A stretch of DNA of 63,432 nucleotides, filler included, from Reclinomonas americana ATCC 50394 (GCA_048213135.1; 5 parts of 3 records of this genome joined end to end with filler, not necessarily neighbours in it); one strand, 5' to 3'. Numbered from the whole stretch's first letter, positions 1 to 63,432 are shown. Notes: generated from the sequence alone by a model not told the origin. Program-made: numbers and translations.

Positions 1-29
1 CTCTCTCTCTCTCTCTGATCCACCCACAG

Positions 30-3000
30 CTGACTGCGCGGCAACGTGTGACGATCGTGGCCAACAACAAGGAGCGCTACGAGGTGGAGCCTTCGGTGTT
101 TGAGGTGCTCGGTGGCGAGTCACACGACTTTGAGATCAGATTACGCATGCTGCAGGCACCGCGACAGGAGAAGAGTCTCTACAAGGGTATCGCACACAGT
201 CGCTCCATCGCCCCAATGGAAGCAGAGAGTGCTCATGCATTGTTCATCACAGATCATTTCCAGGTCAAGCTCGGTGCTGGCGAGGTGATGGGACTGTCGG
301 CCACGTTTCGCGTCGCCGCCGCCACCGAGTCGACCAAGGTTCTCTGTGTGTGCGAGAGCAGTAGAATGTATTGTCACTTGTCACGATCGCTCACCGCTGT
401 GTGGCGTGTAGCATCGATCGGAGACGGAGCGGCTGCATCGACAAGTGCAGCGACTGACTGACGAGATTGGCCGACGCGATCGTCAGCTGCAGGATCAGGA
501 GTCGTTGCTGGCGCAGAAGCAGGAGCGACTGGATCGGTTGGCCGAGGTCAATCAGGATCTGCAGTTGCAGCAGCAACATCATCAGCAGCAATCGGTGTGT
601 TGCTCGGCGTCGCTGCGTGGTTGATGCGTCGGCTTCTCATCGCTTGTCGTAGGTGGCGGAGGCCGAGGCCGCCAATGCTGCCGAGTTGCGTATTCTGCGT
701 GAACGTCTCGATCAGACCATGGTGGATGCGGAGACGTACCGAGAACAGCTGGAGACGGTGACGGTGGTGCACGAGGAGATGCAGCGACAGTTGCAGGCCA
801 CTCATCCCGACGTTGACCGCCTGGTGGAGCTGTCGTTGCAGCGCGAGCGACAAGATATGGAACGCAAGAGTCGCCAGGTGCTGGAGATTCTCAAGGCGCA
901 CGATCGCACCATTGAGACGCTGCGAACGGACGTGGCCACCAAAGAGGAGCAGCTTGCACGCGAGTCCGAACGGGTGCACCGCTTGGAGGAGATGCTGGAG
1001 CAGTCGCAGCGACGAGTCGAAGTGCGTCGCTGTCGTTGTCATAGGCGTGAGCGTTTGTGTGGTGATGGTGGTGGAGGCTGACGTGCACGCACGTGTGACG
1101 CAGGCGGTGCTGCAGGCTAAAGTCGAGGAGTCGAAGCACTGGGAGCAACTGCTGGCGCAGCGGGAGCGCGAGGTGCAGCAGCTTACAACGCAGTTGGCGC
1201 AAGCACAACGAGAGGTTCTCGTTCTCAGTGGCGAAACCGGCGAAGGCGACGATGATCCGTGCGTCTAACCTTTTTTGGCGTCCTTGCATCCGAGTTGCTC
1301 ATCTCGACAACACACAGAGCGTCCGGCGCCGGTCCCAGTGGCATCAATGTGCACGACTCGATGCGACAGCTCCGCAAGCGACTCACCGAGTGCGAGCGGG
1401 AGAATGCAGCCATGCAACGGGAGCTGTCGATCCGGCAGACTCGCATCTCGCAGCTGGAGTCGCAGGAGGCGGATTTGTTGACGCGTTTGGAACGACAGGC
1501 GAAGGAGTGGAGCGCCACAGCTGCAGAAGCTGCCGCCACCAAGGACATTCGCATTCAGCAGCTGGAGGAGCGCCTGCGTGGACAGAATGGACAGGTGCGT
1601 AGTTTATGCGGGAAGAGGAAGTATTTTGTACAGCAAATCTGATGTGTGCGCGCACAGGTCGACGAATTGCTGGCGCAGCTGAGTGAGAGTGAGCGCAAAC
1701 TGGAGCAGTTCCAGACGCAGTATTCGTCGCACTTCCAGAGCGACTACATCCATCAGCTGGAGCAGCAACTCGGCAACGAGGCTGATCGGAGGAAGCGCAT
1801 GGTGACGACGATGCGCAGCACTCTCGACGCCATCGACATGTACTGTGAACAGCTTGAGGTACGTGTGCGTGTGTGCACACGATGCTCTGCTGACTTGCAA
1901 ACCCCCCACCTTACACGTTGATGGCGCAGAAATCGCGCAAGGGAGCACGAGCACGCCCACCCTCATCGCGTGATCCGAGTCCAACCGCCGCTGCCAGTGA
2001 CAAGTGCGTTTGACGACAAACTGGGCGTGTGTGTGTGTGTCATGTGCGCGTTCATCAAGCTGACCTGTCGACACAGGAGTGCCATGGGCACGCTCGTTCG
2101 TGCACGTCGTGTGCTCTTTGATGCACTGCAACAAGACGACGGAAGCGCAGGTGGCAAGACTGAAGACAGCAGCAGCGCTGCCGCCGCAGCCGCAGCTCCG
2201 CCGCCGCAGACCGCACAACCCGCCCCACTGGTGCCGAGTACGCGCTCCACCTCTACATCGCCACTACCGCAGCCGCCAGCGCCAGCTCCACCAATGGCGA
2301 GGAGACCACCACCGTCGACGACAGAACAAGATGGCGTCGTTGATCAGCAGCGTCGTGAAATCCACACGTTGCGCATGCGCATCGGGCAGCTGGAGGCCGA
2401 GCTGGCCGACAGACCGGCGGCACCACCGGCTCATCTCAGTGCCTCCACGGGATCACTGCCCAGCAGTCGACGGCGCGTGGCGTTCCACGACGCAGCCGCC
2501 GCCGCCAACAGCGATGATGAGGGTGAGTGTGTGGTTGCATTCCAACTCGAAAGCCATTCGAATGATCCTGAACGGGTGGCGGGGACTTGAGTAGGCGCCA
2601 CCGTGCGAGCAGCGTCTCTCCAGCGCACAGTCGACCGCCTGCAGACGGAGTTGTCGCTGGTGCAACTCAGCGAGCAGCGAGCCGTGCAGAAACTCACAGA
2701 GGTGGAGAGCGAGTTGGAGGAGATGCGACGCTCACGCAACCGAATCGCCGGTCTGCACCATGTGGGTGCCTCTGCCGACGGTCGTCATGCTGGTGAGTCA
2801 ATTTCAGTGGGGTGCAGCAGCAACAGGTGGTCTCACGCGTGCGTGCGTCATGCAGACGACATTGATAACCACCTGGCGGTGCGTGTCGGCGAGCTGGATG
2901 TGGCACGCGGCGAGCTGAGTGACACCGTCGGTCGTTTGCGCCGCGAACTGGAAGGACGGGTGCGACAGGTTGGTGATTGTGGCCAGTAGCAGACCGTCTC

Positions 3001-6000
3001 GTGCACGCGAACCGTGTGCTCACAGTGCGATAGCTGCGCGAGATTCACGAGCAGCTGACTGCCAGTCGTCTGGCACACCACCGTGAGCGACTGGTGCTGC
3101 AGCAGGCGTTGGAGGACAAGGAGCATGAAGCCGACGAGCTGAGACATGAGGTGCGCAAAGCGCGCGAGTTTGGCGAGGTGAAGATCAAGATTCTGGAGGA
3201 CTCGGTGGCCAAGCTTGCTAAGCGCGGTGACGCCGAGCGTCGACTGGCCGAGCGAAATGACGAGATGTTTAGGTGTGTGTGTGTGTGTTGTGAGAAAAAG
3301 CCAGACAACTCATGCGTGTGAGTGTCGTGCTCATTGTCGTGTGTCTGTCTATAGGCTTGCACTCTCAGAGGCGCAACACAAGCGCGAGGCTCAGGAGCAA
3401 CGCGTTCGTGCCTCCAAATTGGACGACATGCTCGGGGAGCGGAATCGACGGATCGCAGACCTGGAGACACAGCTCATCCAGCAGTCGGGCACCTCACTGC
3501 CGGTATGTGTGTGTCTCTGAACGTATGGGTTTCCATGTTCGATCTCGCTTATTTGTGGTCATCGTAGCCTGTAATCGTGGACTCGCACGATGGCATCTCG
3601 CAGTCTGGCAAAGGCAGCAAACGCAACGGCTCGACCGCGCCGCAGGTCTTCACCCTTTGTTGTTGTTCTTGTCTCTGTTGCCTTGCACTTTGTGGCTCAT
3701 TGTCGCATACAATCAGCAGCAACATCAGCAGCAGCAGCAGCAGGAGCAACAACAGACGCAAATCATCTCGACGCTGTCGGCGCAAGTGCAGTCGCAGAAG
3801 GAAGAGATTCGACGACTGCGGGAGGAGTTGCAGGAGCGGCCGTTGCCGCCACTACCGCCAGTGTTAACAATGGTGGCACCGGTGGCGGACTCGGGAGCCC
3901 AAATGCGCAGCCTGTCGCTGGAGATGGAGTGCAACTCGTATCGCGAAAAGCTGCGTTTGTACGAAGACGAGGCCGCGCAGACGGCACAGCGCATGGCCAC
4001 CCTGCAGAAGCAAGTGGGGCGGCAAAAGGAGGAGATGCATCGCAAGTACATGGCCGAGATGAGCGAGCACATTGCCGAGATCCACGGTCTGCGCCAGTCG
4101 CTGTCGTCGGCACAGCAGTACAGCGAGCAGGCAAGTCCACCTCACCTTGTGTGCCGATTGATCGTCTCTCACAAAATCAGCCGCAGGTTCAACTGGAGCT
4201 GAATCGAGTGCGCACCGACAAGCTCTGCCTGTCCGATCAGTTGTCGCAGCGGGATCAGTTGGTGCACTCGCTGAAAGAGGAGACTGCACGACTGGCGGCA
4301 CTGGCCGACGAAAGGTTAGCGTTTCGTTGTGTCTGCATCGACTCGTCGCCTCTGGTCGCTCACACGACGACAAAGGTGCCAACGAGCCGACGCTGATGCA
4401 CGGCGCGCGGCAGCCGAGTCCGACAGACTGGCGCACGAAGTCGAAGAGAAGAAAGTGCAGTTGCAGGTGATGGCCGAGAGCCTGCAGTCGCTGGAGAATC
4501 GCAGCACCTTGCGCATGGATCATCACGGCTCGGCGTTGCGTGTCTGCCGTGGTCTCTCTGCGAATCACACATCACCTCACCCTTGACTTACAGCGATGGG
4601 CTGAGTGATGCCGCGAAGGAGCGCGTCTTGGTGCTGACGGCCAAGTTGCAGAGCCTCATCGCCAGCGACTTTGTGCAACAGCGGCGTGTCGCAGAGCTCA
4701 CCAACCGAGTGGCGGAACTGTCGCGCGCCCCGCCGCCGAGTGGCGGTGCCGATTTGCATGCGGTCCAGCTGATCTCGCAGTCGCAGGCGGAGAACGAAGT
4801 GTTGCGCAAGCAAGTCAGCATGTTGAAGGGCGAGGTTCGCAGTCTGCAGGAGCAGGTCGAGGAGACCGAGCGCGAGCGGCAACAGACACGCGAGGCGCTC
4901 GAGAGCTTGCGCACCGATGCCGTGAGGTACTGTGGGAGTGTGACCAGGAGGAGAATGCGTACACGCGAGAAGCTCATCATGTGTCGTACAGGGTGGCCAG
5001 CGAGCGTCGTGCGTGCGAGGAGCGGCTGCGAGCGCAGCGGCAAGAGTTTGCCGAGAGCCTCCAACGGCACCGCTCGGAGCTCAACTCCAAACTGCGCACG
5101 GCCCACGAACGTATGGTGGCCCGCGAGCGAGAAGTACTGCTGTGGGTCGACCAGCACACTGCGCATGCGAGTGACAGCGACGGCAATGGTGCGCATGGTG
5201 GTGATGTGAGTCCCACACGGCGTGCAGGGGGTCGCCAGGGTCGCTCGCACAGTGCAAGCGCCGTACATCGTCGGAGTCGGTCGGCAGATGGTCGTACGGC
5301 TACGTTGGCGAGTGGCGATGTTGGTGGCGGTGACGAAGCACCGGTCGGTGATGCACATGTCAAGCTGTGGACCGCCATTCGCAGCACACGGCAGGTGCCT
5401 GTCGTCGACTGTTGCATGGCACTTATTCCATGGTTGCCGTACTGACCGTGTGCATCTCGCCAGCTGCTGATGGATGTCACAGCGCGGTTGACAGTCTTGT
5501 CAAGGAACGACGATGCTGGTGCACCGGCGCTGGTACGTTGTCGACTTTGGATGAAATAAGTCGGCGCGACGCTGCGTTTGACTCACACACACGCACGTCG
5601 CAGGAGAGTCTCGAGGACCTCAAATCGTACATGCGGTCAATATGTGGCAAGCTCGAGTTGGCACTGATTCAACACACGCTGAGGTGAGATCTCCTTCAAT
5701 CTTTGTTGACATGCAGACACTGGCTAACGTGCTCGGCAGTGAGCGCTTCCTCGAGCCGCGAATCACCGAACTTAATAATGAGTTGACCGAGCGCGATACC
5801 GAGGTGCAAATGTGGCGAGACAGATGTACAGTAGCCGAGCGCAGCACCACCACATGCGAGGTGAGTTTATTCTCACCCCCTTGTTGATTCTTTTTTCTCA
5901 CTCTTCGCCCGTGGCGCAACGCAGGCCGAGTATCGTGCCATGCTGCAGTCGCACACCGATCATGTGGCACTGGAGAATGGACTGTTCCGCGGTCAAATCA

Positions 6001-9000
6001 AGTCGCTCATGGATGAATTGCAGCGCACCAATGAGCAAGCACTGCGTGTCCACGAAGAGCACATTCGGTGCGCGGCAGCCATGTGTTCTGTGCACTGCGG
6101 TGTCATTCGACGCTCACGCTTGCATGTTGCGCACAGACTGACGCACGCCAACACGCTGCTGACGGTGCGCATTCGGGAGTTGGAGATCCATCTCGGCAAG
6201 GTGCAGAGCGAGGCCCTGGAGCACGGGCACCAGGTAAACAGCGACGCATTGCAGCAGGCACGGAGATTCTGGGAGACGGAGCTGGACTCGCTAAAGACCT
6301 ACTTTGAGGAGGAGATTCTCAAGGTGTGTCGCACATGGGCCAGCTTCCGTGAGCGTCGCTCACTCCCTCCATTCCCACAGACGGTGCTGGTGGAGTCGAG
6401 GCAACCGGTTCTGTCATTAACGCGGGAACTGTGGTCGCAAAAGATTGTCGAAAGCAACCTGCTGTTGGAGCTGGAACTGGCGCAGAAGCGACGGGATGCG
6501 GTGACGGTGCAGTTGGAATCGCAGGCCAGGGTGAACCGATCGTTGTTGGATCGCCTGCAGGAGGCCGAGGTGCTGTCGAGCACTTCGCCGACAGCGGCGT
6601 CGGTCACGGGTTCGGATAGCACGGTGTTTGGACAGTCGCTCGCCGCGTCGCTGTCACGCAAGACAGAACAGTTGGTGGCCATGGAGAAGGAGCTGCAGGA
6701 AGAGCGGCTGCTGGTGAGAAGGTTGGAGAGTGATTTGCACATGTTGCAAACGCGCGCCGAGCGAGACCTGCATGCTGCGCGCACGACGGCACAGTTGGAG
6801 ACTTCGGGAAAGCACACAGAGTGGGAGAAGCGTCTCAGTACTGTGGAGGCGGAAAACGAGCGTCTGCACGCGGAGATTCTCAGATTACACGAGGAGCACG
6901 GGCACGAACTCATCGCAGTGCGGAAGCGCCTGAAGGAGGCGTACGAGAAGGTTCGTGCGGCGTGTGTGTGTGTGCGAAGGGCTCGTCGTCCATGCTCACC
7001 GGCATGTGTGCAGGAGGTGCTGGAGCTGGTGGACAAGTCGCGGCACATGAAGGTGGAGCACGACGAGGTGGTGCGGCAGTTGGAGGAGGTCAATGCGGCA
7101 GAGTCGTCGCGTCAGGCCGCATCGCAACAGCGAAAGGCATCATCGACGGCGGCAGCGAGTCCCGACGCCGTCAAGCAGCAGCGTTTGATCCGGCTGCGAG
7201 CCGACGACTTGGTCGCCGAGATTGAGACGCGCGATCGCATTATTGAGGATTTGCAAAAGACGGTGGAACGACTGGCCAGTGTCGACCACGACGAGGAGGG
7301 CGGACGGGGGAGGAGCGCCAGTCCCACTGGATTCATGTCGCTGACAGTGTCATCGCGTGGCAAGCAGCGTCGGTGAGTGAGAGTATGCGAGAGTGCCTGC
7401 GTCGGATGGCGATGCTGACTGCAGCTTCTGCCCCCTGTAGTGTGCATGGTCGCCCGGTGGAGGGTGCTGCGTCAGCGACTGCCGCAGCACCGCCAGCCGG
7501 TGGTGGAACTGGTGCCGCAGGTCCAACAACCGCTGCCGCCGCCCTCTCGCGTCACGTCTCGCAGCTCACTCGTGAGCTCGTGCGTGCCAAGGTTGCGTAC
7601 AACTGAACCAAGCGCACGTCCGATTCTTGATTCCGAATGATTGCTGACCGACGCCGGTGTGGTGTCGCAGACTGAGCGACAAGAGGCCATTTCACGCATG
7701 CGCGTGGCGCTACGAGCCGAGCTGGAAGTGCGTGAGCGCCTCTCGGCATTACGACTGCAATCCATTAGCCGCAGTGGCACGACCGCGGAAGCGCAAAGTG
7801 GTCCTCGGCGGCGCGACGAGTTGGCCGTGCGAAATGCGGAGCTCGAAGCAGAGGTGAACCATCTGCGTGGCATGTTGGCGCGTGCGCAGCTGCAAGTGAC
7901 GCTTGGCGACGACGGGCATGTGGCCTCACAGATGGTTCCGTGCTCTACATGTCTCACCAGTGTTGACTGTTGTATGTGCACTGACGCTTGCTGGTGCCCT
8001 CCAGCGCGCGAATGGCGACACGGCCTCTCAGTCGGTGCTGGATGCGGTGCGTTGTAACTGCGCTGCGCGTTTGAGTTCATGTGTGTCGCGAAGCTCACTG
8101 GCCCTCATAATGATGCAGCACTTTGTGTTGCAACACGGAGCACTTCCGTCGGCCGCACCGGCGCAGACGGGGGCAGGCGTTGTGCGCGACCACAGTGAGG
8201 TGGACACAGTGTTGACTCGCATCGAGCACTCGCTATCGTCGCTGAGCAGCGCACTGGCGATCCGCCAACACGGCGCCGACGATGACGCTGCCTCTGCGGC
8301 GGCGAATGACGATGCGGGACCGGCAGATGAGGTCCGACCGGCCGAGGTGGCTCGCATTCGCAAGTTGCGTTCACGCACATGTTTCATCGCGTGAAGGGAG
8401 GTCGCCTTACCGATTTTTTCATTTGGAGCAGGCTCTTTGATGACTGCATGCAGACATACATTAGCGAGTTGCACCGTCGACTGCGAGTGGCCGCCGACGT
8501 GTCGCAACACGCTGGAATCTCATTACCCAGGTTCCGAACGTCACTACGCGTTTCTGCGCTTTTTTTCTGTTCCTCTGAGCCCTCCTGAACAGCACCGCCA
8601 GCGATCTGGTGCAGGAGCGTCGCGCCGTGTGGGAGGGCATGTTGGAACTCACACAGCGCATGTCATCGCACGCCGGTTCGCTGATCTCCAAGGCACAAGC
8701 GCTTCGCAAGCATCTTCGTCCCGAAGATGCGTCAGCACGCGACGCACTCGCCGACATGTCGGGAGTCGAGTCGATGGCACAACTGTTGCAGCAAGAGGTG
8801 CAGTCTTGCGGTCGGTGCGTGTTTTTTTGTCGTGGCACTCATGCAACGTTGCACTGCAGCTGCAAGACGTGGCCAAGATGCAAGGCTATCAGGTCGGCTT
8901 GTGCAATGTAGACGCGCAATTTGGTGGTGGTGCTGCGTCGGCCGCGGCATCAGATCGGTGAGTGCCTGTGTGTTGTTTGTCGCCTTCTTATTCCAATTGT

Positions 9001-12000
9001 GGGTGACCGGGCCATGCCATGTGCTGCAGCGAGCCGGTGGTGTTGACGTTGAAACAGCAAGTCGTCGACTTGCAGTCGGAGCTGAGTCGCCGCGGTGAGG
9101 AGACTGCACTGGATCAGCTGCGTCAGCGCGTTGAGCGTGAGAGTCTGGAGGAGCGCGTACGCCTTCTCGCACAAGCACAAGAGGCAAGTGTGTGTCTGTC
9201 TCAGAAGCTATGCTGTGCGACCGCTTCCGCCCATTGATTGGTGCGTGCCTCACAGCAACTTCGACAACGCTACGATGCACTGCGTGAGAAGTTGCGCGAC
9301 GAACGGCGCCAGCACAGTGAGAGTCGCAAGCTGGCCGACAAGGTGCAGCGGCAGCTTGTCGAGACGCAGTCGGCAAAGGACGATGCGGAGCGTCGACTCC
9401 AACAAGCACGCACCACCACCACTCGTCGTGAGTCCTCCTCGGCGGCGGCGGCACGCACTGGTGGTGAGTCAGGCGAGTGTGTGTGCGCGCGCGTGTCCAT
9501 GCGGCATGCTGACGCGTGTCTGCAGGCGATGCTGAACGTGACAGACGCTTGCGTGAGGCGGAGGCGCAAGTGGCTGCGCAGAGACAACGCGCGGATCAGG
9601 TGCAGGAGGAGTTGCGATCGGAGGTCGAACGGCTGCGGCACGAGCTGGAGAGTGTGCGGGTGCGTTGTCGACGGCTATTCCCTCCCACGCACATGTTTTC
9701 GATGACGTAGACTAATGTGCGAGTGTGCTTTGCAGGAGCAACACCAGACCAAGTGCGACGAGCTGGCGCAGTGCACGCAAGAGCGCGATTCGGCACGCCG
9801 TCAACTCGGCGAATCGCTGGCTGCACTCACCAGCAAGGCGCCCTCTGTGCCGCCATCGCCGGCGCCAGTGCCCCAGGTCCATGACGATGCGTTGCGGCAT
9901 TGGCGGGAGCGCTGCCGGTTGTTGGAGAGTGATGTGGAGCGAGCGCGGGAGGAGGCAGCGGAGAAGGATGACGAGGTGCAGAAGCTCACCGATCTGTGTG
10001 CTCGAGCCGACTCGGAGATTTCACAAATGCGCGGCGAGATGCGACGGGCTATGGAGGAGGTGGCGTGCTGTGTTTGCGCTCTGCAAGGGAAAAAAACGCC
10101 TTCCTCATTGTCCGTTATGTGTGTGCAGCATGCCTCCATGCTGACGGATTACCGACAGCAACTCGAGGATGCGACCGCCGAGTGCGAGCGTTTGCGGGAA
10201 CAGCAGCATCGACATGGTGGTGAGCGCGGATATGTGCGTCACATTCAAGCACAGCTGGAGCAGCAACAGGAGCGATTCAGACAGCAGCTGGAGGATCAAC
10301 GCCGCTTGTTGGAGGAGCACGCGCAGCCAGTGGTGCACGCAGAACGCGAGCTGTCGCCAAATGGATCGGTGAGGCTGTCAGCGTCGTCGCTCTTTTCACA
10401 CAGTTACCGTGATTGACTGGGCGCTGTGCAGTTGGCCGACGTACAGGAGGAGTTTGCGGCATATCGTAGGGCTCACGATGCCATGGCGGAGATGTACGAA
10501 GCCGAGATCGAACAGCTGCGCGAGCAGATGAACGTGGTGTGTTCGCACAGAAACACGAGCGTGCTGCATCTGTCCTCGAGTCTCACTCCGTTATCAGCTG
10601 CTGCGTGAGCGACGAGCTGCCGGCGCCCCCATTGTGGCTCGTGTGGCCCGCCCAGTGGGACGCAAATTTGCACCCCTGCATTCGCGCAAGCGGCACCCGC
10701 CGCATGCGCACGTCGCTGTCATTCCCGAAGGCGAGGAGTCGTCTTTCCCGTCCATTTCCAGTCTGTCGCCATCGCAACCGTCGTCGTCGTCGTCTAATGC
10801 GTCGGCGGCGGCCATGGTTCCGCCGCTGGCCTTGCCAAGGCACGAATCGGCAGCTACCACGACTGGTTTCGCCTCCGATGTTGCGGACAGCAAGTGGTTG
10901 CAGTTGGTATGTGTGATACGCTGCTTACACACTTTCGTTGCAGTCGGCATACAAGGACTGGATGATTGAGCGGCTAAAGGAGGACGTGACCGAGTTGCGC
11001 AAGCAACTGCGCAAGCTCCAACCAAAGGCAAGCCTTGTGTGCCGAGCGTTTGAGGTTGCGTGTAATGTCGCTTATGTGTGTTGTGCAGCGGAAGAAGGGT
11101 GCAGCGGCTGTCCGCATTGCCGGAGCCAGCGAGGGTGGCGTGCCGGCCTACGCGCCGTTCCAGTGGCGCACCGAGAAGCGCAACCTGCAGATCGAGTTGG
11201 AGATTGCCGCCGACCGACTGCGAGAGAGCGAAAACCGCGTGCTGGAGCACAAGCGGACGATCGACACGCTGAATCGGCGCATCCGTGAGCTGATGCGAGA
11301 CCTCACCGCCGCCAGTCGGTGAGATCTCTCTCTCTTCTCTCTCCACGTGTGCTGGTGAAGAAGGAGCAATGTCTGACCAAACGCTGCAGGGAACGCGAGG
11401 CCGCTGCGGCTGCGAGCTCACGTCAGCAGCAGTTGCGCAAGAGCAAGCGATTGCACCCTCATGTCATGTACAATTGTCTCAACTCATGATGTTCTGTTGG
11501 CAGGCTGGATGACCTCGCCGCACGCACGAAACAGCAACGAGAGGAGGTGCAGCGAAAGAATCGACAACTCAGCGCCATGAAGCACTCGGTGGAGGACATG
11601 GTGAGGATGAAGCATGCAAGAAAGCGTTGTCTTTTTCTCACGCAGTGGTCTCCTGCAGGAGGAGAAGAGTGCATTGCTGCAGCAGAAGCTCATGGTGGCG
11701 GAGGAGCGCAACAAGCGGCTCGAGGGCGACATCCTGCGCAAGGTTACGCCTCGGTGTGCTCGCTCGTGCTGCTGATAGTGCCTGTCGCCCTCATCACTCT
11801 CGTGCAGGATAATTTGATACGCGAACTGCGCGCCCGCGAGGAGCGTGCGCATGGCGATGTGGATGCCGCGCAGCAGCAGGCCCAGAAACTGCGGTGAGCC
11901 GTTTCTATTTACTCCCGGCCTCCCCGTCCTTGCGTCACTCACGTGCACGTGGGTGTTCTTGTTTTTTCCTTTGTAGAGAGGAGGGCGGCAAGCGCGACAA

Positions 12001-12997
12001 GATCATCAAGGAGCTGTCGCGGCGCGCACAAGTGCAAAAGCAAGAGAGTGACGAGCTGGTTCGACTGCATGGCGAGCTGGAAAAGGTGGTCCGTCAACAG
12101 CGCGACGAGATCGCCTCGATGAGCTCGCGCCTGCAGTCGTTGGCCACGGAGCGCGCCGAACTGCACGATCAGTACGAGGCGCTGAAGGAGCTCGTGCACG
12201 CTCTCGGCCTCGAACAGTTCCGTTGCCTGGAGCGTCTGCAGGCCGCCACCAGCCTTCTCGACGGCGGTGTTGGCGCGGCACCGACGGCGTCGGGAGTGGG
12301 CGGCGACCTGTACCGCAGTGCCGAATCGCTGTCCATGTCGGTGCGTCGCCGCCAGAAGCGCTTCTTGTCCTCTCGCAGCGGTGTATGCTCACACACACGT
12401 ACTGGTGCGAACGCACAGCTGCTTGACTTCAACCCGGGAGAGCTGCACGATTTCTTGACGCCGGGCGCCGGTGGACGACGCGCCGGTGGCGGTGGTGCGC
12501 AGTCGTCGGCACTGAGCGACAAGTACCAGACGCTGCGCAGCCAGTTCCTCGACTCGATGCGCCAGAATCATGCACGCACACTGGGTGCGGCACTGACGCA
12601 GGCCGTCGAGGAGCGCGTGCACCTGGAGACGGAGCACGCACGACGGCTGGCGGCACAACCATCACGCGAGGAGCAAGCCGAGAAGCGACGACAGCTGCAG
12701 GTGCTGCAGGACTACGAGCAAGCGGTGCTCTCCATCAAGCAGCAGATTCGCTTGGAGCAGTCGCAGCACGAGGCGCGCGTCGCCACGTACGAGAACCAGG
12801 TGTCGGAGCTGACGCAAAAAGTGCGCATCTACGAGCAAACCGTGGCACGGCTGCAGCAGCAGCTGACGGCGGCACTCACCGCCCCAGCCGCCACTCGCCG
12901 GGATCTAATGGCGGGGAGCAGCAGCAGAGGAGGAGAAAGAGGAAGAGGAGGAGGAGACGAAGGCGACAGCGATTTCGATCTGCCGTCGCCACTGTGA
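30..12997 (+). CDS. Very large multi-exon coiled-coil protein with an MSP/ASH (PapD-like) domain near the N-terminus; 5'-partial; possibly centrosomal/ciliary
   Basis: About 45-50 short GT/GC-AG introns join E/Q/R/L-rich heptad exons in frame to TGA at 12995-12997 (one junction near 5630-5716 unresolved). First exons give the beta-rich VTIVANNKERYEVEPSVFEVLGGESHDFEIRL...YKDHFQVKL, resembling MSP domains. No orthologue recognised. Confidence 0.75.
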
Positions 12998-13081
12998 TGA
13001 TGGTGATAACGAATGACGATGAATGACTATAATAATGAATGAATGAGCTCTAATCGCAGTTGTGCACATGCTGCAGCATCC

Positions 13082-13596
13082 TCACACACGCTCAGTGCGC
13101 ACCGAGAGCAAGTGCTTGACCTGTGCCTGCAAAGTGAGCGCGACACACACGCAGTCAGTCACACAGAAGAGAGCAGCGTGCCTTGCTCAGTTTGCCAATG
13201 ATCTCGCGTGTCGCCGGCAACACCCTCTCCTGCTGCAACTTGTGCAGACGTAGCGATCGCACGGTTGACCGCACGGCCTCCGTGTTGCCAATGGGACTGC
13301 AGGAGAGAGAGAAGAGAGAGAGAGAGAGAGAAGAAGAAGAAGAGAGGTGAGAATGACAGAGAATTGCAAGAGAGAGTGTGTGAGTGGAGAGAGTGTGCGT
13401 GAGTGGAGAGAGAGTGTGTGTGCGAGTGTGGAGAGAAAGAGAGAGAGAGAAGAAGAAGAAAGAAGAGAGGGTGAGGGAGAGTGTGTGTGTGCATTGAGTA
13501 CATTGAGTGCGTCTTCTGCGTCATTCTCCTTTCTCTCTCTCACACACATGTTCACCTCTTGACCAGCTTCACAAAGAGAATCGTGCCACCGCTCAT
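13082..13596 (-). CDS. MRPL30: Mitochondrial (bacterial-type) ribosomal protein uL30, 64 aa, 3 exons
   Basis: Exons 13596-13556, 13296-13182 and 13120-13082 (second intron GC-AG) give MSGGTILFVKLVKSPIGNTEAVRSTVRSLRLHKLQQERVLPATREIIGKLSKVKHLLSVRTERV. This matches the L30 pattern (LxKSxIG...L.L.K......G...KV.HL). Not recovered as one ORF in the track. Confidence 0.88.
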
Positions 13597-13938
13597 CGCC
13601 AACACCAAAATCAACAACAAGTCGATGTCGACCGTCGCGCGCGTCGTCCTGTCACTCCTGTCCACGCTCTCGTGCGCGCTCGCTCACCTGCATGAGCGTC
13701 TCCTTTGTCAACGCCGAGCGTCACGGCGGCGCCACCTTCTCCCCCTGGCGACGATTCAGCGCGCCCGGTTACCGCGCACTGCAATACACCGCCAGCAACA
13801 CGCACGCCAGCTCGGCGGTCTCGTCGATCCTGGCCGGGCAGGTGAGGGTGGTGGCCGTGGAGAGTGGCGATGGTGGAGGCAGTGGGCTGCTGCAGCAGGA
13901 GCAGGGAGGAGAGGGATCGGCGGGACTGGTGCTTCGGC

Positions 13939-16900
13939 ATGGTCGCGCGTGGGAGGAGCGCGATGATGGGTGGTTGACTGGCGATTGTTGCGTCTGTGTG
14001 TCACTGCGCTGCCACTGTGTGTTGCTCACGTGTGTGTGTGTGTGTGTTCAACAGTGCCGGAGGATGTTACGTGCTGGCGCTGTGTGGTCAGTGTGTTCGG
14101 ACTCAGGATTGATTGCTGTTTGTTGGTGTGAGCAGACGTGGCGCCACATCTTCTCGTTCTTGGATGTGACTGACTATCGACGCAACTGCTTTGTGTGCTC
14201 GAAGGTGTGGCTGGCTGTCTCTGTCTCTCTCTTTCCACCCGGCTCCTCTCTCATGTAATGATGCAGTGGTGTCGACTCTATCGGGAAAATGTTGGTGGTG
14301 CCGTGTTGCCGCTGGAGACGCGACAGGCGCGAGACTTTTTGCAGAGGTTCCCCGGACTTTGTCAGATCATTGGTGAGACGCACGTGTGGTTTGTTTATTG
14401 TTTGCGTTGTTGTCTCACTGTGGCTGGCAGTCGGTGAGGGCACATCGACTGCCACACTGGCGGTGCTGATTGAGTACTTGAATGCGCCCAAGTGTGTGGT
14501 GGAGAGCCTCGTACTCCCGTCGAATGGTGATGTGCCTTTTGCTTTTTCCCTTCTGCTTCTCTCTTTCTGTCTCTCCGGTGCTGACATACCGGAAAAAGTG
14601 CTGGAGCGAGTCGACATGCTGCGAGTGGTCATTGGCGGCAACGGCAGTGCGCCGAATCTGTGCCGATTGCAGCTGAGTGGACCCAGTTGCGTCTTCGCCT
14701 TGCTTTCCGAGAGTGTGTGTGTTTGTGCGTGAGTGCGCTGACATGAGTGCGTCTCTGAAGTGGCACCGAGCGACATGGTGCGTTTTCCGCGCGACAGGAT
14801 CCGAAGTCTGCGCGGTCTGTCTCTCTCTTTTCTCGCTGTGATTTCTCGGTGCTCACTCTCTCTCTCTCTTTCTCCCTGGCAGTGGTCAGCGGCCCGCCGG
14901 CGCCGTACTTTCTCGAGGCGCCCGCATTTTACGAGCAGCTGTCGCTGGTGGATGCGCACCCCGCGAGTGTGCGAATGCTAAAGGATCACCTGCAGCTCCG
15001 GTCGCTGGAGCTGGTGATTGGTGCGTTTCATCGCGTCAGAATCTCCTCTCTCTCTCTCTTGCCCACTGTCTCTCACCGAATTGAATCGCTCAGGTCGAGG
15101 ACCGGCTGCGCAGGTCATGCTGCTGTCGGAGCTGCGCGAACTGATCGCCACCGACGCCTTTCCGAATCTCGAGATCTTGCTGGGTGAGTGTGCGATCAAC
15201 AAATGCACAATCACCACTTGCCGTCGTCTCTCTCTCCGACAAGAACGTCTGTTGCAGTGCGCGCAAATAGTGCATACGGCTACTCCGCTTCGGAAGACGT
15301 TTCGTTGGACGCCGCACTGGTGGCATTCAGTCAGGTGCTGCCACGGCTTCGGCGCCTCAAGGTTCGCCGCGATGTGCGACACGCTGCTGCTCTTTTTTCC
15401 TTTCTGCGACGCTCAATCGTGCCACAGGTCTTGCAATTGGACGGCGTACTCAGCCTGCCCGTGGTGCAAATGGGTATGGAGAATGGCCTCAGCCGTGGAC
15501 TGGCGGCACTCGGCGCGGCGATCGCGACCGGCAACACCATTCACTCCTTGTCGCTGATGGTGAGTTGCTACAACGGTGTGTGATGGGAATCGACTGTTAA
15601 AAATGAACCTGACTGTCCACCTCGTGCATACAGTGCAACGGACTCACCACACTGGCGTCCTTCTTTGAGGGCATGCACGGACCCCACTGCCCGCTTCGTG
15701 AGCTTGCCCTCTCGCAGGTGCCGTCTGTGAGATAAGAAACGAGAGATGGATCATCGCGTGCTCATCTTGTTGTTGTTGTGCTTTACAGAACACACTGGGT
15801 GACGCGGCTGTCGAGCACCTCGCGAAATATTCCGAGTCGCACATTGGTGGCATCAGGCGTATCGGTCTTGGTTGGAATCGTCTGACCAACGCTTCCGTAC
15901 CGCATCTGGCCACGCTCTTGCGACAAGAGTGGTTGGAGACGTTGGATCTGGAGCGTGCGTACGAGGCTGGGTGGCGCCTGCCTTCTCCTTCCTTGTGTTG
16001 CTAACCTGCGGCGTGCATGCGCAGGAAATCTGTTGCAAGATATCTCTCCACTGGCCGAGGCCATGGCAGTGGCACCACTCGAGTCCTACCTCTGCCGCCT
16101 GGAGTTGGGAGGTAATCTAGTTGGTGGCGACGACGCCGTGCGTCTGGTGGAGGCCGCTCGTCAACGCCCAGCCCTCGGCTATCTAGGTACGTGTTTGTCG
16201 ATCTTCGACACGGCGACAAGACGGCCTTGCCTCACGTGTGTGTGTGGCAGGACTCACTGGCAACTGCATTCCGTTTGACATTGTGCAGCAGCTGGTGGCC
16301 GGTGGTCGGCCAGTAGAGTGTGGCAGTTGAGTCGTTTGGGAGGAGAAGGTGTTCTCTTTTGTGGTTGTTGACATCGGTCCGTGCAGGTCAGCGAGTCTAC
16401 GTCGACTGGGGTGCCATTCGACGTGAAATCGAGCCTCCAGCGCCGCCGACCAAGGTGTTTACATTGTCGGCCACCACAGAGTGGAAGCCGCCGACGGATC
16501 GTGTCGACTGCCCGCCTCCGCCGGATAACTCGGTGTTTCTGAAAAACATTGCAGCTCCCGTGGACTCTGCGGTGTCAGGTGTGTTTCAGTTCAGCATCAA
16601 GACCCTTTCTTTTGCTCTCTCACTCTGTCGATCACCAGGTGGCAAGCCGTCTCTGTCGCCACCATCTGCCATGAGACCACCGCTGCAAATGGCGACAAGC
16701 GCAGGTGGCGCACCGCCACTTGGCCAGCCGCGTTTGCCCCTGACTACGCCTCTGCCGCTGACATTTCCACGCACGACGCCTCTGCACAATTCGATGGCAC
16801 ACACGACACTGACCAATTTGTCGGACATGGTGCAGCAAGGTGCGCCGCCATGCTCAGTCTGCCCACTCGCTCCCGTCTCCCACGCGCCTGTTGTTTGTTG

Positions 16901-17505
16901 TTATACGCAGCTGCCGCTCGGCGACCGTACATGCAGACAGCAGCTGCACCACCGTCATCAGCCGCAGAATCGAAGTCGCCCGTGGACGCGATTCAGACGT
17001 TGGTTTCGGAGCTGCGACTGACCGAGAGTGGGACTGTTCCTGCTTCTGGTTTCTCGGCTCGGACTGCCACCGAAGAATTCGAAAGTGCCGTGGCCTACCG
17101 TGCGCGAAGGATGAATGGCGACAAGGAAAAGTCGGCGGCGGCGGCGGCGACGGCGGCGGCGTCCAGCACCACACAAATTCGCCAGCCACTGCTTGGTGTG
17201 TGCCGTGTCATTGTGAGTTGCGGTGTGTTCACATTGTCCACTTACCTGCAGCACTTGCAGCTCTTCCGATGACGCGCCGATTCGAGAAGTTGCCTCCGGT
17301 GCCCACCAGAGAGCTCTTCTATGGAGGCATGCCAAGAGAAGAGGCGGCGGAGCCGATTCACCCAATCAGATTGTATCCGGCGGATGAGGGTGAACCCCAT
17401 TTTCATGTTACTCGCTACAACGGAGACGAGGAGATTGAACCTCGCTCTCGCACTTACGACGACGACGGCGACGGCGACGGCGACAGCGAGGACTCGGACG
17501 AATAA
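13939..17505 (+). CDS. F-box / leucine-rich-repeat (RNI-like) protein with Pro-rich and acidic C-terminus
   Basis: Spliced N-terminus MVARGRSAMMVPEDTWRHIFSFLDVTDYRRNCFVCSKW is an F-box (uses 11-nt exon 14055-14065). Later exons carry LRR motifs such as LCRLELGGNLVGGDDAVRL and IRRIGLGWNRLT. Stop at 17503-17505. Confidence 0.75.
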
Positions 17506-17550
17506 TAAACTGAGTCCTAATTACATCTCTCTGTACATTCTGTCGAATTC

Positions 17551-19916
17551 TCACAAATCGGCGGGTGGAGTGGACGCCACGACAGCACCCTGCTGTCGCG
17601 TGAGAGCGGCCTCGAGTTCCCGAATGCGCGCCAAGTAGGCGCTCTCTCGCTCGGCAAACACACGGGCCTGGTGGTGGCGGGGTGAGGGGAGGAGGGGGAA
17701 ATGGGGAAGGGGAAAGGGGAAAGGGGAAGGGGAAGGGAAGGGGAAGGGAAGGGAAGGGAGGGAGGGAGGGAGGGAGGGAAGGAGGAGGGAAGGAGGGAGG
17801 AGAGGAGAGGAGAGGAGGAGAGGAGGAGGAGGAGGAGGAGTGAGAGAGGAGAGGAGAGAGGAGGCGAGAGGAGACGAGAAGTGGAACGACGGAGAGAGAG
17901 ANNNNNNNNNNNNNNNNNNNNCCTACTCCCTCGTTGGTCGTCCGTTCGGCGAGTCTCAGGAGAGAGAGAGAGAGAGAGAGAGGAGAGGACAAAGCGAACA
18001 ACTCCCCACACCAGACAAGTGACAAACCTCGGGCGACAACTGCGCCAGCCTCTCCTTCTCGGCCGCCTGAGCCTCATCCTCCTCGTCCTCCGGCACTACG
18101 GCCTCCGGGTGCAGCACCTCTGTCGCACGAATATGAGGTCACACACACATACACACTGCGATCTTGCGTTGCCGCAACTGTAGATGTAGTTTCGCACGCG
18201 CGGCTTCTTGGCCACAACCAACAGCTCCGCACCGTACCGATCCCGGCACCGCGGATCGGCGCCAGCAGCAATCATCAGCTTGACGCACTGCATCACAATC
18301 GATGAGTATCCAACGGAAACAAAAAAACAGAGAATAATCGCGAAAGTCACACACCTCCAAGTGACCCGCCTGCACTGCATCAAAGATGGGCGACTGCGAC
18401 AACACCTCTTCTTCGGTTTCTACGTTGGTGGGAATCACGGGGGCCGCCAGACTCGCGCCCGCCTCCAGCAAGCAGCGAATGGTGTCGGCGTGACCGTGGA
18501 AGGCGGCCTCGTGCGTCGGTGTGCGACCGTACTTGTCGACCGCGTTGGCCTCCTTGGACGCGTCGGTGCAGCGCGCCAGGTAGTACGTGCAATAGTCCGT
18601 GTGTCCGCGACTGCGATTTTTGGGGAGAGTGCGTGAGTGACACGAATGAGCGCACCCCGCAAAAGGAGTAGAGCGAGGAGAACCTGGCGGCCTTGTGCAG
18701 TGGCGTTCGACCATAATCGTCGGGCTCGGTGAACGCCATGTCGGGAATGGCGCCGAGAACGCGTTCGGCAATCACCACGTGCCCGCCCTCCGCCACCGCG
18801 TGCATAATGTTCTGCGAGATAGGCAAAGGGATGTGAGGGACGTCACAAGGAACAGGGAGGGGGACGACAGACGGAGAAGGAGTGGGCGACAAGTGAAAGG
18901 GGGCGGAAGAGAGAGCTACAGACGGCTGGAAGTGCAAGAATCGGAGCTCCACCTTTTGCGTCGGCGACGGCAGACCAATCTTCGCACCACGCTCCACCAG
19001 CCGATCAAACAACGCCAAGTTCTGCACGCACACAAGCCGTCAGGATACGACGACAGCACACCACCGTCTCCCACCAATCAACACAACTGCATTGCGCGCC
19101 GCGTAGTGCAGCGGTCGCAATCCAAAGTCATCGCGCAAGTTCGGCTTGGCGCCCGCCTCCAACAAGCGCATGGCGATCTCCGTCAGGTTCTGATGCGCCG
19201 CCTCGACGAGTGCCGTGCGTCCCTCCGCCGGGAAGTGTGTGTTGATTGAAGCGCGCTGGTGAGGCAGTGGGTGAGGAGACGGAGAGATGAGAAGGAGAGA
19301 GAGAGAGAAGAGGAGAAGAGAAGAACTGAGAAGGAGACAGAAGGAGAGGAGCAGAAGAGAGAAGGGAAAGAAGTGGGAAGAGAGTGGGAGAGAAGGGAAG
19401 AAGGGGGAAGAGAAGTTACGAGAAGAGAAGAGAGGTGGAGAGAGAGAAGAAGAAAGGAAGAGAGAGAGAAGGGAAGAAGATAGAAGAGAGAGAAGAAGAA
19501 CAGAGGAGAAGAGAGAAGAAGAACAGAGGAGAAGAGAGAAGAAGAACAGATGAGAAGAGAGGGGAAGGGAAGACACGAGCCAACGCGGAAACGAAGAGAA
19601 GAAAAAGGAGAGATTGAAGAAGAGAAGGAGTGAAAAGGAGTGAGAAGTAAGGAAGAGAGAGAAAAAGGAGTGAGAAAGAGAAACAGAATAGAGAAGAGAG
19701 TGAGAGGAGAGAGAAGAGAGAAGAGTGTAGAAGAGAGGCAAGCAGTGAGATAGGAAGAGTGCGAGCTGAGAACATCGCCATTACCTTCTTCACATCCGCA
19801 AGGAAACGCTCCACAGCACCCAAATCACCACTCGCCACCGCATCAAACAAATCCGGATCCTCTGCGACAACAAAAAAAGAAAATCGTCGGAAAAAATAGC
19901 AATCAGTGCACACACA

Positions 19917-19968
<52 letters not shown>

Positions 19969-20245
19969 AAGTGTGTGTGTACGTATGAGAAAGAGACTAC
20001 GTGTGCATCTGTACATTTTCTCTTGTCTTCCTCACACAGCCTTCTCCCCATCTCCCCCTCCCCTCCCTCTCTCCCTCCCATCACTCACCCAAATCCGCCT
20101 GCGTGACACCCTCCGGAAGAGGCGCACTTGCACCCGCCGCCGGCTCCGCAGACACAAACACACCCTTCACCGCCGAATACGCAGCACTCGCGGCCGCACT
20201 GATCGTCGAGCCCACAGTCGACAACAAGCCACTATTGGAGGCCAT
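17551..20245 (-). CDS. Ankyrin-repeat protein
   Basis: ATG at 20245. Exons encode ankyrin repeats GRTALVEAAHQ, GLRPLHYAARN, GRTPLHKAAR, GRTPTHEAAFHGH and SPIFDAVQAGHLE. Last exon ends ...VVASTPPADL* (across a small N gap). Confidence 0.85.
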
Positions 20246-20269
20246 TCAAAGAGAGAAAGAGTGTGTGGG

Positions 20270-20596
20270 AGGACAGTGCTCGAGCGCATTGTCCTTTGTC
20301 CACGTGATCTTTCTCCCGCCGTCTTGCTTTGCGTGTGTGCTTGGGCGTGTCGTTCATACGCAGCGTATTGCATCCATGCCGACGCGACGGTACGTGCCGT
20401 TTTGCTGCAATGTTGATCGCGGACAGTCCTGCTGTCCTTTGTCCACGTGATCTTTCTCCGTCTTGCTTGCGTGTGTGCGTGAGCGTGTCGTTCATATGCA
20501 GCGCGTTGCATCCGTGCCGACGCGACAGTGTGTGCCGCTTTGCTGCAATGTTGATCGTGGACAGTTCTGCTCGAGCGCACCTGTCCTTTGTCCACG
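20270..20596. repeat. About 145-bp direct tandem duplication (~2.2 copies) filling the divergent ankyrin/IF1 intergenic region
   Basis: GGACAG..GTCCTTTGTCCACG recurs at about 20270, 20421 and 20559. The first two copies share the whole unit, including CACGTG. Confidence 0.85.
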
Positions 20597-20620
20597 GTGT
20601 TTTTCGCTTTGTGTTTGAGC

Positions 20621-21235
20621 ATGTCATCTCAGGTGCGGCGTGTTGTGTCCTTGGCGACGAGCCAGCGTGTGCCGTTTGCCGCCATGCGCGCGTTTGGCAC
20701 GCAGGTTTGTGTGTGTTTGTGTATGCGCGCGTGCATGACGTGCCATCTCACGCACGCGCACAACACGCGCAGCCGGCTGCTGGTCACCAGACGGGCAAGT
20801 TTGCGGAGAAGGAGCGTGCGGTGGAGAACCAAGTTGCGAGTGGGTATCTTCTGCACGCACAATTGTGCGCGCTCTGATTCGCTCTCTCTTTTGTGTCTCT
20901 CGCAGTACTTCAAGGAGCTGGAGGAGGCGCTGGTGAAGCGGCTGTCGGAGCATCCCGAGTTTGTTGCGTGACTCTTCAGTGTGTTGCACCAAGAGAGAGA
21001 GAGAGATTGATTTCCTCTGTGTGTGCAGATCAAGAAGACGGCGGCGGCGGGTGCTGAGAAGGCGCCGGCTGCGGCTCCTCAGGGAACCATCAGCAAGTCT
21101 GAGTTCGAGGGTGTGTGTGTGTGTGTCACTTCTCTTACTTGCTGTCTCTTTCTATGCTCACTTGTGCTTGCAGCGTACAAGAAGGAGATGGAGCGCAAGC
21201 TGAAGCAGCTCGAGTCGCAAATCAAGGAGGACTAA
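20621..21235 (+). CDS. ATP5IF1: Mitochondrial ATP synthase inhibitory factor IF1, 5 exons
   Basis: Presequence-like MSSQVRRVVSLATSQRVPFAAMRAF, then GKFAEKERAVENQYFKELEE (IF1 F..RE.A.E..YF motif) and a C-terminal coiled coil. Confidence 0.82.
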
Positions 21236-21382
21236 GTGTGTGGGCTGGTGTATGTGTGAGCTCTGTCTTGTCGCTGTGTCGCCGTTTGATGCGGCGTGGA
21301 AGAGTGAGAGAGAGAATGTAAGAGATTGACAGAGTTGCACGTCTTTTTATTGCCGCCTGTGTGGGATGGGAGTGGTGGTGAC

Positions 21383-21761
21383 TTACGTTTGTGCGCTGCG
21401 GAGCTTGTCGTTGAGCATGGCTAGTGACACGAGGCGCGAGGTGGTGGGTGGTGCGGTGGAGCGCAGTGGCGTGCCGAACGTGGCGGAGGTGTGTGACAGC
21501 ACGGTTCTGGTGGCGGAGGTGGAGGTGAAGGCGGTTGGTGTGCGGAGAATCACCACCAGCAGCGCTGTGTGTGTGTGTGAGGCACGGGAAGCGGAGAACA
21601 GGAGTGAGACTGGGAGACGCACCAACGCCAATGGCCACAGCCAGCAGTGCCGACGCAAGCGTGGTGAGGGGCGGTAGCTGGAGAGCGGTAGTGCGGCGAT
21701 GGTGAGCGACGGCACGCACACGTGACAGCAGCGAGTCGGGTCTGTGGGCAGACTTGAGCAT
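21383..21761 (-). CDS. Small (~90 aa) single-pass membrane protein, hypothetical
   Basis: Two GTGCGT..AG introns join MLKSAHRPDSLLSR / LPPLTTLASALLAVAIGV / ALLVVILRTPT...LRSAQT* in frame. One hydrophobic segment; no homologue recognised. Confidence 0.5.
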
Positions 21762-22251
21762 GTGTGGCGGTCTTCTCTCTCTCTCTCTCAAGTCTTGCTG
21801 CAAATCGAAATCTGACGACTGTGCCGGGAATCGATCGCGACTGGCGGATGCACCGGGACGCCACTGGCGAAGGAAGCTCCTGTCTGGCAATTGTCTGTGG
21901 AAGGCGGAAAACAAACAAACAGAACTTTTCAGCACAATGCAAGAATGCGACCAACGTCCACCAATCCCTTGCCGACAATGACCTTGGCACGCCAACAATA
22001 TAAAAAAAACATACTTACTCTTCTCCAACAGTCATCCTCCCTTGCAGGCAATGCAATCAAACGCGTGTTGGCCTCGACAGGGATTTCGAATTCGTCCCAC
22101 TTGCCAGCTGCTCGTGGCGTTTTTTTTCGGAACTGAAGCAACCCGTTGCCAACAATGCAACTTGTGCAACCTCCGCCGCGCGTCTTGTGCACGGAAAAAG
22201 GAGAGCCCCGAAGTCTTCCGTCTCAAGTCCCGGCGCGCTTGGACAAATCGC

Positions 22252-24791
22252 ATGTTGACTTTCGCCGCGTTATCGCGAGGGCTCGTCTGCTCTCGTCGTC
22301 TATTCTCCACCACAACAGCAGCAACAGCAGCAAAACTCAAGAAAAAAGCAGATCCAATGCCACCAAAGGGAAAGAAGGGCGCAGCGGAGGAGCCCAAGGC
22401 GGTCCTCGGCCGTCTTTCGCACTCTCTCAGTGCTGGTGTTGCGTCTTTCTCTTTCCCTCTGTGCCTCTCTCTTGCTCTTGGTGTGGCTGCTCACACACGT
22501 CTCTGTTGCACAGATTGTCGGCATGCCCAATGCAGGTTTGTGTGTGCGTGACACATGCCACATGTGCACACACGCACACAACTCCCCTGTGTGTCTCTCT
22601 CTCTGTGCTCTCTCGCTCATGTTACTCTCGCCTTGCGCGCGTTGTGTACGCACGGCAATCGCACGACGTACAACGCTTTCTCCTTTGCTTCTCTCTTTCT
22701 GCTTGTGTGTGACATGGGCATGCCTGCAAAGAGACAACTCACTTTCTCTTTCCCTTTGTGCAGGCAAGTCGACTTTCTTCAACATTCTGACGGGAAGCTC
22801 GGTGAGTGTGTCGCTCCTCAGCCACTCTGTGTTCTCAGTCACTCACTCTCGTGCGCAGGTGCCTGCCGAGTTGAGTGCTCACCCACTTCTCTCTTGTGTG
22901 CATCCTCTGCCAGTCACGCATCACTCACCTTCTCTTGTCTGGCGATATCATGAAGGGCGTACGCATTCTGCACAGTTGCGTTTCACTCTCTACATCTGCA
23001 CACGTACACACAACCAGGAGCCGCACACTTTTGATGATGAGAAACTTTAAAGCATGTTGGAAGCTTACGAGCTTGTGACGAATCAATACTTAATCCTTTC
23101 TGACATACTCTGTGCACTCTGCCTCCTCGTGCTCCACTTCTTGTGTAGTTTGGCGATGTGGCGTTCATCTGATTCTATGTGTTTATGCGGGTCGCAGATT
23201 GATCCGAGCAATGCTCGTGTCGCGGTGCCGGATGAGCGCTTTGACTGGCTGGTGGATCACCACAAGCCGGCGAGCGTGGTGCCTGCCTACTTGAACGTAT
23301 GGGTGCGTGCGTGTGTGTGGGATTTCTTGCAAGAGGGAAGCCATTCCTGCCGTGTGCTGATTTGCATGTGGGCACAGGATATTGCTGGTCTTGTCAAGGG
23401 CGNNNNNNNNNNNNNNNNNNNNNNNNNNNNNNNNNNNNNNNNNNNNNNNNNNNNNNNNNNNNNNNNNNNNNNNNNNNNNNNNNNNNNNNNNNNNNNNNNN
23501 NNNNNNNNNNNNNNNNNNNNNNNNNNNNNNNNNNNNNNNNNNNNNNNNNNNNNNNNNNNNNNNNNNNNNNNNNNNNNNNNNNNNNNNNNNNNNNNNNNNN
23601 NNNNNNNNNNNNNNNNNNNNNNNNNNNNNNNNNNNNNNNNNNNNNNNNNNNNNNNNNNNNNNNNNNNNNNNNNNNNNNNNNNNNNNNNNNNNNNNNNNNN
23701 NNNNNNNNNNNNNNNNNNNNNNNNNNNNNNNNNNNNNNNNNNNNNNNNNNNNNNNNNNNNNNNNNNNNNNNNNNNNCGTCGTCTGGCGCCGGTCTCGGCA
23801 ATGCCTTCCTGTCGCACATTCGTGCCACCGATGGCATTATTCACCTTGTCCGTTGCGTTTCCACTTCTCCCTCTCTCTCTCTCTCTCTCTCACGCACACA
23901 CACACTTTCCCTCTTTCCCTCTTACCCGCCCTCCCTCCCTCCCTCCCTCTCTCTCTCCCCTCCCTCTTTCCCTCTTTCCCACCCTCCTCCCCCCGCTCAT
24001 CTCTGAACTATCCACAGGCGGCTTCGACGACGTCGATGTACCACACGAGGAGGTGGACGTGAATCCGGTGCGCGACTTGGAAATCATTCGCGACGAGTTG
24101 CTGGCCAAGGTTCATTGTCTGAGCATCGCTGCGCTTTCCGTGGCCTTTGCGACTGACGAAAGAGTGTGTGCAGGACAAGGAGACAATGGAGGCAAGGTAC
24201 GCGGTGCTGGAGCGTGAGCACGCGCGTGGACTGCTGAAGGACAGGAAGGCCGAATGGGTTGCGTTTCTCCCGCCATGCGAATCCCCCTTCTGCATTGCAC
24301 GACCACTCAAATCACCTTTTGCTTCACCCAACAACAGGAATCGATTTGCCACATTCGCGAGTGGCTGAACGAGACCGGAAAGGAGATCCGACTGGGCGAC
24401 TGGAACCGCGACGAGATTGACGTGTTGAACCAGCTGCAGCTGCTGACCGCCAAGCCCGCCGTGTACCTCATCAATCTGTCGGAGAACGACTACCTGCGCA
24501 AGAAGAACAAGTGGTTGAAGCCGGTGGCCGAGTGGGTGCAGGGACACAGTGGCGAGCCGCTCATTCCCTTTAGCGCGGTGTTTGAGAAGAAGGTTTGCCA
24601 ACAATCATCACTCTGCACGTGAGACAGTTGTCTTTGTGAGGCTCATTTTTTTCGTTTGCCGTCGCAGATTATGGACATGCCGGCTGACGAGCGCGCCGTG
24701 TACCTGCGCGAGAACAACACCGCGTCGATGTTGCCGCGCATCATCAAGGCCGTGTACCAGAGCCTCCAGCTGCAGTCGTACTTTACTGCTG
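22252..24791 (+). CDS. OLA1: Obg-like ATPase 1 (YchF family), all but the last exon; conventional start 22357, in-frame upstream start 22252
   Basis: MPPKGKK...[15 protein letters not shown] (G1), FCTIDP (G2), DIAGLVKG (G3), [18 protein letters not shown] (ATP-type G4), SYFTA. Confidence 0.96.
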
Positions 24792-25758
24792 GTGAGAAGC
24801 ACAATGGGTCATTTGTTTGGAGTTCTNNNNNNNNNNNNNNNNNNNNNNNNNNNNNNNNNNNNNNNNNNNNNNNNNNNNNNNNNNNNNNNNNNNNNNNNNN
24901 NNNNNNNNNNNNNNNNNNNNNNNNNNNNNNNNNNNNNNNNNNNNNNNNNNNNNNNNNNNNNNNNNNNNNNNNNNNNNNNNNNNNNNNNNNNNNNNNNNNN
25001 NNNNNNNNNNNNNNNNNNNNNNNNNNNNNNNNNNNNNNNNNNNNNNNNNNNNNNNNNNNNNNNNNNNNNNNNNNNNNNNNNNNNNNNNNNNNNNNNNNNN
25101 NNNNNNNNNNNNNNNNNNNNNNNNNNNNNNNNNNNNNNNNNNNNNNNNNNNNNNNNNNNNNNNNNNNNNNNNNNNNNNNNNNNNNNNNNNNNNNNNNNNN
25201 NNNNNNNNNNNNNNNNNNNNNNNNNNNNNNNNNNNNNNNNNNNNNNNNNNNNNNNNNNNNNNNNNNNNNNNNNNNNNNNNNNNNNNNNNNNNNNNNNNNN
25301 NNNNNNNNNNNNNNNNNNNNNNNNNNNNNNNNNNNNNNNNNNNNNNNNNNNNNNNNNNNNNNNNNNNNNNNNNNNNNNNNNNNNNNNNNNNNNNNNNNNN
25401 NNNNNNNNNNNNNNNNNNNNNNNNNNNNNNNNNNNNNNNNNNNNNNNNNNNNNNNNNNNNNNNNNNNNNNNNNNNNNNNNNNNNNNNNNNNNNNNNNNNN
25501 NNNNNNNNNNNNNNNNNNNNNNNNNNNNNNNNNNNNNNNNNNNNNNNNNNNNNNNNNNNNNNNNNNNNNNNNNNNNNNNNNNNNNNNNNNNNNNNNNNNN
25601 NNNNNNNNNNNNNNNNNNNNNNNNNNNNNNNNNNNNNNNNNNNNNNNNNNNNNNNNNNNNNNNNNNNNNNNNNNNNNNNNNNNNNNNNNNNNNNNNNNNN
25701 NNNNNNNNNNNNNNNNNNNNNNNNNNNNNNNNNNNNNNNNNNNCTCACTCACTCACCA

Positions 25759-26034
25759 GTCGACATTCTCGTGCCCCGCCTCAAACAAGTGTGTGAACCT
25801 GCTGAGCAGAGGCGGGATAGCAAGCAGTGTCTGCGAGTCCTCTGCCACGCTGCCGGGTGCGCCGGAGGATGGCACTCCACGCAATGTGCGCACCAGTGCA
25901 CTGGAGCTCTCATACGAACTCAAAAGTGCACACAAGTAGGAGCCAAAGGGCACTCGCGCAGCTGACGACGACGAGGAGGAGGAGGCCACAGAGGCGGGAG
26001 AGTCGCTGCGACCTGTGGTGTCAGCTGTCGACAT
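25759..26034 (-). CDS. First exon of a hypothetical gene, truncated by a gap
   Basis: ATG at 26034 opens MSTADTTGRSDSPAS...EAGHENVD, ending at a GTGAGT donor; lies about 115 bp downstream of the OLA1 stop on the same contig. Confidence 0.45.
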
Positions 26035-26148
26035 TGTGTGTGTGTGTGTTCAAGTGCGACAGTTTCCATCACAACGCGGGAAAGTGACGTCATCACACAA
26101 TTGTCATCACCGCTTATAGTTCACTCATTCTCTTTCACCCCATCCTCG

Positions 26149-26408
26149 TTACTTCTTCTTGCCCTTGTCGGAGGAGACGTTGAATCTGAACAGAATAATG
26201 TCGCCGTCCTGCACCACGTACAGCTTGCCTTGCTGCTTGACCTTGCCTTGTGCCTTGGCGTTGGCCTCGTTGCCGGCCTCCTTGAAGTCGTCAAACGCGC
26301 ACACCTCAGCGCAGATGAATCCGCGCTCAAAATCGCCGTGAATGCGGCCAGCAGCGCCCGGGGCCTTGGTGCCCGCGCGAATGGTCCATGCCTTCACCTC
26401 GTCGGAGC
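26149..26408 (-). CDS. OLA1: OLA1 terminal exon (TGS domain) on an apparently inverted contig
   Basis: [36 protein letters not shown]...[15 protein letters not shown]. Acceptor phase (1) matches the + strand donor at 24792. Confidence 0.95.
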
Positions 26409-26483
26409 CTGCATCAGGGGGGAAAATAGTGAGTGGAGGNNNNNNNNNNNNNNNNNNNNNNNNNNNNNNNNNNNNNNNNNNNN

Positions 26484-26495
26484 TTAATTAATTAA
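26484..26495. other. Artificial contig-join linker TTAATTAATTAA flanked by Ns (also 54436-54447, 56195-56206, 61271-61282)
   Basis: Identical 12-mer with stops in all six frames, centred in symmetric N runs, four times. Confidence 0.97.
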
Positions 26496-26784
26496 NNNNN
26501 NNNNNNNNNNNNNNNNNNNNNNNNNNNNNNNNNNNNNNNAAAAAAAACCGACCCCATGCTGCTCATCAGTGATGCAGAGGCGGTGATGGTGATGCGCCTG
26601 TTCTTCGACAGTGGCGCAGTTCATGTGTGTGGTGGCCTGCGGTGTCAAGAGCCCAATGAGCAACTGTTCGTGAAAAGAAAACATGCATGAGCGACTCGAA
26701 CGCACCTTGTGCTTGTGGTTGATGTTGCCCGCGGTCCATTGCCAGTGATAGATAGTGTCTCAGGGCTAAACTCGTGATGGCAAA

Positions 26785-27525
26785 ACCTCTCGCCTATGGC
26801 GACTCCGTGAACAAACGACTGCTGGTGAATCTCTCGCCTGTGGCGACATCTCCTCCGTGCACAAAACAACTGCTGGTGAACTTGTGGCCTTGCTCCTCCA
26901 TGCACAACCAACTGATCGTGAACTTGTGGCCTTGCTCCTCGTGAACAAACGACTGATGATGAACCTCTCGCCTGTGGCGACTCCTCCTCCATGCACAACC
27001 AACCGATGGTGATCCTCTCGCCTGTGGCGACTCCTCTCCTCCGTGCACATAACAACCGATGGTGCACCTCTCGCCTGTGGCGACTCCTCTCCTCCGTGCA
27101 CATAACACACTGCTGGTGAACTTGTGGCCTTGCTCCTCCGTGCACAACCAACTGATGGTGACCCTCTCGCCAGTGGCGACTCCTCCTCCATGAACAAACG
27201 ACTGATGGTGACCCTCTCGCCAGTGGCGACTCCTCCTCCGTGAACAAACGACTGATGATGCACCTCTCGCCTGTGGCGACTCCTCCTCCGTGAACAAACA
27301 ACTGATCGTGACCCTCTCGCCTGTGGTGACTCCTCAGTGCACAACCGCCTGATGGTGACCCTTCGCCTGTGGCGACTCCTCTCCGCGCACACAAAAACTG
27401 ATGCTGAACTCATGAACTTGACTCCTCCGTGCACAACCGACTGCTGATGAACCTCTCGCCTGTGGCGACTCCTCCTCCGCGCACAAACAACAACTGACGG
27501 TGATCTCGACCGTGGCTAATCGCCT
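26785..27525. repeat. Non-coding tandem array of ~15-16 units of two types (~50 bp and ~42 bp)
   Basis: Type A consensus ACTGATGGTGACCCTCTCGCCTGTGGCGACTCCTCCTCCGTGAACAAACG; type B ACTGCTGGTGAACTTGTGGCCTTGCTCCTCCRTGCACAACCA. Unit lengths vary and shift frame. Confidence 0.92.
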
Positions 27526-29473
27526 CCTCAAACGGTGGTGATGAACGCAGTCGCTCTTCGTGAAGACTGACTGGTGACGCCTCTCGGCGTACCCTCCCGC
27601 TGACCGACTAGACCAGGGAAAGAAACTGAAACTGAAGTGCCGCTCCTCCTCCTCCTGCTCCTCTTGAATCCGTACAACAATGCGCCCGTGCTCTATCGTA
27701 AGCAATCGCGTGGCGTGGCGTGACAGAACCCTGGCGTAGTGGGAGAAAAAAGCGGTGGTGGTGACGATGGCTGCTGACCAAAAAGACACGATGCTGCTGC
27801 TGCTGCTGATGCTGAGGCTCCTGAAACTCCTGACGAATAAAATCTGCTGCTGCTGCTCCTCCTCCTCCTGACTACTACGGCTGTGGCTGTTGCTGCTGAT
27901 CCTTCTCCTCGTCTACGGCAATGGATACGGAAAGAACGAACAAGGGTGTGCGGGGGGAATAGAAGTGGTGACGCTGCTGCTGCTGCTGCTGCTGACGCTC
28001 CTGAAGCTGATCCCAAGAACCCGAAGAAGACGAACAACGACCAGACGAGTGCAGACCGACGGCGGCCAGAGTGGACACATACAGACACACACATATAGAC
28101 AACACAACATACAAACACACACAAAGGGGGAAACGGCGGCTCTGGTGGCGGTGGTGGTGCTTTCCTTTCGCGCGGACGGTGTTTGCGCAGTGGGGCCCGC
28201 ACGCGCGCAGCGACCGACTCGCAAGGACACGCGTTGCCGCGCATCTCGCTTGCAGTCGAATTGCCGCGCGCGCACGTCCGCCAGCCGAGGGGCCGGCAGA
28301 AGTGGTGGCGTGCAAGACGTACGTGCAGGGAAGCAGAAGTAGGGGGGGAAGGCAGGACGACGACGACGACGATGGCGGCGCCAGGGGGCGCCAAGAATAG
28401 ACGACGAGACGGAACCGAGCGGGAGAAGAAGACACACGAAGCGGCAAACGACAGGGCGGAAGGTGGAAGGTGGACAGCGGAGATGACGAGGTGTGCGTGG
28501 GCGGGTGATGGTGAAAATGACGAAACAGTAGAGAGCACGATAGCCGGGGGGGCAGTTGGAAGCGGAAGGGAAGGTGGAAAAGTGCAAGTGGACACAACAT
28601 GTGGTTGGGCGCGGCAAAAATCGAAATCGACGATGGTGACAGGGCGTAGCGGAATCAACAACAATAACAACACAGAAGCACAGGGAACGAAAGCGGCATC
28701 CGGAGTCCGACAGACACGAAAAGCGCAAGTGCTGACGTCACACACAGAACTGACGTGGGAGCAACAGCAAGAGGATGGGAAGGAGGCGGTCAGGGATGAG
28801 CACACACACGCATGCACAGGTACAAACACTCACATCCATCAAGAGGACACAAGGAGAGGAGGGAAAACTCCTCACATGAAAAGTGGGGTGGTGGTCTGCG
28901 CGCACTGGAGGGGAGAAGAAAAGAGAATGTACAAATTAAAAACAGTGAGCACACACGTGGACAGTCGCGTTGAAAGTGGATGCGAGGAATGGGAGAGGTT
29001 GGGAAGGGAAAAGTGGAGATGGCCGGCAAAAAAATCAAAGTCGAGGAAAAAAGCTCAAACGAGGAGAAACGTGGCACTGAAGAGGAGGAGAGGGAGAGGA
29101 GGGAGTATAGAGAAGTGGAGACGCACAAAAGTGAGAATCGTGGGAGGCGCTAAAAAAAGACATAACGTCAAAAAACCGAGAAGAAAGGACGAGAAGAGAG
29201 AAGAAAGCACAGCGAGAGGGGCATACAGGGAGAGGAGAGAACAAAAAGGAATAGAGGGAAAAACGGAGCGGGAAAAACACAAGGAGGAGTTGCGAGTTCT
29301 CACCAGACACGACGCAAAAAAGAAACTGACAGATCCTGTACGATGGACCGGATTCGCCGGGATTGTCGGGTCTGACTTACGGCGTGGGATTTTGTGATCG
29401 AAGCCTCCACCAGATTATCTTTGGTATTCGTTCTGTGTTTTACTGCCAGGCTTCCACCATTGCTTCCTCTCCT

Positions 29474-31281
29474 TCAACGAGAGGCAGCCACGGCAGCCAC
29501 CTGTCCGCGCTTCCCCCCAGCGACTGTGGCTGTGGCGGCGGCCTTTTCGGCACGGAGAGCCTTACTGCACACGTACACACTCCACTCAGCAACAAGTGGC
29601 GACACAGACACATGGAGAGAAAACGCACGTTCTGACAGTCTTGTACTGCCCCTCGACAATCTCCAGCTTGCGCTCCCAGTTCTTCAGTTCCTTGTCCAAC
29701 TCGTACATTTCCGCCTTTTGTTGCACATAGTCGAGCACCTGAGAGAGAAAGAGAGAGAGAGAGTGAGCACAGCAAACCACCATCGTCTCCATCACAGTCG
29801 ACGAAACCTCGGGTACTCGAATCTCCTCCTGCTGATTGCGCAGTCGCTCATTGGCTTGTTGTGCTATCTCTCGCGCTGCCGTGACCTCGTCAATCTCCGC
29901 CCGCAATCTCTCCAGCTGGTGTTCCCGTTGTGCAATCTCGCGCTGCAACCACGCATTCTCGGCCACCAAGTGTCCCAGCTCCTCCTTCAATCCGTTCAGC
30001 GCCGCCACCGTGTTGGCGGTAGTGAGCTTGAGGGTGAGCAGGTCGGCGTTCTTCTCCTCAATCTTCTCCAGGTACTGTGCGTGCTCGATCTTCAGCTGCT
30101 CAAAGTCGACCTTGTCAAACGTCTGCACGGAAGGGATACGAAGGTTAATGAGTCGCTGCCGCAAACCAGCATGGACCATGGGCACGCCACGCACTTCGCC
30201 GCCATCGTCACGCTGCTTCACTTGCTGCTCGAGCTTCTTCTGCGTGCCCTTCAGCGACTGGTTCTTGAGTCGCAGCTTCTCGCACAGCGCGTCCTGCACA
30301 CACAACACAATCAGCACGAAAGATTTCACTCCCCCCTTCACCACCATCGACGCACCTTGTGCTTCAGCTTCTCCTCAAAGAAGCGAATGACCTTCTCCGC
30401 CGTGTGCTTCTGCTGCTGGTCGGCCTCCGTTTGCAGGAGAATCTCGCGGCGGAACTCCAGTGCCTCCTTGCGCAGATCCGACACGTGAATGTCGCTCTCC
30501 ACCATGCGCGCCTACCCCACACCACGATCAGCACGCTCCACAAGATAAAAACCAACAAGGAAGAAGAGAGGAGTAGTGCCACACCTTCACATCCTCAATC
30601 TCCAAGTCCAACCGCTTCTTGTCCTTGGCCAGCTCCTTCATGCGCTCCTCGGTCTCCTCACGCGCAATCTCAATCTTCACGTCCACCGGCAGCAAGTACT
30701 TTTCCGCATCCCGTTTCCTTCGTTGCCGCATTTGCCGTTTCTGACAGCGCGAAGAGTGCGTGTGAGAGGGAGAGGACGGACTGGAGTGGAGTAAAGAGGA
30801 GAGTGGAGAACCTTGCGATCGGCCGCAGTGCCCGGCTGCATGTTGGAGGTGGAGCTGGACTCGGAGAACTCTGACATGGTCTCCGAGTCGATTCCCACAC
30901 TGGTGCCAGCCGATGGGCGGCCCAGCACCTCTCCAGCCTCACGCAGCGCCACTGTAGTGTCCTTGTCCTTGCGCTGAGGCCCAAAGAGATGAGTGATGAT
31001 CACAATCAGGCCTGAGTGTGTGTGTGAGAGTGACAGGAGGTACCTTCAAGTAGCGGCTAAACATCTCATTCTCCAGCGCCAACAGCTCATTCTTGGAGCG
31101 ATACAGCTGTGCGCGCACACACAAATGAGCGCTTTCCTTCTCCTGACTGTTGACAAGCTGTGACACGACTTGCCTCCAGTCTCTCAGCAATCACTTCCAG
31201 GTCGAGCAAGTCATCGGCCTCTCCCTCTCCACCCCGCTCGTCATCGTCCACCGGGCTGTTGGATCGCGCAGAGAGTGACAT
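29474..31281 (-). CDS. CCDC113: Coiled-coil domain-containing protein 113 / CFAP263 (DUF4201 axonemal protein)
   Basis: LENEMFSRYL, AEKVIRFFEEKLK, EKLRLKNQSLK, VDFEQLKIEHAQYLEKIEEKNADLLTLK, VPEVLDYVQQKA...WERKLEI. Confidence 0.88.
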
Positions 31282-31371
31282 TGTGTGTTTGCAACGCTCA
31301 CTGCACCCGTCGACCGGACTGGACGGTGGAAATACATCGGCCTACATCGCGTCTTTGTGCTGGTGTGTGCG

Positions 31372-32556
31372 ATGAGTCTGGTCGCGAAGGATGTCGTGCT
31401 GCCGTTGCAGCTGCGGCCGAGCGAGCTGCGCGACGTCAACCAGAGCATCCGCGAGCGATTGCGAGCCATGCAGGGCAAGTTGCGTTTCCCACCTCTGGAG
31501 ATGAGAGGGCTCGCGCGTGTGTGTGCATGTCTGTGTGTGTATGTGTGCCACGTGCCACTGGTGGGAACACGCAAGAGTGCAAGCGAACAGGGGCGAAGAG
31601 AGGGAAAGCGTGTGTGAATGTGCACATACATGGCTCACACTCCTTTCCGCCCCCTCCCGCAAACGCACAGACACAGCACGGCGCTTGGAGGCGTATTGGT
31701 GCGCTACTCGAGTGTCCGACTCGTGCCTGGCGGTCGCCTTGGACGCATTGTGGCCGACGCACCATTCGTGCTCACTGCGTTGCAGCTGCGCGCGACTCTG
31801 TTCTCGCCCGAGGTCGGAGCGCGTCTGGCCAACGTGCCAGTGACGCACGTGGGCCACGATCAGATCGGTCTGTTGGTGCATGGCCGCTTCAATGCGTCGG
31901 TCAGCTTCCATCCGTCGCTCAGCGAGGCCGGCTATGTCGAGGCCAGCGATGGAGTGTTTGAGCGCGAGGGTGGCGAGTGTGAGGAGCTGGGCTTGCCGGC
32001 GACGCTGCAGGTCGGCTCGCGTGTCACGCTGGTGGTCAAGGCCGTGCGCAGCGATAAGGGCATGATGGCGTTGGAGTGCGAAGTTCCGAGACTGGCGTCG
32101 GAGGTGACGGACATGGAGGTGGAGAGCGAGGGCGAGGAGCAGCAGCAGCAGCAGCATAAGCAGCAGAAGAAGGAAGACGATGCGCTGTCAGCAGAGGAGC
32201 GCAGGGAGAAGAAGAGACAGCGGCGATTGGCGCGTATGCAGGAGGCTGGTCGGAAGCGCGCACGTGACGATGATGACGATGGCGAGGAGGCTGTGGAAGT
32301 GGCGACCGTGGAGGAGGAGGCGGAACCGCCACTGAAGAAGAAGAAGAAGAGCAAGACGCCCAAGAAGAAGGTGGAGGTGGAGGCTGAGGAGGTGGAGGAG
32401 CCTGTGCGGACGACACCGAAGCGTGTTCATTTTGACGAGTCGGCGAACACTGCCAATGGCGTGGCGGTGGCGGCCGCAGTGTCGGAGTCGAAGAAGGACA
32501 AGAAGGACAAGAAGAAGAAGAAGAAGAGGAAGCAGGAGGATGAGGACGAGGAGTGA
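31372..32556 (+). CDS. RPA43: RNA polymerase I subunit RPA43
   Basis: One intron (31479-31670). LGGVLVRY, LFSPEVGARL, HVGHDQIGLLVHGRFNASV (Rpa43 N-terminal and OB domains) and a K/E-rich tail. Confidence 0.85.
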
Positions 32557-33329
32557 AAACAAAGTAGTTTGATTTAGCAGCTGTCCCACTCGCTCTCCAN
32601 NNNNNNNNNNNNNNNNNNNNNNNNNNNNNNNNNNNNNNNNNNNNNNNNNNNNNNNNNNNNNNNNNNNNNNNNNNNNNNNNNNNNNNNNNNNNNNNNNNNN
32701 NNNNNNNNNNNNNNNNNNNNNNNNNNNNNNNNNNNNNNNNNNNNNNNNNNNNNNNNNNNNNNNNNNNNNNNNNNNNNNNNNNNNNNNNNNNNNNNNNNNN
32801 NNNNNNNNNNNNNNNNNNNNNNNNNNNNNNNNNNNNNNNNNNNNNNNNNNNNNNNNNNNNNNNNNNNNNNNNNNNNNNNNNNNNNNNNNNNNNNNNNNNN
32901 NNNNNNNNNNNNNNNNNNNNNNNNNNNNNNNNNNNNNNNNNNNNNNNNNNNNNNNNNNNNNNNNNNNNNNNNNNNNNNNNNNNNNNNNNNNNNNNNNNNN
33001 NNNNNNNNNNNNNNNNNNNNNNNNNNNNNNNNNNNNNNNNNNNNNNNNNNNNNNNNNNNNNNNNNNNNNNNNNNNNNNNNNNNNNNNNNNNNNNNNNNNN
33101 NNNNNNNNNNNNNNNNNNNNNNNNNNNNNNNNNNNNNNNNNNNNNNNNNNNNNNNNNNNNNNNNNNNNNNNNNNNNNNNNNNNNNNNNNNNNNNNNNNNN
33201 NNNNNNNNNNNNNNNNNNNNNNNNNNNNNNNNNNNNNNNNNNNNNNNNNNNNNNNNNNNNNNNNNNNNNNNNNNNNNNNNNNNNNNNNNNNNNNNNNNNN
33301 NNNNNNNNNNNNNNNNACTACTAGTCGTG

Positions 33330-33407
<78 letters not shown>

Positions 33408-33452
33408 CGCTCGCTCGCTCGCTCATGACTGTGTCTGTGCGTCATCGTGCAG

Positions 33453-35656
33453 CGCTCAAATTCCAGGGCGCATGGAACGAGTACATTGCCTCGTGTCATC
33501 GTCAGGTGCAGTGCTGCTGCTCTCTTTCCACACCCACACTCATACATGCACACACGCAACATACGCAGCGGACACAGTGTGTTGTATGTGAGAGATGTGA
33601 TGTGATTTTGAAGCACTTAACACGATACAACTCGTCACTCCTGTGCAGTACGGCAAGTGCATCTTCCACCGCATTCTGCTGCACACGTTTGTCACGGTGC
33701 AGGATGTGAACATGTCGAAGCAGATCCTGCAGCATTACCAGGTGCTGTTTGTCCGAGTCGTGCTCGTGCTTGTCTCTCGCTAACACGCTGTGCTGTGCAG
33801 AAATGGTCGCACACGTCCTTCTGGGGACCCGTCAAGGAGTGCATGAGTTCCGGTGAGTACATTGCCTCCTCGATTCATTTGCACTTTGTTTCCGACCCTT
33901 CCGCACCTGCAGCTGTTCTCTTCCTGGATGGCTCCGAGTGGTATCGTGTGCGGTGCGTCATGCTGCTACCACGTGGTTGCAACCACACTGCGCGCTGATA
34001 CGTAAACTCTCCGTTTCTCCTCCTCCACAGCAAGACACTGAATGCCGGCTTTGCTGACGTGCGCCTGGAGAAGCTCATCGACAAGATGGACAGTTGCGTG
34101 TGCTTGTTATTGCCATGGCCATGCATGGTGATGCTCACACTCTGCCATCTCAACAGCCGTGATTGAGAACTTCATGACCTTGATTGAGAAGAAGGGCGAG
34201 GGAACCGAGTTTGATGTCTCACGCGGTCTGCCCTCCTCCGTCACGCTGTTGTCGCGAATCGTTGACTCACCTCCGTCACACAGTGCTCATGACGCTGGCA
34301 TTCGAGGTGACCTGCCGTACCGTGTTCTCGCAATCGTTTGTGACCGACTTGGAGCAGAGTCAGTTGCGTAGCAGCTTTCAAGAGCCATATGGCACATTTC
34401 TAACACCGTCGTCGCTTGTCAGTGCACTGTCCAAGGCACTGGACGACATTGTGGTGGAGCTGGAGTGCCGCTTCCAGGAGGTGTTGCCGTGGTACCTCCT
34501 GCGCTTGTCGCGCCACCGGGAGAACGGAAGCACTGCTCGTCGCATTGGTGTGGTGCTGTGGACGGTCGGACCATCTCTCGACTCACCACTCATTTTTTCT
34601 GTGCGCGCATCCACACAGTGAACGAGTTGATCGAAGAGAGACTGCGTGAGACGCAGGAGGCACGACTGGCCCGCGGTCAGGCCGATCTGTTGGACAGCAT
34701 CCTGCTGGCGTCGGAGGAGGCCGAACGATCTGACAAGCTGGATATTCGCAATGGTCTGTCTTGCTGCTGCCTCCATTCAACGCGTCCCTCTTGCACGTTT
34801 CTCATCTTGCCTCTCTTTTATCGCAGTCGGTGACAATGTGCTTGGATTCATCATTGGTTGCGTCTTCTCCCCGTACAGTGCTAACGTGTTTTGAAGTGGG
34901 TCTCACTCGTCACTTGTGTTGCACCGCAGCTGGACAGGTGTGCATGCAGGTGCGCAGTGCGTCTCTCTCATTTAACTCACTCTTCTTTTCGATAGGATAC
35001 AACAAGCACCACTCTGTGCTTTGCGCTCTACAATCTGGCGACGGTGAGCTCGCGATCGAGGATATGTTGCGAATGCACTGTTGGTGTTTACTCATCATGT
35101 GCCTATTGCTGCAGCGCCCGGAGCTGATGAAGGAGGTGCGTGGCCATGCACAAATCTTGGCGCTTTTCTCGTTCTGACCAACTATCTTCCGCAGTTGCAA
35201 CGAGAGATCGACCGGGTGGTGGCCTCTGCCAATGGAAACATCACGATGGAGGCGCTGGAGCAACTGGAAGTGCTGGACGCCTTCCTGCACGAGAATCTGC
35301 GCCTCTTCCCACCTGGAGTACGTAGTCGCAAGGGGGGAAGTGGGACTGCTCGTCGTTGTCACCCACCCCTCATCCCTGTGCACGACAGGTGGCTGTCTCG
35401 CGCACTGCGTTGGAGGACATTACGCTCACCAGCGAGAAAGGCGACCTGTTCGTCCAGAAGGGAGTTGCGCACGATCCGCACTCGCGCTTGGCGCTCGCCG
35501 CTTGTTCTCATTCCCGTCACGCACATACAGAGCGAGGTGCTGATGGACATCTGGGGACTGCAGGCATGTGTGGCGCACTGCAGACCATTGTGGCACAGAT
35601 CCACTCACCCGCCTTTCGCGCAGCGCAACAAGGACGTGTGGGGCCCCGATGCTGAT
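33453..35656 (+). CDS. Cytochrome P450, partial at both ends
   Basis: LFLDGSEWYRVRKTLNAGF (WxxxR), I-helix GFIIAGQDTT (needs 8-nt exon 34930-34937), K-helix ENLRLFPP (ExxR), RNKDVWGPDAD. PERF and haem-Cys motifs are lost in the gap. Confidence 0.92.
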
Positions 35657-35748
35657 NNNNNNNNNNNNNNNNNNNNNNNNNNNNNNNNNNNNNNNNNNNN
35701 NNNNNNNNNNNNNNNNNNNNNNNNNNNNNNNNNNNNNNNNNNNNNNNA

Positions 35749-37848
35749 GACGAAGAAGACGCACGGTTTTGTTTTCGCAGGAGAGTGCAAACGCAACTGC
35801 TGAGGCGACGGCAGGTGCACTGTTGACAAAGAAGAACGGATAGAGAATGTCGGGAGGCACACGCGGCAGCAGTGGTGGCACGGGTTTCACAGTCGATGTG
35901 CGACCCGGGTCGGACGTCAGCACTTGGTCGACCGACGCCCTGCGCGTGACACGAATCAGTGACAAAATCAGCACCAGGAGATCAGTCGCATCGCGCCACT
36001 CACCGCAGCTGGAAAGTGGTGGTAGTGACACCGGTCGGGAAGCTCCACGTGCCAGTCACGTACTGCACTCGCACACCGGCGATCTTCTCCTGCGGGTTGG
36101 CCGTGGCACCCTGCCGAGCCACCGCAATCGACACACTCATGCCGACGACCAGATTCGTGCACCGATTGCTGGTGGCATCCCACAACTGCGTGCACCAGTA
36201 AGTCACATGGCATCCACCCCATTTCTCTCGGCGAGGTGCACGCAACCGGAGTTGGCACCGAGCCAAATTCCATGGCAAACCACTCGTCGGCGTTCTGCGG
36301 CGACGCATTGCCGAAACGCCCAACGAGTGTCGAATCGAACTTGAAGGCGTCCCACAACTGGAACCCTGCGCAGATACCACAAAATGTGTGGGCGGACAGC
36401 AGGCCAAGATACAGCAACTCGCACGATCGCACCTTGGCATTTGGTGGCCAGATCCGTCACCGACAGCGTCACACCACAAGTGTATACACCCGAGTTGCCG
36501 TACAGCACTTGAGTGGTGCGGATCAGCGAGCCAGCCAGCTGCGTGTCTGGGCAGCTGCCGCCGGCCACCTTGAGCTGCAGGCCGAGACGCAGTTCGTTGA
36601 CGGCCGACCTGGAATACCACTCCCCTCTTTTAGCACACATGCACCACACGCAGAAATGCACACACACGCACACACGCACCCCGACTTCGAGCCGGCCAGA
36701 ATTGGATACCCAAGCTGGTAGCCCGGATTGCCGCTGCGATACAGTGGAGTGCCGGTGGCCTGCGCTCACCACCATCAGTGCCTGGATAGCTGAGGACGCA
36801 AGAAGGAGAGAGCACACCTTGACAAAGCGAATCGAAAACTCTTGCTGGAGATACGCTGTCGTGGCTGGCGACACCAGCGCCACATCGGTCAACACCACCT
36901 CCGCCGACACGCTCTGCACCGTTCCAGCCCCGTCGTGTGTCACAATGTACGTGACGGCGTGCACCGCATTGTTGCACCGATTGTAGACGACGCTGTCGAT
37001 GGTGGCCGTCTCCGACGCCGCTGCACGAATGAACACAACAGTGTGAGCATTCGACGATTGGATGCATCACCTGCAAAGTGGGAGGGAGTACTCACCAGTG
37101 TCCACATAGGTGATCGATGAGGCCGAGGTCCACACGTTGGGACTGCCCTGCCAGCTGACAGACTTGTGCGTGGCCGTGACGTTGATGGCCGACAGCGTGG
37201 AGCCAAATGGTTTCTGGTGGCGGCGCAAGCATGACATTATTGACGATACAAACAGGGACAGACTCGCCACTACGAACCTGGTTCACTGTGTACGCGGCAA
37301 TGTAGTTGCTGCCGCTGAGTGCAGCGCATGTCGAGAGTACGTTGACAAACACGGTGCAGGCGTGAGCACCCGACAAGTCAGGCCGTGCCGGCGAGTCGAT
37401 CATGTACGCTACGATGGGGGGTGAGAAGACGCAAGAAAATCTCCACAGCCGCACTTTGTCTTTCAAATCTCACCAGTCTTCAGACCGAGGCCACACGTGC
37501 TGTCGACCGTCGGTCCCGGCAGCGTGAGCACACCGCCATTGGGAAACTGCGGCGACACACCGCGCAGCGAGTCCCCAATGGCATACACCGCGGTAGCCGA
37601 GTTGGACGGGGCCGTGTTGTCTTTCGTCGCCAGATTGCGTGCGTAGTTGAACGGCTGCGTGTCGACCACTGCCGACGTCTGCGAGCCCGTCAGATCCGAC
37701 ACAGCATTGTACAGGTCGCCAGAGAGTGGGCCTGTCGAATCGACAGTGAGCTCTCCCTGCTTGTCGCTGCTCGATACGCAAAAAAACAACGAAACTGTTG
37801 TCGAGGAACACACAGAAGATGCCATTGAAGGCCGAGCCCACAGTGATA
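35749..37848 (-). CDS. TCTN: Tectonic family ciliary transition-zone protein, partial
   Basis: CNNAVHAVTY, LQQEFSIRF, RSGNPGYQLGYPILAG, VGRFGNA, GATANPQEKI, PRVPPDILYPF. Confidence 0.88.
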
Positions 37849-38845
37849 NNNNNNNNNNNNNNNNNNNNNNNNNNNNNNNNNNNNNNNNNNNNNNNNNNNN
37901 NNNNNNNNNNNNNNNNNNNNNNNNNNNNNNNNNNNNNNNNNNNNNNNNNNNNNNNNNNNNNNNNNNNNNNNNNNNNNNNNNNNNNNNNNNNNNNNNNNNN
38001 NNNNNNNNNNNNNNNNNNNNNNNNNNNNNNNNNNNNNNNNNNNNNNNNNNNNNNNNNNNNNNNNNNNNNNNNNNNNNNNNNNNNNNNNNNNNNNNNNNNN
38101 NNNNNNNNNNNNNNNNNNNNNNNNNNNNNNNNNNNNNNNNNNNNNNNNNNNNNNNNNNNNNNNNNNNNNNNNNNNNNNNNNNNNNNNNNNNNNNNNNNNN
38201 NNNNNNNNNNNNNNNNNNNNNNNNNNNNNNNNNNNNNNNNNNNNNNNNNNNNNNNNNNNNNNNNNNNNNNNNNNNNNNNNNNNNNNNNNNNNNNNNNNNN
38301 NNNNNNNNNNNNNNNNNNNNNNNNNNNNNNNNNNNNNNNNNNNNNNNNNNNNNNNNNNNNNNNNNNNNNNNNNNNNNNNNNNNNNNNNNNNNNNNNNNNN
38401 NNNNNNNNNNNNNNNNNNNNNNNNNNNNNNNNNNNNNNNNNNNNNNNNNNNNNNNNNNNNNNNNNNNNNNNNNNNNNNNNNNNNNNNNNNNNNNNNNNNN
38501 NNNNNNNNNNNNNNNNNNNNNNNNNNNNNNNNNNNNNNNNNNNNNNNNNNNNNNNNNNNNNNNNNNNNNNNNNNNNNNNNNNNNNNNNNNNNNNNNNNNN
38601 NNNNNNNNNNNNNNNNNNNNNNNNNNNNNNNNNNNNNNNNNNNNNNNNNNNNNNNGTCACGGCGTGTGTGCGTGTATGTGCGTCTCTGTCTCATTGTTGT
38701 GCACGACATGGAATCGCAAGTGAGTGGGGTGTGGGGTGAGTGCGCGCGTGTGTGCAAAAACGAAATTGCACACGCGCTTATTTCACGCGCCCCTCCCGCG
38801 TGTGATGATTTGGGAATCGAGGGCGATGCTGTGGAGGGAGCTTAC

Positions 38846-38881
38846 CTTGCCAGCGGGGGCGTTGATGCCGAGCTCGTCCAT
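38846..38881 (-). CDS. Possible first exon MDELGINAPAGK of a gene running into the gap
   Basis: ATG followed 12 codons later by a strong AAG|GTAAGC donor. Not signal-peptide-like, so possibly not part of tectonic. Confidence 0.3.
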
Positions 38882-39224
38882 TGCGTGTTGGTTGTCTGTG
38901 GTGCGATGGTGAGAGGACATTTTGGCGGGACATGATAGAACGGCATGCGAACGTCGAAGCAACCTTCCTCGTCGAATGGAGCATCAAGGACTCTACAAGC
39001 GAGTGCAAATGACCTGGCAAGTCGCGCCGTTAACAAATTTTCCTGATCGTCGCCAATGGACGTCGACGCAAAGCTTCCACGTAAACATGCGAAAGCGTTA
39101 ATTATTGGTGATTCGCTCTCCTCTCTCCCTGCCTCTAAACAGTGTCATCCGTGCCGAGAAGTGTCATCTTGTCTCGGTTTTCTCCTTGCCCTGTGCGCGC
39201 ACGCACAAAGAATGAGCAACGTCG

Positions 39225-41673
39225 TCACTTCATCAGCTGCCCACTCTCCTCACGCACCATCTCCTCCATTTCCACGTCCAGTTCCGACTGCGACGACGTG
39301 GGCGTCGATCCGATCAGTCGTGCACCGATCTCGGCATCGCTGCCACCGCTGCCGATCTCGCGGAGAGTGGAATGGCGACCAGCGACACCATCGTCGTCCT
39401 CGTCGTCGACGCCATCCAGGGCACTTCCGCCGTGAGGCCCCAGCGTCGGCAGCTCCACGCCCTTGGTCTCCGGCAGCACCCAGATCCACAGTGCAGTACC
39501 TGACACGCACCACATGTTAGACCACCATGCATTGCATGCCGACGATTGCTAAAAACACGAACCAATGGCCAGGCCGGTGGGGATCATGAGACCGCCGGTG
39601 AGTCCACCCGATTCCGCAGCCGCAGACACCACCACTGGTGCCAGCAGCTGGATGGCGCGGGCCACGTTGTAGGCCAGGCCCATCATGGTGCCGCGCACCT
39701 CCTGTTTGCCGCAGTGAGGTGAGTCAACCGGAATATACGTGGTGCTGAACATGAAAACAAAGAGACCACAGCACCAGTGGGAACAACTCGGCCAGCAGCG
39801 CTCCGAAACCTGCAGCACAATCAGCAAGCGCAGAAAAACACAGGGAAAGCACACAGAATGCGACGCAACCCGCAGTGACTCCATGTCCAAAGCCGAGCAT
39901 GATCATGACGATCCAAAACACGGCGGGCGTCACTGCACGGCGGCGATCAGAAACACCGGAAGCACACGCAGTGAGTGCTGCATCCAACCCCCACCTGCCA
40001 GGTAGCTCCATCCAAAGGCCAGTGCGCCCGTCGCGCCGGCAATGATGAGTGCGAAGAAGCAGAAGGCGGGCCGACGACCGATGTGATCGGCGAACCAGCC
40101 GAAGGTGACCATTCCCAACAGTTGGCCGAGCTGCATGGACCCACGGCTCAGTGCACGCGAGTAAAAATAGAAGTAAAGAACAATCTGCGAATGTGCACCT
40201 GTGCGGAAAAGACCCACAGGAAACTCTTACCGACGCCCTGCATGAGATTGTCGCGCAAGTACGTCGGCAACCACGTGTACGCCGCTGCGCGCGCACAAGT
40301 AAGCAACGCGAGCAGTGCCAGAGAGAGAGAGAAGGAAAGAGACGCACCCCAGTAGCTGCCCAAGTGCTCCACCAGACAGAGAAAACACGATTAGTTCGCA
40401 GGAAAGGAAAAGGATAACGAGTACGACATGAATGGAGTATCTTCAACACGCCCAGCATCCACGCAGCAAAGAGGCGCCACAACAGACGATCTCCACGCTT
40501 CACATCACGCCAAAACCCACTGCAACCACCGTGAGAGCTCTTCTCGTTGGAGATGGCGACGGATCGGCGAATCCAGAACACCAGCACTACAGCAGAGTGA
40601 GCGTGACAACACAAAGCACTGTTCGTCGCCGTACTCCACGACGCAACAGGCCGAGGCGCTGCAACCAATCAGCACTGCGCGCCAGCCAATGGCCGGCGCC
40701 AGAATGTAGCCAAAAAAGGCCGCCAGTGCCACACCAAGCTGCAGGTGTGGAGATTGAGTGGCGGCGGGCAGATGCGCGCGAGAGGAATATACACACACCG
40801 GTTGACCAGATTGCAGTGCAGCCGAGGCACGTCCACGCACGGCGGGCTCCACAGCCTCGGCCAACAGGCTGTGTCCCACGGCCCACTCGCCACCAACACC
40901 CAAGCTGCATGCCGCACACAGTGAGAAGAGGCAAGGTTGGAGCACTCGTCATGCGCGTTCACGCAACCCCACAACTGCTCTGCCGAGCAGGAAGATAATG
41001 GTGTTGGGTGCCAGTCCGCAGATAAGCGAGCCCGCCGAGTACATCAGGATCGTGGCTGACAGCCTGCACGCTCCTTCAGTCAACGCGAGCAGAACACATC
41101 GCTGTAGAGAGGCCGACGAAACATGGTTCGCTTGCCCACATGATCACTCAAGAAGCCAGCCACGACACCTCCGACTCCCGATGTCGACAGTGCAATGCCT
41201 GCACCCCACCACATGAGCAACACTCCACACGCACACACACAGTGAGAGTCTCTCACCAAGTGACCACGCCTCGACATTCGGAGCAAACTGCAGATCCTTG
41301 GCCACTGTCGTGTTGATGAAACTAAACAGAGTCAACTGTGGTGCACAAGGAGCGAGAGAGAAGGAGTGAGCTGGCTGGTGCACGAGGTGAGAGACAAGTG
41401 ACACGAGCACGCGCAACGTCCATGAAATCGAACGTCTGCAATGCATCATCATCATCCGTGTCAGTCAGTGAGTGAGAGCTCTCTCTGCTGCTGGTGTGCG
41501 CACAGTGTAGCACGCACCCATCCAAACAGCACAAACAGGTACAATCGCCACGGGAATGGTCGCATGGCGGTCGGTGCTTGAGGAGCACGCACATTGTCAT
41601 CGCCTTCCTCTTCTTCTTCTACTACTTGTGTGCCACTGATCGTCGCCACTCGATGTCGCTGTTGTGATGACAT
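39225..41673 (-). CDS. Major facilitator superfamily transporter resembling bacterial carboxylate/aromatic-acid/sialate symporters
   Basis: GWTFDFMD, GFLSDHVGKR, GRAVVGLGVGGEWAVGHSLLAE...RGRASAALQSG, FGWFADHIGRRPAF, LAELFP, RGTMMGLAYN, LPETKG; about 14 introns. Confidence 0.9.
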
Positions 41674-41744
41674 GGGTGACTGATACAGCTCTCTCTTTCG
41701 TTGCCTGATCGTGACAGAGGACGACGGGAAGGACAGCTTGCAGT

Positions 41745-44700
41745 TCACTTGTCCACAACCACTGCAGACGGTGCTGGCATGGTTATCTCCAGTGTCATTC
41801 CTGCAGCGCCTGCATCGCTGGAATGCCTCCTCATCTCCGCACTCGGCATCGACTGATCGTCCAGGGACTCGAGCGATCCGACAGACGCCACCACCGGTCG
41901 TGTTGCAGGCAGCAGCAGTCGTTGCGACGACGATGAGTGCGCCGGCAACCAAGCCTCCGACAGGTGGCTGTCGGTGGAGGCGGGTGCCGGCAGGTTCGCG
42001 TGCATTGCGGGCGGCCGGCGGTGATGCAGCCCTCCTGAGCCGGATCCTGCGGCGCTTCCGCGGCCAACCATCTCGGTGAGGGAGGGCACGCGGTTCCACG
42101 GTTGCAGCTCGTCGACCATGCAGTGCACGTCGTACAGACTAGTGTACGAGTGTGGCGAACGCAGCCGCGGCGATGCCGGCGGAGACGGTTGATCCTGTTG
42201 GTGCTGCTGCTGCAGTTGTCGCTTGGCATCCTGGATGAGGATGTTGTGATCCTGCGTGTCGTCGGGAAGGCGACGGTCGAGCTCGTTGTTGAACGGCAGC
42301 GGAGTGATGCGCACGGCACGGAACCCGTCGCAGTTGTTGGCGTGCTCGTTCTCCAGCCGGAACACGTTCCAGATGACGCGCCGAACGATCTCGCACACGG
42401 AGAGGCCGAGTTGCTCGATGGGTTTCAGCAGGCCGCTGTCGATGATGAGGGTGACCTGGTGGTGGGAGGGAGAGAGATGGAGTCAGGAAGGACAGGGAGG
42501 ACTGAGTTGAGCGACGACGAGCGACGTACCTGCACGATCCAGGCAAGGCGCATGGCGGTGTTTAGAACGATGGCCACGTAATAGCTCCAGGTCGGGAACA
42601 TGAGTTGCTAGGAGGGGAGAAGAAGCCACGCCAATGAGGACTTCTCGTCTCCACTCTCTCTCCTCGCCCAATCCACTCACCTTGCGCAGCATCCAGTGCC
42701 TCCTCCCTCTCGTCGCCACCAAACCCCAATCCATCTGTCGACACACAAGACTCAACAAATGCCTCCTTCCCCTGTCTTTCTCCGTGCTAACTCTCACCTT
42801 CACATCCCACGCAATCCTGTACAGCGTCGCTGCGACACTCATGATGACATACGCGACAAGCCACCCGGTCTGCTGCGGGTACGTCGCCTTCAGACTGGCA
42901 AACAACACCGAGGGGACCGAGAGAAGGTATTTGACTGCGTTGCCCAAGTGCGGCCAGGCCTTGCGTGGCTTAGGTGTGTCCCAGTATCGCCGGAAGCACT
43001 GAAGTAGGCGCCAGAGTGCCGGCAGCGTCTGGAACAGAGACGCCACGATGAGCGTATTGGTCCGACTCAGCGTCGGTGAACCAGTGGCCTCGGAAACCAG
43101 CGCCAGTGTAATATCGGTCATGGCTCCCGTGCAGCTGGTCATTTGATCGCCCAGCCAAAAGTCCTGGAACAGAACGGGGTAGAAGGGCGCGGCCATGATG
43201 CGCCAGCACGTGCGGAGAAAGTAGAAGCGACCAGTGTAGTGCAGGATGCGGAACGGACAACAGAGAATCGCCATGACTGCGGTGTGTAATGCAGGTCAGT
43301 ACATGGCGCAGCAAGGGCGGTACTTCCATAGAGCACGCAACGAGTGGCAAAGAGGCCCCACGGATACACCTTGCGTGGAATGACGGAAATGTCGATCGCG
43401 GTGGTCACGTTGTTGAGCCACAGCACAAAGCACACACTCACACAGCCGAGCACCGCCGTTGCAATGGCCATGAGCCGGTGCGCCGACAGCGTGGTGCGCG
43501 GATCAAAGTCGAAGATGAAGATCCAGTTGATGCGCCGCGCGCGCCAGATTTCCGTGTTGACCGCGAAGCCGAACAGGAAGAGCGCCAGGAGGGCCATGGC
43601 GCGGAAAACGGCCAGCTCAGCCGAAGCCTCGGCGGCCAGCAGGAAGCGCGACACCGCGTCGTTGTCGAAAAAGTAGGCAATCGTGCACATGAGAACCACG
43701 GTGATCCCTGCGAGAACATCAGCAGTTTAGGATAGTTCCTCCTTCCCCCTTCTGTCTGGAAGAATGAACGCAACCAGCGCAGAGGCCAATGATAAACACA
43801 TCAAAGTGGTGCGGCTGCGTGACCTGCTCTTCGGCGTTGACCAGCTTGAGAGAAGACAGCGTGGTCTTGCGCGAGCTCTCCTTGAACAGCTTGCTGTACA
43901 GCTCCTCGAGTTCGTCGAGCCACCTCTTGACCTGATCAATGCCAGAGTACAGTCGAGTCTGGTGCAGATCGTGGAGCAGTTGGTCGGCGGCCTCCGTATC
44001 CTTGGACATCTTGCGCATCTTCTTCACGATCTTGATCACGGCGGTGTAGTTGAGAATGCTGAAAGGAATGAGTAAGCAGAGAGAGCAAAGATCGAGTGCA
44101 TCTACCTCTCTCTCGACCACTCACCAAAAGTTGTTTAGATGATAGCACAACGTGTACTGCTCCTGGAACGCCTTTTGCAGCGTGCGATACGTCACCGCAA
44201 ACTGCGAGCGCGTCATCGACGTCTCCGGTGCCTGCCGCTCATTCGCCGCCTTGGCCTCCTCCAAGAACCGCGGCGCATACTTGTGCAGCTTCACCCATCG
44301 ATCGCCCGCCACCGCAGCCTTCTCCTCGAAGAACACCGCGGCCTTGGTCATCTGCTGCCGCAGCGCTTGCACGAAAATGTCCACGGCCCGGTGATGATCC
44401 ATCACGGGCGAGCTCAGCACGTCTGCCGGCGTCTCCTGAGCACCACCGCCAGTGCCCTGCATCACCACTGTCCGATCCAGCTCCAGATTGAACTCCTCGT
44501 CCACATGCCGCAGCTGTCGCACCATCTCCATCGACTCGTGCTGTGTGAGCGTCGTGTGGTTCTCAGTCTCCGCCGCTGCTCCTGCTGCTGCTGTCTCCCC
44601 GTCCTCCTCTGCTGCTACTGTTGCTGCTGGTGTCGTCGGAGTGAGGAACAGTCCAGGCACCATCACACCCGGCGTGCAGACAGGCAGAGCGCCCTCATCA

Positions 44701-44990
44701 TCATCGTTCTCCTCGTCAACATATCGACGATGCACGTGATTTCGAACATCATGATGATCATCGTCGTCGTGGACACCAACAGGGCCACGCCTGTCCTCTA
44801 CATCTCCAACGCGTGCTTGCACAGTGTGCGGTGCAGAGAGCTGTTGTGGGGGAGGTGGTTCATGCTCCTGCGGTTCCAACTGCAGGGCGGACTTGGAGGC
44901 CTTGAGAATGCGTTTCAGTGCTGCGTAGGCGACGTACTTGGCCTGCCACTCGGGCGTCGCGTGGTCCTTCAGGTGTCGCCCGAAGCGCAT
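41745..44990 (-). CDS. XPR1: SPX-EXS phosphate exporter (XPR1/SYG1/PHO1 family)
   Basis: [11 protein letters not shown]...[18 protein letters not shown] and [90 protein letters not shown]. Confidence 0.95.
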
Positions 44991-45188
44991 GTGTATGTGC
45001 GCTCTCTCTTTGTGAAGGAAGCTTCAAAACAACCAAATGACTGTTTCACGAAACTCCAATTGGCGACGGAGAGGTGGTGGTGCACAAAGGTGAGGCGATT
45101 CCTTCCCTGCAACAACATGTGCGGCTACGTGCGAGCGTGCATCCAGCAGAATCGTTGCTTCGATCAGGGATGCTTATACTGTATTTCC

Positions 45189-47036
45189 TCACTGCTCAGC
45201 AGCCACGGTCGACGAGGCAGCCGGCAGCGGATCGTCGAGCACCGGCACCAGCTCGAGCGCCACGGTGCGGTTGCAGGTGGCGAGGATGCGACGCCGGCCA
45301 ATGTCAAAGTGTTCGCCGGAGGGGTCGATGACGGTCTGCGAGGTGGGGTGATCAGAATACGGGAAGACAGCAGGATGACGACGACAGGGAGATAGAGACG
45401 AAACTCCACCGGCTTCGCGAATGAGCACGACTCCGGCGCACATATCCCACGACTTGACGCCGTTCTCGTAGTACACTGCTGGCCGGAAAAGAGGGTGGAT
45501 TAGCAGCAGCAGCAGCAGCACGAGAATGCCTTTCTCTCATCACAGACCGTCGCCACGACCGCACGCCACCCAGGCCATGCTGATGGCGCAGCTGCCGAGC
45601 ATGCGAATGGCTGTGGGGGGTGAGAGGGGGAAAGGAGGGTGAGACAAAGGGGGGAAGGGGTGAGGGGCGAGAGAAGAGAAGGATGAAGAAAAGGAAGAGA
45701 CAACATCATGAGAGACATCAAGAAGAGGGATGAGCGACGAGACAAGAGTAAAATAGGAGAACCGAGTGACGAGAGCAGTGAAAAGACTCAAGGGATGAGG
45801 CACGAGGGATGAGACAAGGGGGAAGGGGTGAGGGGGGAGGGGGAAGGGCGAGAGAAGAGAACAGACAAGGAAAGAAAGAGGGACGAGGGATAAGAATGAA
45901 GGGATGAGACAACACGGAAGACGTGAGCCAAGAGTAGAGAGGTAAGCGTTATGACATGCGAGTGAGGTGAGGCAAGGGATGCAGCACGAGAGATGAATCA
46001 AGAGACATGAGAATCAAGTGTCGGAGACATTACACGAAATGAGAGAGATGAGGAACGAATGAGAGATGAGACAAGGAATGCAGCACGACAGAGGAGTCGA
46101 CGAGACAAGGGAAGAATATGAGAACAAAGTGACGAGTGAACAGAGACGTGGGAAGAGAGTCAAGGGTTGTGGCACGAGGGATAAGACAAGAGACAGATGA
46201 GAGCCAAGAGATGTGAGCGACAACGCGGTAGATGACACAAGTGTGCGGCAGACAACAGACTCGAAGAACAGAGCTCACCGCGCACAGGCTTGGAGGCCAC
46301 GCGATCGAGACGCGCCATGTACTCGGCCTTGTAGGCCACGTCACGACTGGCGGGAATGTTGGTGATGATCATGGCATCCTCGGCGCGCGCCGTGGCCGTC
46401 GACGTCGAGATGCGCTCACCGTTGCAAAACGCACCTTCGCCCACAATCGCCGTAAACACCTCATCGCGATACGGATCATAGATCACTGCGGCCACCTCGC
46501 ACGTGAATGCAACGAAAAGACGAGCGCGCGCGAGTGTGGGTGGCACAAGTCGCACCTCCAACAACGGGTTCGCGATTGATGGTGAGGCCAATGGAGACCA
46601 CCGACATGGGCAGAGTGTGGCAAAAGTTGGTGGTGCCATCCAACGGGTCGACGATCCAGCACGGGCCGACCTCGGGGATGCCATTCTGGCCCTCGTCGCC
46701 CGTGCACTCCTCGCCAATGAAGGGAATGTCGGGGAACTCGAGGACAAGTCGCGATCGCACCTGCGCACGCAGTCAGCGTGTGTGCGAGTGTGTGAGAGAG
46801 TGTGTGAGGCGCGTACCAGGTCCTCCACGGCCTTGTCGGTCTCTGTGACAAAGTCGTTGGCGCTCTTCAGTGTGAGGTGCTTCTCTCGACGCACATCGCC
46901 GGCAATCAGTGCGCCGGCCTCCTGTGCAATGTGTGTGTGAGAGAGAGCGTGTTGGGGAAAGAGCGCAATGCACATACACACACGCAACGCGAGCTACTTC
47001 AGCGGCAATGCGCAGACAACGCCCGAGATCTGTCAT
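45189..47036 (-). CDS. IMPA: Inositol monophosphatase (IMPase/SuhB family)
   Basis: DFVTETD, FIGEE, WIVDPLDGTTNF, IRMLGSCA, WDMCAGVVLIREAGG. Confidence 0.95.
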
Positions 47037-47131
47037 TCTCTCTCTCACTACCGCGCTTCGGCGTCCTGCTGCCGTCCTCCATCTCTCCTTCTTCCCGCCG
47101 TGCGCCAGCCTCACTTTACACAGGCTTGAGT

Positions 47132-52026
<4,895 letters not shown>

Positions 52027-52785
52027 AAAAACTCCACCCAAACGAAATTTCGTGTGTGTGCGCATTGGGACCGCGAGATGGAACCAGGCGTTGTCCCCAT
52101 TGCGCCTGCGCCACCGTGCCACGTGGCGCGCGTGTGCTTCTCCAACGGCCTGTGCCTGTACAACCCACGTTGCGTGACAAGAAGCAACAAAAAAAAACAC
52201 AAGAGTTTTTGCGCGAAATCTCACACCTCTGACTCCTTGTGCCCCTCCCTTCTTTCTTTCTCTCTCTCTCTCTCTCTCTCTCTTNNNNNNNNNNNNNNNN
52301 NNNNNNNNNNNNNNNNNNNNNNNNNNNNNNNNNNNNNNNNNNNNNNNNNNNNNNNNNNNNNNNNNNNNNNNNNNNNNNNNNNNNNNNNNNNNNNNNNNNN
52401 NNNNNNNNNNNNNNNNNNNNNNNNNNNNNNNNNNNNNNNNNNNNNNNNNNNNNNNNNNNNNNNNNNNNNNNNNNNNNNNNNNNNNNNNNNNNNNNNNNNN
52501 NNNNNNNNNNNNNNNNNNNNNNNNNNNNNNNNNNNNNNNNNNNNNNNNNNNNNNNNNNNNNNNNNNNNNNNNNNNNNNNNNNNNNNNNNNNNNNNNNNNN
52601 NNNNNNNNNNNNNNNNNNNNNNNNNNNNNNNNNNNNNNNNNNNNNNNNNNNNNNNNNNNNNNNNNNNNNNNNNNNNNNNNNNNNNNNNNNNNNNNNNNNN
52701 NNNNNNNNNNNNNNNNNNNNNNNNNNNNNNNNNNNNNNNNNNNNNNNNNNNNNNNNNNNNNNNNNNNNNNNNNNNNNNNNNNNNC

Positions 52786-53309
52786 AGTGCTTGCGCCCTC
52801 GTGTGCGTGGGCACTGTACATTGGCATTCGATGGCACTGCAAGATGCGTGGCCAGTCCAAGCAAAAGGGCTTTGCGGCCTTGGCACAGTACGCAGTCACG
52901 TTCCTCTTGTTTGGCATCATGATGACTGATGCTGGTGAGGAGAAAGAAAGAGAGAGAGTGTGTGTGGCGTGGCGTGTGTGCGAGAGCAGATAATCTCATG
53001 GTGTGTGTGTTGCGTACGCTTTTGCCTTTTTTGCTGTTATCACATCACAGTGATGCTGCTGTTCACAAGTGTGTTGTGTTAAGAGAGTGAGTGAGTGTGT
53101 ATGTGTGTGTGTTTTGCCGGAGTGGTGATGCATTGTGGTGTTTATTTTTTCATCAAAAAAGAATCACCGTATCTGATTTTGTGGGTTGTTGTTGCAGCCT
53201 TTGTCAACATGATGATGAATGCGCAAGGCGGCAAGGCCTGGTTCTCACCTGCTGTCTCCTTCATCATTGGCGTCGTCGATGTGTCGCTCACTTCGTGTAT
53301 CGCCATGAG
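52786..53309 (+). CDS. Fragment of a multi-pass membrane protein
   Basis: Hydrophobic exons (...GFAALAQYAVTFLLFGIMMTDA; AFVNMMM...AVSFIIGVVDVSLTSCIAM) bounded by splice sites, between gaps. Confidence 0.5.
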
Positions 53310-53449
53310 GTACAGTCGCTCTCTCTCTCTCGTTGTCTCTCTCTCTCTCTCTCNNNNNNNNNNNNNNNNNNNNNNNNNNNNNNNNNNNNNNNNNNNNNNN
53401 NNNNNNNNNNNNNNNNNNNNNNNNNNNNNNNNNNNNNNNNNNNNNNNNC

Positions 53450-53697
53450 GCAGTAGACGCCGCACGTAATGGTAATCAGGTCCACGTACATGACCGTCAC
53501 CACCTCCTTCCACTGCACGCGGAACACGTGAGCCATAGAGAGGTGAGGGAAGGAGAGTGGGAGAGACGGAACCTGCACGAGGAAGCCCCACGTCCACGTG
53601 ACCCAAATCGCAATGTACGACAGCCAGCGGAGGGCCGAGCCGAGTCTCTTGTTGCCGGGCATCAGGTCCAGGTCAGCGAGGCCGTTCCAGAAGAAGC
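53450..53697 (-). CDS. Fragment of a membrane protein
   Basis: FWNGLADLDLMPGNKRLGSALRWLSYIAIWVTWTWGFLVQ and WKEVVTVMYVDLITITCGVYC, separated by a short GT-AG intron. Confidence 0.5.
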
Positions 53698-54157
53698 TGT
53701 GGGGAGGGGAGGATGAGGGAGGAGGAAGGAGGGAGGGAGGAAGGACAAGGAGGAAGGGAGAAGGGGGAGAAGAGAGGGGAGGGAGGGGAGGGTGAGGGAA
53801 GAGGAAGGAGGGAGAAAGGGAGGGAGGGAGAAGGGATGAAGAGAGGGGAAGGGAAGGGGAAGGAGAGGCGAGGAAGGGAGGAAGGGAGGGAAGAGAGAGT
53901 GAGACAAGGTGGGGAGACGAGGAAGGCGGGGAGTGAGAGGAGAATGATGGAGGGAGAAGGTGAAGTGAGAAGATTGAGGAAAGGAGGGATAGAGGGGAAT
54001 AGAAAGAGAGAAGGAGAAGGGATGGAGATCAGAGACGGCTGGAGAAGAGAAAGAGAAGGGGAAGGAGAGATAAGAAAGGGGGAAGAGAGGGTGAGACAAT
54101 GAGGAAAGAGGAGAGAGAGAGTAATAGAGACAGACACACACACACACACACACAGAG

Positions 54158-54213
<56 letters not shown>

Positions 54214-54255
54214 GAGAGAGAGAGGAGAGAGAGAGAGAGACGAAGAGAGAGAGAT

Positions 54256-54287
<32 letters not shown>

Positions 54288-54740
54288 ATCGATCTCTCTC
54301 AACTCCCCATCGCACTGCTCACTTCACACCCTCTCTTCACCCTCTTCCTCTCCTCCTCCTCCTCCTCCTCTCTCTCTCTCACACACACACANNNNNNNNN
54401 NNNNNNNNNNNNNNNNNNNNNNNNNNNNNNNNNNNTTAATTAATTAANNNNNNNNNNNNNNNNNNNNNNNNNNNNNNNNNNNNNNNNNNNNGGGAGGGTG
54501 AAGAGAGGGAGAAGGGAGGGAGAAGGGGAGAGAGAAGAGAGGGAGAAGGCAGGAGAAGGGAGGGAGAAGGGAGGGAGAAGGGAGGGAGAAGGGAGGGAGA
54601 AGGGAGGAAGAAGTGAGAAGGGGTGAGAAGGAGAAGGAACAACGAGGAATCACTGGTAGCACTTGAGGTGAGGCAGGAAGAGACGGAGGGGAGGGAGAGG
54701 GAGGGAGGGGAGACAGAGAAGGCCCTGCATGCACTCACAG

Positions 54741-55242
54741 TGTGCTTGCTGGTGCCCGTGGGTGTGATCAGATCGACACCATAGTCGGTGGGCGGTGCAT
54801 TGCCTTGGTTCACCGGCAGCGTCCAGTTCACCCAGATTTCAGTCTGTCCACCGGTGGCACTGGATGTGTCGAGGCCTTTGCAACACACAGAGAGAGAGTG
54901 TGTGTGTGTGTGAGAGAGAGAGCGCACAGAATGTCCAATGTAAGTTACTCCGATTGCGCAACTGTTCTCGCCGACTGCCTTGATGATCTGGAACTGCTCT
55001 GGCTCGCTGGAGCTGCCAGGTGCAAAGACTACAGACTGACCATTGACGACTGTGTGCGCGTGCGTGTCAGTGTGAGAGAGTGAGCGAGTGAGCGAGTGAG
55101 AGTGCGTCTCACCACTAATGATACACAAGCAGACGAGCAGAGCCACTGGCAGCGATTGTGTGATTGTGTGCTGCTGCTGCCTCCTCCCTCTCCTTCGCCT
55201 TTTGTGGTGAAGGTGGAGCGGGGGAGACGCGGTTGCTCTCAT
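54741..55242 (-). CDS. N-terminal fragment of a secreted/surface protein with an FN3-like domain
   Basis: Hydrophobic SLPVALLVCLCIIS, then TEIWVNWTLPVNQGNAPPTDYGVDL (FN3-like W..P...G..I..Y.V). Start uncertain. Confidence 0.5.
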
Positions 55243-55536
55243 CAGGTGGAGGTTGTGATGCAGGACATGATATCGGACAAACGAGGAACGAAGAGGTGAA
55301 GCTCATGCCTCCTGCTTGCTGCGTACTTCTATGTAAGAGTGTGTATGTGTGAGCCTTCAGAAGTCTCCGATCTCTCGCCCTTTCTCACTCGTGGTCTTCC
55401 TGTCGACGTCCCCTCCCTCCAAACAAAAACAACTAAATTTAAATTATACTAATCCAAAAAGCATGAACAAGCCTAACGAGTGTCAACAAACATGCACAGC
55501 TGCGTTATATACACGGTGCAACGTCACATAAACTCC

Positions 55537-56149
55537 TCAAAGACGGAGACCATCATTGAGGGAGCACTGACGCAAAACAAGCTCGGCATCCTCGACCAGG
55601 AAGCAGCGCAGCACGATTTCCGGCAAGCAGCGCGGATCTGCATCCTCGTCGTCGCTCTCCGCCTGCACCAGCAGCATCTCCTGCACAGCGTGCACGGACA
55701 AGCGCGCCATGTCGAGCTCGAGCCGAGCAGTGCCGCAGATGGTGGACCACAAGCGCACCATCTTGCAGGCGACGACAATGTGCTGGCAGTCGGGCGTGAC
55801 GGCCACGGCGAGCGTCATCCCCGTGTTGTCGTTCAGCTCTTGCACCTGTTGCCCAGTCTCCAGGGACCACAAGCGCACGGTGAAGTCCCAGCTGCCGCTC
55901 ACAATGTACTGCCCATCGCGGGTGACGGCGACAGACCGCACGACTTGTGTGTGCCCTTCGAATCGTTGCACCTCCTCGCCAGTCTCCAATGACCACACAC
56001 GGACGGTCGAGTCGCTGGAGCCGCTCACAACGTGCTGGCAATCGGGAGTGACGGCGACAGAGTACACGGTGTGAATGTGGCCGTGAAGCTGTTGCACTGC
56101 GCCAGTGGCCAGCGACCACACCCGCACAGTCCTGTCCTCACTGCCACTG
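55537..56149 (-). CDS. C-terminal part of a WD40-repeat protein with highly similar repeats, no introns in this segment
   Basis: Repeated GH...V.SVAVTPD.Q..VSGS.D.TVR.WSL.TG units; truncated by the linker. Confidence 0.9.
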
Positions 56150-56327
56150 ANNNNNNNNNNNNNNNNNNNNNNNNNNNNNNNNNNNNNNNNNNNNTTAATT
56201 AATTAANNNNNNNNNNNNNNNNNNNNNNNNNNNNNNNNNNNNNNNNNNNNTCGTCAGTTCTCTCTTTCCCTCTCACCTCCCTCTCTTCCCCTCACTGTCT
56301 ACTTCTCACACTCACCCTCCCCGACAG

Positions 56328-59300
56328 GCGAGTTGCAACTATTCGAGACGCATGCACGATTCGGCTCAGTGGCGGCGTTTGCCTACAATCGGCGACGACA
56401 GATCATGGCGGTGGCCGAGCGCGGCACCAATCCCAGCATCTATCTGTACTCGTATCCGGAACATGAGTTGCTCGGCAACATTTCAGGTGAGTCGAGTAGT
56501 GGACAAGGGGATGATGAGACTGAAGTGACGGTTGCGTATCACCACATTTGTCAGACCGCTTTCTCGATTGTTTTCTTCTTCCACCTCTCACTGCTGCGAA
56601 TTCACGCAGAGGAGGAGTTTACTTTTCTTTTTCAGCCTCTGCTCTCTGTTTGCTGTGTATCTCCTCTGCAGTTCGTCTCCCCTTTTTTTCCCGCGTGTTT
56701 CACTCGCAGTCGGTTGCCTCTTTCCCGTTCTTTCCTGCTCCCTTTCTTGTGCTACATTCTTGCGCCGCTGTCAGTCGCTCACAGGCTCATTCGAGCACGG
56801 GCTTTCACTCGGCGCGTAGTAGTTTCTCTGCTACATTTTTCGCTGTCCCCCCTTCGCCTTTCATCCTTTTCTCACTCCCCTTTCTCCCTTTCCCTGTTCC
56901 CTTCCCACAGAAATCTGCGAGCTGGAGGTCCAGGCGCTAGACTTTAGCCGCGACGGCACCCGCCTGGCCATTCTCACCGGCGTCCCCGACTTCCGCCTGG
57001 TGGTGTGGGACTTGAACACCAACACACATCTGTGCGAAGCATCCACCGAATCGGCGCCGCCACACATGGTGCGCTTCAATCCTCTCAACGATCGGCAGCT
57101 GGTGACCATCAGCACGAGCTTTGTGCACTTTTGGACGGTGGAGTCGGTGTTGGATAACTTCCAGCTCATCAAGCGGTGCGTGAGGGCGCCCCTTCATCGT
57201 CCCCTCTCCTCTCCCCTCCTTCTGCTCACATTTCCCCGCAGTGAGGCCGACGTGTTCGACTATGGTGGCGGTCGACTGACCTTCCACTCGGCCACATGGA
57301 ATGCACGCAACGAGGTGTACGTGGGATGCGTGGAGGGACAGTTGCTGCTGTTCCCGGCGGACTCGGAGGAGGGCCACGTGGTGGTGGATGCCGACGGACA
57401 CGATCAGGCCGGCATCAGCTCGGTGATGTTGACGTCAAAGCACATTATCACGGCCGGCAAGGACGGCTACTTGCGCTTCTTCGACATTGAGAATCACTCG
57501 CTGGCCAAGACGGTACGCACTTGGGCCGTGTTGTTGGCCTGCTGCACCAGAAATGCTCATCGGATGCGTGCAGGTTCCCGTGTCGGCATCTTCGGGTGGA
57601 AAACTGTCGCGTGCGGTCATCCTCGGCGACTACTCGGGCGTGGTGTGCACCGCCACCGATGGTGCGGTGTACCTGTTCTCGCTGCCGCCGGACTATTCCA
57701 TGGACAGCGGTTTCGATCCGATGTTGTCGTGGGAGGAGGATCCGGTCAAGGTGTGTTTCGTCCCTGACCACTTTCTTTCCTTGGTGCCCTTCGCTGTGAA
57801 TGTCGGAAACTTTGTTTCTCGTCCATTTGGTGCTTGTCTCCTGCATGCCGTGCTTTTGCGCTCGTCTGTGTTGCTTGTTGCCTTTCTCTTCTTCTTCGTT
57901 TCCTTCCGATGTCTCCTTCTCTGTGAATGTCAGGTCATGTCGATCGTGTGATTCTTGTTCATTTATTCTGTCTTGGTGCGCTCGTCATAGTTGCTCGTCA
58001 TCTTCTCTCTTTCCCTCCGTTTCCTGTATGACATCATTGTGTGTTTCCGTTCCGCTGTAGTGCTTGTTTCCCACATCCTGTCCCGGTAAGCTCTTTTATG
58101 TTGCTTTCGTTTTTTCTTTCTTCCTCCCCCCTCCTCCTCTTCTGTTCGTGAACTTGCTTCTTGTTGTTCCTTCCTCCCTCTTCCCTTTCCCCTTTTCCCC
58201 CCTCCTCTTCCTCCTCGTCCCCATTTCTCCTCTTTCCCCTCTTTCCCCTCTTCCCTTCTCCTGTCTTCCCCTCCCTCACTCCCTCTCTCTTCAGTTGCAA
58301 CAATACCACCACGGTGCCGTGCGCGCATGTGCCTGCGTTCCCGGCAAGACGGTGCTGGTCAGTGCCGGTGAAGACGGGTGTGTGTACGGCTACGACTACG
58401 AAGCCGGCGAGCTGGTGTTGCGCCTGTCCATGCGCGCGCACAATTCGGCCACGGGAGCAGCGTCGGCTGCGAGCAAGCAGCGCGATCATCTGACCGCGCT
58501 GGCCGTCTCCGACTCGGCCTCGAATCCCGCCCTTGTTGGTGCGTCTCTCTTGTTTCATGGTCACTTGCGTTGCGTTGTTGCTTACCGTTTTCCGCGCCAG
58601 GTCGCCTGCTGGCTGTGGGCAATCACGGTGGCGTCGTGCGCATTCTCGACATTGAGAACATTCGCGAGCCCGTGCAGCTGCTGCGCGAGACGCTGGCGGA
58701 GGGTTCCTCGCCCATTATTCATGTTTCGTGAGACCATCTGCACGCCGCTGTCTCTTTTTTGGTTGCTCACACTTTCTGACGGCAAACAGGTGTCGTTCGA
58801 CCCGCAAGGCCAGTACCTGTGTGCGCTGACGCTGAGCGGCGTTGTCCAGTTCTGGGAGGCGTCGGCGTCGACTGGTGGCTCGCGCAAGATCTCCCCCGTG
58901 TGTGTCAGCAACTTTGAGCAGCCACTGGCTGGCGCATGCTGGATGGGTGCGCAGCACGGTGCCAAGTTGATGGTGGCCGGCAACACGGGAGAAATCTACC
59001 TGGTGTGTTTCCTCCTACTAGCACGACTCGGTGTGCATTGAGGGATTGCACTGCTCACTCTCGTGTCTCCGCTCAGGCTCGTCCCACGTCCAACTCGGCA
59101 CGCACCGTCAAGCGACAAACTGCACTGCAGTTGCCGTACGGCGACGTCACGGAGACAGCGTGGCGACTCGACTTCCCCGCCGACGCCATTGCGTGCACCG
59201 AGTTGCGCACCTGCTGCGCGTCACCCATTGTCCCACCTCACATGTTGCTCACGTTGCGATCTCAGTGGTTCGTATCACGTGGTGGCGTTGACTGTGGACA

Positions 59301-61173
59301 AGAAACTGCGCGCGTACAAGCTGCCGACGCCGGAGGAGAATGAGGACCCCGACCAGGATCTAAACTCCATCTCTGACGTTTCGTTGCTCATGTCAAGCAC
59401 TAACATTTTTTGATCGTATTTATGACACCGTCCATGCGCACATGTAGATCCCTGTGCACGACAAGCGTGGCTTCTCGCTCGTGCACAGCTCTGCCTACAA
59501 CTACATTGCGTCGGCGGGTTCGGACGGCGCTCTGGCGATTGCCACACTCGCTTTTACCAACGACAGCGAGTGCTTGAGTGTGCCCACTCATGATCCTTTC
59601 TCTGGAGGTTTGTGCTCCCCTCTCCCCGCTTCGGTTCATGGCTCCCATCTCCTCACTGCGGTGTCTATGTTGTCGCACACAGGCATCGCGTGCGCGTGCA
59701 CTGGAGAGGGTGGCAAGTACATTTTCACTGCCGGTCGTGACGGCCTCTTGTGTGGCTTCTCCCTGGATCGCTCGTCCTCGAGTGAGATTCGCGTGCCAGT
59801 GGTGTCGACGGCCACGCACGTGGAGATGGCACCGGCTGTGGAGTATGCCGAGGCCGGTGGCGACGAGGAGGCCATCCCCAACGAGGAGCGTGACCAGGTC
59901 GACCAGTTCCACCGTGACATTCACAATCGCATCCGTGCCATCAAAGTCGCACTCAACAGTCTGCTCGATGAGAACGAGGATGCGCCGGATCTCGAGAAGC
60001 TGGAGCGCGAGGAGTTTTTGGTCGACGAGGAATTCAAGTTGCGTGGAGAGAAATAGAACAGCTGCTGTTTGCGGCGTTGTTCGTTGGCGACTCATTCTTT
60101 GTGCGCGCAGGGAGATTTTGTTGAAGGAGGGCGCCGAAGAGGTGGATCGTGTGCGCGATGAGATTCACTTTAACAATCTCGCCAAGGACTTCCTCGCCGA
60201 CAAGATCAAGAAGGAGTGCTGGGACACGATGGATGCGCACTTTGGTGTGTTGAAGGGTCTCGGAAATGCCGATGAGGTACGCGTGAGTGTGTGTGCGCGC
60301 AAGGCGCCTGCCTGTTCCACATGCTCATCCATCTTCCAGGTGTACAACTTCGCGTTGCCGAAGCAGCCGGAGAGCGAGCTGGCCATGACGCGGCGAGTGA
60401 TCAACCTGCGCAAGGTGGAACTGCTGAACTTTGCCCATCTGAAGGAGCGCAGCATTGTGGAGAACTTGGTCGTCAAGGAGGGCGGTGCCTCAGGTTCGGG
60501 CACCACGGCAGCCGCACCGCCGCCTCCGCCTCCAGTGCATGCGGCAGCTGGCGAGTCGGCGGCCAACAGCGTTGTCGGCGACGAAGACGAGAGTGTCGAG
60601 GGTGAGCTCGGAGTGTGTGTTTGTGTGCGCGCTGCCTTTTGTTCAACATGTGCTCATCCAACTCATGTAGGGTACCGCGAGGAGGACCTGGTGCGTGGCG
60701 AGTTCGACCCGCACGACGAGGCGCACCTGTTGTACTCGCCACTCGAGCTGTACACGCGTGGTCGTCGTGTGACCCAAATCCATCTCCTCAAGTGGAAGAT
60801 TCGGCAGCTGAAGACCTCGTTCAACGAGCGCTTCGCCGCCATGCTCGAGGAGAAGAAGGTGGAGATTGGCAAGATCGAAGAGCGCAACAAGCGCATCCGC
60901 GAAATCAACGAGGAACTGAGGGTTGCGGAGACGCTGTCGGATCCGGCCCTGGAGCCACGTGAGCAGCCGCACCTCATTCTGAAGGTGAGAAACGAGCTGG
61001 CATCGCCCTTTTTTTGTTGTGGAGTGTGCGTTTGTTGCTGACGAGGCCGTGCGCAGGTGACCGACTCGGAGATTCCGTTCCCGCCGTTCGTGTCGCCCGA
61101 GGAGCAGGCGCGTCGCGACGAGCTGAAGCGACAGGAGGAGGAGCGCCTCGCCGCCGAGCGCGGTGACAAGGAG
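56328..61173 (+). CDS. CFAP43: Cilia- and flagella-associated protein 43 (WDR96), partial at both ends
   Basis: PSIYLYSYP, LDFSRDGTRLA...PDFRLVVWD, FNPLNDRQL; C-terminal ENEDAPDLEKLEREEF, NLAKDFLADKIKKECWDTM, LLYSPLEL...TQIHLL. Confidence 0.9.
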
Positions 61174-61659
61174 GTGCGCGAGTCGACAAGAATGTTGCTG
61201 TTTTTTGTCATTCGTGTCTCACCCGTNNNNNNNNNNNNNNNNNNNNNNNNNNNNNNNNNNNNNNNNNNNNTTAATTAATTAANNNNNNNNNNNNNNNNNN
61301 NNNNNNNNNNNNNNNNNNNNNNNNNNGGGGGAAGGAGAAGGGGGAAGGAGAAAGGGGAAGGAGAAGGGGGAGGGGCAAAGGGGGAGGAGTGGGATGGAGG
61401 GGAGGGGTGATGGTGAGAAGAGTGGAAGGGAGACGTCAAGGGTTGAATGGAGATGAGGGGAGTGGAATGAGGTCAGAGGAGTGGAAGGGAGATGAGAAGA
61501 GGGGAAGGGAGATGCGACGGAGGGAAGGTGCAAAGCACACGGAGTGGCAAGGAACGGAGACGGAGAGAGAGAGGATAGCTGCACCAAGGATGGAGAAGGA
61601 TGCAGAGGATGTGCTGAAGAGAGCTGCTCGACGGATTGTTCTGGAAGACAACAACTCAC

Positions 61660-63086
61660 CGTCTCATCAAAGTCCTCCTGACACACAGCACACCGCGGAT
61701 CCAACTCGCCCAGCGATCTCGCCGCACGGAGTGACACCACTGGCACCTTCCCCAGATCCTCGTCGCTCAGACCGCGCCTCGTAATACCAGCGTCCAGCTC
61801 CAACATGCGCTCATACGACGACAGGAAGCCGCCTCCGGCACCACCACCGAACCCCAGAAGATCGTCGTCGTCATCGCCAAAGAGGCCAGCGTCGCCGCGA
61901 ATGGCCAGTGCTGCAGAATAGGGAAAGAGTGAGGGAAGGGGAAGGAAGGGGAAGAGAGAAGGAGAAGGAAGTGAGCAGGGGACAGGAAAAGCGAGAGAGA
62001 TGGGAACAGAGAGAGAGAGGCTGGAGAGAGGCTGGAGAGAAGGTGAGCAGGAGAGCATGGGTGTAGAAGAGACAGCAACTGGAGACAGATAGAACAGCAG
62101 AGTAGGAGAGCAGGAGAAGATGGGCGGTGTCAGGAAGAGGCCGAGGAGAATATAGCGTGAGAACAGATAGGAAGAGGCTGGAGAGAGGGAGCAAGTGTTC
62201 AGAAGGGTCAGGAAATAGGGAGAAGGAGAGCACGATTAATAGGAGAAAAGAGCAGGAGAACAGAAGAGGAGAGCATGAGAGAGGCTGGAGGGTATGTGCA
62301 TAGGAGAGCAGGAGAGCAGGAGACGATGGGCGGTATCAGGAGGAAGAGGCAGAGGAGAGAGAACAGTGAAAAGGATCGCAGGAGAGAGGCGAAAGGGAAT
62401 GAGTAGGAGAGCAGGAGAGGAAGAGAAGGGTCAGGAAACAGGGAGAAGGGGAGTGCACGAGAACAGAAGAAAAGAGCAGAAGAACAGAAGAGGAGAGCAT
62501 GAAGGAAGGCAGGAGAGAGACTGAAGGGAAGATGAGCAAGAGAGCAGGAGAGGAAGGAATGATGCACAAGAGAAATGAGCAGCAAAAAGGAGGAGAAGCG
62601 ACCAGGAGTGCAGGAGAGGAGAGAGGAGTCAGGAAAGGGGGAACAGTACATGGTAACAGATGAGGAGAGCAGGAGAGAGAGGCCGGAGGGACGGTGGGCA
62701 ACGGATTAGGGCCAAGAGACAAAACGCAAGAGATAAGGATCAAGAAGAAGAGCAGGAGAGCATGAGAGGGAAAGGGAGACAGAGAGCAGGCGAGAAGGAT
62801 CAGGAAAGAGGCTGAGAGAACAGCAGAGGAAGAGAAGTGATCAGGTCGAACAATGACGTTGCACGCGTAAATGGATCACAATCAACACAGTGATTGGCGA
62901 TGAGAGAGTGAGAAAGAGTGAGAGGGGAGGAGAGGCTGTGTGAGCAAGTGTGTGTGAGTGTGTGAGCGTCAGTGTGACTAAAGGTGTTGAAAACCGTGAT
63001 TGTGCCTCTGTTTCTCTCTCTCTGTGTGTGCATGTGTGTGTGTGTGTGTGCGTGTGTGTGTGTGCATGTGCGTGTGTGTGTATATA

Positions 63087-63139
<53 letters not shown>

Positions 63140-63432
63140 GTGTGTCCAATCAGCGTGCGAGAACACAATAGCAACGATCATTCCTCTTCTCCCCCCTCTC
63201 TCCCCTCTTCCGCGCTTCCATGTCAACTTGGCGCAACTCAAAGCCAACAAATCCACCAGCCGCATCACCGGCGACAATGACGATGACGACGACAGCGCAG
63301 ACGGTGCACCTCCATTTCCACTCAGCCGAACAACCAGCACTGGGCGACCTCCTCCTCCTCCTCCTCCCAAGGCACCACTGAGCGGAGGATCATCACCGCG
63401 GACCATACGCAGAGACATGCCTCCTCCGCTGC
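61660..63432 (-). CDS. RING-H2 E3 ubiquitin ligase, partial
   Basis: SYERMLELDAGITRRGLS...VPVV...CAVCQEDFDE, the usual pre-RING and first RING segment; Gly/Ser-rich upstream exon near 63245-63432. Confidence 0.8.
63010..63135. repeat. Compound (CT)n/(TG)n/(TA)n microsatellite in an intron
   Basis: Directly visible dinucleotide runs. Confidence 0.95.

Follow-up and report, generated by a model that had tools for sequence, protein, structure and literature searches.

GTTGCG as an abundant second class of 5' splice site in Reclinomonas americana, possibly recognized one base downstream

The stretch of DNA analyzed here (the window; 63,432 nt, filler included, made up of 5 parts of 3 records of Reclinomonas americana ATCC 50394, GCA_048213135.1) raises the question of whether many of its introns begin with GTTGCG and, if so, how such intron starts are read. 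The window is extremely intron-dense, and its source is a ciliated organism. A sequence-only reading had listed 28 GTTGCG donors and proposed that they pair with U1 in a shifted or bulged register. All 28 motifs were found at their listed positions and strands. One window of ~63 kb is the sample behind all donor counts reported below.

Intron cleavage positions were placed by homology and coding potential. A two-strand Viterbi gene model, which uses coding potential, GT..AG, intron length, acceptor and branch motif and from which the donor sequence was hidden, predicted 171 introns on both strands. GTTGCG was the commonest donor hexamer among them (22/171, followed by GTGCGT with 14 and GTGTGT with 11), compared with 74 of all 7605 GT sites (0.97%; binomial p = 4e-18). 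These 74 occurrences, counted on both strands, exceed the 51.9 +/- 7.1 obtained in 100 shuffles, none of which reached 74. A single degenerate position-weight matrix, named in advance as an account that would dissolve the class, expects 1.4 such donors when positions are independent, and 22 were observed (p = 1e-19); the class is distinct. The donor-blind model recovered 19 of the 28 listed sites and added three (13987, 14686 and 51658). A donor-aware model that allows two registers, ordinary and shifted, predicted 184 introns and recovered 27/28. The range of 171 to 184 introns fits the earlier estimate of 180-200. GTTGCG accounts for 13% of introns in the donor-blind model and 17% with the donor model, in keeping with the claimed abundance; the donor-aware counts (32/184 GTTGCG, 57/184 shifted) are circular because the shifted register is already inside that model. 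The sites at 7592, 34363, 46988, 48409, 49017 and 49480 are less well supported, since they were recovered only with the donor model.

Homology could be applied to nine GTTGCG sites (four in OLA1, three in an MFS gene, one each in XPR1-EXS and CFAP43). All nine were confirmed to the codon, and removal of the introns restores the reading frame and the conserved protein sequence, showing that these introns are real. Alternative stop-free junctions were scored with the OLA1 and MFS HMMs, and continuity of the Pfam profile was followed for EXS and CC_Cfap43. Introns of these genes with homology evidence are as follows.

22438..22513, + strand: GTTGCG intron, OLA1; best of 5 stop-free junctions (OLA1 HMM 149.9 vs 144.1 bits); also in donor-aware model
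22870..22955, + strand: GTTGAG intron after an 11-nt micro-exon, OLA1; best of 3 junctions (OLA1 HMM 149.9 vs 136.6 bits)
22975..23197, + strand: GTTGCG intron after a 19-nt micro-exon, OLA1; best of 8 junctions (OLA1 HMM 149.9 vs 143.8 bits)
23852..24017, + strand: GTTGCG intron, OLA1; donor-blind; best of 10 junctions (OLA1 HMM 284.9 vs 280.1 bits)
24258..24337, + strand: GTTGCG intron, OLA1; donor-blind; best of 12 junctions (OLA1 HMM 284.9 vs 280.5 bits)
39810..39869, - strand: GTTGCG intron, MFS transporter gene; donor-blind; best of 15 junctions (MFS HMM 375.4 vs 369.7 bits)
40587..40647, - strand: GTTGCG intron, MFS gene, new relative to the earlier list; donor-aware model
40905..40967, - strand: GTTGCG intron, MFS gene; donor-blind; best of 10 junctions (MFS HMM 375.4 vs 367.9 bits)
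41064..41122, - strand: GTTTCG intron, MFS gene; MFS HMM 383.5 bits vs 375.4 for the donor-blind choice
41336..41417, - strand: GTTGCG intron, MFS gene; donor-blind; best of 13 junctions (MFS HMM 375.4 vs 369.1 bits)
43277..43341, - strand: GTTGCG intron, XPR1/SYG1-like gene; donor-blind; gap-free EXS profile
60038..60110, + strand: GTTGCG intron, CFAP43-like gene; donor-blind; gap-free CC_Cfap43 profile

The donor-blind model missed the entire OLA1 5' part, with its exons of 11 to 38 nt. The donor-aware model, given no homolog, rebuilds all of it (exons of 22, 38, 11 and 19 nt) and reaches 149.9 bits, equal to the curated model; its whole MFS model scores 394.3 bits with the HMM, up from 375.4. 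At the 43341 junction, EXS profile position 84 corresponds to residue 119 of 121 and position 89 to residue 2 of the next exon. At the 60038 junction, CC_Cfap43 position 62 corresponds to residue 116 of 117 and position 67 to residue 3 of the next exon. These junctions also bear on whether the sites could be GC-AG introns beginning 3 nt further on (...GTT/GCGT..., the slash marking cleavage) or unspliced artefacts of the gene models. The in-frame GC-AG alternative is indeed the runner-up at 7/7 HMM-tested GTTGCG sites, but it loses by 4.4 to 7.5 bits at every one of them and would add a residue to the gap-free EXS and CC_Cfap43 profiles (2/2 sites). GTTGCG sites occur in all three phases, and therefore GTT is not a codon. 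As to artefacts, 26 of the 37 GTTGCGT heptamers in the whole window, both strands included, are donors at predicted intron starts. We regard both explanations as very improbable.

The other sites of the class and its relatives are listed below.

4535..4593, + strand: GTTGCG intron, 59 nt, coiled-coil gene; donor-blind model
7592..7670, + strand: GTTGCG intron, 79 nt; donor-aware only; CTGAC branch, GCAG acceptor
8364..8431, + strand: GTTGCG intron, 68 nt; donor-blind model
11432..11503, + strand: GTTGCG intron, 72 nt; donor-blind model
11743..11807, + strand: GTTACG intron; donor-blind model
13987..14054, + strand: GTTGCG intron, new relative to the earlier list; donor-blind model
14066..14135, + strand: GTTACG intron; donor-blind model
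14686..14882, + strand: GTTGCG intron, 197 nt, new relative to the earlier list; donor-blind model
18120..18178, - strand: GTTGCG intron, ankyrin-repeat gene; donor-blind model
20833..20905, + strand: GTTGCG intron, IF1-like gene; donor-blind model
20963..21028, + strand: GTTGCG intron, IF1-like gene; donor-blind model
31479..31676, + strand: GTTGCG intron, RPA43-like gene; donor-blind model
34093..34156, + strand: GTTGCG intron, P450 gene; donor-blind model
34363..34422, + strand: GTTGCG intron, 60 nt, stop-free in frame, P450 gene; donor-aware only; CTAAC branch, GTCAG acceptor
34857..34929, + strand: GTTGCG intron, P450 gene; donor-blind model
35464..35530, + strand: GTTGCG intron, P450 gene; donor-blind model
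35792..35797, - strand: GTTGCG motif (candidate donor) adjoining an N gap; motif present, downstream sequence is N
36186..36246, - strand: GTTGCG intron, Tectonic-like gene, new relative to the earlier list; donor-aware only
43708..43774, - strand: GTTGCG intron, XPR1-like gene; donor-blind model
45336..45404, - strand: GTTTCG intron, IMPase gene; donor-blind model
46922..46988, - strand: GTTGCG intron, IMPase gene; donor-aware only, the donor-blind model having picked an in-frame GT 9 nt upstream
48409..48483, + strand: GTTGCG intron, P-loop gene; donor-aware only
49017..49084, + strand: GTTGCG intron; donor-aware only
49480..49551, + strand: GTTGCG intron; donor-aware only
51040..51106, + strand: GTTACG intron; donor-aware only
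51658..51709, + strand: GTTGCG intron, 52 nt, new relative to the earlier list; donor-blind only, absent from the donor-aware model
54876..54962, - strand: possible GTTGCG intron, weak AAG acceptor; donor-aware only, low confidence
58723..58789, + strand: GTTTCG intron, CFAP43-like gene; donor-blind model
59202..59265, + strand: GTTGCG intron, CFAP43-like gene; donor-blind model
59378..59447, + strand: GTTTCG intron, CFAP43-like gene; donor-blind model

The GTTACG site at 11743 had been placed one base off, at 11742. The exon flanking the 43774 intron gave no informative PDB match. With 22/171 donor-blind introns and 9/9 confirmations by homology, the listed sites hold up as real intron starts, and the evidence of the sequence shows GTTGCG(T) to be a genuine, abundant class of 5' splice site, found on otherwise ordinary, short GT-AG introns that amount to ~13-17% of those predicted in the window.

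The composition of the donors indicates what distinguishes the class. The local ordinary core is (A)G/GTGCGT and that of the second class (C)A/GTTGCGT, that is, the core is moved one base intron-ward and positions +3 to +7 equal the ordinary +2 to +6. The motif does look like the ordinary core with one extra T, and the relatives GTTACG, GTTGAG and GTTTCG behave in the same way. On the exon side, the earlier -1 counts over the 28 sites were exact (12 A, 6 G, 5 C, 5 T), and the depletion of G at -1 that they suggested was borne out (6/31 GTTGCG sites vs 52/77 ordinary GTnnG donors, p = 6e-6). A occupies -1 in 14/31 vs 5/77 (p = 9e-6), and the profile at -1, though unlike the ordinary -1 (p = 2e-6), does not differ from the ordinary -2 (p = 0.32). 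The class thus displays the displaced preferences, exonic as well as intronic, that mark shifted-register (+1) sites. T at +3 is associated with G at +6 (odds ratio 4.3, p = 3e-5), and T is found at +7 in 24/31 donors. In a comparison picked post hoc after seeing the data, A is present at -1 in 6 of the only 7 donors that lack T at +7 and in 8/24 of those that have it (p = 0.03). The GTTGCGT heptamer is unusually invariant next to the degenerate ordinary class. In the donor-aware model, GTTGCG makes up 32/57 shifted donors and GTGCG-type sequences 28/127 ordinary donors; as modelled, the shifted class is far more GCG-biased.

It is formally possible to read the same motif as a bulge: pairing would be ordinary at -1 to +2, resume from +4 to +7 and leave the additional U at +3 (or +2) in a loop between them, an arrangement known from the human bulge +2/+3 register. 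That register is validated in human cells, according to the available part of Tan et al. 2016 (PMC4856993), the motif equals the ordinary core plus one T, and the universal U1 5' end places G+1 opposite position 8 in 6/22 sites. However, a bulge predicts that the preference for G at -1 is retained. The 6/31 vs 52/77 contrast departs from this, A rather than G is enriched at -1, and GTGCG donors with the same intron-side core keep -1 G in 12/19. As far as sequence composition can tell, the exon side favors a helix shifted by one base over a bulged U, and we consider the bulge unlikely.

GTTGCG introns are U2-type GT-AG introns. Their median length is 67.5 nt vs 72 nt for the others, and the 3' signals are common to both classes: a CAG acceptor in 22/22 vs 128/149, and a CTSAY/TTSAC branch motif ~18 nt upstream in 20/22 vs 123/149. 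Part of this agreement comes from the gene model itself, in which every intron is rewarded for those signals. Like the class described here, U12-type introns are a second intron class with its own rigid 5' motif; they are marked by RTATCCTT at the 5' end and TCCTTAAC at the branch site. We rejected a U12-type assignment, as the donor is GTTGCGT, neither RTATCCTT nor TCCTTAAC is present, and the branch motifs (CTCAC/CTCAT/CTGAY) are those of the other introns.

The origin of the class is a separate matter. The introns could be relics of a burst of intron gain, having arrived like introners with their own GTTGCGT end and landed where -1 G was absent, a scenario compatible with any recognition mechanism. 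It would agree with the absence of a -1 G preference and with the donor-blind phase counts (5/10/7 vs 79/45/25, p = 0.026), although this contrast weakens among the donor-aware introns (p = 0.15). Micromonas introner families likewise have family-specific donor sites and form an intron subset marked by its own donor sequence, according to the accessible part of Verhelst et al. 2013 (PMC3879977). In contrast, introners are alike over their whole length in that account, whereas GTTGCG introns are alike only in the heptamer, so they were rejected as introner copies. Among pairs of GTTGCG introns, blastn gave a match in 2/496, both CT/CA simple repeats, and no class-specific interior 6-mer was found in them. 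A gain burst therefore appears quite unlikely.

How the shifted core may be recognized was approached through pairing with U1, computed with RNAduplex for the universal U1 5' end, from which the organism's own U1 may differ. GTTGCG donors pair with a median of -1.75 kcal/mol, and random GT sites pair more strongly (-2.8). No register recurs: 3/22 donors are shifted, 6/22 canonical or bulged and 13/22 neither, so that shifted pairing is not generally the more stable. The abundant, distinct, extra-T, -1G-depleted class of the sequence-only reading thus stands, while its shifted or bulged pairing to standard U1 does not. A postulated guide that complements the local consensus discriminates only weakly between GTTGCG donors and random GT sites (-7.15 vs -5.7 kcal/mol), and a search for snRNA genes within the window gave no match even at E <= 1. 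Given how poorly the second class fits standard U1, the recognition of intron starts is probably unusual in this lineage.

The poor pairing might mean that recognition does without U1 base pairing. A protein (U1C, Luc7, Prp8 or one specific to the lineage) would then read the heptamer, or U6/U5 would do so directly, and the exon-side bias would be secondary. Pairing worse than that of random GT sites and the invariance of the heptamer would be consistent with this, but the exact one-base shift of the whole core resembles a nucleic-acid helix, as does the -1 A/+7 T compensation (post hoc, 7 sites). We assign such reading a small likelihood.

We lean slightly towards a second donor class with a recognition helix one base downstream, read by a non-standard guide. 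We infer a single helix from -1 to +7. Relative to its position at ordinary donors, the helix would lie one base downstream: G+1 of the intron would stand where the exonic G at -1 normally does, the A at -1 would stand in for the usual A at -2, and TGCGT (+3 to +7) would stand in for +2 to +6, with cleavage kept at the only GU. Standard U1 cannot form the shifted helix, and its universal 5' end has next to no pairing with the motif in any register; a guide beyond those observed would therefore be needed, whether a U1 whose 5' end has diverged, a second variant of U1 or another factor. It is possible, though far from probable, that the near-universal U1 5' end has been rewritten, either as two isoforms differing opposite intron +2 or +1 or as one diverged U1, with one guide fully complementary to AG/GUGCGU and the other to CA/GUUGCGU. 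If the two-guide reading is true, two donor classes are set by two guides, the second one base off the cleavage register, and the place where U1 binds is uncoupled from the place where the spliceosome cuts in about a sixth of introns. Such a genome would be a natural system in which to ask how cleavage is positioned when U1 binding does not dictate it, whether donors and the U1 5' end can evolve together, and how U6 fits an extra base beside the catalytic GU. Gene finders with a single donor matrix will mis-annotate genomes of this kind.

A literature search found no published description of the GTTGCG donor motif. Irimia and Roy, in 2008, are reportedly associated with the AG/GTGCGT canonical donors of Mamiellophyceae, and shifted-register atypical 5' splice sites of mammals were reportedly the subject of Roca and Krainer in 2009. 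AG/GTGCGT is given as the canonical donor of Mamiellophyceae green algae in the accessible part of Verhelst et al. 2013 (PMC3879977); these algae share with the window the ordinary core (A)G/GTGCGT and a CTSAY-type branch motif. In contrast to the extremely intron-dense window from a ciliated organism, their genomes are described there as intron-poor with one strict donor, and the GTTGCG class is not seen in that part of the paper. Among human sites, the available part of Tan et al. 2016 (PMC4856993) tabulates ACA/GUCAAGUAUA as an example of 'Shifted +1', predicts 68 and 51 sites among 201,541 for the bulge +2/+3 and +3 registers (Table 3), and puts all validated noncanonical registers together at 1.5% of 5' splice sites. 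Human bulge +2/+3 and +3 sites resemble GTTGCG in having an extra U after GU, before an otherwise ordinary core, but they keep exon-side pairing according to the same source, whereas GTTGCG donors are depleted of -1 G. The mammalian shifted-register sites are closer in these features: the helix lies one base downstream of cleavage, G+1 takes the -1 G slot and there is no +5 G. Shifted and bulged registers have so far been known only as rare exceptions; here a donor displaced by one base would concern about one intron in seven. Unlike human shifted sites, which are rare and read by standard U1, the GTTGCG class takes the shifted register with standard U1 in only 3/22 cases, has its own near-invariant heptamer and comprises 13-17% of the introns in the window.

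The GTTGCG hexamer occurs 74 times in the window, counting both strands, against 51.9 ± 7.1 in 100 shuffles, none of which reached 74. All 28 sites that the sequence-only reading had listed as GTTGCG donors carry the hexamer at the position and on the strand claimed for them. To avoid circularity, we wrote a donor-blind, two-strand Viterbi gene model, which uses no donor sequence past GT. Its coding term is 3-periodic and trained on the window itself, and its other inputs are the GT and AG dinucleotides, a prior on intron length, the acceptor base and the presence of a branch-like motif. GTTGCG already led the donor hexamers in the first pass, with 12 of 105 introns, then with 16 of 116 and finally with 22 of 171, where GTGCGT (14) and GTGTGT (11) were the runners-up. 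The model finds 19 sites from the list of 28 and also predicts GTTGCG introns starting at 13987, 14686 and 51658. Since the hexamer stands at 0.97% of GT sites (74 of 7605 across the window), 22 of 171 corresponds to a binomial p = 4e-18. An independent-position matrix trained on the same 171 donors expects 1.4 GTTGCG rather than 22 (p = 1e-19), T at +3 is associated with G at +6 (odds ratio 4.3, p = 3e-5), and the 114 of the 171 introns with the cleanest 3' signals include 17 GTTGCG donors against 1.28 expected. Chance, or one degenerate matrix, is rejected on this evidence as the source of the class.

The window is a eukaryotic nuclear segment with a GC content of ~57-60% outside N runs. It is extremely intron-dense: the gene models place 171-184 introns, ~70 nt long at the median, in ~30 kb of coding sequence. 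The following genes were recognized.

Genes in the window
Giant coiled-coil protein gene
LRR protein gene and ankyrin-repeat protein gene
Small IF1-like protein gene
22357-24826 (+), OLA1 gene, with its C-terminal part at 26152-26439 (-)
RPA43-like protein gene
P450 gene
36003-37848 (-), Tectonic-domain protein gene
MFS transporter gene
XPR1/SYG1-like SPX-EXS protein gene
Inositol monophosphatase gene
WD40 protein genes and CFAP43-like protein gene

The Tectonic and CFAP43 genes indicate that the source organism is ciliated. The region 36003-37848 (-) has two weak Tectonic matches (PF07773, 22.0 and 20.4 bits); its predicted product contains cysteine and is probably a secreted or membrane protein, which would fit a ciliary transition-zone gene. 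The closest OLA1 matches among those listed in the homolog search are 59-64% identical and taxonomically scattered. The strand changes within OLA1: its C-terminal part (homolog residues ~305-392) is encoded opposite to everything before it, past the N runs at 24827-25743 and adjoining 26440-26539; this strand switch looks like a misoriented contig in the scaffold. At the joins of the window (26440-26539, 54392-54491, 56151-56250 and 61227-61326), 44-N runs stand in pairs with 12 real bases between them and look like masking, not assembly gaps.

Exact junctions were tested by homology. For each intron, all stop-free pairs of a GT or GC donor with an AG acceptor, each no more than 36 nt from the proposed end, were scored with an HMM built either from 81 full-length OLA1 homologs (380-405 aa, out of at least 120 matches) or from the 7 longest of 18 MFS matches.

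Junctions scored by HMM (first intron base and strand, gene, donor, outcome)
22438 (+), OLA1, GTTGCG: best of 5 candidates, 149.9 vs 144.1 bits
22870 (+), OLA1, GTTGAG: best of 3, 149.9 vs 136.6 bits
22975 (+), OLA1, GTTGCG: best of 8, 149.9 vs 143.8 bits
23852 (+), OLA1, GTTGCG: best of 10, 284.9 vs 280.1 bits
24258 (+), OLA1, GTTGCG: best of 12, 284.9 vs 280.5 bits
39869 (-), MFS, GTTGCG: top junction, 375.4 vs 369.7 bits
40967 (-), MFS, GTTGCG: top junction, 375.4 vs 367.9 bits
41122 (-), MFS, GTTTCG: favoured over the donor-blind choice, 383.5 vs 375.4 bits
41417 (-), MFS, GTTGCG: top junction, 375.4 vs 369.1 bits

The second-best junction was the GC three bases downstream in all seven HMM-tested GTTGCG cases, which makes a GC-AG intron starting there the sole serious positional rival; it was outscored by the GTTGCG start in 7/7. 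Exon-wise Pfam matches fix two further junctions. At 43341 (-), the EXS match leaves one exon with profile position 84 at residue 119 of 121 and enters the following exon with position 89 at residue 2; at 60038 (+), the CC_Cfap43 match leaves with position 62 at residue 116 of 117 and enters with position 67 at residue 3. Once the split codon is included, neither leaves space for an extra or missing residue. All nine GTTGCG junctions testable by homology were thus confirmed. For the other GTTGCG sites the basis is coding potential and signals alone, and 35797, beyond which the sequence is N, lies outside the tests. Homolog searches with the coiled-coil exon and with the XPR1 EXS exon gave no matches, and a PDB search with the exon upstream of donor 43774, in the XPR1/SLC53A1-like gene, gave no informative match. 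Together with coordinates and donor-blind counts, these junctions bear out the GTTGCG donor observation as a whole, over the 63 kb covered.

We then let a single donor matrix apply in either of two registers, the canonical one and one displaced by a base. This donor-aware model gives 184 introns with 32 GTTGCG donors and recovers 27 of the 28 listed sites, counts that are circular and serve as description only. Its 57 shifted-register donors comprise GTTGCG (32), GTTTCG (6), GTTGTG (4), GTTCCG, GTTACG and GTTGAG (3 each) and six singletons. The GCG core is favoured much more strongly in the shifted register (32/57) than in the canonical one, where GTGCG-type donors number 28/127 and GTGAG-type donors 33/127. 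Because no homolog entered the model, it can be checked independently. The 5' part of OLA1, missed by the donor-blind model, is rebuilt whole, with exons identical to the curated ones and a score of 149.9 bits, and the MFS model rises from 375.4 bits (donor-blind) to 394.3. Within this part, at 22514-22974 (+), four successive tiny exons of 22, 38, 11 and 19 nt code for the P-loop region; the HMM junction test confirms them and the two-register model recovers them.

Across both strands, 26 of the 37 GTTGCGT heptamers are donors in the union of the listed sites and both gene models. Sense GTTGCG inside donor-blind exons (n = 13, e.g. 685 and 40647) has T at +7 in only 2, so the full heptamer seems to be avoided in exons; 40647, which has the +7 T, turned into a donor in the donor-aware model.

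At -1 the 28 sites have A in 12, G in 6, C in 5 and T in 5, exactly as the sequence-only reading had counted. We compared 31 GTTGCG sites (the 28 and the three donor-blind additions) with the 77 ordinary short GTnnG donors that the donor-blind model gives: G at -1 is found in 6/31 against 52/77 (p = 6e-6), and A at -1 in 14/31 against 5/77 (p = 9e-6). The GTTGCG -1 profile differs from the ordinary -1 (p = 2e-6) and does not differ from the ordinary -2 (p = 0.32), and T at +7, the counterpart of the ordinary +6 T, is present in 24/31. The whole profile, exon side included, is therefore moved by one base; CA|GTTGCGT aligned to CAG|GTGCGT differs at one position. A bulged extra U would retain the ordinary -1 G, which GTGCG donors with the same intron-side core do keep (12/19); its depletion here disfavours the bulge, and a shifted register fits the class better. 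A at -1 occurs in 6/7 GTTGCG donors lacking the +7 T and in 8/24 having it (p = 0.03, in a post hoc test), a trade-off to be expected if a single unbroken helix spans -1 to +7.

In other respects these introns resemble the rest. The branch motifs CTCAC, CTCAT and CTGAC/T are common to both classes.

Intron features in the donor-blind set (GTTGCG introns; other introns); the gene model rewards 3' features equally for both classes
Median length: 67.5 nt; 72 nt
CAG acceptor: 22/22; 128/149
Branch-like motif: 20/22; 123/149
Median branch-to-acceptor distance: 18.5 nt; 18 nt

GTTGCG and other introns do not differ in the base that opens the following exon. Intron phase is 5/10/7 against 79/45/25 in the donor-blind set (p = 0.026), a difference not clear in the donor-aware set (p = 0.15). 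Introner copies were rejected as an origin: in blastn among GTTGCG introns only 2 of 496 pairs matched, both on CT/CA simple repeats, and no class-specific interior 6-mer remained after 40 tests. A U12-type identity was likewise rejected on the evidence. Window-wide, most branch-like motifs read CTCAC or CTCAT, their third base being C where CTRAY has R, and they lie ~18 nt from the CAG acceptor, which G usually precedes. Five predicted donors read GTTCTC, at 339 (+), 18683 (-), 30811 (-), 45762 (-) and 56257 (+); they follow AAG or CAG in three cases, TCG in one and TCA in one, and have no G at +5/+6. These donors may represent a third, minor type relying on exon-side pairing.

Judged from sequence, ordinary U2-type introns have in GTTGCG a real and abundant class of donors displaced by one base. 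That part of the earlier interpretation stands; pairing with standard U1 is not supported. Donors were paired by RNAduplex, with bulges and loops allowed, to the universal U1 5' end as given in Table 2 of Tan et al. 2016 (PMC4856993).

Median duplex energy with the universal U1 5' end (kcal/mol)
GTGAG donors: -8.7
GTGCG donors: -5.0
All other predicted donors: -4.6
Random GT sites: -2.8
GTTGCG donors: -1.75

The commonest donor of the window is thus the least complementary to standard U1 in any register. On this U1, 3 of the 22 GTTGCG donors took the shifted register, 6 placed G+1 opposite position 8, and 13 did neither. With a hypothetical guide, the complement of the window's canonical consensus, 13/22 fold in the shifted register and GTTGCG reaches -7.15 kcal/mol; as random GT sites reach -5.7, this is a weak indication. 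A shifted helix fits the sequence statistics, and the guide forming it cannot be textbook U1. The class could be read by a U1 that has diverged, by a second U1, or by a factor based on protein or on U6. A guide-RNA model would have U1, or a second U1 gene family, pair with the GCG core or with (C)AGUUGCGU, and the variant snRNA proposed by the sequence-only reading is the key prediction. Rfam gave no match in the window at gathering scores and no snRNA at E <= 1, where just sub-threshold miRNA-like matches appeared. These fall on a long hairpin at 54150-54391 (-104.7 kcal/mol, z = -3.2), formed by a GA-rich microsatellite opposite a CT-rich one, and involve many miRNA-precursor models on both strands; the sequence is low-complexity, and the matches are not evidence of a miRNA.

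In a literature search by motif, the top-ranked matches had GTTGCG or GUUGCG in primers and unrelated uses and not as a donor, an absence that is no proof that the motif is undescribed. The class should be of high interest to splicing specialists. Mamiellophyceae reportedly have AG|GTGCGT donors, according to Irimia and Roy (2008). In the human data as tabulated in PMC4856993, 68 and 51 of 201,541 sites are predicted to use the bulge +2/+3 and the bulge +3 register, respectively, all validated noncanonical registers combined amount to 1.5%, and the shifted register is given as a rarity published earlier. For the ordinary donor core of the window, the AG|GTGCGT core of Mamiellophyceae offers a precedent, and Micromonas introner families have family-specific donors, as described in PMC3879977. 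A diplonemid origin of the window was considered and rejected, since the diplonemid species in the account of PMC12621601 have G/GTATG or non-GT-AG introns with few branch motifs, a splice-site diversity that differs in kind from the GTTGCG class of the window.
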